Origin: an uncultured Bacilli bacterium
GTDB taxonomy: Bacteria > Bacillota_I > Bacilli_A > RF39 > UBA660
Assembly (NCBI GenBank): GCA_944329465.1
Contig: CALVII010000001.1
Location: 1-60,645 of the forward strand
Reading direction: 5' to 3'
Length of the DNA: 60,645 bases
Shown here: positions 1 through 60,645 of the stretch, in pieces
Layout of the letters: every line of letters begins with the position of its first letter
How positions within the stretch are numbered: the first letter of the stretch is position 1
Notes under the pieces: generated by a model
Database searches by the model: none
What the model was told of the DNA's origin: nothing
What the model saw: the letters and a program-made list of their open reading frames with translations, nothing else
Translations under genes and position numbers: made by a program

Positions 1-90
1 GCCTATTTTTGACCTCCTTATCAAGTTCATTTATCATTAGTTTTTGGTTCCACCAACACTACTTGACATTGAACCTAAAATTATACCATT

Positions 91-129
91 AAACAAAAAT
101 AACAAGTATTTTTCTAAACACTTGTTATT
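91..129 (-). terminator. Rho-independent terminator downstream of rpmA
   Basis: 10-bp stem AATAACAAGT/ACTTGTTATT (plus-strand 98-107 and 120-129) with a 12-nt loop, followed on the minus strand by TTTGTTT. The stem overlaps the rpmA stop codon. Confidence 0.6.
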
Positions 130-412
130 ATTCTGGATAAACACTCACTTGTTTACGGTCACGCCCTAAACGTTCAAATTTAACTTTTCCAGCTATTTTG
201 GCAAATAAAGTATCATCTTTACCAATGCCAACATTCACACCTGGATAAATTTTAGTTCCTCTTTGACGATATAAAATAGAACCACCAGTTACTACTTCAC
301 CATCGGCAGCTTTTGCCCCTAATCTTTTAGACTCAGAATCACGTCCGTTTTTAGTTGAACCTTGTCCCTTTTTATGAGCAAATAGTTGAATATTTAATCT
401 TAATAACTCCAT
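128..412 (-). CDS. rpmA: 50S ribosomal protein L27 with cleavable N-terminal extension
   Basis: Translation has the L27 core [21 protein letters not shown]...YRQRGTK. It is preceded by [11 protein letters not shown], the Firmicutes-type propeptide removed by Prp. Sits in rplU-prp-rpmA synteny. Confidence 0.95.
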
Positions 413-415
413 AAA

Positions 416-712
416 CTACACCTCCTCGTTTATTTTTATATTTTTTTCATATTGTTTTTCCAAATCTTTTAATAAACTGATCATATTTAAAATAAGTGCT
501 TTGGTCTGCTTATCTTCTTTTAAAATATCTATAGAAAGCTTATCATTAGAAATATTATAACTAATTGCTTCCTCATCCAATCTCAAAATACCGTTTATAC
601 TCGTAATAACAATTGAACTTACAGATGCACATACAATATCTTTTCCATAATCAGCAAACATCGCATGTCCACTTATTTCAATATGATTTTTTCTAATGTC
701 GACTTTAATCAT
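416..712 (-). CDS. prp: Ribosomal-processing cysteine protease Prp (YsxB family)
   Basis: 98 aa lying between rplU and rpmA. Carries the signature ISGHAMFADYGKDIVCASVS (catalytic His/Cys pair). Confidence 0.85.
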   Translation of the reverse strand: MIKVDIRKNHIEISGHAMFADYGKDIVCASVSSIVITSINGILRLDEEAISYNISNDKLSIDILKEDKQTKALILNMISLLKDLEKQYEKNIKINEEV

Positions 713-1011
713 TATGCCACTAACTTAGTAATTTCAACTTTAGTATATGGTTGACGGTGACCTTGAGTACGACGATATTTTTTCTTTTGTTTATACTTAT
801 AAACTTTAATCTTTTTGTTTTTACCGTGTTTTAAAACCTTAGCTTCTACTTTAGCTCCTTTAACATAAGGATTTCCGCAAACTCCACCAATCATTAAAAC
901 ATGATCAAATGTAACCTTGCTATCAGCTTGGGCATCTAATTTTTCGGTATATAAAACAGAACCCTCTTCAACATAATATTGTTTTCCTCCAGTTTCAATA
1001 ACTGCTTTCAT
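712..1011 (-). CDS. rplU: 50S ribosomal protein L21
   Basis: [18 protein letters not shown]... is a typical L21 N-terminus. Basic C-terminus. Synteny with prp and rpmA. Confidence 0.95.
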
Positions 1012-1115
1012 ACTTTTACCTCCTTTATTAACTAAGACTCGCCATCAAGGTAGGACTAAACCTTTCAAAACCTTTTCTGTGCGGTTGTAGATGGAGATCT
1101 ACACATTTACACATT
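1012..1115 (-). ncRNA. Candidate ribosomal-protein L21 leader (structured 5' UTR)
   Basis: About 100 nt, locally GC-richer, directly upstream of rplU. Has hairpins such as GTAGATctccATCTAC and GGTAG...CTACC. Firmicutes carry an L21 leader at this position. No covariance-model search was run. Confidence 0.4.
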
Positions 1116-1814
1116 CTACCACAATCTACCCTTAAAGTCAAACCTTTTTCTCAAGTTTTCTCTTTCACTAATATAGTTAAAACCATTATAAAATAAATGT
1201 TTATAATCCCTTTTCATTTTATTAAAATCAAGAGAATTAATTTTTTTAACTTTTCTAAAATGATAATTATTTAAATATCTTTCGAGTAAAAATCTGTTAA
1301 ATATGCTTTCGTGATTTTTTGCTTCAAAAAAAACTCTCACTAATAAAAAAGTTAAAATCAAGATTAAAATTAAATTAAAATCGCTTTGAAAAATCAAAAC
1401 AAACATAAAAAATAAAGAAATAAAAATAATTAAGATATGACTTTTTTTAAAATCAGTTATCTTATTTAAAATTAAATTTAAAATCTTCGATCCGTCTAAA
1501 GGAAATATTGGTAGTAAATTAAAACATAAAATAGATAAACTATAATAAACCATCTCTTTCATACCAAAATAATAAAGGAAAATAGTAAAAATTATTTGAA
1601 AAATAGGTCCCATAACTGCAATTAAAGCTTCCTCACTAATTTTCCTATTTAAATCTTCGTTAAAAACCGTCAAAGCCCCAAACGGTAATAATATTATTTT
1701 ATCTATCTTCCAGTTAAAAATAACACCCATCAAAATATGTCCAAATTCATGAACAATAATAATCAAACTAAACAAAACAAAACCTTTAAAATGACCTGTA
1801 ATAGCCGAAATCAA
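1116..1814 (-). CDS. Site-2 (M50) intramembrane metalloprotease, SpoIVFB-like
   Basis: HEFGH (HExxH) in a TM segment and NLLPIFPLDGSKI (NxxPxxxLDG). Multi-TM protein. Sits immediately upstream of rplU, as spoIVFB does in Bacillus. Apparent TTG start. Confidence 0.8.
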   Translation of the reverse strand: MISAITGHFKGFVLFSLIIIVHEFGHILMGVIFNWKIDKIILLPFGALTVFNEDLNRKISEEALIAVMGPIFQIIFTIFLYYFGMKEMVYYSLSILCFNLLPIFPLDGSKILNLILNKITDFKKSHILIIFISLFFMFVLIFQSDFNLILILILTFLLVRVFFEAKNHESIFNRFLLERYLNNYHFRKVKKINSLDFNKMKRDYKHLFYNGFNYISERENLRKRFDFKGRLW

Positions 1815-1842
1815 AGCCGCAATATAATAAAAAAGATGGATT

Positions 1843-2400
1843 TTAAATATATTTTTTATAATCCAAAACCTTCCCCTCTTTTGTAAATACTAAATATATT
1901 TTCTCACCATTTGCCTCTCCTAAAATATCTCCCGCCTTCAAATAATCATACATACTAACTTTTATCTCTTTTATATTCGCATACCACACCTCTATACCAT
2001 CACCTTGCTCAACAACTACCGTATTGCCATACCCTTCCTTCTCACCTGCAAATACGACAATCCCACTTTTAATAACCGGTATCACATAACCTTTAGATAC
2101 CGTAAGTTCTACCCCATCTTTATATTCCTTTTCATCCTCATACTCTATTTTAGTAGAAGAAACCAAAGCCGTCTTCTCAGTTCCCGTAAGAGGAAGCGAT
2201 GAACCAAATAATTTTTCATAAGCCGTATTTACTTCCGCAAAACTAAAGTGATTTTGAAAAACATATTTATATAAATTTTCTCTAAGACTAGGACTTGATT
2301 TCAAAGCAATTAAAATCCCTAATAACAAAATTACACAAACTAAAAATTTACTAAATAACTTACTGATAAAACTAATTTTTTTAATCTTATTTTTCGACAT
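1843..2400 (-). CDS. Membrane-anchored degenerate LytM/M23-domain protein, SpoIVFA-like
   Basis: N-terminal TM segment. C-terminal GYGNTVVVEQGDGIEVWYANI M23-like fold, but no HxH metal site (IYLVFTKEG where HLHFE is expected). Lies upstream of the M50 protease, as spoIVFA does. Confidence 0.6.
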   Translation of the reverse strand: MSKNKIKKISFISKLFSKFLVCVILLLGILIALKSSPSLRENLYKYVFQNHFSFAEVNTAYEKLFGSSLPLTGTEKTALVSSTKIEYEDEKEYKDGVELTVSKGYVIPVIKSGIVVFAGEKEGYGNTVVVEQGDGIEVWYANIKEIKVSMYDYLKAGDILGEANGEKIYLVFTKEGKVLDYKKYI

Positions 2401-2485
2401 ATTATCACCTATAATAGCTTATTTATTTAAATCTATTTTTAGAACCACTTCTAGGCATTCACATATATTATTTTAGGTGATAAAT

Positions 2486-3778
2486 ATGAATATAATAGAT
2501 ATCTTAAGTGTAACTAAAGGCACTTTAATAAATAAAATAAATTTAAATTTAACCGTCAATAAATTTAAAATAGACAGCCGAAAAATAGAAAACGGTGACT
2601 GTTTTATAGCTATAAATGAAAACGGGCAAAAATACATAAAAAAAGCCATTCAAAATGGAGCTTCGTTAATTATTGTAAGTAAAAAAACATCTTATAATAT
2701 TCCGACTATATTAGTTCAAAACACTACTAAAATCTTAAGTAATCTCGCATCTTTTATAAGAAAAAAATATAATCCAAAAGTAATTGCTATAACAGGTAGT
2801 GTTGGTAAAACCACCACTAGAGAATTAATAAATGCTGTATTAAAAACCAAATATAGATGCCATCAAAATTTTCAAAATCAAAACAATCATATAGGAGTAC
2901 CTCTAACTTTATTTGATCTAACTAAAAAAGACGAAATTGCCATCATCGAAATGGGCATGAATCACTTAGGTGAAATAAGCAAATTATCTAAAATGGTCAC
3001 ACCAGATATTGCTGTAATTACCAACATAGGTACATCACACATCGGAAATTTAGGCAGTAAAGAAAATATCTTAAAAGCCAAATTAGAAATAAAAGAAGGT
3101 TTAACAGGACCTTTATTTGTAAATGGGGATGATCCTCTTTTAAAACACGAATATGCATTAAAAAGTGGTTTTGGAACTATTAACGATTTAATAGCTTATA
3201 ACCTATCTTCTTCCCTAACCTCGTCTTCTTTTGACATAATATTAGATAAACCTTATAAAATAAATGTAAACTTACCACCCTATTTAATAAACGACTGTTT
3301 AATTGCCATTCATATTGGACTATATTTAAAAGTAGATATAAAAGATATTATAGATGCCTTAAATAATTATCACACCTTTGATATGCGTATGAACATCTTA
3401 AAAGATAAAAACAATAATACTATTATAAATGACTGTTATAACTCTTCATTAGAATCTTTAACCGGTGTTTTAAATATATTAAAAAATGAAAATCAAAACA
3501 AACTATTAATCTTAGGTGATATTAATGAATTAGGTAAATTTTCCAAACAAATACATCAAAAAATACCTAAAATATTAGACCAAATTAACAATAAAAAAAT
3601 AATTTTAATCGGTAAAGAAATGAGTCAAATAAATTATGAAAATTCCCTTCATTTTAATAATTATAAAGAAACCATAAATTATCTTAAAACCAAAAAAACA
3701 AAAAATACTTTGATTTTAATCAAAGCATCTAGAAGTTTAAAATTAGAAAATATCACTAATTATTTTATGAAGTCTTAA
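2486..3778 (+). CDS. murF: UDP-N-acetylmuramoyl-tripeptide--D-alanyl-D-alanine ligase
   Basis: Mur ligase P-loop ITGSVGKTTTRELI and MGMNHLGEI. Length and domain order fit MurF. The ATG at 2486 follows AGGTGA, while the track ORF starts at GTG 2477. Confidence 0.9.
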   Translation: MNIIDILSVTKGTLINKINLNLTVNKFKIDSRKIENGDCFIAINENGQKYIKKAIQNGASLIIVSKKTSYNIPTILVQNTTKILSNLASFIRKKYNPKVIAITGSVGKTTTRELINAVLKTKYRCHQNFQNQNNHIGVPLTLFDLTKKDEIAIIEMGMNHLGEISKLSKMVTPDIAVITNIGTSHIGNLGSKENILKAKLEIKEGLTGPLFVNGDDPLLKHEYALKSGFGTINDLIAYNLSSSLTSSSFDIILDKPYKINVNLPPYLINDCLIAIHIGLYLKVDIKDIIDALNNYHTFDMRMNILKDKNNNTIINDCYNSSLESLTGVLNILKNENQNKLLILGDINELGKFSKQIHQKIPKILDQINNKKIILIGKEMSQINYENSLHFNNYKETINYLKTKKTKNTLILIKASRSLKLENITNYFMKS

Positions 3779-4257
3779 AAGCCATATCTACTTTTTTTCT
3801 GACATTTTTTAACAACAAAGAAAAGAAACATACTATAAATTAGATTAATAATTAGTGATTTTAATATACTAAAGATCAAAGCTATTAAGCTAAAAGACAT
3901 CGTACTTACAAGCACTAATAAACTATAAGTAAATGTTCTATAAATTAATATGCATAAAACTATAATAATTAGTAAATTAAGATAATTATCACTAAGCACT
4001 AAATTCATACGGGTAATAATAAAAGCCATAAAACAAAAGACAATTGCATGAAAAATAATTGTATCAGTATAAAACAAATCATAGGCTAAACCAGTTACAA
4101 AAGCATATTTATAATACTGCGAATAATCGTCAAAAAGTGGATAAACGATAATCAAAGATACTAAAGTAAACAAAGGAGCACAAAAACCATCGATTGAAAC
4201 AAAATTAGAAATAACCCCTTCAAGTAAAAAAGAAACTATTAAAATTATCGCTTTCAT
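3775..4257 (-). CDS. mreD: Rod shape-determining protein MreD (positional call)
   Basis: 160-aa polytopic membrane protein whose start overlaps the stop of mreC by 4 nt. Confidence 0.65.
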   Translation of the reverse strand: MKAIILIVSFLLEGVISNFVSIDGFCAPLFTLVSLIIVYPLFDDYSQYYKYAFVTGLAYDLFYTDTIIFHAIVFCFMAFIITRMNLVLSDNYLNLLIIIVLCILIYRTFTYSLLVLVSTMSFSLIALIFSILKSLIINLIYSMFLFFVVKKCQKKSRYGF

Positions 4258-5102
4258 TCAGTTTTCCTTTTCAAAACAGTTACATAATCTAAGTCGTCAA
4301 AATCTACTGAAGCTTCCACTTCAACCACTTTTGATAAATCAAAATTATCCGTCGTAACTCTTTTAACCTTACCAACCATTAAACCACTTGGAAAATTAGT
4401 CCCCATACCAGTCGTCACCACGTTGGCCCCTTTTAAAATATCAACATTTTCACTTATACCTTCTACCGTATATGTATTAGTTTTAGAATCGTATTTTGAA
4501 ATAAGGCCGTAGACATAACCTTCTTCCACCTTTATTTTCACACTTATCTTATCGCTCATATTCTCGTTAGAAAGTAACTTAACCGTACTAGAATAATTAC
4601 TAACTTTAGTAATCTGCCCAATTAAACCCTTAGGAGTTACTACCGCCATACCTTTTTCAATACCATTTTTACTACCTTTATCAATAGTTATCTCGTCATA
4701 CCAATATCCAATATTTCTAGATATAACTGTCGCATTTAAATAAACCTTATCACTCAAAACAGTATTTAAATCTAAAGTTTCCTTTAATTTATCAATCTCA
4801 TTTTGTAAATTTTCATTTTGCGATATAACTGAGTCAACTTGCTCTTCTTTATTTTTAAGTTTTTTATATTTTTCATATAAATCGTTTTTTTCCATCATCT
4901 CTTCAGCTCGGTCTTGAATAAAATTAAAGGGGGCAGAAACAACCTTCAAAACAATTGTAATAGTATCTTTAGCCACCTTTTCAACAGGATTTAAATCACG
5001 TTCTTCCTTAAGTGAAGCAGCTAATACAACCAGTATTAAAGCAATTAATACCACTGCCAAAATAAACAAATATCTTTTACTAAAGTGCTTTTTATTATAC
5101 AT
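4254..5102 (-). CDS. mreC: Rod shape-determining protein MreC
   Basis: N-terminal TM, coiled-coil region (QNENLQNEIDKLKE) and beta-barrel region with GLIGQITKV. The ATG at 5102 follows GGGTGA. Confidence 0.85.
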   Translation of the reverse strand: MYNKKHFSKRYLFILAVVLIALILVVLAASLKEERDLNPVEKVAKDTITIVLKVVSAPFNFIQDRAEEMMEKNDLYEKYKKLKNKEEQVDSVISQNENLQNEIDKLKETLDLNTVLSDKVYLNATVISRNIGYWYDEITIDKGSKNGIEKGMAVVTPKGLIGQITKVSNYSSTVKLLSNENMSDKISVKIKVEEGYVYGLISKYDSKTNTYTVEGISENVDILKGANVVTTGMGTNFPSGLMVGKVKRVTTDNFDLSKVVEVEASVDFDDLDYVTVLKRKTE

Positions 5103-5148
5103 AGCCGTCACCCATTAAAATTATAATACATTTTAAAAATATTGCCAA

Positions 5149-5829
5149 CTAAATTTTCCCATTTTCTAAAAAACTATAATACTTATCCTCTCCAATAATA
5201 ATATGATCTATTAATTTAATTCCAAAAATAATACCCACATCTTTTAATCTATTAGTTAAATTAATATCTTCCCTGCTCGGTCTAGCCTCTCCACTTGGAT
5301 GGTTATGTACACATATAATTCCCGTCGCATTAAGTAAATAAGCCTCTTTAAAAACATCTCTAGGATGTACTAAACTATAATTAGCTGTACCTATAAAAAG
5401 TAATTTTTCTTCTAATACTTTTTTGCCCGCATCCAAATAAATACAGTAAAATTGTTCCTGCGAACTATTGATTTTAATTTTATAATACTCAAATACCTTA
5501 TTTGTTTTATTTAATTTAACTCCTGTAAGTGAAGCTAATTTTCTATTCATCCTGCGGCATATCTCTGATAAAGCTACTAAAGTACATGCTTTCGCATCAC
5601 CTATTCCCTTTATTTTTTTAACCTCCTGATATTTAATGTTTTTTAAATTTTCAAGACCATTTAAATTACTTAAAATATAGGCCGATAAATTTTTAACTGA
5701 CATATCTTTATAACCCGTTTTTAAAATAATCGAAAGTAACTCTTCATCACTCACATTTTCCGCTCCTACATTAATTAACCTTTCTCTTGGTCTTTCCATC
5801 ATAGGAATATCTTTCATTTTTACATTCAT
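5149..5829 (-). CDS. radC: RadC-like JAMM/MPN domain protein
   Basis: ERPRERL N-terminal motif, helix-hairpin-helix (IKGIGDAKA) and the JAMM motif VHNHPSGEARPSREDI. Confidence 0.9.
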   Translation of the reverse strand: MNVKMKDIPMMERPRERLINVGAENVSDEELLSIILKTGYKDMSVKNLSAYILSNLNGLENLKNIKYQEVKKIKGIGDAKACTLVALSEICRRMNRKLASLTGVKLNKTNKVFEYYKIKINSSQEQFYCIYLDAGKKVLEEKLLFIGTANYSLVHPRDVFKEAYLLNATGIICVHNHPSGEARPSREDINLTNRLKDVGIIFGIKLIDHIIIGEDKYYSFLENGKI

Positions 5830-6275
5830 CCAACCAACTCCTCGTATTTAGCTAAAACCTGATTACAAATAACCTTAATAGATTCACTATCATCTGTTTT
5901 TGAAAGTAAACTATCATATTGATTTAAAATATTGATAAAATCCTCATCATCCGTAATTTTTTCTTTTAAAAAAGTATCATAACCTATAGATTTATAATAA
6001 TTTTGAATTTTCAAAGCATTATCCTTATTAGCCGTAATTCCAATATAAGTATAATATTGATTATCTTCAACATTATAAATATAATGACTAAAATCTTTCA
6101 TATTTTCCTTCATATTATCCATATCAGAGTAAACCCCTCTTTGAATATAATATAAACTCTCGGCTTCCGAAGAAACCGCCAAAGCTGGTAAAGTTTCGTA
6201 CTGTTTGATAATAAAGTAAGCCATACCAATACCTAAAATTAAAGATACAGATACCGGAAATAAATATTTTTTCAT
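5826..6275 (-). CDS. Membrane-anchored SPOR-like domain protein (hypothetical)
   Basis: N-terminal TM followed by an approximately 70-aa region (YYIQRGVYSDMDN...YTYIGITANKDNALKIQNYYKSIGYD) resembling a SPOR fold. ATG at 6275 follows AGGTGA. Confidence 0.45.
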   Translation of the reverse strand: MKKYLFPVSVSLILGIGMAYFIIKQYETLPALAVSSEAESLYYIQRGVYSDMDNMKENMKDFSHYIYNVEDNQYYTYIGITANKDNALKIQNYYKSIGYDTFLKEKITDDEDFINILNQYDSLLSKTDDSESIKVICNQVLAKYEELVG

Positions 6276-6331
6276 TAATATCACCTACCAATATCATAAA
6301 ATAAAAAGTTTACTTTTTTTGTCACCTAAAG

Positions 6332-6378
6332 TCACCTTCTATAATATATATACGACATTTATAAGCAAATTCCTTTTT
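6332..6378 (-). promoter_or_regulatory. Copy A of a recurrent promoter-like motif (AAAAAGGA-N14-GTCGTAT-N6-TATAGA-GGTGA)
   Basis: Minus-strand read: AAAAAGGAATTTGCTTATAAATGTCGTATATATATTATAGAAGGTGA, about 55 nt upstream of the SPOR-like gene. Same spacing as the copies at 17209-17254 and 51388-51434. Confidence 0.35.
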
Positions 6379-6420
6379 ATTTTTTTAATTTCATATTATA
6401 ATATACTTAGAGGTGAAATT

Positions 6421-7245
6421 ATGTCTTATAAAGTAGATAGAAAAAGATCAAATATATTTAACAAAGCTATAATTGCCGGTGGACTTATTATAGCTATATT
6501 GGGTAGTGGAAATGCCGTAATTAATATATTAAGTCAAAATGCTGGTATAAAATCAAATCAAGATATAGTTGCCGTAGCAACCGTTCAAGATAAACAAGCT
6601 GATTTATCAAACATTGAAACTACTGAAGAATACACTCCAAAATATGATATAACAAGCATGCAAGAAAAATATCCAGATGCTTGGGGTATTTTAGAAAAAC
6701 CAGATGGAACTGCTCTTCCTATTGCTCAAACAGATTCTAAAGAAGATGAAACCTACTTTCTAAGACATACATTAGACGGTAGTGAAAGTACTTCTGGAAC
6801 TGTCTTTTTAGACCATCAAAATGATAAAAATATGGAAAACCAAGTAAGCCGTCTTTGGGGACATAACTTACTTGGAGAAAACATGTTTGGTGATTTAACC
6901 GAATACCAAAATCAAGGTCAATCATTTTATGATCAAAATAAAACTTATACATTATATACCGCAAACGGTGTTTATAAATTAGATGTCTTTGCCGCTTTAG
7001 AAGAAGATGCGACAACTCAAGAATTTGACTATAATACCCAAGAGGACTTTCTAAATGATATGGCTAATAATAGAGATTCTTCTAACTTCAAGTCAGATGT
7101 TCAAATATCACCAGATGATCAAGTAATAATATTAGAATGTTGTCCAGATAGAGGTAGTGCATTTTCTGGAAACAATCGTTTTTCAGTATACACTAAAGTA
7201 ACACCAGTATATGAATATAATTTAAATAACAGTAAAGCCTTGTAA
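6421..7245 (+). CDS. Class B-like sortase
   Basis: N-terminal TM. SGTVFLDHQND and LWGHNL (catalytic His), VIILECCPD (Cys), NRFSVY (Arg). The ATG at 6421 follows AGAGGTGA. The longer track ORF (TTG 6319) is probably spurious. Confidence 0.7.
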   Translation: MSYKVDRKRSNIFNKAIIAGGLIIAILGSGNAVINILSQNAGIKSNQDIVAVATVQDKQADLSNIETTEEYTPKYDITSMQEKYPDAWGILEKPDGTALPIAQTDSKEDETYFLRHTLDGSESTSGTVFLDHQNDKNMENQVSRLWGHNLLGENMFGDLTEYQNQGQSFYDQNKTYTLYTANGVYKLDVFAALEEDATTQEFDYNTQEDFLNDMANNRDSSNFKSDVQISPDDQVIILECCPDRGSAFSGNNRFSVYTKVTPVYEYNLNNSKAL

Positions 7246-7259
7246 ATCAAGGTTTTTTA
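7237..7259 (+). terminator. Terminator of the sortase gene
   Basis: GCCTTG-taaat-CAAGGT hairpin with the stop codon in the loop, followed by TTTTTT. Confidence 0.6.
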
Positions 7260-7470
7260 GTATTAAAAAAGACTTTATTAATTGTCCAAGTTTAATATGC
7301 AACTAAATGAGTTATTTTATAATAGCTATATAGATAATCATAATATTACGACAAAAATACCATAAATTTAAAAAATGGTATTTTTTAAAGAAAAAAGGTA
7401 AAATCTTATTGAAAAAATTAACTTACCGTGATAGTATATAAAACAATATTTTAAATGGGAGAATAATGCT

Positions 7471-8370
7471 ATGGAAAAAGGTTGTAAAAATGAAAGTTAT
7501 TATGATGTTACGCCAATATCTATAACCACTAATTTGTTAGATATAGCTGATATGTTAAGAGGTTTAAAAAAGCCTAAAATAGCTTTGTTAGATAATAAAA
7601 ACATTAACGAGTTATTATATAAAGGCAAAAGACCGTTTTTAGAAAATTCATTTAGTTTAACTAATATACCTTTTATACCTTATGATTTATTGCAAAAAAT
7701 TGAAATAGTTAGTAAACATAAAGAGATGGATTTTAATTCATTTATAAATTTAGTTAATAATTATTTATCTACTCTTGATCCGTTTGATATTCCAGTATTA
7801 TTTGATAAAACACTAGACGTTGAAGGTGGTTATTGTAACCCTTTATATTTGGGGAAAGACAAAAAAATAAAGAAACTTATATTTACGGAATTTGTTATAA
7901 GTCAAAAATTTTCTGTATTAACTTCTGGAATATATGCTCATGAAGTTGTACACTCTCAGTTAGAATTTAATAACGGAGTAAATAATTATATTCATAGTGA
8001 AGTTTTACCTATATTCTTTGATAAATTAACAGCTTTATATATCAATGATAATTACGAAACTTTAAAGATTAATGAAAAATTAAGGTTTATTAGATTATTT
8101 AATACGATAGATAATTATAAAAATAAATGCTTATCACTATATAATAAAACTAAATTGTCTATGGGAATTATATCTATTTTAGAAGCAGAAAAACTATTTG
8201 ATAAATATTTATATGGAACTAATAATGACAAAGATAATATAATTTTAAAAATCAATGATGTTTTATTAGGAAATATAAAACTTGAAGATTTGCTTAAAGA
8301 CACCGAAATATCTATCAATAGTTGTCAGGACAAAAAATTAATTAAAAGGAAAATGAACAGTTTACTTTAA
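7471..8370 (+). CDS. Hypothetical protein with a single HExxH motif
   Basis: 299-aa ORF with a GGGAGA RBS. YAHEVVHSQLE is the only recognisable motif (possible zinc metallopeptidase). No signal peptide seen. Confidence 0.55.
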   Translation: MEKGCKNESYYDVTPISITTNLLDIADMLRGLKKPKIALLDNKNINELLYKGKRPFLENSFSLTNIPFIPYDLLQKIEIVSKHKEMDFNSFINLVNNYLSTLDPFDIPVLFDKTLDVEGGYCNPLYLGKDKKIKKLIFTEFVISQKFSVLTSGIYAHEVVHSQLEFNNGVNNYIHSEVLPIFFDKLTALYINDNYETLKINEKLRFIRLFNTIDNYKNKCLSLYNKTKLSMGIISILEAEKLFDKYLYGTNNDKDNIILKINDVLLGNIKLEDLLKDTEISINSCQDKKLIKRKMNSLL

Positions 8371-8410
8371 ATAAAAATCAATATATAATCAAAATAAAGG
8401 AGAGGGTTAT

Positions 8411-8683
8411 ATGTATAGGTTTAAGTATTATTATAAAAATGGCACTAATGAAATTAGTGACTGTTATGGAAAAAAGCCAGAATTAATGTACAATGATTTT
8501 GATGGGCTAATGGATTGGGATGAATTTAATAATTTACGTTATAAAAATTTATCAGTTCATGAAATTTTAGAATTAGCAATGAAAGTTTATAAAGGTTTTC
8601 TTCCAGATTTTTATAGAATTGAAATAATTAACGATGAAAATGATGAAATCGTTGATTATATAGATGTAAAGGAGGTGAAGTAA
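8411..8683 (+). CDS. Hypothetical small protein
   Basis: 90-aa ORF with a strong RBS (AAAGGAGAGGG). No recognisable motif. Confidence 0.55.
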   Translation: MYRFKYYYKNGTNEISDCYGKKPELMYNDFDGLMDWDEFNNLRYKNLSVHEILELAMKVYKGFLPDFYRIEIINDENDEIVDYIDVKEVK

Positions 8684-8684
8684 A

Positions 8685-9062
8685 ATGGCAGATACTGAAT
8701 TTTTTACAACTGATGAATACGGTAATGTAATTAGTAAAACTAATATCCATCCAGATGGTAGTGTATCTAGATACCCATATACTACTCCTGACCAAATAAA
8801 AAAAGGACATGGACATCAAGAATGGGGTAGTATGGATGATTATTTGCAAGATGAAAAACCTGATTGGCAAAGAAGTAAAAATGCTAAAAAAAGTCAAAAT
8901 CGTCGTTGGTCAGGTCCTGGTTATGATTTAGCTTTAGAAATGCTAAATGATTTGTCTTTAGAAGAATTACAAGAACTTTTAGAACTATCATCAGAAAATT
9001 ATGTCCACACTTCTGAAGAAATGTTAGTAAGAGGTACTCATAAACAATTAGTACTTAAATAA
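8685..9062 (+). CDS. Hypothetical small acidic protein
   Basis: 125-aa ORF. The AAGGAGGTGA RBS is embedded in the end of the preceding ORF, which suggests translational coupling. No recognisable motif. Confidence 0.55.
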   Translation: MADTEFFTTDEYGNVISKTNIHPDGSVSRYPYTTPDQIKKGHGHQEWGSMDDYLQDEKPDWQRSKNAKKSQNRRWSGPGYDLALEMLNDLSLEELQELLELSSENYVHTSEEMLVRGTHKQLVLK

Positions 9063-9169
9063 TCTGATTTATTATTAACAACTAATTTAATGACAAATAA
9101 GTAACACACTAGGATATTGGCAAAGCCAATAACGAGGTATACCAAAGGGATCACCCTTTGGAAATCCTA

Positions 9170-9208
9170 AACAACGCATTTATCAGTTAAGGTAATGCGT
9201 TGTTTTTT
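9170..9208 (+). terminator. Terminator closing the 7471-9062 gene set
   Basis: 11-bp stem AACAACGCATT/AATGCGTTGTT followed by TTTT. Preceded by two further hairpins (9118-9130 TTGGCaaaGCCAA; 9142-9161 CCAAAGGGatcaCCCTTTGG). Confidence 0.6.
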
Positions 9209-9520
9209 GTATAAAAAATACAATTTTATTCCAGTCTTCATATCTATTCTTCATACTTATGATAGAGCTTTAAACTGGAATCCTCATATTCATATGATCC
9301 TGCTTGATGATGGCATATCTAAAACTAATTTTAAAAACATTAATTTCTTTTATGAAAGTCATTTTAGATTTATTGGGAAAAATGAATTTAGACAAATAAA
9401 AAAACAATTTATATCGTAGACACAATGATGGTTTTTATGTCTACGCACCTAAATCGTTATATAAATCTATTAAAAAACTTTTAAAATATGTTTGTAGTCA
9501 AAAAAATGCACTTTCCTTAT
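9195..9520 (+). pseudogene. Fragment of an IS91-family (Y2/HUH) transposase
   Basis: ILHTYDRALNWNPHIHMILLDDGI matches the conserved LHTWG..L..HPHIH..V..GG block of Y2 transposases. After a stop, a shifted frame continues HNDGFYVYAPKS...LLKYVCS. The N-terminal half is missing. Confidence 0.55.
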
Positions 9521-9523
9521 ATA

Positions 9524-9545
9524 GAAAAAAGGCTTTCAAAAGCCT
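9524..9545 (-). terminator. ftsZ terminator
   Basis: Minus strand AGGCTTTtgaAAAGCCT followed by TTTTTTC. Overlaps the ftsZ stop codon. Confidence 0.7.
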
Positions 9546-10581
9546 AATAATTTCCACGTTTTCTTAAGAATGCTGGAATAACTGTGTCTTCATCGTCTAA
9601 TCCAGGAATTGGAACTTCTTCTTCCTCTTTTTCCTTATGTTGATCAAATCCGGTTGCAATAACTGTAACGATTAATTCGTCTGTAAAATTCTCATTAATA
9701 ACCGCACCAAATATTGTATTAATGTCTGTATTGGCAGATTTTCTAATAGCTTCAACAGCCTCTTCTACTTCAAATAAAGTCAAATTTGGTCCACCAGTAA
9801 CATTGATAATTGCATCAGTAGCACCATCGATACTAGTTTCTAAAAGTGGACTTAAAACGGCTTGATTAGCTGCTTCAATAGCTCTATCTTCACCAACTCC
9901 AGCACCTATACCGATTAAAGCACTACCGCGTTTTTCCATTACGGTTTTAACATCCGCAAAATCCAAATTAATTAAACCTGGACAAGCAATCAAATCAGAT
10001 ATAGATTGAACGCCTCTTCTAAGTACATTATCAACCTCTTTAAATGAATCTAAAAGCGGTGTAGACTTATCGATAATCTCTCTTAATCTATCATTAGGTA
10101 CGACAATTAAGGTATCGACATGTTTCTTTAACTCTTCAATACCCTCTAAAGCTTGGCTCATTCTTTTTTTGCCTTCAAAAGAGAATGGTTTAGTCACAAT
10201 ACCGATAGTTAAAGCCCCTGAATTTTGAGCAATATCGGCAATAACAGGAGCCGCTCCCGTACCAGTTCCACCACCCATACCACAGGTGATAAATACCATA
10301 TCTGCTCCTTTTAAAGCTTCTTCTAATTCAGTTTTAGATTCTAAAGCCGCTTCCTTACCAATTTGTGGGTTAGCTCCAGCTCCAAGACCATGAGTAAGCT
10401 CTGCCCCTATTTGAATCTTATTCTCAGCTAAAGAATTATTTAAAACCTGTGAATCAGTATTAGCTACTATAAACTCTACTCCTTCAACTGATTCAATCAT
10501 ACGGTTTACCGCATTACAGCCGCCGCCCCCGACACCTATTACTTTTATTTTTGCAAGTTGATCCATTTCAATTCCCATCAT
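9544..10581 (-). CDS. ftsZ: Cell division GTPase FtsZ
   Basis: [13 protein letters not shown], tubulin signature [15 protein letters not shown] motifs. AGGAGG lies 8 nt upstream of the ATG. Confidence 0.97.
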
Positions 10582-10593
10582 ATTAATTTCCTC

Positions 10594-11823
10594 CTATTCG
10601 CCAAAAAAGTATCCAAACACTTTTCCAAGCATTGTATCATCGTTTGTGTTTGCTCTAGGTGAAGAAAGTTCTTCCATATCATCTTCACTAAGCATTGAAT
10701 AATTCATTCCTTTTAACTTTAATGTATTTAGAAAATAAATAATATTACCAATCGCTGTACTATATTTATTATTTCTAACTCCAATTAATTTAACTGTACC
10801 TTTGCTTGCATTTGGAAAAACATCCCTCATACAATATTCAAAATCCAGCATGTTGCTGCTGCCACCAGTTACTATTATATACTGAATTGGTTTATTTGTT
10901 AAGTCATTTAACTCATTTTTTGCTAAAGTAAGTATTTCGTTTATTCTAGACATTACTACCTCAGAAGCTGCCTCTCCATTAATTTTAATCTTCACTCCAT
11001 CGGTATTTACCGTCTCATAAACATCAAACTTATCGGCATTTCTCTTATGCGCTAAAGCAAAATTTTCCTTTATTTTTCTAGCTTCTTTAACATCTATCTT
11101 ATACATATAAGCTAAATCTTTATCGATATCTGCTCCTCCCGCACCTATAATTTTAGTACTTACAGGAATACTTTTATTATATAAAGAAACAGAAGTAATA
11201 TCCGAACCAATATTTATAACTGCACTAATGTTTTTATCTAAATTTTCATTTCTAAAACAGTTAATATCGCCAATACTTCCAACAGAAATATCGACAATTT
11301 CTACACCCAAACTCTCAATTATACTCGCAACTGAATAAACGTTTTTTTTGGGTGTAGTCACCATCATAGCTCTTCCTAAAAGCTTTTTACCAGGAAAACC
11401 TTTAGGATCTTTCATTACTGTCTTACCATTTATTTTGAAATCGATAGGCACTACTGTAACAAACTCCTCATTCAAAAGTAAATTTGCTTTAATTCCTGCT
11501 TTATATGAATTAATCATATCATGGGCTGTAATTAAATCACCAGAGACATCACACTCACCTTTAATAATTTTATATTCAGCCATATGATTTGGAATGTTCG
11601 CAATAACTCTTTTTATCTTTATCCCAAGCATCTCTTCCACTTTTTTAAAAGCCATTAATATCGATGTTTTAGCTAATTCTGGCTCAACAATTAAACCTTT
11701 TTTTATTCCCCTAGAAGGCACCGTACAAGCTGCAAGTAAATTTAAATGATTTAGGTAAAGTTCACATACGACAAGTTTGATGGAATCAGAACCAAGATCA
11801 ATACTCGCATAAACATGCTTCAT
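10594..11823 (-). CDS. ftsA: Cell division protein FtsA
   Basis: Actin-fold motifs (ASIDLGSDSIKLVV, VINIGSDITSV, IVTGGSS). Sits immediately upstream of ftsZ. Confidence 0.95.
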   Translation of the reverse strand: MKHVYASIDLGSDSIKLVVCELYLNHLNLLAACTVPSRGIKKGLIVEPELAKTSILMAFKKVEEMLGIKIKRVIANIPNHMAEYKIIKGECDVSGDLITAHDMINSYKAGIKANLLLNEEFVTVVPIDFKINGKTVMKDPKGFPGKKLLGRAMMVTTPKKNVYSVASIIESLGVEIVDISVGSIGDINCFRNENLDKNISAVINIGSDITSVSLYNKSIPVSTKIIGAGGADIDKDLAYMYKIDVKEARKIKENFALAHKRNADKFDVYETVNTDGVKIKINGEAASEVVMSRINEILTLAKNELNDLTNKPIQYIIVTGGSSNMLDFEYCMRDVFPNASKGTVKLIGVRNNKYSTAIGNIIYFLNTLKLKGMNYSMLSEDDMEELSSPRANTNDDTMLGKVFGYFFGE

Positions 11824-11908
11824 AACATCATCCTCCTACGGTCTATCATTAATTATACTATAATTTTACATGATTGAAAAGAAAATGTAAACCCAAATTA
11901 ACCAAAAA

Positions 11909-12583
11909 TCAACCTTTAACCTCAAAATATTCTCCCGCATCTAAATATAAAATACCTTTTTTATTGTCAAATTCTTTAATAATATCCAAATAGTTATCTA
12001 TTTTAGTAAATTCATTTAAAGTCAAATACACTTGATTTCCATCGTTCATTGTTAGGAAAAATCTTCCATCATCTACTTCGTTAGGATCATATCTTATTTC
12101 TGATATTCTCTTTACTATATCATAATTAACCGAAGAAATTGCTTTCAAAAATTTAGAATATATACTATCAGGCACATAATTAATAACTGTTGGAACCGGA
12201 AAATCATCATTAACTTCAGTTTTGTCAGATAAAATAGTTTTATTAGCCGGCAAATAATAAAATAATGGTAAATTCTCTTCAACTTTGATTACAACCTTAG
12301 TTAAACTAGGCCTTTGAACCTTCACACTTTTAATATAATTATCTTTTTCCAATCTTTTTTCAATACTTAAGGAAAGTGTTTTCAAACTACTAGGATAATC
12401 AGATAGACCAGCCTTTTCAATAATCTCCCAATCGCTATAAAGAGAATTACCTTTAATAATAATGTTGTTTATCCTAACATCTGTCAAAAAAGCTAAGCCC
12501 AAAAAAAACACTATTAAAATTATAAATACAAACATTACATTTTTAACCTTCAGTTTTCTTTTTTTCTTGACCTTTCGTGCCAT
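11909..12583 (-). CDS. divIB: Cell division protein DivIB/FtsQ
   Basis: Basic N-terminus, one TM, POTRA-like INNIIIKGNSLYSDWEIIEKAGL. Lies between murB and ftsA. Confidence 0.8.
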   Translation of the reverse strand: MARKVKKKRKLKVKNVMFVFIILIVFFLGLAFLTDVRINNIIIKGNSLYSDWEIIEKAGLSDYPSSLKTLSLSIEKRLEKDNYIKSVKVQRPSLTKVVIKVEENLPLFYYLPANKTILSDKTEVNDDFPVPTVINYVPDSIYSKFLKAISSVNYDIVKRISEIRYDPNEVDDGRFFLTMNDGNQVYLTLNEFTKIDNYLDIIKEFDNKKGILYLDAGEYFEVKG

Positions 12584-12595
12584 ATTATCACCTTT

Positions 12596-13450
12596 TTATT
12601 CTAAATATTCTTGTTCACACTCTAATTTAATTCCCGTTTTCAAAGCTACTTCACTTTGAACTATCTTAATTAATTTTAAAATGTCTTCCGCTCTAGCACG
12701 TCCAACATTGACAATAAAGTTCGCATGTTTATATGAAACCATCGCATCACCAACCCTAAGTCCTTTAAGTCCAGCTTCTTCAATTAACTTTCCTGCACTA
12801 TAACCCCTAGGATTACGAAATACCGAACCAGCCGAAGGATAATCTATAGGTTGAGAATCTTTTCTAGATTTCAAATTTTCCTGCATTTGCTTTAAACTAT
12901 CTTCATAAACACCCTTAGATAGTTCAAAAGTAACCTCTAAACATATATAATTTTTATGTTTAAAAATACTTTCGCGATATTTTAAGTTTAAAGCATCTTT
13001 ATTTAAAGTAATTACCTCACCATTATCAGTTAATATAGTCGCACTTTTTATAACTTTATCCAATGAAGACTGGTAAGCTCCCGCATTTTGATATATTGCC
13101 CCGCCAACCGTTGCCGGAATACTATAGGCAAACTCTAAACCACTTAAATTTTCCCTCGCACATTTTAAAGCTAGTTTAGGAAGGCTATAACCAGAACCCA
13201 CCGTAACTATATTACCTTCAATATTAAGTTTATCAAATTTTGAAAGTTTAATCAAAACCCCATCATATTTAGAACTTATAATCATATTAGAGCCATTACC
13301 TATAATTTTATATTTGATATTATCTTTTTTTAATTTTAATATTAATTTTTTTAACTCTAAAACATCTTCAGGAAAATATATTTTCTTAACAACTCCTTCT
13401 AGTTTATAAGTCGTATATTTTTTTAAATTTACATTATTTATTATTTCCAT
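12596..13450 (-). CDS. murB: UDP-N-acetylenolpyruvoylglucosamine reductase
   Basis: FAD-binding domain, GGAIYQNAGAYQ, and C-terminal PSAGSVFRNP motif. Confidence 0.93.
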   Translation of the reverse strand: MEIINNVNLKKYTTYKLEGVVKKIYFPEDVLELKKLILKLKKDNIKYKIIGNGSNMIISSKYDGVLIKLSKFDKLNIEGNIVTVGSGYSLPKLALKCARENLSGLEFAYSIPATVGGAIYQNAGAYQSSLDKVIKSATILTDNGEVITLNKDALNLKYRESIFKHKNYICLEVTFELSKGVYEDSLKQMQENLKSRKDSQPIDYPSAGSVFRNPRGYSAGKLIEEAGLKGLRVGDAMVSYKHANFIVNVGRARAEDILKLIKIVQSEVALKTGIKLECEQEYLE

Positions 13451-14522
13451 TAGAAACTACCCTTTTCAAATTATCATATATAATAGAAGCGCTATCTTTA
13501 ATCCGCATACCTCTTAAATTATCTTTTATCTCTTTAATTTTAATCTCATCATTAATTAAATCATCAACTTTCTTAACTAAAATTCCATCAAGTAAATCCT
13601 TTTCTTCTATCATTAAAGCCGCATCTTTATTAACTAAGTCTAAAGCATTTAAATATTGATGATTATTAGCCACATAAGGAGATGGAATTAAAATACTAGG
13701 CACTTCTAAAGCAATAATTTCACTTAAAGTAGAAGCTCCAGCCCTAGATACCATCACATCAGTTTTTTTCATAACTGAAGTTAATCCTTCATAAAATGGG
13801 ATAATCTTCACATTTTTAGGATAACTATATTTCATAACCTCCTCATATGAACCCTTACCAGTTACAAATAAAACCTCATAATCTTTATCTTTAAAATAAT
13901 TGAGTTCTTTTTCTAAATACTTACTAACTCTTCCTGCTCCAAGTGAGCCCATAACAATTAAAACTAATTTTTTAGTAGCTGAAAGTCCTAAAGTAGATTT
14001 TAAAACAATAGGTGCTTTTAAAGCATCTTCACTGCATGGATTACCAGTAAAAATAGCCTTATCTTTTGGAAATTTATCCAAAGAAGATTCAAATGAAACC
14101 CCAATTAAATCACAGTGTTTACTCAAATATCTATTAGATTTTCCAGGTAAAGCATTTTGTTCATGTAAAAAAGTTTTATAACCTAATTTATGAGCACTCA
14201 CAATAACAGGCACGGTTACATAACCACCAACTCCAATAACAATATCAGGATTAAATTCCCTAATTATTTTCCTGCACTCCCCAAAAGCTTTAAATAAACA
14301 TTTTACCGTTTTAAAATTTTTAAATATCTTCTTACTAAAACCATACATTTCAATCGACTTAAAAGGAATTCCTTTAGAAGGAACAATATCCTTTTCCATT
14401 CTATTATGCGTTCCTATATATAAAAACTCACTATCAGGTTCTTTTTCTTTAATCTTATTAATAATAGCTAAAGCAGGATAAATATGTCCACCAGTCCCAC
14501 CCGCACTAATTATAACTCGCAT
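13434..14522 (-). CDS. murG: Lipid II-forming GlcNAc transferase (undecaprenyl-PP-MurNAc-pentapeptide GlcNAc transferase)
   Basis: SAGGTGGHIYPALA N-terminal motif and GT28 C-terminal SRAGASTLSE. Confidence 0.93.
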   Translation of the reverse strand: MRVIISAGGTGGHIYPALAIINKIKEKEPDSEFLYIGTHNRMEKDIVPSKGIPFKSIEMYGFSKKIFKNFKTVKCLFKAFGECRKIIREFNPDIVIGVGGYVTVPVIVSAHKLGYKTFLHEQNALPGKSNRYLSKHCDLIGVSFESSLDKFPKDKAIFTGNPCSEDALKAPIVLKSTLGLSATKKLVLIVMGSLGAGRVSKYLEKELNYFKDKDYEVLFVTGKGSYEEVMKYSYPKNVKIIPFYEGLTSVMKKTDVMVSRAGASTLSEIIALEVPSILIPSPYVANNHQYLNALDLVNKDAALMIEEKDLLDGILVKKVDDLINDEIKIKEIKDNLRGMRIKDSASIIYDNLKRVVSNGNNK

Positions 14523-14588
14523 ATAATCACATCCTTAATCTAATTATATACATAATTATATGTTACCGCAAGTAATTTTATAAAAGCC

Positions 14589-16529
14589 CTATACATTATC
14601 ACATTTAATATTATAAATTAACTCATTTTTATATAAACTTAAATGACTAAAAATCATACATATATAGATAAGCAAAAAACAAATAATAAAATTCAAAACA
14701 AATAAACCAATATCAAATATTTTTAAATTAACCTCAAAAAACATACCTAAATTCTTATACAAAAAATTACTGACAAGCAAAATAAACGGAAATGAATATA
14801 AAGCACCTTTACCAGTTATAATTAAACTTTCAAAAAATAAACATAAATTAATCTTAAAATTTTCTAGCCCAAAAGCCTTTAAACTAGCAAACTCCCTTTT
14901 TCTTAATTTTACATTAGTAGATACAATATTAAAAATAGTCAAAACCGAAATCAAACTCACTATAAAACATGAAAAATACATAAAAAGTTTAATAAGTAAA
15001 ACCAAATTGTCCATAATTTCATAAACTTTTTTAATATTGACATAACTAACATTTCCAAAATTATTTTCTTTAAAATATTTTAAAACCTTATTATCAATAT
15101 TGTTTTCATCACTTTTAATTAAAGCACCTCCTTCATAAACTGGGCACACTAAATCAAACTTATCCTTATCTAAATTTAAAATAATCCTTCCTTCCAATAA
15201 TTCTGTCTCAAATCCAAAAGGAATTTTATCTGTTAAACTAATTCCATCTATCACATTATTAGATATATTTATTTTATCTAAACTATTAAATATTTTATAA
15301 TCAACCTTTACCATTTTATCATTTTTGCTTACTATATCATCGGTTAAATTAATAACCTCATTACCTCCAATATCAGTCACTAAAACAGTCATATTTTCTT
15401 TATATCCCCTATTATAATTTTCCTTAGGAATATACACTAATTTAGAGCAACTTCTATATATAGTCTCTTTACTAGAAGATAAATTTTTAGCTAAACCCTC
15501 AAGCTTAGAATAATCGCTCATATCACTAATTACCTTTAAATCATAACTAGGAATATAAACATACTCATTCATTATTTTAACTGTATAATCAGTAAGTCTA
15601 TAAAAAAAATTAAATAAAAGCATAATTATAAATATACATATAATTAATCCTTTATATTTTTTCTTATTTCTCATATAATTAATTAACCCAAAATTCAAAA
15701 TAACATTTTTAAACCTACTTTTAAAAAAATTATTTTCCCTATTGAATCTAAAAAGTTCCATTACCTTATATTTTTTAAGTCTAAAAAGTGGTAATAAAGC
15801 AGATAAAAAAACAATCAAAATAATAAAAATTAAAGGTATAAAAATAAATGGACCATATAAATATACTCCCATATTACTGCCTAAAACTTCACTAAGTAAA
15901 TTATTAATTAAACCTATAATTCCATAGCTAATAAATATACTGAGTCCAAAACCCAAGAAAATTCCAAACACCATGTATATTAGACCTTCAAACAAAAGCA
16001 TTTTATATAACTGACCATTCAAAGCTCCCATAGCTTTAAATAAAATTATATCTTTTCTTTTTTTACTAAATGAAATTTGAAATGAATTATATATAATAAA
16101 AAACACCGAAATAGCCAATATAAAAACTATAATAAATATTAACTCTTTAAATAAATCTAAATAATTATTTTTACCAATACCATACAAAGAAAGTAATTTA
16201 CTATTATAAATAACTTCTAAGCACTCTTTTTCTTCACATATTTTATCAGTTAAATCATAAGTATTATAAATATTTTCAAACTTTATAAAATATGTAGAAT
16301 CCAAATATTTAATAGACTTTATATTTTTATCATATAACCCATTCAAATTCCCTTTAATTTTAACGTGAAAATCATTTTCCTTTGCCACTTTTAAAATTAA
16401 ATACTCTCTAAAAGAAGAAAATAAAATTCCCACACAAAAGAGTACCATACTAGCAAAAATAATTCCAAAAAGTATAGTAAAAGTTTGCTTCGAATTTTTT
16501 CTTAAATAACTAAGAGAAACTTTTATCAT
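14589..16529 (-). CDS. ABC transporter permease, double FtsX-domain (BceB/MacB-like)
   Basis: 646 aa with about 10 TM segments in two blocks separated by a large extracytoplasmic loop. Overlaps the ATPase gene by 20 nt. Confidence 0.75.
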   Translation of the reverse strand: MIKVSLSYLRKNSKQTFTILFGIIFASMVLFCVGILFSSFREYLILKVAKENDFHVKIKGNLNGLYDKNIKSIKYLDSTYFIKFENIYNTYDLTDKICEEKECLEVIYNSKLLSLYGIGKNNYLDLFKELIFIIVFILAISVFFIIYNSFQISFSKKRKDIILFKAMGALNGQLYKMLLFEGLIYMVFGIFLGFGLSIFISYGIIGLINNLLSEVLGSNMGVYLYGPFIFIPLIFIILIVFLSALLPLFRLKKYKVMELFRFNRENNFFKSRFKNVILNFGLINYMRNKKKYKGLIICIFIIMLLFNFFYRLTDYTVKIMNEYVYIPSYDLKVISDMSDYSKLEGLAKNLSSSKETIYRSCSKLVYIPKENYNRGYKENMTVLVTDIGGNEVINLTDDIVSKNDKMVKVDYKIFNSLDKINISNNVIDGISLTDKIPFGFETELLEGRIILNLDKDKFDLVCPVYEGGALIKSDENNIDNKVLKYFKENNFGNVSYVNIKKVYEIMDNLVLLIKLFMYFSCFIVSLISVLTIFNIVSTNVKLRKREFASLKAFGLENFKINLCLFFESLIITGKGALYSFPFILLVSNFLYKNLGMFFEVNLKIFDIGLFVLNFIICFLLIYICMIFSHLSLYKNELIYNIKCDNV

Positions 16530-17202
16530 TCATTTCATCCTTTATAATCTTACCATCACGCATTGTAATTATCCTGCTGGCTCTTTTAGCTAAACTTAAA
16601 TCATGAGTAACCATAATAATTGTCTGTCTATATTTCTTATTATAATACTCAAGTAATTTCACAATATGCTTTGTGCTCCTAGTATCTAAATTACCTGTTG
16701 GCTCATCAGCTAAAATAATTTTAGGATGGTTTATCAAAGCTCTACCAATTGCCACTCTCTGTTGCTGGCCACCAGATAAATCATTTGGATAAGCATCCAT
16801 TTTATTTATTAATCCTAACTTTTTAACTAATTCTTCTAATTTCTTATCACTTATTTTTCTTCCATCAAATAAAGCTGGAAGTAATATATTTTCCTTAACC
16901 GTTAAAGCTGGAATTAAATTATAAAACTGATAAACAAAACCAATATATTTTCTTCTAAAAACAGTTAATTCCTTATCACTCATTTTATAAATATCTTGAT
17001 TGTTAATAATAACATTTCCCCTATCTGGTTTATCTAAACCTCCAAGTAAATGTAGTAAAGTACTCTTACCACTCCCACTTTTTCCAACAATCGCGATAAA
17101 TTCCCCTTTTTTAACTTTAATAGATATATTATTTAAAGCCAAAAATTCATTCTCTCCTTTACCATAAATTTTACACAAATCTGAAACATTTAATACCTCC
17201 AT
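16510..17202 (-). CDS. ABC transporter ATP-binding protein (BceA/MacB-type)
   Basis: Walker A GKSGSGKST, signature LSGGQQQRVAI, Walker B ILADEPTGNLD. Confidence 0.93.
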   Translation of the reverse strand: MEVLNVSDLCKIYGKGENEFLALNNISIKVKKGEFIAIVGKSGSGKSTLLHLLGGLDKPDRGNVIINNQDIYKMSDKELTVFRRKYIGFVYQFYNLIPALTVKENILLPALFDGRKISDKKLEELVKKLGLINKMDAYPNDLSGGQQQRVAIGRALINHPKIILADEPTGNLDTRSTKHIVKLLEYYNKKYRQTIIMVTHDLSLAKRASRIITMRDGKIIKDEMNDKSFS

Positions 17203-17208
17203 TAATTT

Positions 17209-17254
17209 TCACCTCTATATAAAACATACGACAAAAATATTGAATTTCCTTTTT
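17209..17254 (-). promoter_or_regulatory. Copy B of the recurrent promoter-like motif
   Basis: Minus strand AAAAAGGAAATTCAATATTTTTGTCGTATGTTTTATATAGAGGTGA. The GGTGA end of the motif sits 6 nt before the ABC ATPase ATG and probably doubles as its RBS. Confidence 0.4.
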
Positions 17255-17286
17255 TTCTAAATGTTTTTTTTATTTTTTTATATCTT

Positions 17287-17670
17287 TTGATAAATAGAGA
17301 TAAAAATATTGGGGTTAGTACAATACTCCATAATATATTTATTATCCTTCCTACATATAATTACACCTACTGTCTCTTCATGAAATGGTTTTTTGATATT
17401 TTTATCTACATAATTTATATATTTGGTAATTTGACCTATGTGTTCAACTTTTCATTCAGTAACTTTTAATTCTATTACTACATAACAATTAAATTTTACA
17501 TTAAAATGTATTTACTTTAGGCTCTTCTAATTCTGTTTTTTCTCCTATTCTCTCATATTCTTTTGATTTGATTCTTTTTCTAAGTTCTCTTACCGATAAG
17601 TTTAATTTACTTGTAATGTAAATATAATAATTAATTTCATCATCCTTTTCTAAATAGACTATTTCAAGTA
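17287..17670 (-). pseudogene. Decayed DUF1016/YhcG-type PD-(D/E)XK nuclease gene
   Basis: N-terminal piece WSHILEIVYLEKDDEINYYIYITSKLNLSVRELRKRIKSKEYERI ends in a stop. A C-terminal piece follows: VVIELKVTE*KVEHIGQITKYINYVDKNIKKPFHEETVGVIICRKDNKYIMEY, with an in-frame stop. The middle of the gene is missing. Confidence 0.6.
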
Positions 17671-17697
17671 TATGACTCCAACTTAAATTATATAATT

Positions 17698-17720
17698 AGT
17701 CCGACAGTGTCGGACTTTTT
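17698..17720. terminator. Hairpin terminator downstream of the metal ATPase gene
   Basis: AGTCCGACagtGTCGGACT. A T-run follows on the plus strand and an AT-rich tract follows on the minus strand. It lies between the ATPase stop and the DUF1016 pseudogene. Confidence 0.5.
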
Positions 17721-17766
17721 AAAAATTTGACGCGTCCCTTTTAAATACATAAAAAAATTCAAATTA

Positions 17767-19596
17767 TCATATTTGAATTTTCTTTTTCATTATTCTAAGG
17801 GAATTCAAAACCGCAAGCAAGGTTACTCCAACATCTGCAAAAACAGCCATCCAAATACTTGCAAAACCAAAAGTTGCCAAAATAAGCATTAAAAACTTAA
17901 ACCCCAAAGCAAAAACAATATTAAACTTCACAATATTCTGTGTTATTTTAGATATTTTAATTGCTTTAACAATATCCTCTAAATTATCATGCATTAAAAC
18001 AATATCAGAAGCTTCAATAGCCGCATCCGTTCCAATACCGCCCATCGATATACCTAAATTAGCTTCTTTAATAACAGGCGCATCATTAATACCGTCACCC
18101 ACAAAAGCGGTAAATGAATTATTTTGAATCTCTTTTAATTTTTGAACCTTATCTATTGGAAGTAAATTATAATAATACTCATTTATTCCTATTTTCATAG
18201 CCACTTTCTTTACTACATCCTCATTATCACCAGAAAGTATAACCAATCTATTTATATTAATTTTCTTTAAATTATTAACTAAATTAATAGCCGAATCTTT
18301 AATTCTATCACCTATAATAATATAACCTAAATACTTATCAGTTCCAACATAAATAACCGTTCCCAAAGCATTCACTCTAGGTACCTCAATAGCTTCTTTT
18401 AAAAATAACTTTTCATTACCGATAACATATTTTTTATTATCTATAAAAGCTATAACGCCATGACCGCTAATCTCTTTATAATCATAAATCTTTTTACTAT
18501 CAATCTCACCGTGATAAGCTCTAATTATAGATAAAGCAATTGGGTGTGTCGAATAAAATTCTAAATAAGCTGCAATTTTCAAAAGTTCATTCTTAGAAAC
18601 ACTTTCACTAACAACATCTCTAACTTCAAATTTACCCTCCGTAATTGTTCCCGTTTTATCAAAAACAATCGTCTCTAACTTAGACAAGTTTTCAAGTCCA
18701 TCACTACCTTTAACTAGTATTCCCTCTTTACTAGATCTTCCAATCCCACAAAAATAACCTAAAGGGACAGAAATAACTAAAGCACATGGACAAGCAGTAA
18801 CTAAAAACACTAAAGCTTTATAAACTCCCTCATTAAAATCATAACCAAATAAAATCATAATTAAAACAAGTAAAATAGCTAAAAGTACAACTACTGGTGT
18901 ATATATCTTAGAAAATCTTGTAATAAATTTTTCGGTTTTAGTTTTTTTCTCATTAGAACTTTCAAGCATATTTATAATCCTGTTAGCTGTAGAACTGCTA
19001 AACTCACTAGTTGCCCTCACTGTAATAAGACCATTAGTGTTTACAAAACCACTAAGCAAATTATCACCAGCTTCTACCTTTCTAGGTACACTCTCACCTG
19101 TCAAACTAGAAGTATCCACAAAACTACTACCTTCTATTATAACACCATCTAATGGAACCTTCTCTCCAGGCTTAACCACAAATATATCATTAACTTTAGC
19201 TTCTTTAACATCACACTTTAAAACCTTATCTTCTTTTTTTAAATTAACATAATCACTTCTTAAATCCATAAGCTTAATAATAGATTTTTTAGAATTAGAG
19301 GTTGCTAAAGAAGACAAATATTCCCCAAACTCAAAAAGTAACATAACCATCACAGCTTCCGGATACTCACCTATTATAAAAGCACTTAAAGTAGCTATAA
19401 TCATTAAAGTACTCTCGTCAAAAAACTCACCTTTCAAAATATTTCTAAAAGCATCTATAAAAATAGAAAAAGAAATAATTACATAACTAATAATAAGCAA
19501 CATAAAATAGATAAATGCATAATTTTCAAAAAACAAAGATAAAACAAACAAAATCAAACTTATAATAATTTTAATAATCTCGCTATTAATTTTCAT
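17767..19596 (-). CDS. Heavy-metal (Zn/Cd/Co-type) translocating P1B-ATPase, no N-terminal HMA domain
   Basis: TACPCAL (CPC) in TM6, DKTGTIT phosphorylation site, GDGINDAP hinge. The protein starts directly with TM helices and has no CxxC metal-binding domain. Confidence 0.88.
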   Translation of the reverse strand: MKINSEIIKIIISLILFVLSLFFENYAFIYFMLLIISYVIISFSIFIDAFRNILKGEFFDESTLMIIATLSAFIIGEYPEAVMVMLLFEFGEYLSSLATSNSKKSIIKLMDLRSDYVNLKKEDKVLKCDVKEAKVNDIFVVKPGEKVPLDGVIIEGSSFVDTSSLTGESVPRKVEAGDNLLSGFVNTNGLITVRATSEFSSSTANRIINMLESSNEKKTKTEKFITRFSKIYTPVVVLLAILLVLIMILFGYDFNEGVYKALVFLVTACPCALVISVPLGYFCGIGRSSKEGILVKGSDGLENLSKLETIVFDKTGTITEGKFEVRDVVSESVSKNELLKIAAYLEFYSTHPIALSIIRAYHGEIDSKKIYDYKEISGHGVIAFIDNKKYVIGNEKLFLKEAIEVPRVNALGTVIYVGTDKYLGYIIIGDRIKDSAINLVNNLKKININRLVILSGDNEDVVKKVAMKIGINEYYYNLLPIDKVQKLKEIQNNSFTAFVGDGINDAPVIKEANLGISMGGIGTDAAIEASDIVLMHDNLEDIVKAIKISKITQNIVKFNIVFALGFKFLMLILATFGFASIWMAVFADVGVTLLAVLNSLRIMKKKIQI

Positions 19597-19889
19597 TCAC
19601 TAATAATCTCCTTCAAATGTTCTATACCATATTTAAGTATAATCTCAATATGTTTATCTTTAATACTATAATTTACCATTTGACCTATTTTATTCGCTTT
19701 AACCAAATTAGAACTTCTAAGTGTTTTAAGTTGATGTGAAACTGCCGATTGACTAACATCTAATTTTTTAGATATCTCATTAACCGACTTTTCACCAGTT
19801 ACCAATAAATCTAAAATTCTAATTCTAGTCTCGTCACTAAATAATTTAAAAAATTCAGCCAATCCTCCTAAAAACTCCTTGCTATGCAT
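19593..19889 (-). CDS. ArsR/SmtB-family metalloregulator with alpha-5 type site (CzrA-like)
   Basis: Winged-helix RIRILDLL...SVNEISKKLDVSQSAVSHQLKTL. C-terminal DKH-x10-H-x2-E (DxHx10Hx2E) alpha-5 metal site. No alpha-3 Cys pair. 4-nt overlap with the ATPase gene. Confidence 0.8.
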   Translation of the reverse strand: MHSKEFLGGLAEFFKLFSDETRIRILDLLVTGEKSVNEISKKLDVSQSAVSHQLKTLRSSNLVKANKIGQMVNYSIKDKHIEIILKYGIEHLKEIISE

Positions 19890-19903
19890 TTTATCAACTC
19901 CTT

Positions 19904-19956
19904 ATATGAATATTTGTTCACATAAACATATTACAACAAATTAAAAAAGATGTCAA
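19904..19956 (-). promoter_or_regulatory. Sigma-A-type promoter plus candidate ArsR-family operator
   Basis: Minus strand TTGACA (19951-19956), 17-nt spacer, TAATAT (19928-19933). It is followed by the imperfect inverted repeat ATGTGAAcaaataTTCATAT (19904-19923), just upstream of the RBS. Confidence 0.55.
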
Positions 19957-19967
19957 CAATCTAACAT

Positions 19968-20909
19968 CTAAAGCATATTTTTTTTCTTAAGCCAACATGC
20001 TAAAATAAATGAAACGATAAAAGAAACAATAACTATCAAAATAAATGACATATCACTTTCACCCACATTACCTAAAGGCACATTCATTCCTAAAAATGAA
20101 GCTATCATAGTTGGAATTGAAAATACAATCGTAATTCCTGTCAAAAATTTCATGATAACATTCAAATTATTTGAAATAATCGTTCCATAAGCATCAATGG
20201 TTGAAGATAAAATTTCTCTAAAAATTAAACTACTTTCGATACATTGTTTGTTTTCAATAACCGCATCTTCTAATAAAATCTTCTCGTCTTTACTCATTGA
20301 AATAACATTTTCCTTTTGCAATTTTTCAAGTACCATACTATTTGATCTAAGTGAAGTGATAAAATATACAAGTGACTTTTGAATATTTAAAAAATTAAGC
20401 ATTTGTTTATTATTAGTCGAATGATAACTACTTTTTTCTACTTTTTTAATATCCTCATCTAAAACATCCAAAGTATATAAATAAGCACTAGAAGAAGTAA
20501 AAAGTATTTGCATTAAAAATTTAACCCTTTTAGAGGCATCAAAATTTTCCACTTTATTTTGTTTAAATTTATTTAAAAACTCATGTTCAACTAAAGAAAC
20601 CGTTAAAATATAATCACTATCACATAAGATTATTCCAAGCGGATAAGTAACATATTTATTTTTAATACTCTTATCTTTCATAAAAGGTACATCAATTACA
20701 ATCAAAACTCCACCGTCAAATTTTTTAACTCTAGGTAATTCTTTTTCGACTAAAACCTGTAAAATAATAGAAGAGTCAACCCTACAAATTTCAGATACAT
20801 TTTTAATTTCTTCCTTAGTTGGATTAACCAAATCTACCCATGTGTTCTTTTCAAAATTGTTAACTTCACTTAATGTACTATCTAAATTACTTTTAAAAAA
20901 CTTAAGCAT
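19968..20909 (-). CDS. corA: CorA-family divalent cation transporter
   Basis: Two C-terminal TM helices with a GMNVP (GMN) motif. The ATG at 20909 follows GAGGTGG, while the track ORF starts 18 nt upstream. Confidence 0.85.
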   Translation of the reverse strand: MLKFFKSNLDSTLSEVNNFEKNTWVDLVNPTKEEIKNVSEICRVDSSIILQVLVEKELPRVKKFDGGVLIVIDVPFMKDKSIKNKYVTYPLGIILCDSDYILTVSLVEHEFLNKFKQNKVENFDASKRVKFLMQILFTSSSAYLYTLDVLDEDIKKVEKSSYHSTNNKQMLNFLNIQKSLVYFITSLRSNSMVLEKLQKENVISMSKDEKILLEDAVIENKQCIESSLIFREILSSTIDAYGTIISNNLNVIMKFLTGITIVFSIPTMIASFLGMNVPLGNVGESDMSFILIVIVSFIVSFILACWLKKKNML

Positions 20910-21007
20910 CAAAACCACCTCTATCATAATAATATCACGTAAAAATAATAATTGTAAAGAAATTGAAACAAATATTAAATTTTATACTATTTTTTGATAA
21001 AATATAA

Positions 21008-21652
21008 ATGGATGTGAGATTTATGATTAAATATATTAAAAATTATATAAATAATGATATTAAATTTGATAAAAAAACCAAACTAGCTATAATTTGTCTA
21101 ATAATAGTAATCTCCGGAATATTTGGATGGCTTTATGAATTTATTTTTTACTTCTTTAATAGTGGTATGAAACAGTTTTACTATAGAGGAGCAAACTTCT
21201 TACCATGGATAAACATATATGCGATAGGTGCAGTTGTAATTTTTTTACTCACCTATAAAAAAAGAAAACATCCAGTATATATTTTCTTAATAAGTATCAT
21301 AGCAAGCGGAATAATAGAATATATTGGCGGATACTATATGGAACACTTTAACGATGTAAGATGCTGGAACTACGATGAAGAAATATTAAATTTTGGAAAC
21401 ATAAATGGATATGTTTGTCTAAGAAGTGTATTAATCTTTGGTATCATGAGTTTGCTTTTAATGTATTTAATTGTACCATTATGTTTTTATCTAGCAAACA
21501 AATTTAAAAAAACATTTAGAATATTAAGTTATGTATTATGTTTTATATTTCTAACAGACGAATTATATAATTTGGTATTTGCAAATATCTTCTCTCTTCC
21601 AAGAGCATCTTCTATTTATAAAATGTTAGGATTTAAATACTTATACTTTTAA
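21008..21652 (+). CDS. Polytopic membrane protein (same family as 54545-55189; resembles the 'putative ABC-transporter type IV' family)
   Basis: Six predicted TM helices. Pattern shared with the 54545 ORF (aromatic-rich loops, the NF..W.Y and IYAIGAV / VYGFGAV blocks). The family assignment is from memory only. Confidence 0.5.
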   Translation: MDVRFMIKYIKNYINNDIKFDKKTKLAIICLIIVISGIFGWLYEFIFYFFNSGMKQFYYRGANFLPWINIYAIGAVVIFLLTYKKRKHPVYIFLISIIASGIIEYIGGYYMEHFNDVRCWNYDEEILNFGNINGYVCLRSVLIFGIMSLLLMYLIVPLCFYLANKFKKTFRILSYVLCFIFLTDELYNLVFANIFSLPRASSIYKMLGFKYLYF

Positions 21653-21654
21653 AA

Positions 21655-21730
21655 AAATGCACCATATACTCAAAATATTGTGCATTTTTCTGTTTTTTTA
21701 CAAAAAATGCACAATGACTGTGCATTTTCT
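21655..21730 (+). terminator. Tandem hairpin terminators
   Basis: ATGCAC-17 nt-GTGCAT followed by TTTTCTGTTTTTTT. Then a perfect 10-bp stem AAAATGCACA-atgac-TGTGCATTTT (21704-21728). Confidence 0.6.
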
Positions 21731-21935
21731 AAAAATTCATTTAAACTATAATACCAACAAAACACATCCAGTTCTTTTCGACATACTTTTTAAATTTTTC
21801 TTCATTATAATTTTTATCAATTTTTTGGTAACTTTTAGGCAACTATTTTAATAACAAATTTTAAATTTGCAAATAATTTTTTAAGTACAAAACCTCTAAC
21901 TCACTATATATTTTGACATTTTGTCAAAATATATA

Positions 21936-21967
21936 AATAAAATGTAGAACCAATATAATCCTACATT
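21936..21967 (-). terminator. Terminator downstream of tRNA-Thr
   Basis: Minus strand AATGTAGgattatattggttCTACATT followed by TTTATTT. A 31-nt perfect palindrome lies next to it (21905-21935). Confidence 0.5.
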
Positions 21968-22009
21968 AAAAAATATATATAGCTCATAAGTTCGAGCAAA
22001 TTTTTAAAG

Positions 22010-22083
22010 TGGTGCCGCAACGGAGAATCGAACGCCGATTAAAGCCTTACCATGGCCTCGTAATACCTTTATACTATTGCGGC
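22010..22083 (-). tRNA. tRNA-Thr (anticodon GGU)
   Basis: Hand-folded 74-nt cloverleaf with a 7-bp acceptor stem GCCGCAA/TTGCGGC and the anticodon loop AT-GGT-AA. The T-loop is TTCGATT with the G53-C61 pair, and CCA is encoded. There is one C-T mismatch in the T stem and only a 3-bp D stem. Confidence 0.7.
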
Positions 22084-22153
22084 ATATACAAATTATATAA
22101 TATTTATATCCAAAATGCAACTACCTAAAAAATATTATGAAATAATCATAATA

Positions 22154-23227
22154 TTAATGTCTAGATATATTCAAAATAATACCCATAGAAGCCAAAGTAA
22201 TTAACAAACTAGAACCACCATAAGATAAAAATGGCAAAGTAACTCCAGTTACTGGAATTAACCCTATGACAACACTTAAATTTAATACTGCCTGAAAACC
22301 AAGCATAAATATTATTCCAAATGCTAAATATTTTCCAAATAAATCTTCGCATCTCAAAGCAATTTTTATAGCCTCATAAATAATAAATACAAAAAGTCCA
22401 GATACTATAAGCACTCCCATAAAACCAAACTCTTCACTAATAATAGAAAAAATAAAATCTGTTTGCGGTTCTGGTAAATAAAAATGTTTTTGTCTTGATC
22501 CACCAAATCCATATCCAAATAAACCACCAGGTCCTATCGCATATAAAGATTGAATTATTTGAAAGCCGCTTCCTAATGGATCACTCCATGGATTTAAAAA
22601 TGACAAAATTCTCTTTAATCTATAAGGTGCGGCTAGTATTAAACAAACTATACCTATAATACCCAAAATACCTATTTTAAAGAAAAATTTTAAATCCACC
22701 CCACCAACAAATAGTAAACCAATAACTCCCATAACAAGTATAACCCCAGTACCAAAATCAGGTTGAAGCATAATTAACAAAAAAATTATTAAAGTTAAAC
22801 CTAAAATTGGCATTACTCCCCTTTTAATATTACCTATATCTTTTCTATTATTATATAAATATTTACTTGTAAAAATAATCATTGCAAGTTTCATAAATTC
22901 ACTAGGTTGAATACCAAATGAACCAATCCCAAACCAACTTTTACTACCATTTCTTTCCGTTCCTATAAATAAAACTAAAATAATCAAAGTAAAACATACA
23001 AGAAATATTTTATTCGAATATTGATAATATTTTTTGTAATCCACCTTACTTATAAAATACATTAATATAATCCCTATTATCAAAAACAGTCCTTGATTTT
23101 TTACATATTTAAATGGATCATCAAATTTATATTCTGCCCAAATACTAGAAGAAGAATAAACCATAATTAGACCAAACAATGATAAAACTATCACACTTAT
23201 AAATAAACTAATATTAAATTTTTTCAT
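22154..23227 (-). CDS. ftsW: SEDS-family peptidoglycan polymerase FtsW/SpoVE/RodA
   Basis: About 10 TM helices, QPSEFMKLAMII and LPEPQTDFIFSII motifs. The ATG at 23227 (MKKFNISLF) overlaps the mraY stop by 4 nt. The longer track ORF is unlikely. Confidence 0.9.
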   Translation of the reverse strand: MKKFNISLFISVIVLSLFGLIMVYSSSSIWAEYKFDDPFKYVKNQGLFLIIGIILMYFISKVDYKKYYQYSNKIFLVCFTLIILVLFIGTERNGSKSWFGIGSFGIQPSEFMKLAMIIFTSKYLYNNRKDIGNIKRGVMPILGLTLIIFLLIMLQPDFGTGVILVMGVIGLLFVGGVDLKFFFKIGILGIIGIVCLILAAPYRLKRILSFLNPWSDPLGSGFQIIQSLYAIGPGGLFGYGFGGSRQKHFYLPEPQTDFIFSIISEEFGFMGVLIVSGLFVFIIYEAIKIALRCEDLFGKYLAFGIIFMLGFQAVLNLSVVIGLIPVTGVTLPFLSYGGSSLLITLASMGIILNISRH

Positions 23228-24216
23228 AACCACACCCCATATACTAAAGCCACCATCGAAGCAATCAAACCAATAGTCCAAAACAGTTTAACAATATCCG
23301 ACTCTTTCATCCCAAGTTTTTCAAAAGTATGGTGAATTGGCGTCATCGGAAACACCCTTTTTTTAGTTAATTTATAAACCACTATCTGGATAATACAGCT
23401 TAACGTTTCTAAAACAAACACAATCCCAATCAATACTAAAAGTACCTCATGACGAGTCAATATAGCATAAGATCCAATAGTCGCACCTAAAGCAAGTGAA
23501 CCAGTATCACCCATAAAAACCTTAGCTTTATTAGTATTAAAAAGAAGAAAACCAAGTAAAGCACCCACCAAAGTAAAAGCAAATATCGCAATATCTTCAT
23601 AACCTTCGAGCCAGCCTGTATTCCAAGCTATAATTCCAAATGTCAAAAAACAAATAACCGAAAGTCCACCAGCCAGTCCATCTAAACCATCAGTTAAATT
23701 AACAGCATTGCTCGTTGCCACCAAGACAAATAATATAAAAACCCCATAAAGCCATCCGACATCTACTTTAATATTTAAACTGTGAATCCATAGCAAAGGT
23801 TCACTTCCGGATAACATAAATAAATAGAAAAATATAATAGAAACAATTACTTGTAAAGTAAATTTTTGCCCTTTAGTTAATCCTTTATTATTGTGTCTTT
23901 TAATAATTAAATAATCATCGATAAATCCAATTATCCCATAACTTAAAAAAGTAAATATTATAATTATCAAAGTATAAGTAATTTCTATTTTTTTTAAATA
24001 TAAAAAGATTAAGGTGATTAATATTGTCGGAATTATAAAAATAAGCCCGCCCATTGTAGGAGTTCCTTCTTTAGAGCTATGAGCCCTTTGAAGATAAACA
24101 CTTAAACTTTGAGACGCATGAAGTTTTTTTAATATAGGAATAATAATAAGACCACTTAGTGCAGCTAAAATAAATCCTATCATCATTGCCATAACCGATT
24201 TAGTAAGTATCAACAT
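23224..24216 (-). CDS. mraY: Phospho-N-acetylmuramoyl-pentapeptide transferase
   Basis: GFIDDYLIIKR, NAVNLTDGLDGLA and FMGDTGSLALG motifs. Confidence 0.95.
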   Translation of the reverse strand: MLILTKSVMAMMIGFILAALSGLIIIPILKKLHASQSLSVYLQRAHSSKEGTPTMGGLIFIIPTILITLIFLYLKKIEITYTLIIIIFTFLSYGIIGFIDDYLIIKRHNNKGLTKGQKFTLQVIVSIIFFYLFMLSGSEPLLWIHSLNIKVDVGWLYGVFILFVLVATSNAVNLTDGLDGLAGGLSVICFLTFGIIAWNTGWLEGYEDIAIFAFTLVGALLGFLLFNTNKAKVFMGDTGSLALGATIGSYAILTRHEVLLVLIGIVFVLETLSCIIQIVVYKLTKKRVFPMTPIHHTFEKLGMKESDIVKLFWTIGLIASMVALVYGVWL

Positions 24217-24227
24217 TTAATCACCTT

Positions 24228-26132
24228 CTACTGTGTAAATAACCTAACCGTTTTTCCCTCGTCTAATTTCGTGCCGGCATCTGGGGATTGATAAAGAACC
24301 TTTTTTCCATTACCTTCAACCGAAACATCAAACCCTTCTAACTCTTTTTTCGCCTCATCTATACTTTTACCAGCAACATCAGGTACCGTTAAAGTTTTAG
24401 GGTCTGGCCATTTGTATTTTTTATCTTTACCACCCTCACTTCTTTCAATATTTAAAGCTTTAATACAATCCTTTAAAACAGCTTTAGAAATAGGTCCCAC
24501 TGTTGTTCCTCCATACTGAACAGTCCCCTTTGGATTATCGATTGCAATATAAACGACAACCTTTGGATTATCCGCTGGCAAAAACCCTATAAATGACAAA
24601 ATATAATTATTAGATAAATAACGCCCATTTTCAACCTTTTGTGCTGTTCCTGTTTTACCACCTACCCTATATCCATCTATATATGAAGTTCTTCCACTAC
24701 CGTTTGCCACAACATTTTCTAAAGCTTCCCTTACTTTTTTACTAGTCTCTTCACTTATAACCTGCCTTACTTTCTCCGGCTTATTTTCTTTTATAACCGT
24801 ATTTGTCTCTGGTTCATTAATACTTTTAACAATATATGGTTTATATAAAGTACCGCCATTTATAGCCGCACTTACAGCCGTAACTTGCTGAATAGGTGTT
24901 ACTGAAACTCCTTGGCCAAAAGCCGTAGTAGCAAGTTCCACTGGACCAACTTTACTCCTATCAAAAATAATTCCGCTAGCTTCACCATTTAAATCAACAC
25001 CAGTTTTTTTACCAAAACCAAAAGCATTTATATAATCAAACAAAGTATTCTTACCAAGCCTTTGACCTAAAACAACAAATCCTGGGTTACAAGAATTCTC
25101 GACCACCTGCATAAACGTCTCTTTACCATGCCCACCATGTTTCCAACAATGAATTGTCGCATTTTCAACCTTTATACTTCCTTTGTCATAAAAAGTATCT
25201 TTATTTAAATCGACTTTCCCCTCTTCTAATGCCGCCGCTAAAGTAATTATTTTAAAAGTAGAACCAGGTTCATATGTCGCCCATATCGGTAAATTTCTAT
25301 TAATTTCCTCTAAACTATACTTTTGATAATTATTTGGGTCAAAGGTAGGTCTAGCCGATATAGCTAATATCTCACCATTATTAGGATCCATAACTAAACC
25401 AATTGCCCTATCCGGATTATATTTAGTAACCGCATTACTAAGTTCTCTTTCTAAAGAAGTTTGTATCTCATTATTAATAGTTAAAGTTATATTCATACCA
25501 TCTTGTGGCTGTTCATAAACCTCACTTAAAGATAACTTATTACCTTTCGCATCACTAAAATACTTAATAGCTCCATCCTCTCCAGTTAAATACTCATCGT
25601 ATGTCAGCTCTATTCCACTCAACCCCTGATTATCGATACCAACAAATCCTAAAGTATGAGCCATATAACTATCATAAGGATAAACCCTCTTTGATTCTTT
25701 AACTAAATATACACCATCTAATTTTAAATTCTTAATCTTATCAGCCACCTCATAAGATAATCTTCTACCTTCTGGATGCACTCTTTCAATAGATGTTTTT
25801 TTAGAAACATGTTTATACATATCCTCATAATCGACATTTAATATTTCAGCTAATTTAGTCGCCGTTTCTTTTTTATCTTTTATTTGATTTGGAATAACCA
25901 CTAAAGATGTTGTTGTCGCATTATCCGCAAGTACTACACCCGTTCTATCATAAATAAATCCCCTATCAGCTTTAATCGGCAAATTTCTACTCCATAAATC
26001 ACTAGCTTTTTGATTTAATTTTTTATAATCAATTACCTGAATATAAAAAACTCTTAATATTATTACAATAAAAATAAATAAAATAATTAACAATGTTATT
26101 TTCATCCTTTTGTGTATATTTTTAAAGAACAT
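24228..26132 (-). CDS. Class B penicillin-binding protein with one C-terminal PASTA domain (SpoVD/PBP2B-like)
   Basis: N-terminal TM, dimerisation domain, then the transpeptidase motifs STFK, SCN and KTGT. One C-terminal PASTA repeat (TVPDVAGKSIDEAKKEL...). The gene is intact. Confidence 0.9.
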   Translation of the reverse strand: MFFKNIHKRMKITLLIILFIFIVIILRVFYIQVIDYKKLNQKASDLWSRNLPIKADRGFIYDRTGVVLADNATTTSLVVIPNQIKDKKETATKLAEILNVDYEDMYKHVSKKTSIERVHPEGRRLSYEVADKIKNLKLDGVYLVKESKRVYPYDSYMAHTLGFVGIDNQGLSGIELTYDEYLTGEDGAIKYFSDAKGNKLSLSEVYEQPQDGMNITLTINNEIQTSLERELSNAVTKYNPDRAIGLVMDPNNGEILAISARPTFDPNNYQKYSLEEINRNLPIWATYEPGSTFKIITLAAALEEGKVDLNKDTFYDKGSIKVENATIHCWKHGGHGKETFMQVVENSCNPGFVVLGQRLGKNTLFDYINAFGFGKKTGVDLNGEASGIIFDRSKVGPVELATTAFGQGVSVTPIQQVTAVSAAINGGTLYKPYIVKSINEPETNTVIKENKPEKVRQVISEETSKKVREALENVVANGSGRTSYIDGYRVGGKTGTAQKVENGRYLSNNYILSFIGFLPADNPKVVVYIAIDNPKGTVQYGGTTVGPISKAVLKDCIKALNIERSEGGKDKKYKWPDPKTLTVPDVAGKSIDEAKKELEGFDVSVEGNGKKVLYQSPDAGTKLDEGKTVRLFTQ

Positions 26133-26249
26133 ATAATCACCATTTAAATATATGCTTTTGATAAATAAATGTGCACAAAAACTTTCATTTCGCTTGTTTT
26201 AATGGTGCATAAAATATGTGCATTATTTTTCGGCTCTACAATAGAATAT

Positions 26250-26279
26250 ATAAAAAGAAGAAAAATCTAATTCTTCTCC
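26250..26279 (-). terminator. rsgA terminator
   Basis: Minus strand AGAAGAAttagatttTTCTTCT followed by TTTTATAT. Confidence 0.55.
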
Positions 26280-26333
26280 ATAAAATTTCTTAATAATTTA
26301 CTATATTATAGTTTCTAAAAAACTAAATAAAAT

Positions 26334-27461
26334 TTATTTTATATCAGAATTTCTATCTTTTTTTACATTGGTTTTATGATATTCTGGATCTACTTCTTCT
26401 AATATTGTTTCATAATTTTTTCCAAGTACATCACTCATTATTCTTAAATAACTTTCGTAACGCTCTATACTTATTAGTCCACTAGCAACACCTTGTTTAA
26501 CTAGGCATGAATCATAAGGTTCGCTAAAATGAATACAATCCTTATATTTACAGTTACCTCTCCAATTTTCAAACTCAGGAAAATAATCTTGAATTTCAAT
26601 TGGATTAAAAGATGAAACGTCTAAACTTCTTATACCTGGTGTATCTATAATAGAGGAATCTTCTTCCCATACATAATATTTCGAAGTAGTTGTCGTGTGC
26701 CTTCCACGTTTACTTTTATCGCTAACATGTCCTGTTTTTATTTCATCATCACCCATTATAGCATTTGTAAGAGATGATTTTCCAACACCACTATTACCAA
26801 CAAATATTGCCTGTTTATTAATTAATCTATCTTTTAAATCATCAATACCAATATTACTATATGTAGAAGTTTCAATTACATCAATTCCTAAATTTCTATA
26901 TGTATCTAAAATTTCTTCATCCTCATCTGTTTTTAAATCACATTTATTCAAACAAATTATAGCAGGAATATTACTATTTTGAAGAATCATCAAATATCTA
27001 TCAATAAATTTAGGGTGTAATGGAGGTTCCTTCGCAGCAACAACAATTACAGCCAAATCAATATTTGAAGCAATATTTTTTGTTATCCCAACATCATTTA
27101 ATCTCGTGCTATCTTTTTTTGTCCTAGATAATATTGAAGTCCTTTTTAATAAATGATTAATAACATAATCGTCATTTACCTTTACTATATCAACTTTATC
27201 TCCTGGAAAAATAACTTGATTACAAATTAAGTTAACATCTTTTCTTAGTTTTGCTTGTGCGACTTCTCCATTATACAGTATGTAAGCCTCATCATATCTA
27301 ACTTCTATAACAACTCCATAATTATCAGAGTAATCAATAACAAAATTATCTATTGTTTCATTTTTCTTTCCAAAAGTTTTTTCTTTAGCTCTTCGTTTTT
27401 TTTCAATACTTTTCTTTGTTTTAAAACTATCATAAGCATTATAATGTGGCATAGTATACAT
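26334..27461 (-). CDS. rsgA: Ribosome small-subunit-dependent GTPase A (circularly permuted GTPase) with a Lys-rich N-terminal extension
   Basis: Permuted G-motif order NKCDL (G4) then GNSGVGKSSL (G1) then DTPG (G3). C-terminal zinc knuckle CKYKDCIHFSEPYDSC. The approximately 50-aa basic N-terminus is longer than usual. Confidence 0.88.
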   Translation of the reverse strand: MYTMPHYNAYDSFKTKKSIEKKRRAKEKTFGKKNETIDNFVIDYSDNYGVVIEVRYDEAYILYNGEVAQAKLRKDVNLICNQVIFPGDKVDIVKVNDDYVINHLLKRTSILSRTKKDSTRLNDVGITKNIASNIDLAVIVVAAKEPPLHPKFIDRYLMILQNSNIPAIICLNKCDLKTDEDEEILDTYRNLGIDVIETSTYSNIGIDDLKDRLINKQAIFVGNSGVGKSSLTNAIMGDDEIKTGHVSDKSKRGRHTTTTSKYYVWEEDSSIIDTPGIRSLDVSSFNPIEIQDYFPEFENWRGNCKYKDCIHFSEPYDSCLVKQGVASGLISIERYESYLRIMSDVLGKNYETILEEVDPEYHKTNVKKDRNSDIK

Positions 27462-27894
27462 CCTTATATAATTTTTGTTAGTTTTAGTGATTTACTAATA
27501 ATAGTATAACATTATTTTTATTTTTTTGATATTTTAACACCAATAAACACAGGATAAAAGCACGAAATTTCCCCTTTAAATAAAGGAATTACAATATACA
27601 AGGATAAACCATCAATATTTTTCTGTACAAAATTTAATATTCGTTTTAGATATTAAATTGATTGAGCAGTTAATTTTTACATTTATATTTCTTTCTTCAA
27701 CAAAATTTTCATTAAATTTTAAATTTTTATCTTTCATATTTAGTAATTTTAATATAGAATTATTTATAGCACCACAACACCCTCTATTCTGTTATTTTTA
27801 TTCTTCTAAAACATTATAGCAGGTTTGTTATGATGTCTTTTTTTGATATAAAAAAATACTGAAAATTTACTCAGCACCCTTTAATATCGAATAA

Positions 27895-27936
27895 CCTAAA
27901 AAATATGTGAGTTTTCTTCATAGTTCTTCACATATT
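27895..27936 (-). terminator. Terminator downstream of the HAD/Nudix pair
   Basis: Minus strand AATATGTGA-16 nt-TCACATATT followed by TTTTTAGG. Confidence 0.5.
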
Positions 27937-28032
27937 TTACTATATTATAGCACTTGATAAAATTAAATCAAGCAGATTTTGGTTCGTTTTTGGTACGAAT
28001 TTGGACTTTTTTGATACGTTTTGAAAACTTAA

Positions 28033-28815
28033 CTATTTTATCAATGTTTCAAGAAAAAATGCAACTCCATCTTCATCATTACTTTTAGTAATATAATCAG
28101 CATGCTTTTTTAATTGATCAGTCGAGTTTTCAACAGCTACTCCAAAACCAGCAATGTCAATCATAGATATATCATTATTATCATTACCAATTGCTATAGT
28201 ATTTTTAATAGGAATATCCAGGTACTCTGCTAATACTTTTAAAGATTTCCCTTTTGATGAATTAGAACTAATCACACTAAACCATAATTCCTCCTTGTCC
28301 TCTTTTGATGAATCAACAACACATAAATTAGATTTTTGTTCAATCAATGATTTGTATTTTTTAACTAATTCTTTTTCTTTGCTAATAATCATAATTTGTT
28401 TTATCTCTTTTTTTAATAATATATCGACATTATTATCATCTAACAAAATCTGTGAATCATTTCTGGTAAACATTGTTACATATTCAGTATTTTCTGATAC
28501 AAACATAACTCTAAGCCCAATCTTCTTTGTTTCTTGATATATTAATTTACATTCCTCTTTTGGTAAATATGTAGAATAAATATTTTTTTTATTAATATTA
28601 TCATAAATTTCTGTACCATTAGATGATATTAAATATTCATTTAAACCTGCTTCATTTGAAACCTTTAATGTATAATATCTTGGTCTTGCAGTACAAATAA
28701 CAACAGTATTCCCACATTCTACAACCTTTTTTATAATTTTTTTTGTTTTATCAGAGATATTACCATCAGAATGTCTTAATGTACCATCACTATCAATTGC
28801 AATTAAATATTTCAT
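28033..28815 (-). CDS. Cof-type HAD-IIB phosphatase
   Basis: Motif I IAIDSDGTL, motif II ICTARP, motif IV GNDNNDISM. Paralogous to the C-terminal 260 aa of the 36378-37559 product. Confidence 0.85.
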   Translation of the reverse strand: MKYLIAIDSDGTLRHSDGNISDKTKKIIKKVVECGNTVVICTARPRYYTLKVSNEAGLNEYLISSNGTEIYDNINKKNIYSTYLPKEECKLIYQETKKIGLRVMFVSENTEYVTMFTRNDSQILLDDNNVDILLKKEIKQIMIISKEKELVKKYKSLIEQKSNLCVVDSSKEDKEELWFSVISSNSSKGKSLKVLAEYLDIPIKNTIAIGNDNNDISMIDIAGFGVAVENSTDQLKKHADYITKSNDEDGVAFFLETLIK

Positions 28816-28816
28816 A

Positions 28817-29344
28817 TTAATCTTTATCCATATTAATTATTTTGTTATATTCTTTAAAAATGTCTAGCATTTCTTCAACAATTACCTTGTTTATTGGATT
28901 ATCAGGTATACTATCAATTAATACTTGTTCAACATTTTCAATTGGGAAAGTTTTAACAGTAAAATTACCATCTTTTTCCCAATCATCTAATTTTGAATTA
29001 TTCATATCAAATTTAGCATCAGTATTTATAATATAATAATAAATATCATTTTTTCTATTTTTACCAGATCCGTGATAATTTTTACTATAATAAGTAATTT
29101 TTTCAAATGGTTTTAATTTAGCGTCTTTTATTTCTATTCCAGTTTCTTCTTCTATTTCTCTTAATAAACATTCTTCTAAACTTTCGCCATCTTCTAAATG
29201 GCCACCTGGAAACTGATAAGTTTTATGAGAATAGCCTAAAGTTATTTCATTATTGCTATTAATAATCAAACCTTTTGTTCTAGTAACCACCTCATCAATA
29301 TCTTCTAATTTTAAATTATCATAATTATATAATATTTCTTTCAT
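28817..29344 (-). CDS. Nudix hydrolase (canonical box)
   Basis: GGHLEDGESLEECLLREIEEETGI matches Gx5Ex7REUxEExGU. The ATG at 29344 (MKEILYNY) follows GGAGTG. Paralog of the 37603 and 38135 products. Confidence 0.85.
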   Translation of the reverse strand: MKEILYNYDNLKLEDIDEVVTRTKGLIINSNNEITLGYSHKTYQFPGGHLEDGESLEECLLREIEEETGIEIKDAKLKPFEKITYYSKNYHGSGKNRKNDIYYYIINTDAKFDMNNSKLDDWEKDGNFTVKTFPIENVEQVLIDSIPDNPINKVIVEEMLDIFKEYNKIINMDKD

Positions 29345-29386
29345 ACAACTACACTCCATTCTTTAACTAGTTTATATTATATCACA

Positions 29387-29509
29387 TTATCTCAATAATT
29401 TTTTACTTTTGCTAAATAGAATATCATTATATAACTCATATTTAGGATACTTTTCTAGCCACATTAATGAGTTTAAACAATCAAAAAGTAATAATCTGTT
29501 ATCAAATTC
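29387..29509 (-). pseudogene. C-terminal remnant of an APH-like kinase gene (paralog of 38651-39481)
   Basis: Translates EFDNRLLLFDCLNSLMWLEKYPKYELYNDILFSKSKKLLR*. The C-terminus of the 38651 product is YFNYNLFLFEYLNSMRWIAKYPKYDKYRNVLFNKSKKFVR*. Homology stops abruptly at 29509/29510. Confidence 0.6.
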
Positions 29510-29605
29510 CCTAGTTTCGCATTTCTAGAGAATAAAAAACTGTTAAAACAAGCCTGTTTTCAACAAAAAATAAGCATTTATATGATTTTTAAATGCGAAA
29601 CTAGG
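29510..29605. repeat. 96-bp palindromic element with perfect 15-bp terminal inverted repeats
   Basis: CCTAGTTTCGCATTT (29510-29524) and AAATGCGAAACTAGG (29591-29605). The 66-bp interior contains an imperfect inner hairpin (TGTTAAAACAAG / CTGTTTTCAACA). Confidence 0.8.
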
Positions 29606-29745
29606 CTTATCACACACATTTCTATGCATTTCCTCTATATTTTTATAAAACAATTATATACATACTCAATATCATATTTTTTAGTGTATTTACTATTTAA
29701 TCCTCTAGTAATATTAAAGGTATCATTTATTAGACAACAAGGTGT

Positions 29746-29942
29746 ATAGGTGTTACTGATACACCTTGACCAAAAGCCATAGTAGCAAGTTCCACTGGAC
29801 CAACTTTACTCCTATCAAAAATAATTCCGCTAGCTTCACCATTTAAATCAACACCAGTTTTTTTACCAAAACCAAAAGCATTTATATAATCAAACAAAGT
29901 ATTCTTACCAAGCCTTTGACCTAAAACAACAAATCCTGGGTT
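29746..29942 (-). repeat. 197-bp direct copy of an internal segment of the PBP gene (24892-25088)
   Basis: Base-by-base comparison shows 4 mismatches, all within the leftmost 34 nt, and the remaining 163 nt are identical. The copy encodes NPGFVVLGQ...AFGQGVSVTPI and then stops. Similarity ends at CCTGGGTT, inside the recombinase ORF. Confidence 0.85.
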
Positions 29943-31686
29943 CCTTGGTGTCTAGCAAGAGATACTTTTGTCTTAAAAAATTATTGTCAAAAGACAATCT
30001 CAAGCTATAATCTCTATTTGTAATTTTTGTTTTTGTTTTTTCATCTTTATTATTCATGTTTGAATTATTATTATCTTTTTTGTTATAATCGAGTTCCATT
30101 TCTTGATCTGGTGTTTTAAAGTTAAATATCATTTGTAATTTCAAATGCTTGCGGTCGTTATTTATTTTGCTAACAAAAACTTTATCAATGAACAAATCAA
30201 AGTATTTACCAATATTTTCTTTTATATTTAATTTTGGAGTTAATAGTTCTCTTATATTATTAGCAATTTTTTCATAATATGATGGGGTTTCTCTATTTGT
30301 TTCACGTTCAATTAAATCTCTTTTTAATGTTGAAATTGTTTCTAATATCTTCTTGTTTTTTTCCATAAATTTTTCATCTGAAATCATTTTTCTTAATGAC
30401 ATATCTAATAATCTTTCTTTATAAGTTTCTTGCTCTTTTAATTTTTCTTTTAAAGTTTCTATATTATCATTATCATTGGTTTCTTTAATTAAATGTATAT
30501 AATCTGTTATTATTGTATTTAATAATTTTTCTTTATTATCTATAAATTTTTCTAATACCTCTGTAAATATTTCATCAAGATGCTTTTCAAATAATCTAGG
30601 AGTAGCACAACCCTTGATGCCGTGCCTTAAATATTCATTACATTGCCAAACTGGATTATCTTTTCTTTTACCGCTTGCACTCCTAATAAAAGTTGTATTA
30701 TGCTCCATGCAAAATATTTTTGATGTATATTTTCTATTTTCTAAATAAAATTCCTTATTCAATACATTTGCATTCCAATTACCATTTCTCTTTTTATATA
30801 TTTCATTACATTTATTCCATAATTCTTCTGATACAATTGGTGGAATATTTCCTTTTTTATCTTTTTCAACTATCCATTCGCTTTCTGGTTTTGCAACTTT
30901 TTTATGAGTTTTATAATCTTGAACTTCGGTTAAATTTGCTGTATAAAAACCTTTGTACCTAGGATTCTTTAACATTTTCTTTAATGTTACATCACTAAAT
31001 ATCTTCCCCTTTCTAGTATAATAACCATTTTGTGCTAATTTCTCGCCAATTTTTTGAAACCCATATTCTCCTGTTGAATATAAATCGTATAACATTTGAA
31101 CTGCCTTTGCTTCACTTTCAATTATAGTTAATTTTCCATCTTTTTTGCTATAACCATAAAGCCCACCACCACCACCAACTTTCCTATCTTTAATGCTTCT
31201 TCTAACTCCAAATTTTACTCTTTCAGATAATTTTCTAACCTCATCTTGAGCCATTGATGCCATAAGAGTTAATCTAAATTCACTATCTGGATAAATAGTG
31301 TTTATATTATCAGATATAAAAAACACTATAACACCATACTGTAATAATAATTGTGTATATTTTATGCTATCAATTGTATTACGAGCAAACCTGGATACCT
31401 CTTTTGTTAAAATCAAGTCAATTTTTCCTAATCTCGCATCTTCAATCATTCTTAAAAATTCTTCTCTTTTATATACCTGTGTACCTGAAATTCCTTCATC
31501 ACTATAACTGGCAACATGAGTCCAACTTTTAACATTGTCAATCATATCATCAATAGTAATCTTATCAGTATTATTTTTAATTTCATCTGTATTTCTAAGA
31601 ACTCTACTATAAACTGCAACTTTTAAGTCCATGTCATATATTGTTTTCCCAAGCATTAATTCTTGCCTTGTTTTAATTAAATCCAT
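29905..31686 (-). CDS. Large serine recombinase (resolvase/invertase N-domain plus recombinase and zinc-ribbon domains), possibly inactive
   Basis: VAVYSRV..., SYSDEGISGT, DLILTKEVSRFARN (E-helix SRxxR), Cys-rich CMEHN...CNEY...C zinc ribbon, and a long coiled-coil C-terminus. The last 12 codons and the stop lie in PBP-derived DNA. The expected nucleophile Ser in YxRVS reads Leu (YSRVL). Confidence 0.8.
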   Translation of the reverse strand: MDLIKTRQELMLGKTIYDMDLKVAVYSRVLRNTDEIKNNTDKITIDDMIDNVKSWTHVASYSDEGISGTQVYKREEFLRMIEDARLGKIDLILTKEVSRFARNTIDSIKYTQLLLQYGVIVFFISDNINTIYPDSEFRLTLMASMAQDEVRKLSERVKFGVRRSIKDRKVGGGGGLYGYSKKDGKLTIIESEAKAVQMLYDLYSTGEYGFQKIGEKLAQNGYYTRKGKIFSDVTLKKMLKNPRYKGFYTANLTEVQDYKTHKKVAKPESEWIVEKDKKGNIPPIVSEELWNKCNEIYKKRNGNWNANVLNKEFYLENRKYTSKIFCMEHNTTFIRSASGKRKDNPVWQCNEYLRHGIKGCATPRLFEKHLDEIFTEVLEKFIDNKEKLLNTIITDYIHLIKETNDNDNIETLKEKLKEQETYKERLLDMSLRKMISDEKFMEKNKKILETISTLKRDLIERETNRETPSYYEKIANNIRELLTPKLNIKENIGKYFDLFIDKVFVSKINNDRKHLKLQMIFNFKTPDQEMELDYNKKDNNNSNMNNKDEKTKTKITNRDYSLRLSFDNNFLRQKYLLLDTKEPRICCFRSKAW

Positions 31687-31708
31687 TTTGCTCTCCTTTC
31701 TTATATTT

Positions 31709-31915
31709 TTACGATTTTTCTTCTAAAATAATCTTGTCCATTTTTTTAATTAATAGTTTTTGCATTTTACTATATATGTTATAGGATATTATTTTATTTT
31801 CTAAAAGTTCCTTATTAAATGACATCCTTAATTTTAAAATGAGGTACTCTTTAGGCAATTCTTTCGAATCTGTAAAAAATTGTAATTCTTCAATCGTATT
31901 TGTATTCAAAATCAT
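31709..31915 (-). CDS. Small hypothetical protein upstream of the recombinase
   Basis: 68-aa ORF with a GAGGAGGG RBS. The C-terminal ELLENKIISYNIYSKMQKLL is weakly SHOCT-like. Confidence 0.45.
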   Translation of the reverse strand: MILNTNTIEELQFFTDSKELPKEYLILKLRMSFNKELLENKIISYNIYSKMQKLLIKKMDKIILEEKS

Positions 31916-31945
31916 TCCCTCCTCACATTAAGATTATTAAATTCT

Positions 31946-31976
31946 AAACAAAAAAGAACTCAAATACTGAGTTCTT
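31946..31976 (-). terminator. Terminator after the 32089-32604 gene
   Basis: Minus strand AAGAACTCAgtattTGAGTTCTT (9-bp stem) followed by TTTTTGTTT. Confidence 0.65.
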
Positions 31977-32088
31977 ACAAAATTTGCTAGTAAAAACTCA
32001 ATATTTTCTTAATGAAAGAGAGTACCTCTATAAATCATTATTTAAAATATTAAGTTTTCAAATAACAATTTATATTATTAATAACATA

Positions 32089-32604
32089 TTAAACACTTTG
32101 ACTTTTTTTAAAATTTTGTATTTGATTAGCTATATCAAAACCACCTAAACTTGATCCTAGTGATATAACTAAAGTCTTTTCTTTAAAGTAAGTTTCATTA
32201 TCATACCTAATTATTACCTCACTAAATACATCAAGTTTTTCATTAAAATTTAGTTTTTCAAATTTCGATGCAATTTCTTTTTCTTCATTATTAAAATAAA
32301 TACCTATTACATTTCCATTATATTCATAAGCATCTTTACTATTAGTGGCACCATTGTATAACATAGCAAAATATTGTAACAAAATAGTACAAGCATTTTT
32401 TGAAAGTCCAATTACCTCCGAATCAAATATTTTCATATCATCATCTTCTATCAAATCTGGATTAGGCTCATTCCTATCATTAATTTGATTGTTATTTAAC
32501 AAATTAAAAATATATATAAGAAATTTTAATTTGCTAATATCATTCTTATCTTCCAACTCCTCAATAAATTTTTTAACCTCATTTGTAGTTTCAGTAATAT
32601 ACAT
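32089..32604 (-). CDS. Hypothetical protein
   Basis: ORF with an AAGGAGGA RBS 8 nt before the ATG at 32604 (MYITETTNEV...). The track ORF starts earlier at a TTG. No recognisable motif. Confidence 0.5.
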   Translation of the reverse strand: MYITETTNEVKKFIEELEDKNDISKLKFLIYIFNLLNNNQINDRNEPNPDLIEDDDMKIFDSEVIGLSKNACTILLQYFAMLYNGATNSKDAYEYNGNVIGIYFNNEEKEIASKFEKLNFNEKLDVFSEVIIRYDNETYFKEKTLVISLGSSLGGFDIANQIQNFKKSQSV

Positions 32605-32812
32605 ATTATCAATCCTCCTTACGTTATATAACTGAATTAGAGCCATTTTAAACGACATTCTTTTTTTGCTCTTATAACTATTCAAGTCATCACATTAAAT
32701 GCAACAGCGATTAAAAGAAACACATATAACGGCTCTTTTTTTCGTTTTATTTATCACTTAAAAAAAGAAATTTTGCAAGAGTTTTTTTATAAAAAATTAT
32801 CTTTCTAATTCT

Positions 32813-33355
32813 TTATAACTTTTTTTCTTCTATTAGCGTTAAATTGTTGTCTTTAATATTATCTATAAGGCTTTCATTTGAAGTAAATATCGTTTCAAAT
32901 GCTTTTTTTCTTGGTATTTCATGTTCATATTCAACAAAATTATGATATTTACTACTTTGATTAACAAAGTTTTTTAACGCCTCATAAGAAGCATCACTAT
33001 TGCATCTTATATATAGCCTTTCTTCTGCTGGTACAAAAAACTCATACCCATCTTCGTAATAACTATCATTTTTACTATTATAAATGCATATAACATTATC
33101 TTTATCACAAAAAATTATTGCTTTATGATGATATGATTCACTATTATCAAATTCTGCATCTAATATTTCTCCAACATCAATTAAACCTGTTTTACACTTA
33201 CTTGGTAAAAGTTTTACATTAGTGCAATCAGTTGTCATAAAAGCACCTTTTGTTTCTCCTTTAACACTACATGATAATATCCTGTCATATTCTGTCATTT
33301 TATCTTTATTAAAATTACCATTCATAATATTTGCTAATTTTTCTTTCAAATTCAT
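32813..33355 (-). CDS. Hypothetical protein
   Basis: 180-aa ORF starting 2 nt after the helicase fragment stop. No recognisable motif. Confidence 0.5.
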   Translation of the reverse strand: MNLKEKLANIMNGNFNKDKMTEYDRILSCSVKGETKGAFMTTDCTNVKLLPSKCKTGLIDVGEILDAEFDNSESYHHKAIIFCDKDNVICIYNSKNDSYYEDGYEFFVPAEERLYIRCNSDASYEALKNFVNQSSKYHNFVEYEHEIPRKKAFETIFTSNESLIDNIKDNNLTLIEEKKL

Positions 33356-33357
33356 TA

Positions 33358-34830
33358 CTATCTCTCCATTTCTTCTTCATTAGTTTCTTCAATATTTCTA
33401 GTGTTTTCTTGTTTATCTAAATCAAGTTCACTATCAATTCTTGCTTTCTCTTTTTGTAATTCTTTAATTCTCCCTTGTTGTGTAAATGGTTTATCAAGTT
33501 CTTCTTTAACATCTATAAGTTGTTTTTCGGTATAAGCAATTTGGTCTTTTACAGTACCAATTTTATTATCAAAACTTTTCAGCATATTTTCTAACTTTAA
33601 AATATTACCTATTTCATCAGTATTATTAATTTCAACTTTATATTTTCCTGCACCTTTTATATAAATAACTGGCTTATACCACAATTCATCTTTAGTACCA
33701 ACAATATCAAAACCACTTATTTCGCCGAGTTTAGTTTCCTCTCTCGGTTTTAAAAGAGAAAAACTTTCATAAAATTTTGTGCTAGCATCTTTTCTAGAAT
33801 CATAAATTTTATCTCTAATAGTAATTACAAAATTATCAGCAGACAAGTCTTTTACATTTTTTATATCTTCTTCAAGACCACTTAAGTATTTCTTTTTATA
33901 TTTTAGTTCTCTTGGTAATTCAGTATTATATTTTGCCTCAAGTTCAATATGTGATTTATCATATCTACTTTTAGATAAATATAATTGTTTTAATTCGTTT
34001 TCTACTTTAAACTTTTCAAGAATTAATGGATTACCACTAGCAAGTGCTTTAACCTCTGCATAAGTAAGTGTATCTCTATCTAAATCTTCGGCAGTTCTTC
34101 CACCACCACTACTATTAGACATTATTTGATTAATGAAAGTTGCTTTTGTTTGGATTAATTGATAAGAGTAAGCATCAAAACTGCCTTCAGTAACATAACG
34201 ATATATTTCTACTTCATCATTTTGATTACCTTGTCTTAAAATTCTTCCTTCACGTTGTTCAATATCAGATGGTCGCCATGGACAATCTAAATGATGTAAA
34301 GCAATTAACTTGTCTTGAACATTCATTCCTGCTCCCATTTTAGAAGTTGATCCTATCAAAATTCTTTTCGTTCCATTTCGCATATCTTCAAAAAGTTTTA
34401 ATTTTTGAGGATTAGTTTTTGCATTATGAATATACTCGATTTCATCTGCTGGTACTCCTCTAGCAATAAGTTTATTTTTAATATCATCATAGACATTGAA
34501 AGAACCATCATTTTTAGGAGTAGATAAATCACAAAAGACAAGTTGTGTTAACTTGTCCTCTTTGTTTTCTAACCATATTCTATAAATATTTTCTACTGCC
34601 ATATTTATTTTTGAATTAGGTAAATCTGGCATACTAGGATCTATCATTCTTAAATCGAGTGCTGCTTTTCTACCATCATTAGTTACTAAAAGCATATTAT
34701 CTTCTCTTGGATCACAACCATTCCTAATAATTTCACTACGTTCTGCTAATTTATTAACATATTCAGCAAGTTCTTCACTCTTTGGAGCAACTACTGTTTT
34801 ATAATCTCCACCTTTTAATTTAGGATAAAC
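33358..34830 (-). pseudogene. C-terminal fragment of a large SF2 (SNF2/DEAD-like) helicase typical of conjugative elements
   Basis: Helicase-C motifs ILIGSTSKMGAGMNVQ and HLDCPWRPSDIEQREGRILRQGN. The open frame runs upstream of the first Met to 34830 without a start. The N-terminal ATPase lobe and any upstream domains are absent. Confidence 0.7.
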
Positions 34831-34945
34831 TTAGAAATAAAGTTTTTTAAAAGCTCTCAGATTGTACTTTTTTAAAGCACTTTCTAACTTCTTGAACTTT
34901 TTTTCATTTTTATAATCAAAAACATATTTTTCCATTGTACATAAC
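34831..34945 (-). pseudogene. Truncated third copy of the 35094/35794 paralog family
   Basis: Encodes MEKYVFDYKNEKKFKKLESALKKYNLRAFKKLYF then TAA, where the paralogs have GAA (Glu). It keeps the conserved upstream leader. It is fused in frame to the helicase fragment at the shared TTTTAATTTAGG. Confidence 0.7.
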
Positions 34946-35093
34946 CCTTCCTTAGTGATAACAACTGATATAACATAAAATTTAAAAAATTAGAAGAAAA
35001 ATCATAATCTTTAGGAACAACGACTATTTATGCTTTATACAATTTAGTAAGATGTAAAACTAAATGCAATCCCAAAAATCATGAAAGTTGCAT

Positions 35094-35573
35094 TTACTTT
35101 TTCATTTGATCCTTTATAGCTTCGAATAAACTTGTTTTAACTTCACAATGATATAAAAAATCTTTTTTAACATCCTTTTTAACATTTTTGGAATTAACTA
35201 TATCTAAAAGTCTTTTTATAAACTCAAGATCTTCGTCAGTGGTAAGAAAAGGTTTTGATTGATATTGTTCACTTATAGCATCCTCCGGTGAGAAAGTAAT
35301 CAAAGTTACACTCTCGCTATCTTCATCTACTTCATAATGAAGTTTAACCTCACCATAAGTTTTAGCAAATAATGCGTCTGTTGGCAAGTCTAAAACATAC
35401 TCCATTATATTTCCTTCTTCTTTCACAACATGACCTATAAATTCACCAGCTTTTAATTTAGGATAAACTTCGAAATAAAGTTTTTTAAAAGCTAACGGAT
35501 TGCATTTTTTTAAATCCTTTTCTAACTTCTTGAACTTTTTTTCATTTTTATAATCAAAAACATATTCTTCCAT
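35094..35573 (-). CDS. Hypothetical protein, tandem paralog 1 (weakly RelE/ParE-like layout)
   Basis: 159 aa from the ATG at 35573 (MEEYVFDYKNEKKF...), preceded by AGGAAGGG. The N-terminal approximately 100 aa are more than 60 percent identical by eye to paralog 2. The ...KLHYEVDEDSESVTLITFSP block recalls the RelE/ParE beta-sheet core. Confidence 0.55.
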   Translation of the reverse strand: MEEYVFDYKNEKKFKKLEKDLKKCNPLAFKKLYFEVYPKLKAGEFIGHVVKEEGNIMEYVLDLPTDALFAKTYGEVKLHYEVDEDSESVTLITFSPEDAISEQYQSKPFLTTDEDLEFIKRLLDIVNSKNVKKDVKKDFLYHCEVKTSLFEAIKDQMKK

Positions 35574-35793
35574 TCTACATAACCCTTCCTTAGTGATGTT
35601 AATTGATATAACATAAAATTTAAAAATAAGAAGAAAAATCATAATCTTTAGGAACAACAACTATTTCTAACTTATATAATTTAATGTTTACATACTTAAA
35701 TAATTATCAACCGTTTCTATTTTTCACAAAAATACCCTTTTATAAATAAAAATAACTTTAAATTCAAAAAAACTAATTTTTATCATAATATTT

Positions 35794-36231
35794 TTACAAA
35801 TTAAGCCATTTATCATGATGACCATTATTAATTTTTTCTAATAAATCTATTTTAAATCTATCTAACTCAGGATGTTGTTTTGAAAGCATAACTCCATTAT
35901 AAGTAATTAATTCTGACTGATGACCTTCTTTCAATATATCTGCTGGAGATATAGAACTCAAAATTATAACTTTGTTATATTCATCTACCTCATAATGTAA
36001 TTTAATCATGTCATAGACTTTAGCAAATAATTCATAAGTTGGCAAATCCAAAACATACTCTTTTATATTTCCTTTATCTTTTACAACTTTACCAATAAAT
36101 TCACCAGCTTTTAATTTAGGATAGATTTCAAAATACAGTTTTTTAAATGCAAACATATTATACTTTTTCAATGCACTCTCTATCATTTTAAACTCATTTT
36201 CATTTTTATAACCAAAAACATATTTTTCCAT
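35794..36231 (-). CDS. Hypothetical protein, tandem paralog 2
   Basis: 145 aa from the ATG at 36231 (MEKYVFGYKNENEF...). Same leader and RBS as paralog 1. The C-terminal third is divergent. Confidence 0.55.
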   Translation of the reverse strand: MEKYVFGYKNENEFKMIESALKKYNMFAFKKLYFEIYPKLKAGEFIGKVVKDKGNIKEYVLDLPTYELFAKVYDMIKLHYEVDEYNKVIILSSISPADILKEGHQSELITYNGVMLSKQHPELDRFKIDLLEKINNGHHDKWLNL

Positions 36232-36377
36232 TGCACATAACCCTTCCTTAGTGATGACAACTGATATAGCAAAATGCATTAAAGTTATCTATATAAAAGT
36301 ATCATAAAATTTTTCTTTGTATTATGCAATCATGTAACTAATAAAACATAAACCGAAATAAAAACCGATTTAGTTAA

Positions 36378-37559
36378 TTATTGAATCAATTTTTCCAAAA
36401 AAGCAGCTACTCCATCATTATTATTAGATAATGTAACATAATCTACATTTGACTTTATTAAATCAACCGCATTTGCAACTGCCACACTAAATCCACAACT
36501 ATTAAACATTGAAATATCATTTTTATCATTACCAATTGCAATTGTGTTTTTTAATGGAACTTTTAAATAATTAGATAATCTTATTAAAGCATTGCCTTTT
36601 GATACATTACTATTAGAAACACTAAACCATTCCTCACTAAAGATAGAAGTGTCTTTTGTTTCATCAACAATACAAACTTTTTTATTTTTCTTGATTTGAT
36701 TTTTAATTTTTTTTATCTCGTTTTTATTTGAGCCAATAAACATACATTGTTTTATATTTAAATCGCTTAATTGGTTATTATAATTATATTTATCAATTAA
36801 AACTTGATTAGCATTTCTTACTTCTTTTGTAACATAATCAGTATCACCTGTGGATAAAACTAATCTTATATCATTCAAATATGCACATTTAACAAAATTA
36901 AATATTTCATTCTTGTCAATATATAATCCATCAATAATCTTATTAGTACTTATATCATATATTTCTGCACCATTTGAAGAAATAACTATATCTGTAGTTC
37001 CAGCTTTTTTAGCCACTTCTATAGCTTGATATCTAGGTCGTGATGTGCAAATTACAATTATATTTCCATTCTTTTTATTATCTTTAATTGCTTTTTTTGT
37101 TCTATAAGAGATTGTTCCATCAGATCTAGTTAGTGTATCATCATTATCAATTAAAATCATTTTTTTATTGTTGTTTATTTTAGAAATAAACAAATTTTTG
37201 TCATGTACACATTCTATATCTAATTCGTTCATCATTTGGATTAAAGTGTCATATTTACTGTCTAATGGGATGTATACAATAAATGGGAAACGTTGAAAAT
37301 GCACAAAATGTTTTTTCAGACGTAATAATTCGTTATTAAATGTGTTATCACTATTAAAATAATATGTAAATAATGTTTTTGTTTGTTCAACATACGGTTT
37401 AGAAAAACAAGATAAATCATAGGAAAGTCTAATTGGAATTAATTCAATATCACTATTTATAAGATTATTGACTATAAAATTCTCATCATCTTCTATAAAT
37501 GCAACAACTCGTTTATCTTTTAAATTTTGCATTTCACCAAATACATCATAATCTTCCAT
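36378..37559 (-). CDS. Two-domain protein: unknown N-terminal domain (about 130 aa) fused to a Cof-type HAD-IIB phosphatase
   Basis: HAD motif I ILIDNDDTL, motif II ICTSRP, motif IV GNDKNDISM. The N-terminal domain has no recognisable motif. Confidence 0.8.
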   Translation of the reverse strand: MEDYDVFGEMQNLKDKRVVAFIEDDENFIVNNLINSDIELIPIRLSYDLSCFSKPYVEQTKTLFTYYFNSDNTFNNELLRLKKHFVHFQRFPFIVYIPLDSKYDTLIQMMNELDIECVHDKNLFISKINNNKKMILIDNDDTLTRSDGTISYRTKKAIKDNKKNGNIIVICTSRPRYQAIEVAKKAGTTDIVISSNGAEIYDISTNKIIDGLYIDKNEIFNFVKCAYLNDIRLVLSTGDTDYVTKEVRNANQVLIDKYNYNNQLSDLNIKQCMFIGSNKNEIKKIKNQIKKNKKVCIVDETKDTSIFSEEWFSVSNSNVSKGNALIRLSNYLKVPLKNTIAIGNDKNDISMFNSCGFSVAVANAVDLIKSNVDYVTLSNNNDGVAAFLEKLIQ

Positions 37560-37602
37560 TTACATTATGCCATCCATTTCATATAAATATATAAGTAAAT
37601 TT

Positions 37603-38121
37603 TTAACCATTTACTTGTTTTAAGTATTCCTCAATGGCTGATATCATATCTGGAGAAATGATCTTATTTTCTTCGTTATTTGGAATATTTTCTTTTATTT
37701 TTTCAATGGCTTCATTCAATTTAAAAGTTTCTATTTGATAATTATTCCGTTTTTCATGTTCCGTATAATTAACTTTTGTTAAATCAGGCTTTTTATTTGT
37801 TTTAATTATATAATAATATATTTCTGATTTTCTGTTTTTGCCTTTTTCCGGCCAATCCTTATTCATAAAAGTTACTTTCATAAAAGGTCTTTCAATTTCA
37901 TCATCATTAATTTCAATGCCAGTTTCTTCTGACACTTCTCTTTTCAAACACTCGTTAAACGTTTCATTTTGTTCAAGATGTCCACCGGGAAATTGGAACA
38001 AGCTATTTTCATTTCCAATTAAAATTTTATCACCATTAATAATAAGTGCTTTAGTTCTGATGACTGTTTCAGTAATATCAGATTCATTTAAATAATCATA
38101 ATTGTAAATAATTTCTTTCAT
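37603..38121 (-). CDS. Nudix hydrolase (canonical box)
   Basis: GGHLEQNETFNECLKREVSEETGI. The ATG at 38121 (MKEIIYNY) lies 9 nt after AGGAGA. Confidence 0.85.
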   Translation of the reverse strand: MKEIIYNYDYLNESDITETVIRTKALIINGDKILIGNENSLFQFPGGHLEQNETFNECLKREVSEETGIEINDDEIERPFMKVTFMNKDWPEKGKNRKSEIYYYIIKTNKKPDLTKVNYTEHEKRNNYQIETFKLNEAIEKIKENIPNNEENKIISPDMISAIEEYLKQVNG

Positions 38122-38134
38122 TTTACGCATTCTC

Positions 38135-38644
38135 CTAAAATTTTTTAGAAATTGCTAATATGTTTAACATTTCTTTAGCAATACCCCTAGTATCACCAAA
38201 TTTTTTAGCATTTTTTGTGATTTCAGATTTAACATCTTTTACATTTATATATTTATGGCAAAAATTACCAGCTTTTTCATTATCAGTTAAATGTAAATTT
38301 TCTTCATGTGGTTTTTCTTCTAATATTAACTCATAATAATTAATTTCTATCTTTTTATTTCGCCTTTTCTCAGGCCAATCTTTATAATACCCTATTGCTT
38401 GAGCAAAGGGCTCTAATGAAGTTAAATTCAATTTTATTCCAAGTTCTTCTTCTATTTCACGATTAATTGTATTAATTAAACTTTCGTTAGGTTCTACTGT
38501 TCCGCCTGGAAATTCAAAATCATTATGAGCATACACTAAAAGCATTTGATTTTCTTTATTAAAAATTAACAATTTTACTTTTTGTACATAATCTGTAATA
38601 TCTTTGTCTAATAAATTATCCTCATTATAAATTATTTTTTTCAT
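38135..38644 (-). CDS. Nudix hydrolase (canonical box)
   Basis: GGTVEPNESLINTINREIEEELGI. Same subfamily as the 37603 and 28817 products (shared ...WPEK.RNKK.EI.YY... block). Confidence 0.85.
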   Translation of the reverse strand: MKKIIYNEDNLLDKDITDYVQKVKLLIFNKENQMLLVYAHNDFEFPGGTVEPNESLINTINREIEEELGIKLNLTSLEPFAQAIGYYKDWPEKRRNKKIEINYYELILEEKPHEENLHLTDNEKAGNFCHKYINVKDVKSEITKNAKKFGDTRGIAKEMLNILAISKKF

Positions 38645-38650
38645 ATTATA

Positions 38651-39481
38651 TCACCTCACAAATTTTTTCGACTTATTAAATAATACATTCCTATATTTAT
38701 CATATTTAGGATATTTGGCAATCCATCTCATTGAATTTAAATATTCAAACAAAAATAAATTGTAATTAAAATATTTATTATTATATATATCTGGTGCTAA
38801 TTGACATATAATACTTTTAATAGATTGGAATGCCATGTTATCAATAATCACATTATTGTCTTTATTAATAAATGAATATGGATCATCAGCCATTCTAAAA
38901 ATAGAATATATTTCTTTTTCTATAGGAGCAAATTCTATATGTTCAAAGTCAACCAATTTTAAACAATCATTATTAACATATATAACATTATTGAATTGTA
39001 AATCACCATGAATTTGAAAACAAGTATGCATATAGAAATGGCTTTTAATATATTCACGCATTTCCAATAAACATTGAATTGAATTATCATTTGGAATAAT
39101 ATTATTTTCTAGAATAATACTCAAATATTTATCGAATTCTGCTAAATATATATATTGATAATTTTCTTTTGAACGTATTTTATGCAATTCATTGCAAATT
39201 TTTTTTAAGGCGATTAAAACCTGCTGCCTATCACTAACAGATAAAGTACTCCATACTGTAAACAAATTATATCCTTTTATTTTTTCAATAATAATATACA
39301 TGTTATTACAGTCAGTATTATATTCGTATAATTTTGGCATAAAATCATAATGCCTATTCAAATAAAAATCCACTTCCCTTAAAAAATTTTCTCGCCTATT
39401 TAGATTATAACATACTTTTTTTAAACTGTCTTGATTTATAATAATTTCATTATTAAAACCAATTTTTATTTTCTGTTCCAT
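38651..39481 (-). CDS. Aminoglycoside/choline-kinase-fold (APH-like) small-molecule kinase
   Basis: Catalytic loop IHGDLQFNNVIY (HxDxxxxN) and metal-binding LVDFEH (DFE). Confidence 0.7.
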   Translation of the reverse strand: MEQKIKIGFNNEIIINQDSLKKVCYNLNRRENFLREVDFYLNRHYDFMPKLYEYNTDCNNMYIIIEKIKGYNLFTVWSTLSVSDRQQVLIALKKICNELHKIRSKENYQYIYLAEFDKYLSIILENNIIPNDNSIQCLLEMREYIKSHFYMHTCFQIHGDLQFNNVIYVNNDCLKLVDFEHIEFAPIEKEIYSIFRMADDPYSFINKDNNVIIDNMAFQSIKSIICQLAPDIYNNKYFNYNLFLFEYLNSMRWIAKYPKYDKYRNVLFNKSKKFVR

Positions 39482-39493
39482 AAATATTCCTCA

Positions 39494-41014
39494 CTATTGT
39501 AATTGTTGTATTGCTTCCTTAATAGCTACGAAAGATTCAACAAGTTCTTGTGGAGAAAGTGCAAAAGTAATTCTACCAATCAATTTATCATCAGTAAAAT
39601 AACCTAAAGATGAACCAATTAAAAATTTTACATTTTTATATATATAAAAATATTGTAACAGTTTTTTATCATCAGTAATAGTTATATTTTTAAATGTTCT
39701 GTTTTTGAGTAATGAAAAATCTAATAATACAAAGAATCCTCCATTAGGTTTACAATTAGGCAATAAAGAAATTTCTTTAATTCCATCTTTAATTAATTCT
39801 GAATCATTTGTATAATGCCTTATAGTTTTACTAATTCGTTTCTTTAACTTTTTATCTTTTATTATATCTATTCCACTAACTAATGCTAGTACAAGATTAT
39901 ATCTAAAAACATATTCTCCCCTAATTTTTTTAAAATATTTATTATAATATTTATATCTATATGGAGAATTATTAAAAGCACCTATTAAAGCAGCACTTTG
40001 AATGATAGGATATGAATCCATTTGCTGAAATATTTTATTTTGTAATTGTCTAATAATAACTTCATCAGCAACAACAAAACCAGCACGCAAAGCAGCCAAG
40101 CCATAACATTTGCTTAAACCATTAATAGTAATAACGTTGCTAAAATGTTTACCTAATGTTGCCATAGGAACTGCCATTTCGCTTTCACTATAGCAAATAT
40201 CTCTATAAACTAAATCATCAATTATAAAAAAATTATATTTGTTTGCTAATTCTATTAAATCATTCAATAGTTTTAAATCTTTTACACCTAACGATTTTCC
40301 TAATGGATTAGAAGGATTACAATTTAAAAAGGCTTTTACACGAGGTACATAGTTAAGATTTTTATATTTTTCTTTTAACTCTTTATTTTTCTTGTTTATA
40401 AACTTTTTAAGTTTTGCAACATTTATTTTCCAATCATCATCTTCAGATAAATCAATAATTTCACAAAATCCCATCAATCTTTCTGGAACAAAATCAAAAA
40501 AGCTATAATTAGGACCTGGTACAATTACAACATCATAAGGTTTAAGAATGGTTTCAAGGATTAAATTATAAGCATGAGTAGTTGACATTGTAAAAGCAAT
40601 GTTATCTATTGTTAATCCATTTGTAAAAGGAATCATTTCTTTGTTTTTCTCATTAACAAAACCCTCTTTTATTAAATAGTTCATAATAATTTTTCGATGC
40701 TTTTCTAATCCCGCAGCACTAGGATATGAATATAAAGGTTCTTTCAAAACTTTTTTTACTTCTTTTATACATGGATAAAAAGGCTTACTTTTTAAGGGAT
40801 CTCCACTAGAAAAACTATGTTTTGGTAAATTTTTATCTATTAAATTATTATATTCTTTTGTTTTTCTACTACAAAAGTCAATTGCATCATTAACTATAAA
40901 AATTTTTTCAGAAAATTGTTCGTTTAGTTGCCTTTTTCCCAAAAAAGGAATACCCTTAGCTTTTTTTTTCAAAAATGGTTCATTATTTATTATTTCTTGT
41001 ATTATTTTTTCCAT
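39494..41014 (-). CDS. PLP-dependent aminotransferase, class I/II fold, long form (506 aa)
   Basis: NPSNPLG, IIDDLVYRD, and the PLP-lysine context GLSKCYGLAALRAGF. Paralog of the 47980-49533 product. Confidence 0.8.
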   Translation of the reverse strand: MEKIIQEIINNEPFLKKKAKGIPFLGKRQLNEQFSEKIFIVNDAIDFCSRKTKEYNNLIDKNLPKHSFSSGDPLKSKPFYPCIKEVKKVLKEPLYSYPSAAGLEKHRKIIMNYLIKEGFVNEKNKEMIPFTNGLTIDNIAFTMSTTHAYNLILETILKPYDVVIVPGPNYSFFDFVPERLMGFCEIIDLSEDDDWKINVAKLKKFINKKNKELKEKYKNLNYVPRVKAFLNCNPSNPLGKSLGVKDLKLLNDLIELANKYNFFIIDDLVYRDICYSESEMAVPMATLGKHFSNVITINGLSKCYGLAALRAGFVVADEVIIRQLQNKIFQQMDSYPIIQSAALIGAFNNSPYRYKYYNKYFKKIRGEYVFRYNLVLALVSGIDIIKDKKLKKRISKTIRHYTNDSELIKDGIKEISLLPNCKPNGGFFVLLDFSLLKNRTFKNITITDDKKLLQYFYIYKNVKFLIGSSLGYFTDDKLIGRITFALSPQELVESFVAIKEAIQQLQ

Positions 41015-41639
41015 TATTAATCACTAATACCTTTTTTTTACTTTTTGTTGATTGATTAAAATTAAGAAATTGGTCAACTAATTCATTAGGAGTAAATAAT
41101 TCCGAATCTAATTCAATTGGTAAAATATCAAATTTCTGAATTAATTGCTCCCACATTTTTCTTTCCCATATACTTTGTATTTTCACTTCTTCAACATTTG
41201 TAGAACGCATACTACGTTCACCTCTATTAAACCTATCCAGCATTCTTGAATAAATTACCTCAGGACTACAATTAATCAAAACTGCACTAATATTAGTATT
41301 CAAATTCAATAATGTGTTAATTAAATTATTGGATAACGTAGCAACATACGACAAATCTCCATCTATTGAAACAAAATCTTTATTTCTTTGCAAGGCGTAA
41401 TGAACATCTGAAACAACACAATTATGTTGAGTACAAAATGAAATAAATTGATTATCAGCCTCTTCAGAAGAAACATAACTAAACATATTGGCTTCATCAT
41501 ATCCTTTTTGTACTGCACAATCTTTAAATGCATCTAAACGCCTATAAGTATCACAATTATATTTCTTTTTTAATTCCTTCACAAAAGTACTTTTACCACT
41601 ACTTGAAGCTCCACCAACAAATATCAAATTATTAGCCAT
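40983..41639 (-). CDS. P-loop kinase-like protein
   Basis: Walker A FVGGASSSGKSTF within the first 20 aa. Size and layout of small-molecule/nucleotide kinases. 32-nt overlap with the downstream gene. Confidence 0.55.
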   Translation of the reverse strand: MANNLIFVGGASSSGKSTFVKELKKKYNCDTYRRLDAFKDCAVQKGYDEANMFSYVSSEEADNQFISFCTQHNCVVSDVHYALQRNKDFVSIDGDLSYVATLSNNLINTLLNLNTNISAVLINCSPEVIYSRMLDRFNRGERSMRSTNVEEVKIQSIWERKMWEQLIQKFDILPIELDSELFTPNELVDQFLNFNQSTKSKKKVLVINNGKNNTRNNK

Positions 41640-41642
41640 ATA

Positions 41643-42884
41643 TCATTCCTCCATCATAAATTTAATATTATCTATATTTTCTTTATTTTCATATAATATA
41701 TCATATATTTTATTTAATAAAACATTATCGTAAACAGCACAACAATCATTACAACATAACGGTAGTTGTTTTCTTATCTCGTTAGATACTTCATTGTTAT
41801 ATAATTGACTTACTTCATTTACTTTACCATTTAATTTTCCATAATGAAATTGCTTGTCAATAATTTTATCCGTTTGAGTACAAACAATTAAATGATCTCC
41901 ATATAAAACCGGATTGAATAATGCACTAAAGCATATATTAAAACTATTATTTCTTAATTTTCTATCGTCAGAAGATGAATTATATCTTGTTGGTACTTGA
42001 ACTTGTTTTAGATGTTTATACTTTGAATCAGCAATTTTTTTTAATATACTTTTCAATTTAGTGCTTATTTTAGTGGGACTATTGTCATTATATTTAAAGA
42101 CTTTGGCTAATTGAACACAATCAATTCCTATTTTATCTAACTCATATATGAAATCTTCATATAATTCAGAAAATTCTTCTCTTATGCAAGCTCTAACTCC
42201 TATTAATAAGTCACATTCTCTATTATACTGTTTTCTTAATGATACAATTTTCCTTAAAGTATTTAATGAATCTTCATAAGTATATTTTACATGTTTTTGA
42301 TTAGAAAATAAATTATAAGTTATATGATCTATTCCAGGAAAACTTATTCTAATAAAAGAAGCATTTAAAACAAGTTCTGTTAAATCATCATCAGTTAAAC
42401 CACTACCTGTGGACACATAAATAATCTTCATATTACATTTTTGACTAGCATATTTGATTATTTCTTTTCTATAAACATATAAATCCGGATTACCCTCTCC
42501 ACAAAATTCAATTCTAACATTCTCAACACCATTTTCTTTTGAATAAGTAGAAATGTCTTTCAATATTTTTTTATATTTATCAATGTCTAAAACTAAATTA
42601 TTTATATTTTTTTTTGCCCACTCTCTTGATTCTTTTACTAAACAATCTTGACATCTAAAATCGCAGAATGGATAGTCTTTAACTGTTAATGAAACAATTG
42701 GATAATTTTTTGTTTTACCACTTACTATTTCTTTTATAATATTAGCATAATCAACTATAGAATTGGGATAAAAATGTTGTGGAAATTGATTATCTACTTT
42801 TAAAAGAACCTTATTATTCAATTTATTAAAAATAGTAAAACTTTTATAACTAAAATTTTTTTTAAGCGTACTCATTTTTAACAC
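41643..42884 (-). CDS. Radical SAM enzyme
   Basis: CDFRCQDC (Cx3Cx2C) cluster-binding motif and a GEGNP (GGE-like) SAM motif. Cys-rich C-terminus (LPLCCNDCCAVYD) that could hold an auxiliary cluster. Confidence 0.8.
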   Translation of the reverse strand: MLKMSTLKKNFSYKSFTIFNKLNNKVLLKVDNQFPQHFYPNSIVDYANIIKEIVSGKTKNYPIVSLTVKDYPFCDFRCQDCLVKESREWAKKNINNLVLDIDKYKKILKDISTYSKENGVENVRIEFCGEGNPDLYVYRKEIIKYASQKCNMKIIYVSTGSGLTDDDLTELVLNASFIRISFPGIDHITYNLFSNQKHVKYTYEDSLNTLRKIVSLRKQYNRECDLLIGVRACIREEFSELYEDFIYELDKIGIDCVQLAKVFKYNDNSPTKISTKLKSILKKIADSKYKHLKQVQVPTRYNSSSDDRKLRNNSFNICFSALFNPVLYGDHLIVCTQTDKIIDKQFHYGKLNGKVNEVSQLYNNEVSNEIRKQLPLCCNDCCAVYDNVLLNKIYDILYENKENIDNIKFMMEE

Positions 42885-42937
42885 CTCATTTTATCATTTT
42901 CTGTTTTAAACATGCCATCAAAGTTATTATATTGTCT

Positions 42938-43618
42938 TTATATGGCTTTAGTTTTTTCATATCTAATTTCCTTCAAAGTATGGTTTTTCATCTTAAATAT
43001 TCTATCAGATATTTTTTTAACAAATTCTTCTTCATGTGAAACTATAATCAAAGTCATATCGTCTTTTACCATTTCATCTATTAATTTTAAAACTTCCTTT
43101 TTCATTTCTTTATCCAAAGCACTAGTAGGTTCATCCAATAGAATAATTTGAGGTTTCATTAATACAGTTCTAATTATAGCCACTCGTTGTTGTTGACCAC
43201 CAGATAATTCATCTGGATAATTATATTTTTTTTCATCTAAACCTACTTTTCTTAACATAGTTATTGCTTTTCGTTCAGCCTCTTCTTTAGAAAAATGTAA
43301 GATTTTAATTAATCCTATTGTTAAATTTTCTAATACAGTTAAATGTTCAAATAAATTATATTCTTGAAATACTAATCCTATTTTTTGCCTTAATTCTGTT
43401 ATTTTCATATCTTTAATGTCTGTATTGTTTAATAATATTTTACCAGAATCATAATTTTCTAATCTATTTAAACATTTTAATAAAGTTGATTTCCCGCTAC
43501 CGCTTGGCCCAACTATAGAAACTACTTCACCTTTTTTTACATCAAATGATATATCTTTAAATATCACATTGTTACCATAGTATTTAGAAATATTTTTTAT
43601 TTGTAACATATTATTCAA
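42938..43618 (-). CDS. Polar amino-acid ABC transporter ATP-binding protein (GlnQ-like)
   Basis: GPSGSGKST, LSGGQQQRVAI, LLDEPTSALD. The approximately 226-aa size is typical of GlnQ/ArtP. Confidence 0.92.
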   Translation of the reverse strand: MNNMLQIKNISKYYGNNVIFKDISFDVKKGEVVSIVGPSGSGKSTLLKCLNRLENYDSGKILLNNTDIKDMKITELRQKIGLVFQEYNLFEHLTVLENLTIGLIKILHFSKEEAERKAITMLRKVGLDEKKYNYPDELSGGQQQRVAIIRTVLMKPQIILLDEPTSALDKEMKKEVLKLIDEMVKDDMTLIIVSHEEEFVKKISDRIFKMKNHTLKEIRYEKTKAI

Positions 43619-45137
43619 TCACCTGTTTTCTTTTATTAACTTTCTTCTCTATGTATTCTAATAACTTTTGAAATACTATGCAAATTAATAGATAAATCAA
43701 TGCTACTGCAATTAGTGAAAAGAAAGCATCAAAAGTTCTTGAACGAATTAAATCTCCTATTTTAGTTAAATCCATTATTGCAATATAACCAACGATTGAT
43801 GTAGATTTAATAGTAGAAATGACTTGACCTTTATATATAGGAATTATATAACTTATAATTTGTGGAAAAATAATATATTTTACAGTTTGATATTTAGTAA
43901 AACCAATTGAATATGCAGCTTGAATTTGATTTTTATTTATTGCTTCATAACCACCTCTAATCATTTCAGCTACATAAGCAGATAAATATATAGAAAAAGT
44001 AATAATAGAAACTACTATTGCAGAAAGAGGAGTTTTAACAAAAATTAAGTAATACATAATCAATAATAACACTGTAATTGGCATGCCCTGCATAAATGAA
44101 ATAAAAATTTTTGAAATAAATTTCATAATTTTTTTATTTGATACTCGCATTATTCCTACAATAACACCTAAAATAGTACCAAATATAATTGAAAGAATAG
44201 ATATTTCTAGTGTTGTTAACGTTCCTTTGATAAATAATTTATATCTATCTTCTTTTACAAAAGTATTTACAAAATTTTGCTTGATATCCTCTACAACATT
44301 TGAATTTGATATAGAATTTTTTAAAACTATTGCGACAACATCACCCTTATAATTAGGGACAGAAAATAGCATGGATTCTTCTCTCTCTTTTGTAACAATA
44401 ATTCCACATCCAGCCATATCAACTTTACCAACATTAACTGCAGTAAGCAAACCATTCCAATCCAAAACATTAACATTTAAACTATAATCCAATTTATCAC
44501 AAATAAGTAGCATTAAATCTATATCATAGCCAACAATCTTATCATCTTTTAAATAAGAAAATGGGGCTGAAGTAGCTAATGTACCAAAATTTATCGTTCC
44601 ATTTTTTCCAGAAAGTTTTATGTTTTCCAACTTCTTTTCTGATTCATTATTCCCCATCCATTTTTTTTGTAAATAATCTAAAGTACCATCTTTCTTTAAG
44701 TCCAATAAAACTTTATCAACTTTTTCTTTTAATTCTGGATTATTAGGACTAATAGCATAAGCATAATTTTCTACTCCTATAGGTTCATTAAGTATAGCCA
44801 AATCGTTATTATTCTTAATTTCTTCATTAGCCATCGCATCATCTGTTACATAAGCAGCTATTTTACTATTTCTTAAAGCAGAAATTCTATCTACTGCATT
44901 ATCATAGTATTTTAAATCAACATTTTTTAACTTTTTCTTAATTATAGAATCAAAAGTACTCCCTGTTGCTATTCCGATTTTTTCACCATTTAACTCATCC
45001 AATGAATTATAATACTTCACATCAGTAGTAGAATGAAACATTAAAAATGCAACAAATATCAAAATTATAACAACTATAAAAATAAAACTTTTCACAACTT
45101 TATTTTTTATCACTTTTTTAATCTCCTTACATTGCAT
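43611..45137 (-). CDS. Fused substrate-binding domain / permease of a polar amino-acid ABC importer (GlnP-like)
   Basis: Signal anchor, about 250 aa of family-3 solute-binding sequence (GYDIDL, IVTKEREES, ...KKWMG), then a His/Glu/Gln/Arg-type permease with an EAA-like loop (AAYSIGFTKYQTVKYIIFPQ). Confidence 0.85.
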   Translation of the reverse strand: MQCKEIKKVIKNKVVKSFIFIVVIILIFVAFLMFHSTTDVKYYNSLDELNGEKIGIATGSTFDSIIKKKLKNVDLKYYDNAVDRISALRNSKIAAYVTDDAMANEEIKNNNDLAILNEPIGVENYAYAISPNNPELKEKVDKVLLDLKKDGTLDYLQKKWMGNNESEKKLENIKLSGKNGTINFGTLATSAPFSYLKDDKIVGYDIDLMLLICDKLDYSLNVNVLDWNGLLTAVNVGKVDMAGCGIIVTKEREESMLFSVPNYKGDVVAIVLKNSISNSNVVEDIKQNFVNTFVKEDRYKLFIKGTLTTLEISILSIIFGTILGVIVGIMRVSNKKIMKFISKIFISFMQGMPITVLLLIMYYLIFVKTPLSAIVVSIITFSIYLSAYVAEMIRGGYEAINKNQIQAAYSIGFTKYQTVKYIIFPQIISYIIPIYKGQVISTIKSTSIVGYIAIMDLTKIGDLIRSRTFDAFFSLIAVALIYLLICIVFQKLLEYIEKKVNKRKQVIE

Positions 45138-46357
45138 TTATCTTTGGCTACTTCGATTGTAAAATCATCATAAACAACTTGCATTTTGTTTAACACATCT
45201 AATATATCAGTACCACATACTTGAACCCAGCCAGAGCAATCAGAACCAACACGCCTCTTTTTTTGGAACTCGCCAGGTATCGCAAACAATTCTCCATCTA
45301 TTACTCCATCATAACTTAATAATTGTTCTAAAGGTGTAACATATTTTATTATTCCTTCTAAATTAGGAAGATTCAAAGTTCCAACACACTTTTTTATATT
45401 AGAATATTTTAGATTTACTTTTTTACCAATAGCAATATCAATTAAACTGTTCCAAATATCAAATCCATATGACAAGCTATGATTTTCACAAGCACGTCCA
45501 CCAGGTAATCGCCATCCCAATTCACTAGCTATTATAGAACCATTTGACATTACAAAAATTTCTATTGTCATAGTGCCATTCTTTAAACCAAAGCCATCAA
45601 CTATTTTTTGAATATATTCTTTAGGTGTCATCTCAAAATAATCTGGTTGATTTATACAAGTCATATGAGCATGCAGTTTATTTTCTATACTAGCCCAAAT
45701 AGTAGCATTCGGAAGATAAGTTAAATATGAATCCAAAACAATTCCATCTTGCACCAAACTTTCAATTGACCATTCATGTCCATAACAAAATGTTTCTACC
45801 ATATATTTATTAGGCTTTATTTCAATATCTAAATCATTAATATCTTTTACTGACTCTATCTTATAAACGTTCATACTATTCATAGCTCTACGAGGCTTAA
45901 AAATTATGGTTTGGCAATTGTTTTTATAAAAGAAATCAATAATATCATTTTTTGACTCAATTGGTGCATAGTCAACTGTAGAAAGACCAATTTCGTTGAA
46001 TTTATCTTTCATATCAACTTTATCTCTCACCCATTTAACTTGTTCAAAAGATAAACAAGGTAAATCCAGACTATGCGCAATATGATTGGCGATTTCCATA
46101 TAATACTCTGAATCATTTAAAAAACAATCCAAAGTAATATTCTCCTTGTCCAACCACTCTTTAAATTTTCTTATTTCAGTATCATAATCTTTTTCAGTAT
46201 CAAAATAATAAACATTTTGCTCCATCAATTCCTCTTTACTAAAAAATTTATTTATTGTTTTTACTGCTCTAACCTTTAACACATTTACATCATTACGAGC
46301 TGCCAATTTTTTTGATAAAGGGCTTACAAATTCTTCAAAATATAGTAGGTTTTTCAT
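45110..46357 (-). CDS. ATP-grasp ligase (L-amino-acid-ligase-like)
   Basis: 415 aa. IIFKPRRAMNSMNVYKI (central-domain Lys loop), MVETFCYGHEWSIE and ASELGWRLPGG C-domain pattern. Confidence 0.65.
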   Translation of the reverse strand: MKNLLYFEEFVSPLSKKLAARNDVNVLKVRAVKTINKFFSKEELMEQNVYYFDTEKDYDTEIRKFKEWLDKENITLDCFLNDSEYYMEIANHIAHSLDLPCLSFEQVKWVRDKVDMKDKFNEIGLSTVDYAPIESKNDIIDFFYKNNCQTIIFKPRRAMNSMNVYKIESVKDINDLDIEIKPNKYMVETFCYGHEWSIESLVQDGIVLDSYLTYLPNATIWASIENKLHAHMTCINQPDYFEMTPKEYIQKIVDGFGLKNGTMTIEIFVMSNGSIIASELGWRLPGGRACENHSLSYGFDIWNSLIDIAIGKKVNLKYSNIKKCVGTLNLPNLEGIIKYVTPLEQLLSYDGVIDGELFAIPGEFQKKRRVGSDCSGWVQVCGTDILDVLNKMQVVYDDFTIEVAKDKCNVRRLKK

Positions 46358-47070
46358 TTTATTAACCCCCTTGTTTTTATTTTTATATCTTCTGGAACCT
46401 TATTAGCATCCATTATTTGATTTATACCAGTTAATAAAAACGGTATTATGTCTTGACTATAATAATCAGATAAACTAACAACTTGAGTTACATCTAATGA
46501 ATCAATATAATTAACAAGCGCTTCATAAAGACACTTTTTTTTATTTTCAAAGCCACTAAAATTGCTATATGATGTTTTTAATAATTTACTATTCCAAATC
46601 TCAATGCTTTTTTTATCTCTTTCTATTCCTACTTTTGGTGATTCATAAATTCTTTCCCTTTGAAATGTTTCTGGATATTCATAAGCAATCGTTCTATAAT
46701 AAAGTGCAACATCATATGTAGAAGTAATTTCTTTTTCTTTTACTCTATTTTTATAGAGTAAATTTTGAAAGTCATTATTATCCATATATATTTTTGCATC
46801 TAATAATCCTCTATCACAAATAGCAATATTAGCAGAGGTTTCATTTAAGTATTCTTTTATAAATTGTATTTTAAACAGCAAATTCTGAAAATCAAAATAA
46901 GAAATATTATCACCAGGCATATAATTTAAAGATAACAAGCCTCTTGCCGTTTCTGAAATAATTATAACTTTCATACCTCTTGATACTAACTTGTGCTTTA
47001 AAAAAGGCAACGATTCTGTTTTTCCTCCACATGGTCCACCAGTTAATACTACTTTATATGAACTCACCAT
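46354..47070 (-). CDS. P-loop NTPase/kinase of the NadR-C-terminal (AAA_28-like) type
   Basis: VVLTGGPCGGKTE Walker A at the extreme N-terminus, then ISETARGLL. 4-nt and 7-nt overlaps with its neighbours. Confidence 0.55.
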   Translation of the reverse strand: MVSSYKVVLTGGPCGGKTESLPFLKHKLVSRGMKVIIISETARGLLSLNYMPGDNISYFDFQNLLFKIQFIKEYLNETSANIAICDRGLLDAKIYMDNNDFQNLLYKNRVKEKEITSTYDVALYYRTIAYEYPETFQRERIYESPKVGIERDKKSIEIWNSKLLKTSYSNFSGFENKKKCLYEALVNYIDSLDVTQVVSLSDYYSQDIIPFLLTGINQIMDANKVPEDIKIKTRGLIK

Positions 47071-47978
47071 TTCATTCTCCTATTTATACTTTTCGATAAA
47101 ACTTTAGTAATTTCATTTTGAACATTTTTATTTTCAATATATTTAGTTAATAAATCTGGTTCAGCTAATTCAACTTCCATTATTTTTGGAATATCATCTA
47201 CGACAACCATATCCACTCTCATATACAAGTAGTCTTGAAATTCTAGAATACTTTCCACCTCATGAGCTAAATTTAAAACTGATTTTGGAACATTTTCTAT
47301 TAAATATGGTTTTTGTTTTGCATGAAAAACGTTTGGAAATCTTAACATAGTGTGTGTAAGTTGTCCATCAATAAATATACAAGAATATTCTCCAAAATTA
47401 ATCTCTGAAATAAAAGGTTGTATCATAATTTCAAGATCACCGTTTTCTTGCATAAGTGGTTCAAATTTTTCTCTTACATCTTTTAATTCGATTGTATTAG
47501 GTATTTGGAAATTTATATTATTCACATCTAATAAAAAAGTATTTTCACCGCTACCAGAAATAGTCGGTTTTATTACTATTGGAGTTGAGTTCGCTAATTC
47601 CAATAATTTTTTTGAAAATTCTGCTGAATATAAATCTGCAGATGTTAAAAACGCTGTATTTATATGTTCAATATTATAATTGTCAAGAATATTAAATTGC
47701 TTATTTTTTTGGATATTTGTTAAAACCATATCTGGATTATTTAATAACTGTATATCTTTTTCTTTTAATTCGAAAAGCCATGATTTAAATTTTTTATAAT
47801 TGTTTTGGTATCCCCAAACAGATCTCAAAATCAATAAGTCATAATCATCAAGTTTATCTTCTTCCCAAGAAATAATTTTTGCTTTAATATTAAGATTTTC
47901 TAAAGCCAATTTCAGCCTCTTATCTTCATCAATTTTTTCTTTCCATTTATCACAAGAAACAATACCAACTTTTGCCAT
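47064..47978 (-). CDS. ATP-grasp ligase (RimK/glutathione-synthetase-like)
   Basis: VIKPTISGSGENTFLL, MIQPFISEINFGEYSCIFIDG, and YMRVDMVVVDD...MEVELAEPDL. Confidence 0.65.
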   Translation of the reverse strand: MAKVGIVSCDKWKEKIDEDKRLKLALENLNIKAKIISWEEDKLDDYDLLILRSVWGYQNNYKKFKSWLFELKEKDIQLLNNPDMVLTNIQKNKQFNILDNYNIEHINTAFLTSADLYSAEFSKKLLELANSTPIVIKPTISGSGENTFLLDVNNINFQIPNTIELKDVREKFEPLMQENGDLEIMIQPFISEINFGEYSCIFIDGQLTHTMLRFPNVFHAKQKPYLIENVPKSVLNLAHEVESILEFQDYLYMRVDMVVVDDIPKIMEVELAEPDLLTKYIENKNVQNEITKVLSKSINRRMKW

Positions 47979-47979
47979 T

Positions 47980-49533
47980 TTATCTCAACTTCCTTAATGT
48001 TTTATTCATTGCACCCATATGATCAACTATATCTTCTCTCTCTAAAGCTGTAGTAACACGACCAATTAATTTTTCTTCATCTGGAAATGAAATTGACTGT
48101 CCTAAAATAATCTTAATTCTTTCTTGCTCAAACATATATTTTAAAAGTTCTATTTCTGACGTAATAACCCTACCGTCTGCTTCTTTATTCTTTAATTCTG
48201 TATAATCAAGTAGTGCGAAAAATCCAGATTCAGGCATACTGTTATTTACAAAATGAACATTTGGAATACCATCTAATAATTCTTCTACATTAAAATCAGA
48301 ACTTGCATATTTTTTTATATCTTTTTCTACAGATTCTCTAGTAGCAAAATCTTCAATTGCATCTATACCTTCTACCATTCCTTTAAGTAATTCCAATCTA
48401 TATTTATATTCTGTAATTATAGGTTCAAAATACTTGTTATATTCTTGATACCTTTCGGAAGTGGCATTGAATGCTCCTGCTAAAGCCTTACCTTGAATCA
48501 CAGGCGATGAATCCATCTGCTGAAAAATGTAGTTTCTTACGCCTCTTATTATAGACTTATTTGCTACAATCATTCCCGCTCTTAAAGAAGCTAAACCATA
48601 GCATTTTGATAAACCCATCATTGTAATAGTATTATCAAAATACTTTTCTTTTGTTGCCATTGGTAATGATAAATTATCACGGTCAAATGTTAAATCCCTA
48701 TATATTATGTCATCAATAACAAATACTCCTTTATCAAGGCAAACATCACCAATTTTATACAATAACTCTTGATTACTAGCATTCATTACTTTTCCCATTG
48801 GATTATGAGGATTTTCATTTAGAAAAGCCACTACCTTAGGAATATATCCAAGTGAATCACCAAATTTTTGCTTTAAATTTTCATTAATTTCATCAATTCT
48901 TATTGCTAATTTTTCTGGATTCACACACCAATTATCATCTTCTGATAATGGTAATATTTCTACTGTTGCTCCAGCAGCTCTTTCAGGGACAAATGTAAAC
49001 AAACCATAATTAGGACCTGTCATTAAGATTACATCATATGGTCTAGCTATTAAATTCATAACAATATTAAATGCTTGTGTAGTTGAAAGAGTAAAAATAA
49101 TATTATCCTCATCTAATTGATATGGGGCTTTAAAACCTTCTTTTTCTAAATATTTCACAATCTCTTTTCTTGCTTCTTCATCTCCAGCAGCCATCGGATA
49201 TTCTGACATATCATCCAAATTAATTGCCTCTAACATCTTTTCTTTACACGGTGGAAAAATAGGAGTTTTCATGGGGCTACCACCGCCCAATGATCTAGTA
49301 TTTAAATTTTTGATTTTATCATTTTCTAATTGATATAAATCATTACCATATATAGAAAAAGCATCATAAATTTTTCTAACTTCTGTTGAAAAAGGACCTC
49401 CATCTAATCTAGTACCCAAATTAGGTAACCCTCTTACTTTTTCCCTTAATAATTGATTTTTTTCCAAAAAACTTTCAAGCGCTTTGGAATTAGTAGACAT
49501 AATATCACTTCTTTCTGCGATACTATTATACAT
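47980..49533 (-). CDS. PLP-dependent aminotransferase, class I/II fold, long form (517 aa)
   Basis: NPHNPMG, VIDDIIYRD, GLSKCYGLASLRAGM. Paralog of the 39494-41014 product, with the same approximately 90-aa N-terminal extension. Confidence 0.8.
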   Translation of the reverse strand: MYNSIAERSDIMSTNSKALESFLEKNQLLREKVRGLPNLGTRLDGGPFSTEVRKIYDAFSIYGNDLYQLENDKIKNLNTRSLGGGSPMKTPIFPPCKEKMLEAINLDDMSEYPMAAGDEEARKEIVKYLEKEGFKAPYQLDEDNIIFTLSTTQAFNIVMNLIARPYDVILMTGPNYGLFTFVPERAAGATVEILPLSEDDNWCVNPEKLAIRIDEINENLKQKFGDSLGYIPKVVAFLNENPHNPMGKVMNASNQELLYKIGDVCLDKGVFVIDDIIYRDLTFDRDNLSLPMATKEKYFDNTITMMGLSKCYGLASLRAGMIVANKSIIRGVRNYIFQQMDSSPVIQGKALAGAFNATSERYQEYNKYFEPIITEYKYRLELLKGMVEGIDAIEDFATRESVEKDIKKYASSDFNVEELLDGIPNVHFVNNSMPESGFFALLDYTELKNKEADGRVITSEIELLKYMFEQERIKIILGQSISFPDEEKLIGRVTTALEREDIVDHMGAMNKTLRKLR

Positions 49534-49636
49534 TTATATATCAATAAAATAAAATATCAATTTTAAATACATCATATAACATTTTTAAATATGTTTGTTT
49601 ACTAATAAAAAAATAAATCATAATTGACTTATTTTT

Positions 49637-50146
49637 TTAGTTAATATATGACATAATTTCATTATTAATTCTCTCAATAAGATAATAAGAAATTTCCCCA
49701 TTATTACACATTTTTACTATTTCTTGTTTATCTATAAATTTTGCTTCTGTCGCACTATAATCATTAAAAGAAATATTTTTAATATCAATTTCATCGAATA
49801 AAATACAAGTTATGTATGCATATCTATAAGGATTTCTTTTTACTGGGGGATATATTTTTTTATGTTCAATTGAACATGAACTGCCTATTTTTTGATTTAT
49901 AATTCGAGCAATAGCAGTTTCTATAGTTTCACCATGACATAAATTTCCTCCAATGCAAGACCAGCTTCCAGGATAACGTTTTGAATAATCAAGAGAATTT
50001 TTTATTAACAATACTTCCTTTTTTTTGTTAATTATCCAAATTTCTAAAGAAATATGGTAATAATTATCCGGAACCCTTTCTTTATTAGAAATTGTTTTAT
50101 CAATCTTATTCAAGTTCTCATCATATAAATCCCATGTTTCCATCAT
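49637..50146 (-). CDS. Nudix-fold protein with degenerate catalytic box
   Basis: GNLCHGETIETAIARIINQKIGS keeps Gx5Ex7R, but REUxEE reads RIINQK, so three metal-binding Glu are lost. The start overlaps the LysR stop by 4 nt. Confidence 0.65.
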   Translation of the reverse strand: MMETWDLYDENLNKIDKTISNKERVPDNYYHISLEIWIINKKKEVLLIKNSLDYSKRYPGSWSCIGGNLCHGETIETAIARIINQKIGSSCSIEHKKIYPPVKRNPYRYAYITCILFDEIDIKNISFNDYSATEAKFIDKQEIVKMCNNGEISYYLIERINNEIMSYIN

Positions 50147-51033
50147 TTCATCTCCTCAGTAATATAATTTTTTAACAACTTAATAAAATTATACACTATT
50201 TGGGTATTTTTTGTATATGCAATTGATAAAACATCTTTAAAAATATCCTCCTTAATATTAATAATATATAAAGATTTATCTTGCAAAAACTTTTTTAACA
50301 ACAACTTATTAGAAAAACCTATTCCAACATTTTCTTGTACTAATTTATAATATAAATCAGATTCATTAACATTAACTATTTCTAAAAAACTAACATCATT
50401 TTCATAACAAAAACGTTTAAATTTTCCTGCTTTTAATGATGGTTTATAAGCTATAAATGGTACAGTATCTATTTCACTAACCGAGTTTACATTTTTATAA
50501 TCACTTAATGCTTCGTTTCCACAAATAAAGCAATTTTCTATTTCACATACAACCTCTGTCTTCACATTTTCCAATTGGCTAATATAATCATTATCATCTA
50601 TAACTATATCATATTGACCGTTTTTTACTTTATTAAAATCCAACTTCGAATATAAATCAATGTTTATTTTAATATTTGGATATGCGTTTCTAAATGTTTT
50701 TAAAAAATCAGATAATATTATTTTACCATAACTATATCTAATTCCAATATTAATTTCCAAATATTTTTTCTCATTAGTTAAAAAATCAATGTTTTTTTCA
50801 ATACTTTCAAAAACTGGCTTTAATATTTCGAATAATTGATAACCTTCTCCAGTCAAAGTAAATTGCTTATTACTTCTATCTATAAGTGTTTTATTTAACT
50901 GTGATTCTAAATTTTTAATACTTAAACTTAAGGAAGGTTGAGCAACATTTAAGTTTTTAGAAGCATTTGTAACACCATTATATAAAACTACATAATAAAA
51001 ATATTTAAACAAATTAAAGTTAAAATTGTCCAT
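50143..51033 (-). CDS. LysR-type transcriptional regulator
   Basis: N-terminal wHTH FKYFYYVVLYNGVTNASKNLNVAQPSLSLSIKNLE, followed by an approximately 200-aa periplasmic-binding-protein-like effector domain. Confidence 0.85.
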   Translation of the reverse strand: MDNFNFNLFKYFYYVVLYNGVTNASKNLNVAQPSLSLSIKNLESQLNKTLIDRSNKQFTLTGEGYQLFEILKPVFESIEKNIDFLTNEKKYLEINIGIRYSYGKIILSDFLKTFRNAYPNIKINIDLYSKLDFNKVKNGQYDIVIDDNDYISQLENVKTEVVCEIENCFICGNEALSDYKNVNSVSEIDTVPFIAYKPSLKAGKFKRFCYENDVSFLEIVNVNESDLYYKLVQENVGIGFSNKLLLKKFLQDKSLYIINIKEDIFKDVLSIAYTKNTQIVYNFIKLLKNYITEEMK

Positions 51034-51323
51034 ATCAATACATTTTCCTTTCTAAATAATATTTAAGTAAAATCTGCATACTATCCTTATATTTTCTAAA
51101 GAAAGTAAAAAAACAATTTCTCATATCTAAGATTTATTAAAATAAACACAATCAATATAATTGTATCATATTCTGTCATAGTTAGCCTTTCTTTTTAGCT
51201 ATTTTCAAAATTTCTTCTTTTTTTCACTATACCACCTACTAATAAAATTATATCACTTGTATTTTTTGATAGTAAATAGTATTTGTTCACATTTTTTTAC
51301 CTTTATGTGCATGAATGCTAACG

Positions 51324-51434
51324 TTACTTTTTAAATTCAAAATTAGAAAAAATAATTTCATAAGTAACATTTTTTATATTTAATTTTTCACCCTCTATAT
51401 TTAATATACGACGTAAATTAATCATTTCCTTTTT
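51324..51434 (-). pseudogene. Copy C of the promoter-like motif attached to a decayed 5' stub of an ABC ATPase gene
   Basis: Minus strand AAAAAGGAAATGATTAATTTACGTCGTATATTAAATATAGAGGGTGA. It is followed by AAT where copy B has ATG, and then by ...LNIKNVTYEII...* (compare MEVLNVSDLCKIY of the 16510-17202 product). Confidence 0.35.
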
Positions 51435-51456
51435 CTAACCATGAAAAAAAGAGGTT

Positions 51457-52605
51457 TTAAGCCTCTGATAATGGATTTATCTTAATATCTTTATCATACA
51501 TTCTAACAACCTCACTATATTTATTATAAAGTCTTTGGTAATCACTATTGTAAGAAACATTCATTTGACTAAATGGAATCACCTTAAAATTCGTCCAGCG
51601 ACTACCTTTTTGATAATAATTATATAAAAGTTCATTTTGTAAATTATCTAATTTAATATTAACCTTGCCACCTTGTTCTTCTTTAATAACATCTATAGAG
51701 CTCATAAGCTCTACCATCTTATTATAATCATTATTTGTACTTTGAGCCGATATAAAATTACCAAGTGAATAAATAACTAGTGTATCACCAATATAGGTAA
51801 TTGGTTGAATAACATGCGGATGAGTTCCAATAATTATATCCACTCCTAAAGAAGATAAATAATTGGCCTGTCTTTTTTGCTCTTCGGTTGGCTCTGCTTG
51901 ATATTCCGTCCCCCAGTGCATAGATACAATTAATAAATCCACTTTATCTCTAACCTTTTCTATATCTTCTTTAACTTTTTCATCACTATATAAATTAACT
52001 AAATATTCTTTGCCACTTGGAACTGGTATTCCATTTGTACCATAAGTATAAGCTAATAATGTATATTTTATGCCATTTTTCTCTTTTATTCTTATCTCGT
52101 TTGCTTCCTCATTAGAAGAATAACTACCAGCCGTTAAAACATCTTTTTCTTTCCAATATTCACATGAACTAATAACCGCCTTTTCTCCCTTATCTAAAGT
52201 ATGATTATTAGCTAAAGACACCATATTAAACCCAGCATCTATCATAGCATCGCCAAACTCCTGAGGAGAATTAAAAGTTGGATAATTCGAAAGTCCAAGT
52301 GAAGTACCACCTAAAATACTCTCTTGATTATAAAAAGCTAAATCATAATTTTGAATAATAGGTTTAATATATTCTAACTGTTTTTTAAAATCATATACAC
52401 CATTTTGATAACCATCATTATATAAAGAGCTATGTAGTAAAGCATCCCCTACCATAACTAAGGATAATTTACTAGTTTTTACCTTTTGTACCTCTTCAGT
52501 TTTTTCTTGTTTCAAATCACTTTGAGGTTCTTTTTTAAATAAATATAGTCCAGATAAAATAATTAATAAAGTTAAAATAATAAATAAAACAAACTTCTTT
52601 CTCAT
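51457..52605 (-). CDS. CapA/PgsA-family metallophosphoesterase-like membrane-anchored protein
   Basis: N-terminal TM, MVGDALLHS, ANNHTLDKG, SMHWGTEY and GTHPHVIQP blocks. Confidence 0.8.
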   Translation of the reverse strand: MRKKFVLFIILTLLIILSGLYLFKKEPQSDLKQEKTEEVQKVKTSKLSLVMVGDALLHSSLYNDGYQNGVYDFKKQLEYIKPIIQNYDLAFYNQESILGGTSLGLSNYPTFNSPQEFGDAMIDAGFNMVSLANNHTLDKGEKAVISSCEYWKEKDVLTAGSYSSNEEANEIRIKEKNGIKYTLLAYTYGTNGIPVPSGKEYLVNLYSDEKVKEDIEKVRDKVDLLIVSMHWGTEYQAEPTEEQKRQANYLSSLGVDIIIGTHPHVIQPITYIGDTLVIYSLGNFISAQSTNNDYNKMVELMSSIDVIKEEQGGKVNIKLDNLQNELLYNYYQKGSRWTNFKVIPFSQMNVSYNSDYQRLYNKYSEVVRMYDKDIKINPLSEA

Positions 52606-52608
52606 ATT

Positions 52609-52884
52609 TTAAAAACTGCAGCTTCCACCCTGTAAACTCACGTAGTTTTTCAAAGCTTCCTTTCCTTCGGTATTTGAATTAAAACTCGTAAAATAAGTTC
52701 CGTTTATCTCGTCTATCACACTTCTACTTTGAGCTTGTCCATCTAATTTATAAGATGTAATCATACCATCTTTCATAGTAAATATAGCTTCTTTGCCATC
52801 AATTAAACAATTAAACTCTTCACCTTTATCGCCACATCCAGTTAATACAAAACCTAACATCATCACAATAATTATCTTTTTCAT
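52609..52884 (-). CDS. Small lipoprotein
   Basis: Lipobox VLTGC after a hydrophobic signal. The ATG at 52884 follows GAGGAGAGG. Confidence 0.6.
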   Translation of the reverse strand: MKKIIIVMMLGFVLTGCGDKGEEFNCLIDGKEAIFTMKDGMITSYKLDGQAQSRSVIDEINGTYFTSFNSNTEGKEALKNYVSLQGGSCSF

Positions 52885-52895
52885 ATTTCCTCTCC

Positions 52896-54455
52896 TCACA
52901 TTAATGGGGCAAAAGCTTTTAAAACTTGTCTTTTTAAATATTTAAACCAGCCTGTCTTGCCCTTCTTTTTTAATTTTATCTCCCGGCACTCTTTAAGTGT
53001 CAAAGTAAAATCTTTTTTAATAGTAAAAATTACTGAACAATCATATAACCAAACACCACATTCAAAGTGTAAATACAAACTGCGATAATCTAAATTAACT
53101 GTACCAATCGTCGCATATTCGTCATCGATCACAAATATTTTCTCATGAATAAAACCTTTAGTATATTCGTATATCTTAACACCATTTTCAAGTAAAACAT
53201 CATAATAAGCTTTAGTAACCTCATTAACTAACTTTTTATCTGGTATACCAGGTGTTATTATCCGAACATCCACCCCTCTTTTAGCCGCCATAGTTAAGGC
53301 CGTAATCATTTCATTATCTAAAACTAAATATGGAGTTGTAATATAAATATATCTATTAGCTTTCCCAATCAAATTCAAATATACTGTCTCACCAACCGCT
53401 TCATTATTCCAAGGACTATCACTGTATGGTATTACAAAGCCATCTGATGAAGTTTCATATTCATAGTTTGAACGATATTTCTCATAATCTTCATTTTCCT
53501 CTTTAATAAAGTCCCACATTGATAAAAACATTACTGTAAAATTCCAAACAGCTTCACCTTCTAACATAATACCATTATCTTTCCAGTGACCAAACCTTAC
53601 TTTCTCACCAATATATTCATCAGCTAAATTTATTCCCCCAGTAAAAGCAATATGTCCATCTATAATAGCTATCTTTCGGTGATCACGGTTATTGAATTTA
53701 GATTTCAAATTAGGTACAAAAGGATTAAATATAGCAACGCTTATTCCTTCTTTTTCTAAGGTTTTATCATAGTGATTTGGTAGAGTCATTATACACCCAA
53801 AATCATCATAAATCACTCTAACCTCTACCCCTTCACGTACTTTTTGTTTTAAAACCTCTAAAATAGTATTCCACATTTTTCCCTGTCCTATGATAAAATA
53901 TTCCAAAAATATATATTTTTTAGCCATTTTAATCGCACTCAACAACCTATCGAAATAAATCTTACCATTTGATAAATAAGTTGTTTTTGTGTGTTTACAC
54001 ACATTCGATAAAGAATAATCACTTATATATTTAACCTGATTATATGCAGATAAATTTTCATATCTAAGTTCATTCATAACAATATTATGGTTATCTTTAT
54101 ATTTTAACTGCTTATAATATATATTTTTCATTTTCTCTTTTTGCCTTTTATTTAATTGATTACCACCAAACAACAAATATAGAAACAGTCCAAATATCGG
54201 AAATAACATAATCGGAATAATCCAAGCTATTTTATATCCGGGATTCGCATTACTGTTTACAATGTGCAGGACAAACAATAAACTTAAAAGACTACATATA
54301 ATGTAAAAGATTATAAAATAATTATAAAATTCAAAAGTCATTATAAAAAGAATCACTATTTGAATAATCATAAGTAGTGGAACCAAAAACACCCTATGAC
54401 CTAATAAATTCAAATGTTTTTTCATAAACTTTATCATGTTATCACCAAACTTCAC
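52896..54455 (-). CDS. cls: Cardiolipin synthase
   Basis: Two N-terminal TM helices and two HKD motifs (HRKIAIIDG...GGINL and HEKIFVIDD...GTVNLD). Confidence 0.9.
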   Translation of the reverse strand: MKFGDNMIKFMKKHLNLLGHRVFLVPLLMIIQIVILFIMTFEFYNYFIIFYIICSLLSLLFVLHIVNSNANPGYKIAWIIPIMLFPIFGLFLYLLFGGNQLNKRQKEKMKNIYYKQLKYKDNHNIVMNELRYENLSAYNQVKYISDYSLSNVCKHTKTTYLSNGKIYFDRLLSAIKMAKKYIFLEYFIIGQGKMWNTILEVLKQKVREGVEVRVIYDDFGCIMTLPNHYDKTLEKEGISVAIFNPFVPNLKSKFNNRDHRKIAIIDGHIAFTGGINLADEYIGEKVRFGHWKDNGIMLEGEAVWNFTVMFLSMWDFIKEENEDYEKYRSNYEYETSSDGFVIPYSDSPWNNEAVGETVYLNLIGKANRYIYITTPYLVLDNEMITALTMAAKRGVDVRIITPGIPDKKLVNEVTKAYYDVLLENGVKIYEYTKGFIHEKIFVIDDEYATIGTVNLDYRSLYLHFECGVWLYDCSVIFTIKKDFTLTLKECREIKLKKKGKTGWFKYLKRQVLKAFAPLM

Positions 54456-54544
54456 TTTGATTATACCCTATTTTAATCAGTTTGACAATTAATATATAAA
54501 TGATATACTATGTGTTAGTTATGTGAATTATTTGTGAGGTGTAT

Positions 54545-55189
54545 ATGAAACAAAAAGAAGTGTTCGCAAAAGGGGTTTGTTTTAAAAAAGCTCTTTGGAT
54601 ATTCCTTGTTGGATCTATATTTGGTGTAATTATGGAAACTATTATCAGTTATTTTCAGTATGGAGCTTTTGAAAGCAGGCGTGGTTTAATCTATGGTCCA
54701 TTAAATCCTGTCTACGGTTTTGGAGCTGTCATTTTTATGATATTCTTAGTTAAATATAAAAACCCATTAAAAGTTTTTTTTGGCGGAATGCTTTTAGGAG
54801 GTGGTTTTGAATATTTCTGTTCACTTATTCAAGAAGTAATCTTTGGAACCACTTCTTGGGATTATAGTGCCTATGCTTTTAATATAGATGGTAGGACAAG
54901 CTTGTCCATTATGATATGTTGGGGTCTTATCGCTTTACTATTTGTCTTTGTGATTTATCCGCCAATTTCTAAATTAATTGAAAAATTACCTATTAGAATC
55001 GGTAATATTTTGTCTATTTTACTTATAATATTTTTACTTCTCGACTGTGCTATTTCTATTACTGCATGTCTAAGACAAACCGAAAGATCTAAAGGCATTG
55101 AACCTAATAATAAAATAGAAACATTCCTAGACAAACACTTTCCAGACGAAAGGCTAAACGCTATATTTGAAAATGCCAAAAGAAAATAA
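54545..55189 (+). CDS. Polytopic membrane protein (same family as 21008-21652)
   Basis: LIYGPLNPVYGFGAV block and 5-6 TM helices. The only plus-strand gene in this part of the window. Confidence 0.5.
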   Translation: MKQKEVFAKGVCFKKALWIFLVGSIFGVIMETIISYFQYGAFESRRGLIYGPLNPVYGFGAVIFMIFLVKYKNPLKVFFGGMLLGGGFEYFCSLIQEVIFGTTSWDYSAYAFNIDGRTSLSIMICWGLIALLFVFVIYPPISKLIEKLPIRIGNILSILLIIFLLLDCAISITACLRQTERSKGIEPNNKIETFLDKHFPDERLNAIFENAKRK

Positions 55190-55199
55190 AAACATCAAT

Positions 55200-57371
55200 T
55201 TACGATGTTTTTTCTTTTAGGGTTATTTTTACCACATTATCTCCAACCACATCTCCAGCTTTAATGCTTTGATCAGTAACATAGCCATAACCTTCTAATT
55301 CATATTTATATCCTAAAGTCTTCATTAAATAAATCGCATCACTTCTAGAATATCCAATTAAATTCGGCATTTTGCCTTGATCACCATTAGTAATTAAAAA
55401 TACCCGATCATAAGATAAAACGATTTCTCCTTCATTTGGATATTGATTAATTATTTTATCTCCATTACCGATAACTGCTACATTTATATGATTATCTTCC
55501 ATTATTTTCTTAACACCATTAACCTCTTTATTGACATAAGAATCTAATTTTAATGAGGTAACACTACTATTATTTTGCGTTACTTCCTCAAACATATTTC
55601 TGTATTTAGCAATATTCTTCATCAAATTATTTATAGATGTACTTAAAGTACTAGAAGAACCAACATTTGGTTGCTTAATAGCCGCATAAATAATTATCTC
55701 TGGATCTTCCTTCGGATACATTCCCGCAAATGAATAAATATAGTCGTTTGATCCTTTTAAATATCCACCGCTTTTTTCATCGTATATTTGTGAAGTTCCA
55801 GTCTTACCAATCACATTAAAACCATCAATGTGATATTTTTTTCCAGTTGCCTGTGGGTCGGAACTATTAACAACATTATCCATAAGATTTTTTATCTTAT
55901 CAATAGTACTTTGTTTAACTAATTTCGCACTTTTTTCAACTTTCCTTTTATATGTTGTTTTACCAGTGTTCGAATCAACAATCTTCTTAACAATATGTGG
56001 CGTTAATTCCTGGCCATCATTAGCAATCATCGACAAAGCTTTAAGATGCTGGATAGGAGTAGTTGTAATACCTTGACCAAAAGCCGCATTTGCTACTTCA
56101 ACTGGATATTTAAACCCTAAATTTCCAGCTAATTCCCTAGATAAATCAATACCCGTAGAAGTTCCAAAACCATATTTTTTAAAACAATCTTTCATTTCAT
56201 CCCTATTAATAAAATGATTTATCATCGTACTAACACCGACATTTGAAGAATACTCAAAACCCTTATCATAAGTTATAGTTCCCCATCCAGTATTATTCCA
56301 GTCACGAATAACCGCATCAGCCACTTCGATACTTCCTGATTTAAAAGTCTCATCTCCATTATATGTTCCCTTATCAATCGCACACATATAAGTATATATT
56401 TTCATAGTTGAACCAGGTTCAAAAGCATTTGATACTAATGGATTTTCATAACTAGTTATATCCCTTAAATTAGGGTTAAAAGATGGAGTTGAAGCACTAG
56501 CTAAAATATCACCCGTTTTCGCATCCATAACCGCAATCATTGACCACTCAGGCTCATATTCATTCTGCATATTTTTAACTTCCGTCTCGGCAAACCTTTG
56601 AATACTTGAATCTAAAGTTAAATAAATATCTTTACCATCTAAAGCATCAATACGTTCTTCCTTGGTATCGGGAATTTTATAACCAAACCGATCTTGTTGA
56701 TACATTAAATAGCCATCCGTTCCCTTTAGCTCATCATCAAATTTAGCTTCAATACCAAGTTCACCATCAATAGAAGAATTAGTCTTACCATTTTTATCTA
56801 TATATTCATTTGTTTTCGCATAACCTAAAATATAAGAAGCAAAATCACCATTTGGATAATATCTTTTATAACTTTCTTCAAAGTCAATTCCCGGTAAATT
56901 CAAAGCTTCAATCTCACTTTTTTTTAGTTCAGTTAAATTCTTGCCGACCGAACCAAACTCTATTTGATATTTCCCTTGATCCTTTCCTTTTTGCAGCATC
57001 TTTCTTAAGCTCTCTTCATCAGTCTCTAAGACTGGAGCCAAAGCTTCAGCCGTACCTTCGATATCCTTAACGTGATTTGTTTGGGTTTTCGTACTTCTTT
57101 CCTCATCTAAATAAGCTATCAAAGTATAAGAAGTAACATTTTGAGCCAAAACATTACCACTCATATCATAAATAGTTCCCCTTTTAGCTGTTAAAACTTT
57201 AGAAACAGTATTACGATTAGAAGCAAAAACCTTCATATTTCTTCCATTAATCGTTGGCGATAAAGCCAAAAAACAATAACGAACGAATAAAACTAAGATT
57301 AAAAACAAAAAAACAAGAAAGATTTTTCTTGGTGTTTTCCATTCAGCACTTTTTGTTTTATTCTTTGGCAT
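55200..57371 (-). CDS. pbpB: Division-specific class B penicillin-binding protein (PBP2B/FtsI) with two PASTA domains
   Basis: STMK, SSN and KTGT motifs. Two C-terminal PASTA repeats. Sits directly downstream of ftsL. Confidence 0.92.
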   Translation of the reverse strand: MPKNKTKSAEWKTPRKIFLVFLFLILVLFVRYCFLALSPTINGRNMKVFASNRNTVSKVLTAKRGTIYDMSGNVLAQNVTSYTLIAYLDEERSTKTQTNHVKDIEGTAEALAPVLETDEESLRKMLQKGKDQGKYQIEFGSVGKNLTELKKSEIEALNLPGIDFEESYKRYYPNGDFASYILGYAKTNEYIDKNGKTNSSIDGELGIEAKFDDELKGTDGYLMYQQDRFGYKIPDTKEERIDALDGKDIYLTLDSSIQRFAETEVKNMQNEYEPEWSMIAVMDAKTGDILASASTPSFNPNLRDITSYENPLVSNAFEPGSTMKIYTYMCAIDKGTYNGDETFKSGSIEVADAVIRDWNNTGWGTITYDKGFEYSSNVGVSTMINHFINRDEMKDCFKKYGFGTSTGIDLSRELAGNLGFKYPVEVANAAFGQGITTTPIQHLKALSMIANDGQELTPHIVKKIVDSNTGKTTYKRKVEKSAKLVKQSTIDKIKNLMDNVVNSSDPQATGKKYHIDGFNVIGKTGTSQIYDEKSGGYLKGSNDYIYSFAGMYPKEDPEIIIYAAIKQPNVGSSSTLSTSINNLMKNIAKYRNMFEEVTQNNSSVTSLKLDSYVNKEVNGVKKIMEDNHINVAVIGNGDKIINQYPNEGEIVLSYDRVFLITNGDQGKMPNLIGYSRSDAIYLMKTLGYKYELEGYGYVTDQSIKAGDVVGDNVVKITLKEKTS

Positions 57372-57383
57372 TTAACCACCACC

Positions 57384-57677
57384 TTATTTATCTATAACAA
57401 TTATATTATCATTATTATACGCTAGTCCCATTTCTTTGACAACTTTTTGAACATTTTCAAAAGATGTAAGCTCATTTACTTTCATAGTTAAACTTTCATT
57501 AGTCTTCTCTTGCTGATCAATATTATATTTCATCTCTTCAATACTCATTTTCATTTCTCCAATAGATGCCCCACAAAAAATTTTAAGCCCAAGCATAACG
57601 AAAAAAGCTAAAGTGGCATAACAGTATAGCATTCTCTCTCCTTTAGTAATTTTTGCTTTGTTTTTCTTTCTAGCCAT
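57384..57677 (-). CDS. ftsL: Cell division protein FtsL
   Basis: 97 aa with a basic N-terminus, one TM and a coiled coil. Lies between rsmH and the PBP gene. Confidence 0.7.
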   Translation of the reverse strand: MARKKNKAKITKGERMLYCYATLAFFVMLGLKIFCGASIGEMKMSIEEMKYNIDQQEKTNESLTMKVNELTSFENVQKVVKEMGLAYNNDNIIVIDK

Positions 57678-57678
57678 A

Positions 57679-58593
57679 TTATAAGCTCCTTTCTATTACT
57701 CTAAGCCTCGCACTTCTCGAACGGTTATTCTTTTCTATCTCTTCTTTAGTGGGTTTAATATTTGCAATTACCTTAAATTTTGGTTTATATTTATCAGGAA
57801 TCACTGGTAATGATCTTAACTCTTTAGGTACTGTACTTACTTCATTAAATATTTGCTTACATATCTTATCTTCTAGTGAATGAAAAGTAATCACACATAC
57901 TCTGCCGCCAATATTTATTAAATCTAAAGCATCTTTTAAGGCTTTTTCAAAAACATTTAATTCATTATTGACCTCTATTCTAATAGCTTGAAATACTTTT
58001 CTAGCCGGATGGCCTTTTCTTCTATATTTTAAAGGAACATTTTCTTTAATAATATTTGCAAGTTCTAAAGTGGTTTCAATATTTTTTTTGCCTCTTTCTC
58101 TTACAATTCCTTCAGCAATAGAAGAAGCATACTTCTCTTCGCCATATTCTTTGAATATTCTAATCAAATTTTCCTTTGAATAATCATTAACAATATCATA
58201 AGCCCTTAGCTTTTGATCTTGATTCATTCTCATATCTAAAAAAGCATCTTTATGAAAACTAAAACCTCTATAATCTTCGTCTAACTGTGGTGAAGAAACC
58301 CCTAAATCAAATAAAATTCCATCCACATTATCAGTTCTTTTTTTTATCTCTTCTTTCAGGTTAACAAAGTTAGTATTTATAATTTCATAGTTATCCCTAA
58401 TAGCTTTTAATTTTTTGTCAGATTGAATAATCGCCTCTTTATCTTGATCAAAAGCATAAAGAAAACCATTTGGTATTTGCTTTAAAATCTGTGAACTATG
58501 TCCTGCATAACCCAAAGTACAATCCACAACAATACTTTTAGTATTTAAATTCAAATAATTAATACTCTCAGTTAATAGGACACTTTCATGCAT
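57679..58593 (-). CDS. rsmH: 16S rRNA (cytosine1402-N4)-methyltransferase
   Basis: HESVLL, DCTLGYAGHS, DLGVSSPQLD, SFHSLEDK motifs. Confidence 0.95.
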   Translation of the reverse strand: MHESVLLTESINYLNLNTKSIVVDCTLGYAGHSSQILKQIPNGFLYAFDQDKEAIIQSDKKLKAIRDNYEIINTNFVNLKEEIKKRTDNVDGILFDLGVSSPQLDEDYRGFSFHKDAFLDMRMNQDQKLRAYDIVNDYSKENLIRIFKEYGEEKYASSIAEGIVRERGKKNIETTLELANIIKENVPLKYRRKGHPARKVFQAIRIEVNNELNVFEKALKDALDLINIGGRVCVITFHSLEDKICKQIFNEVSTVPKELRSLPVIPDKYKPKFKVIANIKPTKEEIEKNNRSRSARLRVIERSL

Positions 58594-58603
58594 GATTTTC
58601 CTC

Positions 58604-59035
58604 CTAATTTAAATTTTGTGAAAACAAGTTGTCGGCCATTTCTGAAAAATTATCTTCATTTTCAGCAATAAATTTATTCCATCTATTTTCACTCCATATT
58701 TCTAATCTATCACCAACCCCTATGACAATTGTATCTTTTGATAGATCAGCATATTTAATAAGTGGTGAGGAAATATTTATTCTACCTTGTTTATCAAAAG
58801 TTTGATCATTTGCTCCAGATAAGAAAAATCTCATAAAATTTCTAGCCTCTTTAACATTTGGAAGTCCTTGATAATGACTAATAATCTTTTCCCATGTTTC
58901 TCTCTTATAAACAAATAAACAACCATCTAAACCTCTAGTTATAATGAAATTATCACCTAATTCATATCTTATTTTTGCGGGTATAGTCAAACGCCCTTTT
59001 TCGTCAATCTTTTGATGGTATTCACCCATGAACAT
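58604..59035 (-). CDS. mraZ: Transcriptional regulator MraZ
   Basis: MFMGEYHQKIDEKGRLTIPAKIR and a second DxxGR repeat (FDKQGRINI). The ATG at 59035 follows GGGTGA, while the track ORF starts at an upstream GTG. Confidence 0.95.
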   Translation of the reverse strand: MFMGEYHQKIDEKGRLTIPAKIRYELGDNFIITRGLDGCLFVYKRETWEKIISHYQGLPNVKEARNFMRFFLSGANDQTFDKQGRINISSPLIKYADLSKDTIVIGVGDRLEIWSENRWNKFIAENEDNFSEMADNLFSQNLN

Positions 59036-59042
59036 TTTATCA

Positions 59043-59078
59043 CCCACTTTTCCCCACTTATTTTCACTTTATACCACT
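59043..59078 (-). promoter_or_regulatory. Candidate MraZ operator: four direct repeats at exact 10-bp phasing
   Basis: Minus strand AGTGGTataa AGTGAAaata AGTGGGgaaa AGTGGGtgat. The plus-strand CCCACT-type boxes start at 59043, 59053, 59063 and 59073. Confidence 0.6.
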
Positions 59079-59115
59079 ATTTTACTATCCAAATTCAAAA
59101 AAGTAAAGGAAAAAT

Positions 59116-59143
59116 ATATTATTTCTTTGTTTTTTTCTGTCAA
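59116..59143 (-). promoter_or_regulatory. Sigma-A-type promoter of the mraZ/dcw operon
   Basis: Minus strand TTGACA (59138-59143), 16-nt spacer, TAATAT (59116-59121), upstream of the MraZ boxes. Confidence 0.5.
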
Positions 59144-59178
59144 TTTTACAAAAAAAAATACCGTAATTTTACGATATT

Positions 59179-60645
59179 TTAATATGTGCTCAAAACATAT
59201 GGATCTGCCCCTGTACCTGAACCAGATTTTATATAAGCGTGGGCAACATAATAACCTGCTGGTCTAACATTGAAAACTTTGTAAGTTTTAACTTCGGCTG
59301 ACATAGGCACTCCATCATAACCACCCCACCCTATATAGCCAACTACAGCACCTTGAGTGTTTCCGCCATTAGCTGATGGAGTAGCTAATATTCCTTCACC
59401 ATCACGCCATAACCAATTATTTCCACACTTACCATTCCTTGAATCTTGTAACGTCTTACAATTAGTATTACTACTAGCTTTTATATAATCACTCATATTT
59501 AATACGCCAAACGGCGAATTTTCGTTGGATAATGTCAAACTCTTTTCTGCCGCAATTGTTTGATTCAACGTTTGGCTAGGATTGGCATCATAATTTATAT
59601 CTCCATAATACCAATTACGATGTGAATAAAAATAACGACTGGCTACACTATTTTTACTATTTAAATAATTTTCAAAATTTTTATTTATATAACTTCTTAA
59701 TGTGGAATTATTCCATCTATGTGATGTCGAAGATGACCACTGCATATTAGTATACAAAACATAATTTCTCATTAATTTTAAGGTTCCATCAGGTTCTATG
59801 GCAACTATTCTAAAATGATCACCCCAATCATCTTCATCTACTGGAGTAGCATCTAGCTTCACATAATTATTTCCAACCATTCCTCTAAATATAAATCTAT
59901 CTTTGGTAGTAGAGGCTTCATATGAATCGACATAGAGTCCTGCACCAGAACTTACTATTCCTTTATTTATTAAAGTGGTAGCCGCATTTCCTACTTTTGT
60001 AACTGTGTATGTTGCCGATTTTGTTTCTGTTCCATTGGATATTGTAGCAACCATTGTACCTATGGTGTTATAGTTATATGAAGCGGATTTAGTATTTGTA
60101 ACTGTTACTTTTTCACTACTTGGAAGTAATGATCCCTGTGACTTGGTATGAGTATATGTACAAGTTATACCATTTTGTCCACACATCTGAGAAAAATTAG
60201 CTGTGACTGTTTTACTAGAAGCCCATCCATAGGTTGCACTTGTCGCATTACCTACATTTTTTATAGAAAAATTAATAGATAAATTACCTGTCGTTGTTGC
60301 ACGTAAACTTGTTACAACTTTTCCAGTATTACTAGTTACTCTAACCATAATATTATAACTAGTAGAAGACTTTAAACTTGTAAATTTATATGTATTACTT
60401 GTACCTACGGTATATGTTTTACCACCATCTTTAGAATATTCATATTTGGCAATTCCACTTGTTGCTTGAGCATTAGCAACTACAGTTATACTGTTAGTTG
60501 TTGAGGTGGTTGATATGGTAACACTTACCGCATCTAATGTAGATTTAGATGTTAAGATTGTATTACTGCTTATATTATATTTGTCATTTGGATTACCCAC
60601 TTTATTACTGCCATTATACCATCCATCTACTATGTACTCTTTATT
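59179..60645 (-). CDS. Secreted/surface protein, 5'-truncated by the window edge
   Basis: The reading frame is open to the window end. Ser/Thr-rich Ig/FN3-like repeats (...YEYSKDGGKTYTVGTSNTYKFTSLKSSTSYNIMVRV...). A C-terminal Trp-rich domain of unknown function follows. Confidence 0.6.
   Translation of the reverse strand, partial: NKEYIVDGWYNGSNKVGNPNDKYNISSNTILTSKSTLDAVSVTISTTSTTNSITVVANAQATSGIAKYEYSKDGGKTYTVGTSNTYKFTSLKSSTSYNIMVRVTSNTGKVVTSLRATTTGNLSINFSIKNVGNATSATYGWASSKTVTANFSQMCGQNGITCTYTHTKSQGSLLPSSEKVTVTNTKSASYNYNTIGTMVATISNGTETKSATYTVTKVGNAATTLINKGIVSSGAGLYVDSYEASTTKDRFIFRGMVGNNYVKLDATPVDEDDWGDHFRIVAIEPDGTLKLMRNYVLYTNMQWSSSTSHRWNNSTLRSYINKNFENYLNSKNSVASRYFYSHRNWYYGDINYDANPSQTLNQTIAAEKSLTLSNENSPFGVLNMSDYIKASSNTNCKTLQDSRNGKCGNNWLWRDGEGILATPSANGGNTQGAVVGYIGWGGYDGVPMSAEVKTYKVFNVRPAGYYVAHAYIKSGSGTGADPYVLSTY

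Follow-up and report, generated by a model that had tools for sequence, protein, structure and literature searches.

A 200-bp relic between two serine-recombinase attachment sites, and a probable chimeric origin of the intact spoVD-like gene beside it, in an uncultured gut Bacilli genome

A 200-bp copy of the interior of a penicillin-binding-protein (PBP) gene lies directly beside a recombinase gene in the 60,645-nt stretch of DNA analysed here (the window), upstream of an intact gene of the same kind; what left the copy there, and what does it say about the history of the intact gene? The window is AT-rich (~27% G+C), and its minus strand holds nearly all genes. The question concerns the following features, all on the minus strand:

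24228 to 26132: intact chimeric gene for a spoVD-like class B PBP of 634 aa; the translation carries the STFK, SCN and KTGT motifs.
29743 to 29942: spoVD relic, codons 349-414, from site 1 (SCN/PGF) to site 2 (TPIQ/QV), resident-type allele.
29939 to 29968: predicted attR1, the overlap AACC (29939-29942) and the element arm GTATCTCTTGCTAGACACCAAGG, with a 12-nt inverted-repeat arm at 29954-29965.
29905 to 31686: large serine recombinase LSR1, 593 aa, catalytically dead by its sequence; the final 12 codons and the stop codon lie in spoVD DNA.
26181 to 51186: strain-variable island array of 25.0 kb, between PGA_cap (51457-52605) and the spoVD promoter.

The intact gene passes the NCBIfam equivalog model TIGR02214 (756 bits against a cut-off of 688), and Transpeptidase and PBP_dimer domains and one PASTA domain were found with Pfam; by this model, the PBP architecture and the motifs it is assigned as SpoVD, for which a cortex/mother-cell role in RF39 is a prediction from the literature. 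It is followed by mraY and then by an ftsW/spoVE gene. A PBP scan of species-representative genomes yielded 80 intact orthologues; their sources are uncultured Bacilli of the gut (Candidatus Coprosoma, Firmicutes bacterium CAG:822 and "Tenericutes" MAGs). Coprosoma corresponds to the GTDB genus CAG-822 of the order RF39 (PMC8035907); sporulation is predicted for this order, and spoVD is reported to be patchy in it (PMC10868615).

In a naive relative (L013) the gene stands in a contiguous cluster (mraZ-rsmH-ftsL-PBP(723 aa)-CmpB-cardiolipin synthase-PGA_cap, 230 nt, spoVD-mraY-ftsW). The gap from PGA_cap to spoVD is 1.5 kb in a conspecific contig (L108; 95-98% nucleotide identity) and holds AbiEi and an 81-nt RsgA relic. 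The 25-kb array is absent from both; in the window it comprises a LysR/NUDIX/aminotransferase/ATP-grasp/ABC cluster, the remnant of a conjugative element (E1), the spoVD relic, and an island module (E2b). The LysR cluster is found as cargo of a site-2 island in L006.

The copy (29743-29942) and the gene (24889-25088) agree in direct orientation at 195 of 200 bases (97.5%; BLAST), and a gap-free repeat finder reported the same repeat as 207 nt at 96% identity. All five mismatches (gene nt 1208, 1218, 1224, 1227 and 1242) are within the 37 nt beside the left end; the one at nt 1208 changes ACG to ATG, i.e. Thr to Met. A preliminary description of this DNA had reported a direct repeat of 197 nt (29746-29942 against 24892-25088) with four mismatches in the leftmost 34 nt (three synonymous, one Thr to Met) and 163 identical nt thereafter, and each of these details was reproduced. 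There is no second repeat of such quality in the 60 kb, which excludes chance. The similarity ends at CCTGGGTT, where the gene reads ...ENSCN/PGF..., as had been described; the same description placed the break directly after the Asn of SCN, but the whole Asn codon is among the shared bases, and the break is therefore inside or beside this codon, within AACC. The imperfect dyad that had been noted around this point in the intact gene is present at 25078-25099.

The right edge of the copy joins LSR1, for which the domains PF00239 (Resolvase), PF07508 (Recombinase) and PF13408 (Zn_ribbon_recom) scored above cut-off, together with a match to PHROG 95 (integrase; E 1.6e-93). Translation across the junction (...K-E-P-R-I-C-C-F-R-S-K-A-W-stop) confirms the earlier observation that the ORF takes its last 12 codons and its stop from PBP-derived DNA in another frame. 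Homologues of LSR1 are numerous, and all share ...RQKYLLLxTxEP before the tail; the tails are +1 readings of AAY-CCN-GGN-TTY (EP/ES, then R/W/G, I/L/F/V, C). An off-frame NPGF tail is found by a strict test in 86 of the 120 best LSR1 homologues, and further variants fit.

The search proposed in the preliminary description, for related PBP genes interrupted at SCN/PGF by a recombinase-bearing element, was successful in L004, L005 and L007, in which close and distant LSR1 relatives stand immediately before a spoVD 3' part that starts at N-P-G-F. L004 and L005 hold a complete ICE, with a TraG/VirD4 coupling protein and a 2110-aa SNF2 helicase, whose LSR1 stands directly before spoVD codons 347-632; in L007, codons 347-634 follow an LSR1 that is 95% identical (P0001). 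From attL1 and attR1 of L001, attP1 was reconstructed as GTATCTCTTGCT-AGACACCGGGG-AACC-TAGTAGAGA-AGCAAGAGATAC, with perfect 12-bp inverted arms, and attB1 as ..ACTCATGT-AACC-CAGGCTTTG... The left half of attP1 is present in the window at 29943-29968, and the element arm of attR1 has only this one match in the window. Site 1, i.e. AACC on the Asn-Pro codons of SCN/PGF, is hence the predicted attB of the LSR1 family at the right ends of ICEs. The earlier proposal, that a serine-recombinase element had interrupted a spoVD-like PBP gene and left an att junction behind, is supported and generalises to the relatives; the junction had been called attL-type, and in gene orientation it is the right end of the element, attR, which is a point of naming only.

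Of the element to which this junction belonged, the following remains:

31709 to 37575, minus strand: remnant of the conjugative element E1; its left att junction is deleted together with spoVD codons 1-348.

The remnant holds ORFs of 68, 198 and 180 aa, a 3' fragment of a SNF2/DarB-like helicase gene (33358-34695; PHROG match to DarB-like), three repeats of ~640 nt (34800-36284), and a left-end HAD-fusion gene (36378-37559). From 37575 to 36746 the window is 94% identical to the gene inside attL1 of L001, and from 34825 to 29743 it is 74-79% identical to the ICE right end in L004 and L005. The right 4.9 kb of the element (34825-29943) are thus kept, together with the left-end gene. No transfer genes are found in the remnant in the window; the designation ICE belongs to its relatives L004 and L005, which carry TraG/VirD4. 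As stated in the preliminary description, a matching right junction is absent from the window: neither a reciprocal junction nor any other att half-site was found there.

LSR1 of the window has lost its catalytic serine. Its motif YxRVS reads YSRVL (YSRVLRN), where 14 aligned homologues have RVST, with R and V invariant and S near-invariant, and it reads YSRVLRNTDEIKNNTDKIT where relatives have YGRVSTDKDDQLNSLENQVNYFN. Its N-terminal ~85 aa correspond to a decayed 176-aa duplicate upstream of the true gene in L007, and the window gene is therefore a deletion fusion in which the nucleophilic serine is gone. LSR1 is thus a pseudo-enzyme in the window, and intact in relatives such as P0001; lacking this serine, it leaves the site-1 junction frozen. 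Neither this defect nor the att junction at the left end of the copy had been recognised in the preliminary description.

The left edge of the copy adjoins DNA of another kind:

29607 to 29744, minus strand: predicted attL2, with the core CA (29743-29744), the P' arm CCTTGTTGTCTAATAAATGATAC (29720-29742) and a conserved island left end, at the codons TPIQ/QV.
24891 to 29742, minus strand: putative island module E2b, from the island left end through spoVD codons 1-414.

The island left end (29607-29742; 110-140 nt) shares 91-95% identity with the DNA behind the same piece of spoVD in L001, L006, L061 and L093-L097, and the same end follows spoVD(1-417) in L092, L094 and L102-L107; the sequence beyond it differs in every case, which identifies the conserved stretch as the end of an element. 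A second recombinase, LSR2 (559 aa, 45% identical to LSR1), precedes the spoVD 3' part together with a conserved core of three small ORFs in L001 and L098 (1.68-Mb contig). The complete island in L104 comprises ~10.5 kb in the order spoVD(1-418)/end, ABC transporter, hydrolase, AbiEi/AbiEii, core, LSR2. Among the 120 best relatives of spoVD(1-413), ~30 are 418-aa ORFs that end in ..TPIHLVV-stop, and split spoVD is accordingly common.

Most LSR2 tails, among the best 120 relatives, are off-frame readings of QQVTAVSAAINGG; the tails of P0160 and P0175 translate the island left end instead (attP form), and LSR2 is joined to the island left end, i.e. as attP, in L101. Each recombinase gene runs across its own attP, and its last codons would thus be taken from spoVD DNA after integration. 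The reconstructed attP2 is CATTTAATAGAC-GACGTTA-CA-CCTTGTT-GTCTAATAAATG, with a 12-bp imperfect palindrome centred on CA, and the island-borne allele of attB2 is GGCCAAGGAGTTTCAGTAACACCTATTCAGC. Site 2, with its central CA 65 codons downstream of site 1, is the predicted attB of the LSR2 family, whose islands appear to be mobilizable elements of ~10.5 kb with cargo such as AbiE and an ABC transporter. The family uses at least one further target, as an island bordered by these two ends lies within an APH-like gene in L100. A scan of viral contigs for the island end gave no match. Both sets of sites have the features of large-serine-recombinase att sites (an attP of ~50 bp whose arms are inverted; an imperfectly dyadic attB; identity confined to the few central bases of the overlaps AACC and CA), the cleavage positions being deduced from sequence, and both attB cores are present and unoccupied in the intact gene (attB1, 25085-25088; attB2, 24889-24890).

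The two edges of the copy therefore appear to belong to different kinds of mobile DNA, the right one to a conjugative element and the left one to a second family of islands. As the left end is a second att junction, the copy is read as the piece between two att sites and not as an arbitrary truncation, i.e. as the leftover middle piece of a spoVD. This middle piece has an exact counterpart in L001, L002 and L008, where spoVD is in three pieces, P(1-349)/E1..LSR1/P(347-417)/E2..LSR2/P(412-634)-mraY-ftsW; spoVD of these contigs is 95% identical (aa) to the window gene, and their first element is 10 kb with LSR1 at its end. The same piece is found between LSR1 and the left end of the second element in L001-L003, L006, L008-L011, L061 and L093-L097. 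A former copy of spoVD that was hit at two intragenic att sites, of which the 200-bp copy would be the fossil, accounts for this arrangement.

It was also considered that reads of the resident gene, or of a co-occurring strain, had been mis-joined, for the organism is uncultured and short repeats are classic mis-join points. The order recombinase, fragment, island end was assembled independently in many samples and species, recurring in contigs from at least six sample accessions and several projects, which makes an artefact very unlikely; moreover, both edges of the copy sit on reconstructed att cores, and the copy differs from the resident gene at five positions and matches another natural allele. 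We regard a mis-join as extremely improbable.

Hardly more credible is that the copy has been kept because it is useful, as the tail and stop codon of the recombinase or as a decoy attachment site. The recombinase ORF always crosses the att core in both families, and the attP arm encodes conserved last residues, which would favour such a use; but the tails vary freely with host codon usage and often end after 2-3 codons, the recombinase of the window is predicted to be dead, the copy retains only half of each attB, and relics in relatives undergo piecemeal deletion. Most likely, the copy itself has no function, and it is taken here as a fossil of the two insertions.

The E2b module contains genes for a NUDIX protein (28817-29359), a Cof-type HAD protein (28033-28815) and an RsgA-like GTPase (26334-27461; Pfam, NCBIfam), and the spoVD promoter (~26133-26185), which is kept in all relatives. 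It is bounded by attL2 on the left and by an attB2-type joint on the right, with no recombinase and no LSR2 core; complete relatives are represented by L104 and L101. E2b therefore has the make-up of a cis-mobilizable element (att-flanked, without recombinase or transfer genes), and its mobilization is suggested by two contigs of another species, L109 and L110, which are from two projects (samples ERZ28615105 and ERZ24773469), begin inside rsgA, and differ from each other by 1 nt in the gene. Over rsgA, the promoter and spoVD to nt 1250 (window 27403-24891) they are 91-100% identical to the window, with no mismatch over gene nt 449-1250; from gene nt 1251 through mraY and ftsW, the identity is 72-87%. 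The best match of their 3' part among the species in the set is at most 85%. At most 7 nt separate the switch in identity from the attB2 core (gene nt 1243-1244; window 24889-24890), a limit set by the first informative site.

The alleles can be sorted accordingly. The 3' part of the window spoVD is 97% identical to the conspecific L108 and 80% to L109, and its 5' part is 99.1% identical to L109/L110 versus 97.3% to L108. The fragment matches L108 at 198 of 200 positions, and the window's own gene and L109 at 195 of 200; the variants at nt 1218, 1224 and 1227 are common to the window gene and L109. This comparison indicates that the fragment is the resident allele, and that the promoter with codons 1-414 is a module which has been joined to the 3' ends of two hosts at site 2; the drop in identity from the second att core on suggests that the 5' two-thirds of spoVD move with the island and rebuild the target. 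The intact spoVD, 4.8 kb downstream of the copy, is on these grounds a chimera of an island-borne promoter with codons 1-414 and the host 3' end, joined at the site-2 core. Two points of the preliminary description are modified by this result. It had suggested that the interrupted host was a different allele or strain: the copy and the resident gene do differ as alleles, but in reversed roles, as it is the copy that is of the resident type. It had also called the resident gene intact, which is true of the full 634-aa ORF but leaves out its island-borne 5' two-thirds.

The array could have arisen in situ instead, by a tandem duplication of spoVD of which the upstream copy took up the elements and then lost the LSR2 core and its 3' part by deletion; the 5' part would not be mobile, and the mosaic of L109/L110 would represent interspecies homologous recombination that ended near site 2 by chance. 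A comparison of 5' and 3' parts for incongruence among the 80 species representatives revealed no further mosaics and only a generally higher 5' conservation, as expected if modules do not move; the joints between cargo and promoter vary by lineage, as with independent deletions, and L108, of the same species, resembles the window gene to about the same degree in its 5' part as in its 3' part. On the other hand, the breakpoint of L109/L110 is at most 7 nt from the attB2 core in 4.5 kb of aligned sequence, the window spoVD is nearer in its 5' part to contigs of another species than to L108 (99.1% and 97.3%, as above), and a relic of codons 415-634 upstream of an intact gene was found in none of the 80 loci. 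We consider the in-situ origin unlikely, and retain the island-borne 5' part.

Relics in relatives give further glimpses of such events. The distant L061 (PBP 69% identical) carries a junction at site 1, a fragment (91% identical to the L061 gene), an island end and then intact spoVD, without LSR2; its cargo order is that of L104 up to AbiEii. AbiE cargo directly precedes the spoVD promoter in L012 and L108, and shredded 5' relics lie in L012 at the expected start of the native gene. The order in L019 is a 5' relic, a piece of island end, a 5' piece of rsgA, a second promoter and 19 codons behind it, one more gene, and finally the intact gene; in L092, an island-end relic is found 2.1 kb upstream of spoVD(1-417), which a new island cuts. 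The joints of cargo and promoter differ between the window, L012 and L061, and this requires later deletions or several founding events.

The following course of events would explain these arrangements. A 5' copy of spoVD would be flanked by an outer attL2 and, downstream, by a site 2, at which a functional LSR2 island integrates to form a composite. Excision between the outer attL2 and attR2 would carry the old cargo along with the promoter and spoVD(1-414), and the composite may then enter spoVD of a new host. When the inner, functional island excises, the cargo would stay, and an intact chimeric gene would be rebuilt; the site-2 joint is thus proposed to derive from the excision of an LSR2 island that was once between the 5' part of the module and the 3' part of the host. 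The host's own 5' part would be left upstream as a relic, exposed to insertion at site 1 and trimmed by deletions. The founding 5' copy downstream of cargo could be supplied by tandem duplication and deletion or by aberrant excision, as both would do. Of this account, the sequences show the two intragenic att sites with their recombinase families, the dead recombinase, and the chimeric gene joined at the site-2 core, whereas the excision that made the joint and the travel of the module as the outer part of a composite are proposed. The event order in the window is a reconstruction, the left boundaries of both older elements being gone there. As a whole, the fossil of two sites together with an island-borne 5' spoVD that rebuilds the gene is the best explanation, and one that we hold with good, though not full, confidence.

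Several other candidates were discarded. Rebuilding of the gene by homology-facilitated illegitimate recombination, or by Campbell-type integration of a circle that had excised aberrantly, would place the crossover anywhere in the 5' part rather than at the att core. A third att site at -50 of spoVD, where similarity is lost in all relatives, was dismissed, as the shared 55 nt represent the conserved promoter and RBS behind variable terminators. Gene conversion is unneeded to explain the 163 identical bases, as conspecific alleles are identical over gene nt 814-1217. Finally, an island-borne origin of the last 44 nt of the copy, suggested by the likeness of distant fragments, was rejected because the L006 fragment is the host allele (by comparison with L004 of the same species) up to the CA core. 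That the sites in use share a half-site consensus for the recombinases is speculative.

The target gene raises the possibility that these elements persist in spoVD because they are cut out in the mother cell at sporulation, as are skin and SPbeta, and that the window represents a lineage which has lost this ability and mended the gene in another way. This is a claim on function, and it is compatible with the anatomy described here. In its favour, the target passes the spoVD equivalog model in an order that is predicted to sporulate and in which spoVD is patchy (PMC10868615), split spoVD is common in natural populations, and the intervening elements known so far rely on large serine recombinases (PMC4191935, PMC5595907). 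Against this, no recombination directionality factor was identified: the ORFs of 64-68 aa upstream of the two recombinases gave no family match, and no homology between those of LSR1 and LSR2 was found. Furthermore, the elements are ordinary conjugative or mobilizable ones with defence cargo, and the second class B PBP (723 aa) could make the gene dispensable. Developmental excision is thus conceivable, but we are inclined to doubt it. In the same tentative range, and rather improbable in our view, is a broader reading of spoVD in RF39 as a dedicated landing pad with two sites, in which elements are tolerated via excision at sporulation, islands swap the front of the gene, and a half-site is altered: decayed islands would spread between species with the promoter and 414 codons, exchange the front two-thirds of a gene of an essential pathway at each transfer and leave the old front as a relic, and the synonymous changes at nt 1218, 1224 and 1227 in the site-2 half-site might render the rebuilt gene less readily targeted.

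Gene-intervening elements of sporulation genes are known with skin in sigK, SPbeta in spsM and gin in gerE (PMC4191935, PMC5499854, PMC5595907, PMC5025042). The elements described here resemble these in the large serine recombinase at the element end and in the insertion inside a coding sequence of a sporulation family at a short imperfect dyad, and precise excision would restore the gene. They differ in that two recombinase families act at separate sites, 65 codons from each other, that a conjugative element and a mobilizable defence island are involved and not prophage-like elements, and that the gene of the window appears to have been rebuilt without excision, from an island-borne 5' part. 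In the literature found on sporulation intervening elements, spoVD is absent as an interrupted gene, and a literature search on serine recombinases with penicillin-binding-protein genes found no precedent.

Tandem accretion and cis-mobilization in ICE/IME/CIME arrays have been described for ICESt1/ICESt3 of Streptococcus thermophilus and for Streptomyces PAISt (PMC5704250). There as here, decayed elements with att sites lie beside functional ones, and alternative att pairs excise composites and so move decayed cargo; those systems, however, rely on tyrosine recombinases, with sites in tRNA genes or at the 3' ends of genes. Little of the target is trapped at such sites, whereas the mid-gene site proposed here would trap a promoter and 414 codons, and thereby give a functional chimera in the next host. 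A functional hybrid of another kind was reportedly described by Hochhut and Waldor in 1999 for SXT, which, integrated in prfC, is said to supply a new promoter and 5' coding end to its target; SXT is said to use a tyrosine recombinase and to replace a short 5' end only, with a fixed part of the element. The interrupted target likewise remains functional as a hybrid with an element-supplied promoter and 5' end, but a serine-recombinase site two-thirds into the gene is used in spoVD, and the replacing stretch of 1.24 kb seems to have been captured from a host.

Serine-recombinase IMEs are also known to disrupt dispensable genes such as rumA (PMC5704250), and SCC arrays are built by Ccr serine recombinases at rlmH (PMC11470126). 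The spoVD elements share with these the action of serine recombinases at a conserved housekeeping gene, the defence cargo and the tandem arrays; they differ in the target gene and in having two sites in one gene, and rlmH is preserved upon SCC insertion as the site is at its 3' end. Gene-intervening elements with large serine recombinases and tandem accretion are each known, and it is their combination in spoVD that appears to be new.

The locus thus provides paired intragenic attachment sites of large serine recombinases in a cell-wall/sporulation gene of an abundant uncultured gut lineage, and the attP and attB sequences may be usable as recombination tools. Split spoVD may explain the patchiness of this gene in surveys of RF39 genomes, as it is present in many contigs but split. 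The hypothesis of developmentally excised elements becomes testable outside Bacillus and Clostridium. Site-specific recombination within a gene, together with tandem accretion, can, if the proposed course of events is correct, move most of a housekeeping gene across species to give functional chimeras, and such mosaics could be mistaken for the products of homologous recombination.

LSR2-type recombinases, one of the two large serine recombinase families with an attachment site inside spoVD, have a second target, an APH-like gene. In a related contig (L100) an island of this type is inserted in this gene instead of spoVD, and carries as cargo a KAP NTPase, AbiE and a type I restriction-modification system:

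L100 879-11641, LSR2-type island; recombinase 87% identical, left end the same as in the spoVD islands

Two further regions of the window correspond to island cargo, the second of them through a homologue in a relative:

26334-27461, RsgA-like GTPase, passing the RsgA equivalog model TIGR00157
38651-51033, cluster of LysR, NUDIX, two aminotransferase-like, ATP-grasp ligase-like, kinase-like, fused binding-protein/permease and ABC ATPase genes

The GTPase is island cargo despite passing the RsgA model; a homologue (89% amino-acid identity) is carried by the LSR2 island of L001, and short relics of the gene are present in L019 and in the conspecific contig L108. A homologue of the LysR/ligase-type cluster (64-69% nucleotide identity) forms the cargo of a site-2 island in L006, where it immediately follows a spoVD fragment, and the cluster resembles a mobile pathway of the small-molecule or amino-acid ligase type.

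Two CmpB-like (PF06541) genes were also observed in the window; the division/cell-wall cluster is in two halves, and each half is directly followed by one of these genes:

21008-21652 (+), CmpB-like gene
54539-55189 (+), CmpB-like gene

In relatives, the N-terminal part of LSR1 is repeated once or twice in tandem, in decayed form, ahead of the LSR1 gene, and the dead LSR1 fusion gene of the window arose by recombination between such a decayed copy and the true gene. Furthermore, an ORF of 64-68 aa is kept immediately upstream of the recombinase in both families; the ORFs of LSR1 and LSR2 show no sequence relation to each other, family searches gave no match, and they are candidates for directionality factors:

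L001 9057-9943, L007 1572-2102 and window 31430-31686, regions of the LSR1 N-terminal copies or the fusion
Window 31709-31915 and L001 16814-17020, small upstream ORFs

The conjugative-element remnant of the window contains direct repeats, flanked by the helicase fragment on one side and the HAD-fusion gene on the other; the repeats contain two ORFs that had no matches in Pfam and PHROG searches:

34800-36284, three direct repeats of approximately 640 nt each, 74-90% identical to one another
35094..35660 (-), ORF of 188 aa
35794..36279 (-), ORF of 161 aa

At site 2, the island-borne spoVD allele and the resident-type fragment (window 24889-24920 versus 29743-29774) differ by three synonymous substitutions (gene nt 1218, 1224 and 1227), all of them at a distance of 17-26 nt from the core and inside the presumed recombinase half-site. 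In this same stretch, fragments from distant species are more alike mutually than they are like the intact genes. Speculatively, the island-borne site-2 allele may be a target-escape allele.

Follow-up and report, generated by a model that had tools for sequence, protein, structure and literature searches.

The window analysed here is a 60,645-nucleotide stretch of DNA from an uncultured Bacilli bacterium, and all of the sequences come from metagenome assemblies. The ORF listing of the window bore out the 15 consecutive minus-strand genes described in the sequence-only reading, running from a LysR gene (51033) to an HAD fusion (36378). The genes of this block and the sites just upstream of it are as follows.

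50143..51033, minus strand: LysR-type transcription regulator, the first gene of the block (HTH_1 1e-12, LysR_substrate 1e-14)
49637..50146, minus strand: NudA, Nudix-fold protein with a degenerate catalytic box, GETIETAIARIINQKIGS (NUDIX 7e-7)
47980..49533, minus strand: AT1, long-form class I/II PLP aminotransferase of 517 aa (Aminotran_1_2 1e-24)
47064..47978, minus strand: DcsG-like ATP-grasp protein of carboxylate-amine ligase or cyclase type (D-cycloserine synthetase model 2.9e-19, full length)
46354..47070, minus strand: AAA_28 P-loop kinase-like protein with a NadR-kinase-type fold (AAA_28 1.9e-13, P-loop GGPCGGKT)
45110..46357, minus strand: BlsI-like (L-amino-acid-ligase-type) ATP-grasp ligase (ATP-grasp_4, LAL_C2)
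43611..45137, minus strand: polar-amino-acid ABC importer, solute-binding domain fused to permease (SBP_bac_3, BPD_transp_1)
42938..43618, minus strand: ABC transporter ATPase of the importer (ABC_tran 5e-42)
41643..42884, minus strand: radical SAM enzyme with an auxiliary Cys cluster (Cys motif, fold)
40983..41639, minus strand: AAA_18/dNK-like P-loop kinase, nucleoside or nucleotide kinase-like (AAA_18 3e-7, KTI12, dNK 8e-4)
39494..41014, minus strand: AT2, accessory aminotransferase and AT1 paralogue (39% identity over full length)
38651..39481, minus strand: APH/choline-kinase-like small-molecule kinase (Pkinase 1e-5; motifs HGDLQFNN and DFE)
38135..38644, minus strand: NudB, canonical Nudix hydrolase (box REIEEELGI)
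37603..38130, minus strand: NudC, canonical Nudix hydrolase (box REVSEETGI)
36378..37559, minus strand: Cof-type HAD-IIB phosphatase fused to an N-terminal domain (Hydrolase_3 3e-52; Cof subfamily 145 vs 137 bits)
51247..51276, minus strand: promoter-like site, the best one upstream of the LysR gene (10/12 match, TG extension)
51450-51466, just upstream of the block: terminator-like hairpin of the preceding CapA-like gene

The junctions were as tight as had been claimed, with overlaps of 4, 7, 4, 28, 8, and 32 nt and gaps of 1 to 103 nt, the widest lying between the NudA and AT1 genes, and no terminator-like site was found within the 15-gene block. The shared strand is by itself uninformative, because 48 of the 56 window ORFs of at least 100 aa lie on the minus strand. 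Promoter-like sites in this AT-rich DNA were not enriched relative to shuffles, and 51247..51276 is only suggestive as the promoter of the LysR gene. The cluster had been described as an orphan, which is wrong: the same block was found, with its gene order kept, in at least 37 species-level genomes, all MAGs of uncultured gut "Bacilli/Tenericutes", and hundreds of metagenome proteins additionally matched it. Its co-conservation across several differing genomic contexts agrees with the expectation that it behaves as one unit. The tight junctions, the lack of an internal terminator-like site and, above all, the gene order kept in at least 37 other genomes thus set the block beyond chance. The interval is best read, from its sequence and distribution, as one LysR-controlled operon, part of an operon family that, as far as seen, occurs only in animal-gut MAGs of uncultured "Bacilli/Tenericutes", apart from a related version in a single further lineage.

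The calls of a LysR regulator, two aminotransferases, two ATP-grasp proteins, three kinases, an HAD protein, and an amino-acid importer were upheld by Pfam, NCBIfam, and fold evidence. The front module, comprising LysR, a Nudix-fold protein, the long class-I aminotransferase, the DcsG-like and BlsI-like ATP-grasp proteins, and the amino-acid importer, was invariant among loci, and a LysR orthologue headed the block in most of them. The NudA box reads RIINQKIG instead of REUxEE, with loss of the catalytic glutamates, and the orthologues have R/K-x-[IV]-x-x-K-I-G at this position, the degeneracy thus being conserved. The NudA and LysR genes overlap by 4 nt; NudA, translationally coupled to LysR, is probably a non-hydrolytic ligand-binding partner that holds rather than cleaves a pathway intermediate. 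In other lineages, the NudA-type Nudix domain has a canonical box and is fused to an aminotransferase. AT1, which carries NPxNP and the PLP lysine motif SKxxG, was the most conserved gene of the block (56-75% identity across loci), and its family comprised only 76 clusters (50% identity) at E<=1e-30 among 1.84 billion representatives. Its best NCBIfam match, GntC, scored 91 vs 415 bits, so AT1 has no equivalog.

The two ATP-grasp proteins are unrelated to each other. Among characterised proteins, DcsG (PDB 6jil) is by far the nearest to the first, with a match over the full length; the family profile hit this structure at 5e-20 and D-Ala-D-Ala ligase at 3e-4, and PF27100 DcsG_N is annotated on orthologues. 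The second, for which PRK02186 is the best NCBIfam model, matched L-amino acid ligase 4wd3 at 5e-16 and, over more than 83% of its length, the ligase in the BlsI position of plasmid-borne actinomycete clusters of the blasticidin S and arginomycin types (E = 2.5e-46 and 2.6e-49 at 27-30% identity). The AAA_28 kinase-like gene was present in about 15 loci, all of them variant-A clusters. The binding domain of the importer is circularly permuted, the C-half preceding the N-half, as it also is in the stand-alone SBP of locus L003, and was best matched by Gln/Arg-type binders (AncQR, ArtJ). Two lineages have two different types of amino-acid importer, which argues for an amino acid as substrate.

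The radical SAM call was confirmed even though profile searches returned no Pfam or NCBIfam match for this gene. The CxxxCxxC motif (C74, C78, C81) was invariant in 42 homologues, several of them with PF04055, as were the auxiliary C318, C335, and C381, and Foldseek matched the AF2 model (pLDDT 91) to DesII at 1e-11 and to BlsE at 5e-10, as well as to CteB, SuiB, anSME, viperin, and MoaA. DesII was the closest and BlsE was among the top matches, viperin ranking below DesII, the SPASM enzymes, and BlsE. The gene probably starts at 42875, giving the 410 aa at which the protein is called in identical contigs. The P-loop of the AAA_18/dNK-like kinase reads GGASSSGKST; variant-B loci have in its place a dTMP-kinase/dNK-like P-loop kinase that is BLAST-unrelated, and the two are therefore analogous, not orthologous. 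AT2 was shared only with locus L036. The APH-like kinase combines the APH/protein-kinase fold, HGDxxxxN, and DFE with weak matches to the APH(3') and Bud32 NCBIfam models, and its orthologues carry PF01636 APH. In the HAD fusion (model pLDDT 91), which matched sugar-phosphatase structures at E = 4e-23, the phosphatase spans residues 132-393 and follows a conserved alpha/beta domain of no assigned family (residues 1-131), for which no PDB relative was found and which is a separate ORF in L036 and L041. Assignment of this extension as a Nudix domain was rejected. Four Nudix genes had been counted, yet the interval holds three (49637-50146, 38135-38644, and 37603-38130) and the fourth lies outside it (28817-29359); the proposed heavy redundancy of pyrophosphatase capacity was also overstated, since NudA looks non-catalytic.

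Compared with the invariant front, the back module is a mosaic. A canonical Nudix and a Cof-type sugar-phosphate phosphatase were always there, together with one or two kinases for small molecules or nucleotides, and a radical SAM enzyme usually was as well. Several clusters that look complete (e.g., L006, L018, L031, and L040) gave no radical SAM gene, so this enzyme is not essential to the core chemistry. Some lineages added a nucleotidyltransferase-like, nucleoside-phosphorylase-like, or methyltransferase-like protein or a second aminotransferase, and sister clusters gave NTP_transferase-like, PNP_UDP_1-like, APH, and dTMP-kinase-like matches along with weak sugar-1-P nucleotidylyltransferase-like ones. 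Front and back were adjacent in every locus long enough to reveal both halves. Furthermore, a Nudix::aminotransferase gene directly precedes the back-half methyltransferase-like gene in L049 (E = 1e-101), and L050/L051 have a single block of NTP_transferase, Nudix::AT, PIG-L, AT, DcsG_N, LAL-like, B12-rSAM, rSAM, and Na/Ala symporter genes, so that a second lineage surrounds this core with NTP_transferase, PIG-L, and B12-radical SAM.

In several relatives, the cluster and one large serine recombinase, placed after the HAD gene, constitute a whole element that splits a penicillin-binding-protein (PBP) gene; between the split-gene halves, the elements of L008 (14.8 kb) and L030 hold only the LysR-to-HAD genes and the recombinase. 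The window cluster lies between two class-B PBP genes of a dcw cluster, and the following features were found downstream of it.

32089..36279, minus strand: decayed mobile-element genes between the block and the recombinase (phrog_10089 7e-118)
29905..31686, minus strand: large serine recombinase (Resolvase, Recombinase, Zn_ribbon_recom; phrog_95 integrase 2e-94)
29733..29960, minus strand: class-B PBP fragment of 72 aa (residues 347-418), 89% identical to the window's intact PBP (24228-26132)
27670..29508, minus strand: remnant of a second cluster copy (98.4% nt identity over 1840 nt to the L037 cluster 3' end)

The recombinase is homologous (36-53% identity) to those closing the cluster-bearing elements of L008, L027, L029, and L030, and the 72-aa fragment ends where the PBP gene of relatives is split. 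The decayed region contains two paralogous ORFs of no assigned function with a partial third copy, 445 aa of a giant DarB-like helicase/methylase (positions 2754-3224 of the 4647 in phrog_10089), and two further unassigned ORFs. Within the remnant, an APH-like kinase survives as a 40-aa end (29390-29509), accompanied by genes for a Nudix protein (28817-29359) and a short Cof-HAD protein (28033-28815). Judged by its 98.4% nt identity to L037, compared with 66-70% for all else, it is a recently acquired second copy. The earlier suggestion of horizontal acquisition thus stands in part: it agrees with the 1.84-kb Nudix-HAD piece, 98.4% identical to that of another species, and with the cluster being recombinase-element cargo in relatives, whereas the core diverges from the L037 copy (66-70% nt) as the neighbouring PBP gene does (70.5%) and the GC content of the block is not deviant, which indicates that the association of cluster and locus is old. 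The best reading of these sequences is that large-serine-recombinase elements inserting into PBP genes move the operon as a unit and that the window retains an intact operon beside decayed remains of such elements.

Gene-intervening elements are known in spore formers, namely skin in sigK, SPbeta in spsM, and gin in gerE (PMC5595907, PMC4191935, PMC5025042), and flanking genes mark the cluster hosts as spore formers. As in those elements, a large serine recombinase lies at one element end in the relatives, and the split gene halves have the same orientation. In contrast to them, the interrupted genes encode PBPs (class-B PBP, D,D-carboxypeptidase), the cargo is a 13-kb metabolic operon instead of prophage genes, and in the window the PBP gene is intact, with the 72-aa fragment as sole leftover.

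The statement that the gene set fits no named pathway held, every NCBIfam match being far under its cut-off (DcsG 69 vs 360 bits, BacD 17 vs 850, DdaF 24 vs 840); because no protein reached any curated equivalog cut-off, no characterised pathway matches. The chemistry read from the sequence, that is, import, transamination, a radical step, and two ligations through phosphorylated or nucleotide-linked intermediates, was reinforced by the gene content and fusions of relatives and by the BlsI-type ligase match. Most likely, with a probability of about 0.5, the operon encodes the biosynthesis of a small conjugate, of peptidyl-nucleoside or amino-sugar type, in which an amino acid is bound as an amide. 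The ligase logic is supported by the DcsG family profile (E = 5e-20) and the LAL match to blasticidin S/arginomycin-type ligases, and the sugar or nucleotide scaffold by the DesII/BlsE-like radical SAM model, the PNP_UDP_1, APH, and dTMP-kinase-like matches of sister clusters, and the sugar-phosphatase match of the HAD protein. A nanoarchaeal genome that repeats the grouping of radical SAM, Nudix, and P-loop kinase also counts in favour of this reading. A polar amino acid would be imported through the Gln/Arg-like binding protein, and the aminotransferase(s) would interconvert alpha-keto and alpha-amino acids, allowing modification of the carbon skeleton or formation of a non-proteinogenic amino acid. 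Two amide or amide-like bonds may be made by the two unrelated ATP-grasp enzymes, each working through the acyl phosphate of a carboxylate. One of these bonds would link the amino acid to an amine of the sugar or nucleoside scaffold, comparable to the reaction of the BlsI-type ligase in blasticidin S clusters. The scaffold may be carried as a phosphate ester or nucleotide, the group being added by the kinases and, where present, the nucleotidyltransferase, with the DesII/BlsE-like radical SAM enzyme editing the sugar. A Nudix hydrolase and then the HAD phosphatase would strip pyrophosphate and phosphate last, amounting to cryptic phosphorylation or nucleotidylation.

Blasticidin S and arginomycin biosynthesis follows the same logic: an ATP-grasp enzyme joins an amino acid to an amino-sugar nucleoside, a PLP aminotransferase takes part, and a radical SAM enzyme edits the sugar. 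Unlike those actinomycete clusters, the block, from a low-GC gut bacterium, has no CGA synthase, BlsM-type nucleotide hydrolase, arginine aminomutase, DegT-type aminotransferase, or exporter, and has instead an importer, three kinases, Nudix hydrolases, and an HAD phosphatase. Despite the DcsG likeness, it contains no other D-cycloserine genes (DcsA-F types). Puromycin, A201A, and ADG provide a precedent for combining Nudix, aminotransferase, phosphatase, and ligase (PMC11641026); the puromycin-type pathways (Pur10, Pur4, Pur7 Nudix, Pur3 phosphatase, and Pur6 ligase) and the block have in common a nucleotide-adjacent aminotransferase, a Nudix pyrophosphohydrolase, a monophosphatase, and an ATP-dependent amino-acid ligase, and the Nudix::aminotransferase fusions in relatives fit this pairing. 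The block, however, lacks the NAD-dependent dehydrogenase, and the aminotransferase class, phosphatase family, and ligase family differ, the resemblance being an analogy of logic, not homology. The argolaphos cluster (PMC8976061) is a further precedent, combining a Nudix and a 416-aa PRK02186-type ATP-grasp with a nucleotide-kinase-like protein, an aminotransferase, and a nucleotidyltransferase; PRK02186 is likewise the best model for the second ATP-grasp of the window. Argolaphos and FR-900098 come from phosphonopeptide clusters with nucleotidyl activation, whereas the block has no PEP mutase or phosphonopyruvate decarboxylase, so that a C-P bond is impossible; any activated group would, unlike theirs, be a kinase-made phosphate ester.

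The alternative faring best, though clearly improbable, is that two unrelated modules are neighbours, one for amino-acid import and di-/tripeptide-like synthesis and the other a travelling nucleotide salvage or house-cleaning set of kinases, Nudix, and phosphatase. The mosaic back beside an invariant front and the cheapness of same-strand adjacency in this window are consistent with it, as is a nanoarchaeal genome repeating the trio of radical SAM, Nudix, and P-loop kinase without any ATP-grasp or aminotransferase. However, the adjacency recurs in every sufficiently long locus in differing contexts, no terminator-like site separates the halves, the mobile elements carry exactly both and nothing else, and the Nudix::aminotransferase fusions and the L049 and L050 layouts interleave their functions; the L008/L030 elements and the L049 and L050/L051 arrangements thus link front and back.

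Somewhat less probable still is a cell-wall or spore-cortex pathway in which the ligases and aminotransferase make or attach an unusual amino acid on a nucleotide-linked peptidoglycan precursor. It would explain the dcw location, between class-B PBP genes in the window, between MurT/GatD and FtsA/FtsZ in L003, and beside a Mur ligase in L030; D-Ala-D-Ala ligase as the second-best structural relative of the DcsG-like family and the presence of the family in many small genomes also favour it. Against this, the cluster of relatives interrupts a PBP gene as recombinase-element cargo and not as a member of the dcw operon, its other contexts are unrelated to the cell wall, the block has no Mur-type ligase, glycosyltransferase, or racemase, and the ligases find their best relatives among secondary-metabolite enzymes.

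Self-protection against a toxic nucleotide-like product had been put forward and is possible. An anti-phage or antagonistic system, in which a viperin-like pair of radical SAM enzyme and nucleotide kinase makes a toxic nucleotide analogue and Nudix/HAD proteins protect the producer, is nevertheless unlikely. The P-loop kinase does directly follow the radical SAM gene, viperin is among the fold matches, at three other loci a Phage_30_3 protein shares a conserved cassette with a member of this radical SAM family, weak PADLOC matches were obtained for the Nudix proteins (PDC-S07) and the kinase (PD-T4-6), and the cluster is mobile with a diversifying back half. Yet viperin ranks under DesII, the SPASM enzymes, and BlsE, a PADLOC search of the radical SAM, ATP-grasp, and aminotransferase proteins gave no match, some clusters have no radical SAM gene, no relatives of the cluster were found on viral contigs, and the importer, LysR regulator, and two ligases are foreign to known nucleotide-analogue defence systems. 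Least probable is a catabolic or salvage island degrading an imported amino-acid conjugate (opine, Amadori compound, or nucleoside-amino-acid) by kinases, phosphatases, and aminotransferase, for although transporter, LysR, kinases, and aminotransferase form the usual substrate-induced utilisation layout, SBP_bac_3 proteins also bind opines and deoxyfructosyl-amino acids, and the operon is mobile-element cargo, ATP-grasp ligases, here the most conserved enzymes after AT1, are synthetic, not degradative, their relatives are biosynthetic, and the block has no conjugate-splitting hydrolase, lyase, or oxidase.

Several points weigh on the amide-conjugate pathway itself. The block has neither a scaffold-forming enzyme (glycosyltransferase, CGA-synthase type, or enolpyruvyl transferase) nor an exporter, its aminotransferases are of amino-acid type (class I/II) and not of sugar type (DegT), and the likeness to characterised enzymes is remote throughout, either 27-30% identity or a shared fold alone. 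The back half varies so strongly between lineages that it may yield no single defined product, and the presence of the operon in many small genomes could alternatively reflect a housekeeping role. An operon that looked like a one-off is shared by dozens of uncultured gut bacteria and is often the sole cargo of an element splitting a cell-wall gene.

The 15-gene minus-strand block, running from a LysR gene to a Cof-type HAD fusion gene, is a well-conserved, mobile and uncharacterised operon; all of its enzyme families are known ones, but neither their combination nor the product is. It would fall among the small-molecule pathways that are built on ATP-grasp enzymes and use cryptic phosphorylation. 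Considering the results as a whole, we propose that the block may encode an importer-fed amide-ligase pathway working through a phosphorylated or nucleotide-linked scaffold, a reading to which we assign a probability of about 0.5. In the ORF list the block is an unbroken series of 15 minus-strand ORFs between 51033 and 36378, with overlaps between neighbours of 4–32 nt and gaps of 1–103 nt, matching the sequence-only reading. Because 48 of the 56 window ORFs of at least 100 aa lie on the minus strand, the shared orientation is no evidence on its own; no terminator-like site was found inside the block, which, together with the tight junctions, is compatible with what may be a single transcription unit. 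Pfam and NCBIfam agreed with the calls of LysR, two aminotransferases, two ATP-grasp proteins, the importer and the HAD protein, and the three predicted kinases were recovered as an AAA_28 protein, an AAA_18/dNK-like P-loop protein and a kinase of the APH/protein-kinase fold (HGDxxxxN, DFE). Just three Nudix genes lie inside the interval, not four, since the extension of the HAD protein is not Nudix. The earlier observation was thus largely right and its interpretation held in outline, failing on the Nudix count and on the label "orphan" and being right in part on horizontal acquisition. Between the first dcw PBP gene and the operon (window 51457–55189) lie a CapA-like (PGA_cap) gene, a small ORF, a cardiolipin-synthase-like PLD gene and a plus-strand CmpB-like gene, all outside the conserved block. 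A search of the whole window with Rfam yielded no riboswitch or T-box able to name the amino acid; the sole matches were the leader of ribosomal protein L21 and a single tRNA gene (1025–1096 and 22013–22083).

Far from being an orphan, the same block was found in the genomes of other species, at 37 loci in a scan with one genome per species. All 37 lie in MAGs labelled Bacilli, Tenericutes, Bacillales, Acholeplasmatales, Mycoplasma or just bacterium, obtained from rabbit, goat, human and other guts. The second ATP-grasp protein (45110–46357) had 432 relatives (90%-identity clusters) at E ≤ 1e-5, the best 120 of which all showed at least 54% identity across at least 96% of the query. In the gene-by-gene comparison the front half was invariant, with LysR, a degenerate Nudix protein, the aminotransferase AT1, a DcsG-like ATP-grasp protein, (the AAA_28 protein), the second ATP-grasp protein, and the binding protein, permease and ATPase of the importer. 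The back half is mosaic, and the block might be read as two adjacent modules unrelated to each other, the strongest of the alternatives though an improbable one; one or two kinases, a canonical Nudix protein and the Cof-HAD are constant members of this half. In about half of the loci there is also a 308-aa radical SAM/SPASM-type enzyme, and in some a PNP_UDP_1-like, NTP_transferase-like, second APH kinase, dTMP-kinase-like or methyltransferase-like protein. The cluster of the window mixes the two main variants, an arrangement common only to L036 and, in part, L041. The flanks vary by locus. Those of L003 are MurT/GatD and FtsA/FtsZ, sporulation genes are present in the flanks of host loci, and a cell-wall or spore-cortex role for the block is an explanation that we regard as quite improbable; L005 and L006 are flanked by unrelated genes. 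As the flanks differ between loci, the block is co-conserved as such, and one of the grounds named for refuting the sequence-only reading falls away. A search of viral contigs turned up no relatives of the BlsI-like second ligase; among plasmids, AT1 had no match at E ≤ 1e-25, and the DcsG-like protein had just weak Vibrio hits. No description of the cluster was found in the literature on this gene combination, on RF39 and ATP-grasp, or on BlsI.

The mobility of the operon is apparent from its surroundings in the window and in relatives. The window carries the following features beyond the HAD gene.
34756–36279: two full paralogous ORFs and a third, partial copy (65% identity), directly after the cluster, with no Pfam or PHROG hit
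33358–34695: 445-aa ORF matching positions 2754–3224 of 4647 of a DarB-like antirestriction helicase/methylase profile
after the DarB-like piece, moving downstream: two unknown ORFs, then a large serine recombinase
29733–29960: 72-aa fragment of a class-B PBP, residues 347–418, 89% identical to the intact PBP at 24228–26132
27670–29508: kinase end (40 aa, APH-like), Nudix and short Cof-HAD, compared with L037 17400–19236

The 445-aa ORF is a leftover of a giant mobile-element protein. At L008 (4739–21243) a class-B PBP gene is broken in two near residue 415, and the 14.8 kb between its halves hold the LysR-to-HAD operon and a serine recombinase and nothing else; a truncated class-B PBP gene likewise lies upstream in L027, L029, L032 and L037. 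In L030 (4866–19756) the gene interrupted by an element of this kind is that of a D,D-carboxypeptidase (Peptidase_S11), the split lying at profile position 109. At both L008 and L030 the large serine recombinase stands at the element end and the gene halves flank the element in the same orientation. Of this layout the window has the recombinase and the 72-aa PBP fragment only, which stops exactly at the residue where the gene is split in relatives, and its PBP gene (24228–26132) is intact. By analogy, these cargo elements resemble the gene-intervening (skin-like) elements described in spore formers (PMC5595907, PMC4191935, PMC5025042), from which they differ in carrying a metabolic operon. Over 1840 nt, window 27670–29508 and the cluster end of L037 have 98.4% identity, compared with about 66–70% for all other segments common to the two, the PBP gene included. 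This piece indicates a recent horizontal transfer followed by loss of most of a second cluster copy, and shows that exchange of cluster parts between species continues. Recent horizontal acquisition of the core was rejected on divergence and GC content: the core diverges in step with the PBP gene and its GC is ordinary, which makes its link to these genomes an old one. The horizontal acquisition previously considered likely is thus not supported as a recent event for the core; it does fit the operon as cargo of recombinase elements in relatives and to the recently moved 98.4% piece.

None of the proteins reached a curated NCBIfam equivalog score, in agreement with the earlier statement that the set matches no named pathway. 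The first ATP-grasp protein (47064–47978) scored 69.3 bits against the DcsG equivalog NF058666 (cut-off 360) and is a homologue over its full length, not an equivalog. Its family profile matched the DcsG structure 6jil at 5e-20, well above D-Ala-D-Ala ligase, and a PDB sequence search with the single sequence returned nothing. The 15 proteins lack the DcsB arginase-like, DcsC racemase, DcsD O-ureidoserine synthase and DcsE acetyltransferase domains; of the D-cycloserine pathway (dcsA–G), the block thus has a remote DcsG homologue only, without companion genes. The second ATP-grasp protein has no sequence relation to the first and is 27–30% identical to actinomycete plasmid ATP-grasp ligases (local phmmer E = 2.5e-46 and 2.6e-49). 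One of the matched plasmid genes belongs to a blasticidin S-type cluster, which comprises CGA synthase, blsE, blsF, blsG, a DegT aminotransferase, the ligase, an MFS protein, a methyltransferase and a nucleoside 2-deoxyribosyltransferase; another belongs to an arginomycin-like cluster with beta-methylarginine genes and a third to an NRPS-type cluster. We take the plasmid ligase gene to be blsI from its place in the bls gene order, and the second ATP-grasp protein is a BlsI-type ligase at family level only. The structure of the L-amino acid ligase 4wd3 was matched far more weakly (5e-16) than the plasmid ligases, its best NCBIfam model was PRK02186, and its scores against the dipeptide-antibiotic ligase equivalogs were 17 vs 850 bits for BacD (bacilysin) and 24 vs 840 for DdaF (dapdiamide). 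The plasmid CGA synthase (BlsD) and BlsM (nucleoside 2-deoxyribosyltransferase family) had no match among the proteins of the window or its relatives.

The radical SAM protein had no family hit, yet its CxxxCxxC motif and fold (a partial TIM barrel) bear out the call; the listed GTG start lies too far upstream. This motif and three or four more cysteines are invariant in 42 homologues. DesII was the top fold match (E = 1e-11) of the AlphaFold model (pLDDT 91.4), followed by CteB, BlsE, SuiB, SkfB, anSME, viperin and MoaA; the BlsE match had E = 5e-10 and TM 0.53/0.65, with DesII and peptide-modifying SPASM enzymes scoring equally. Sequence similarity to BlsE was weak (E = 4e-5) and restricted to the 308-aa radical SAM type of the relatives, and the profile found nothing among PDB sequences. 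That the block is a toxic-nucleotide or defence system has a slim chance: PADLOC gave domain-level matches alone on the block, for the Nudix proteins and the kinase, and no prokaryotic viperin (pVip) hit for the radical SAM protein, the viperin fold matches of which run from rank 29 down (TM 0.42–0.46). DPANN archaea also carry the window-type radical SAM family, for example in a Nanoarchaeia MAG (L045 10001–14028), beside a second radical SAM gene, a degenerate copy, a Nudix gene and a P-loop kinase like the AAA_18 protein of the window. At three bacterial loci (L044, L046 and L047) its cassette partners are a hydrolase, a WG_beta_rep protein (replaced in L047 by an unannotated 244-aa protein), an ~800-aa protein and a Phage_30_3 protein.

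The model of the Cof-type HAD phosphatase (36378–37559) is sugar-phosphatase-like, the fold search being dominated by the HAD domain, and the protein has an N-terminal extension of about 130 aa (residues 1–131). This alpha/beta domain has invariant D3, Y4, D5, E9, K82-K83-H84-F85 and H87, is fused to HAD in variant-A clusters and stands alone in L036 (11235–11630) and L041 (9464–9862); a PDB sequence search found no relative. The PAAT-family importer is complete, with an SBP_bac_3 binding domain (permuted), a BPD_transp_1 permease and an ABC ATPase, and its binding protein is similar to Gln/Arg binders; a catabolic island is the least probable alternative to the importer-fed ligase pathway. 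The solute-binding domain (43611–45137, residues 44–286) is circularly permuted, the C-terminal half of SBP_bac_3 preceding the N-terminal half, in both copies checked, the SBP::permease fusion of the window and the stand-alone SBP of L003 (11239–12006). It is collinear only with the tandem-domain junction of GlnPQ (6h30), suggesting permutation through duplication and truncation.

AT1 (47980–49533) and AT2 (39494–41014) are class I/II (Aminotran_1_2) paralogues with 39% identity over the full length and an N-terminal extension in both. AT1 belongs to a rare long-form family, with 76 clusters (50% identity) at E ≤ 1e-30 among 1.84 billion representatives, and had a single weak match among PDB sequences. 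The first Nudix protein of the block (49637–50146) has lost the REUxEE glutamates, as have its orthologues. In other lineages an AT1-type aminotransferase carries an N-terminal Nudix domain of this same type, with a canonical box, and such fusions provide a Rosetta-stone link of the first Nudix gene with AT1. At L049 the methyltransferase-like gene of the back half directly follows the fusion gene. The block of L050/L051 (GC 36%) comprises NTP_transferase, Nudix::AT, PIG-L deacetylase, AT1-like, DcsG_N, LAL-like, B12-radical SAM, radical SAM and Na/alanine symporter genes; the four-gene core and an amino-acid importer thus recur with other sugar- or nucleotide-type tailoring enzymes. Other fusions occur among AT1 relatives of the long aminotransferase family (P0363, P0414), one bearing a C-terminal GNAT acetyltransferase and a more distant one an N-terminal thiamine-diphosphate enzyme. 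The ArgM/ArgN scheme (arginomycin aminotransferase plus keto-acid methyltransferase) was rejected for AT1 and the variant-A methyltransferase-like gene, ArgM giving a generic match (E = 1e-7) and ArgN none.

In the puromycin, A201A and ADG pathways, an aminotransferase, a Nudix hydrolase, a monophosphatase and an amino-acid ligase work on a nucleotide-derived scaffold (PMC11641026), and in the argolaphos cluster a Nudix hydrolase occurs together with a PRK02186-type ATP-grasp protein, an aminotransferase, a nucleotidyltransferase and a protein resembling kinases (PMC8976061). The block has canonical Nudix and HAD genes like the puromycin-type Nudix plus monophosphatase step, a likeness at the level of genes. 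However, Pur10, the NAD-dependent nucleotide dehydrogenase, and the DegT-type Pur4 of the puromycin pathway have no counterpart in the block, which is without an oxidoreductase and whose aminotransferases are both Aminotran_1_2, and the PEP mutase of phosphonate clusters is absent. As the scaffold-forming enzymes of these pathways are missing, the block belongs to none of them. Salvage pathways for NAD, CoA, folate, thiamine, methionine or 5-deoxyribose and the synthesis of low-molecular-weight thiols were rejected on the domain list, their defining enzymes being missing.

The ligase match, the DesII/BlsE-like fold, the sugar-phosphatase-like HAD protein and the nucleoside and sugar-nucleotide enzymes of sister clusters are together indicative of peptidyl-nucleoside or amino-sugar pathway logic. 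We propose the following scenario for the importer-fed ligase pathway. A polar amino acid would be imported, and AT1, plus AT2 where present, may interconvert keto and amino acids. The two ATP-grasp enzymes would then make two amide-type bonds via acyl phosphates, one of them probably onto the amine of a sugar or nucleoside scaffold. This scaffold may be held phosphorylated or nucleotide-linked by the kinases, with a nucleotidyltransferase where present, and edited by the radical SAM enzyme. Pyrophosphate and phosphate would be removed by the canonical Nudix protein and then the Cof-HAD. The degenerate Nudix protein is translationally coupled to LysR, and its probable role is to bind an intermediate. 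Only tentatively do we suggest a clade-wide, self-contained biosynthetic island, mobilised by a serine recombinase and placed inside sporulation-type PBP genes, that makes a new aminoacyl- or peptidyl-nucleoside (or amino-sugar) class through DcsG-like and BlsI-like ligases, a Nudix-paired long aminotransferase and cryptic phosphorylation or nucleotidylation, the lineage-specific back-half enzymes diversifying the product in uncultured, small-genome gut Bacilli.

The carriers are common in animal and human guts and known from metagenomes alone, and their chemistry is almost a blank. A conserved, regulator-controlled, importer-fed ligase pathway, 14.8 kb with its recombinase in one example, offers a clonable handle on it. 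An element that splits PBP genes and has a metabolic operon as its only cargo would broaden the range of gene-intervening elements in spore formers. If the product is indeed peptidyl-nucleoside-like, a class known mainly from actinomycetes would reach gut Firmicutes, bringing new ATP-grasp ligases and a new Nudix–aminotransferase pairing.
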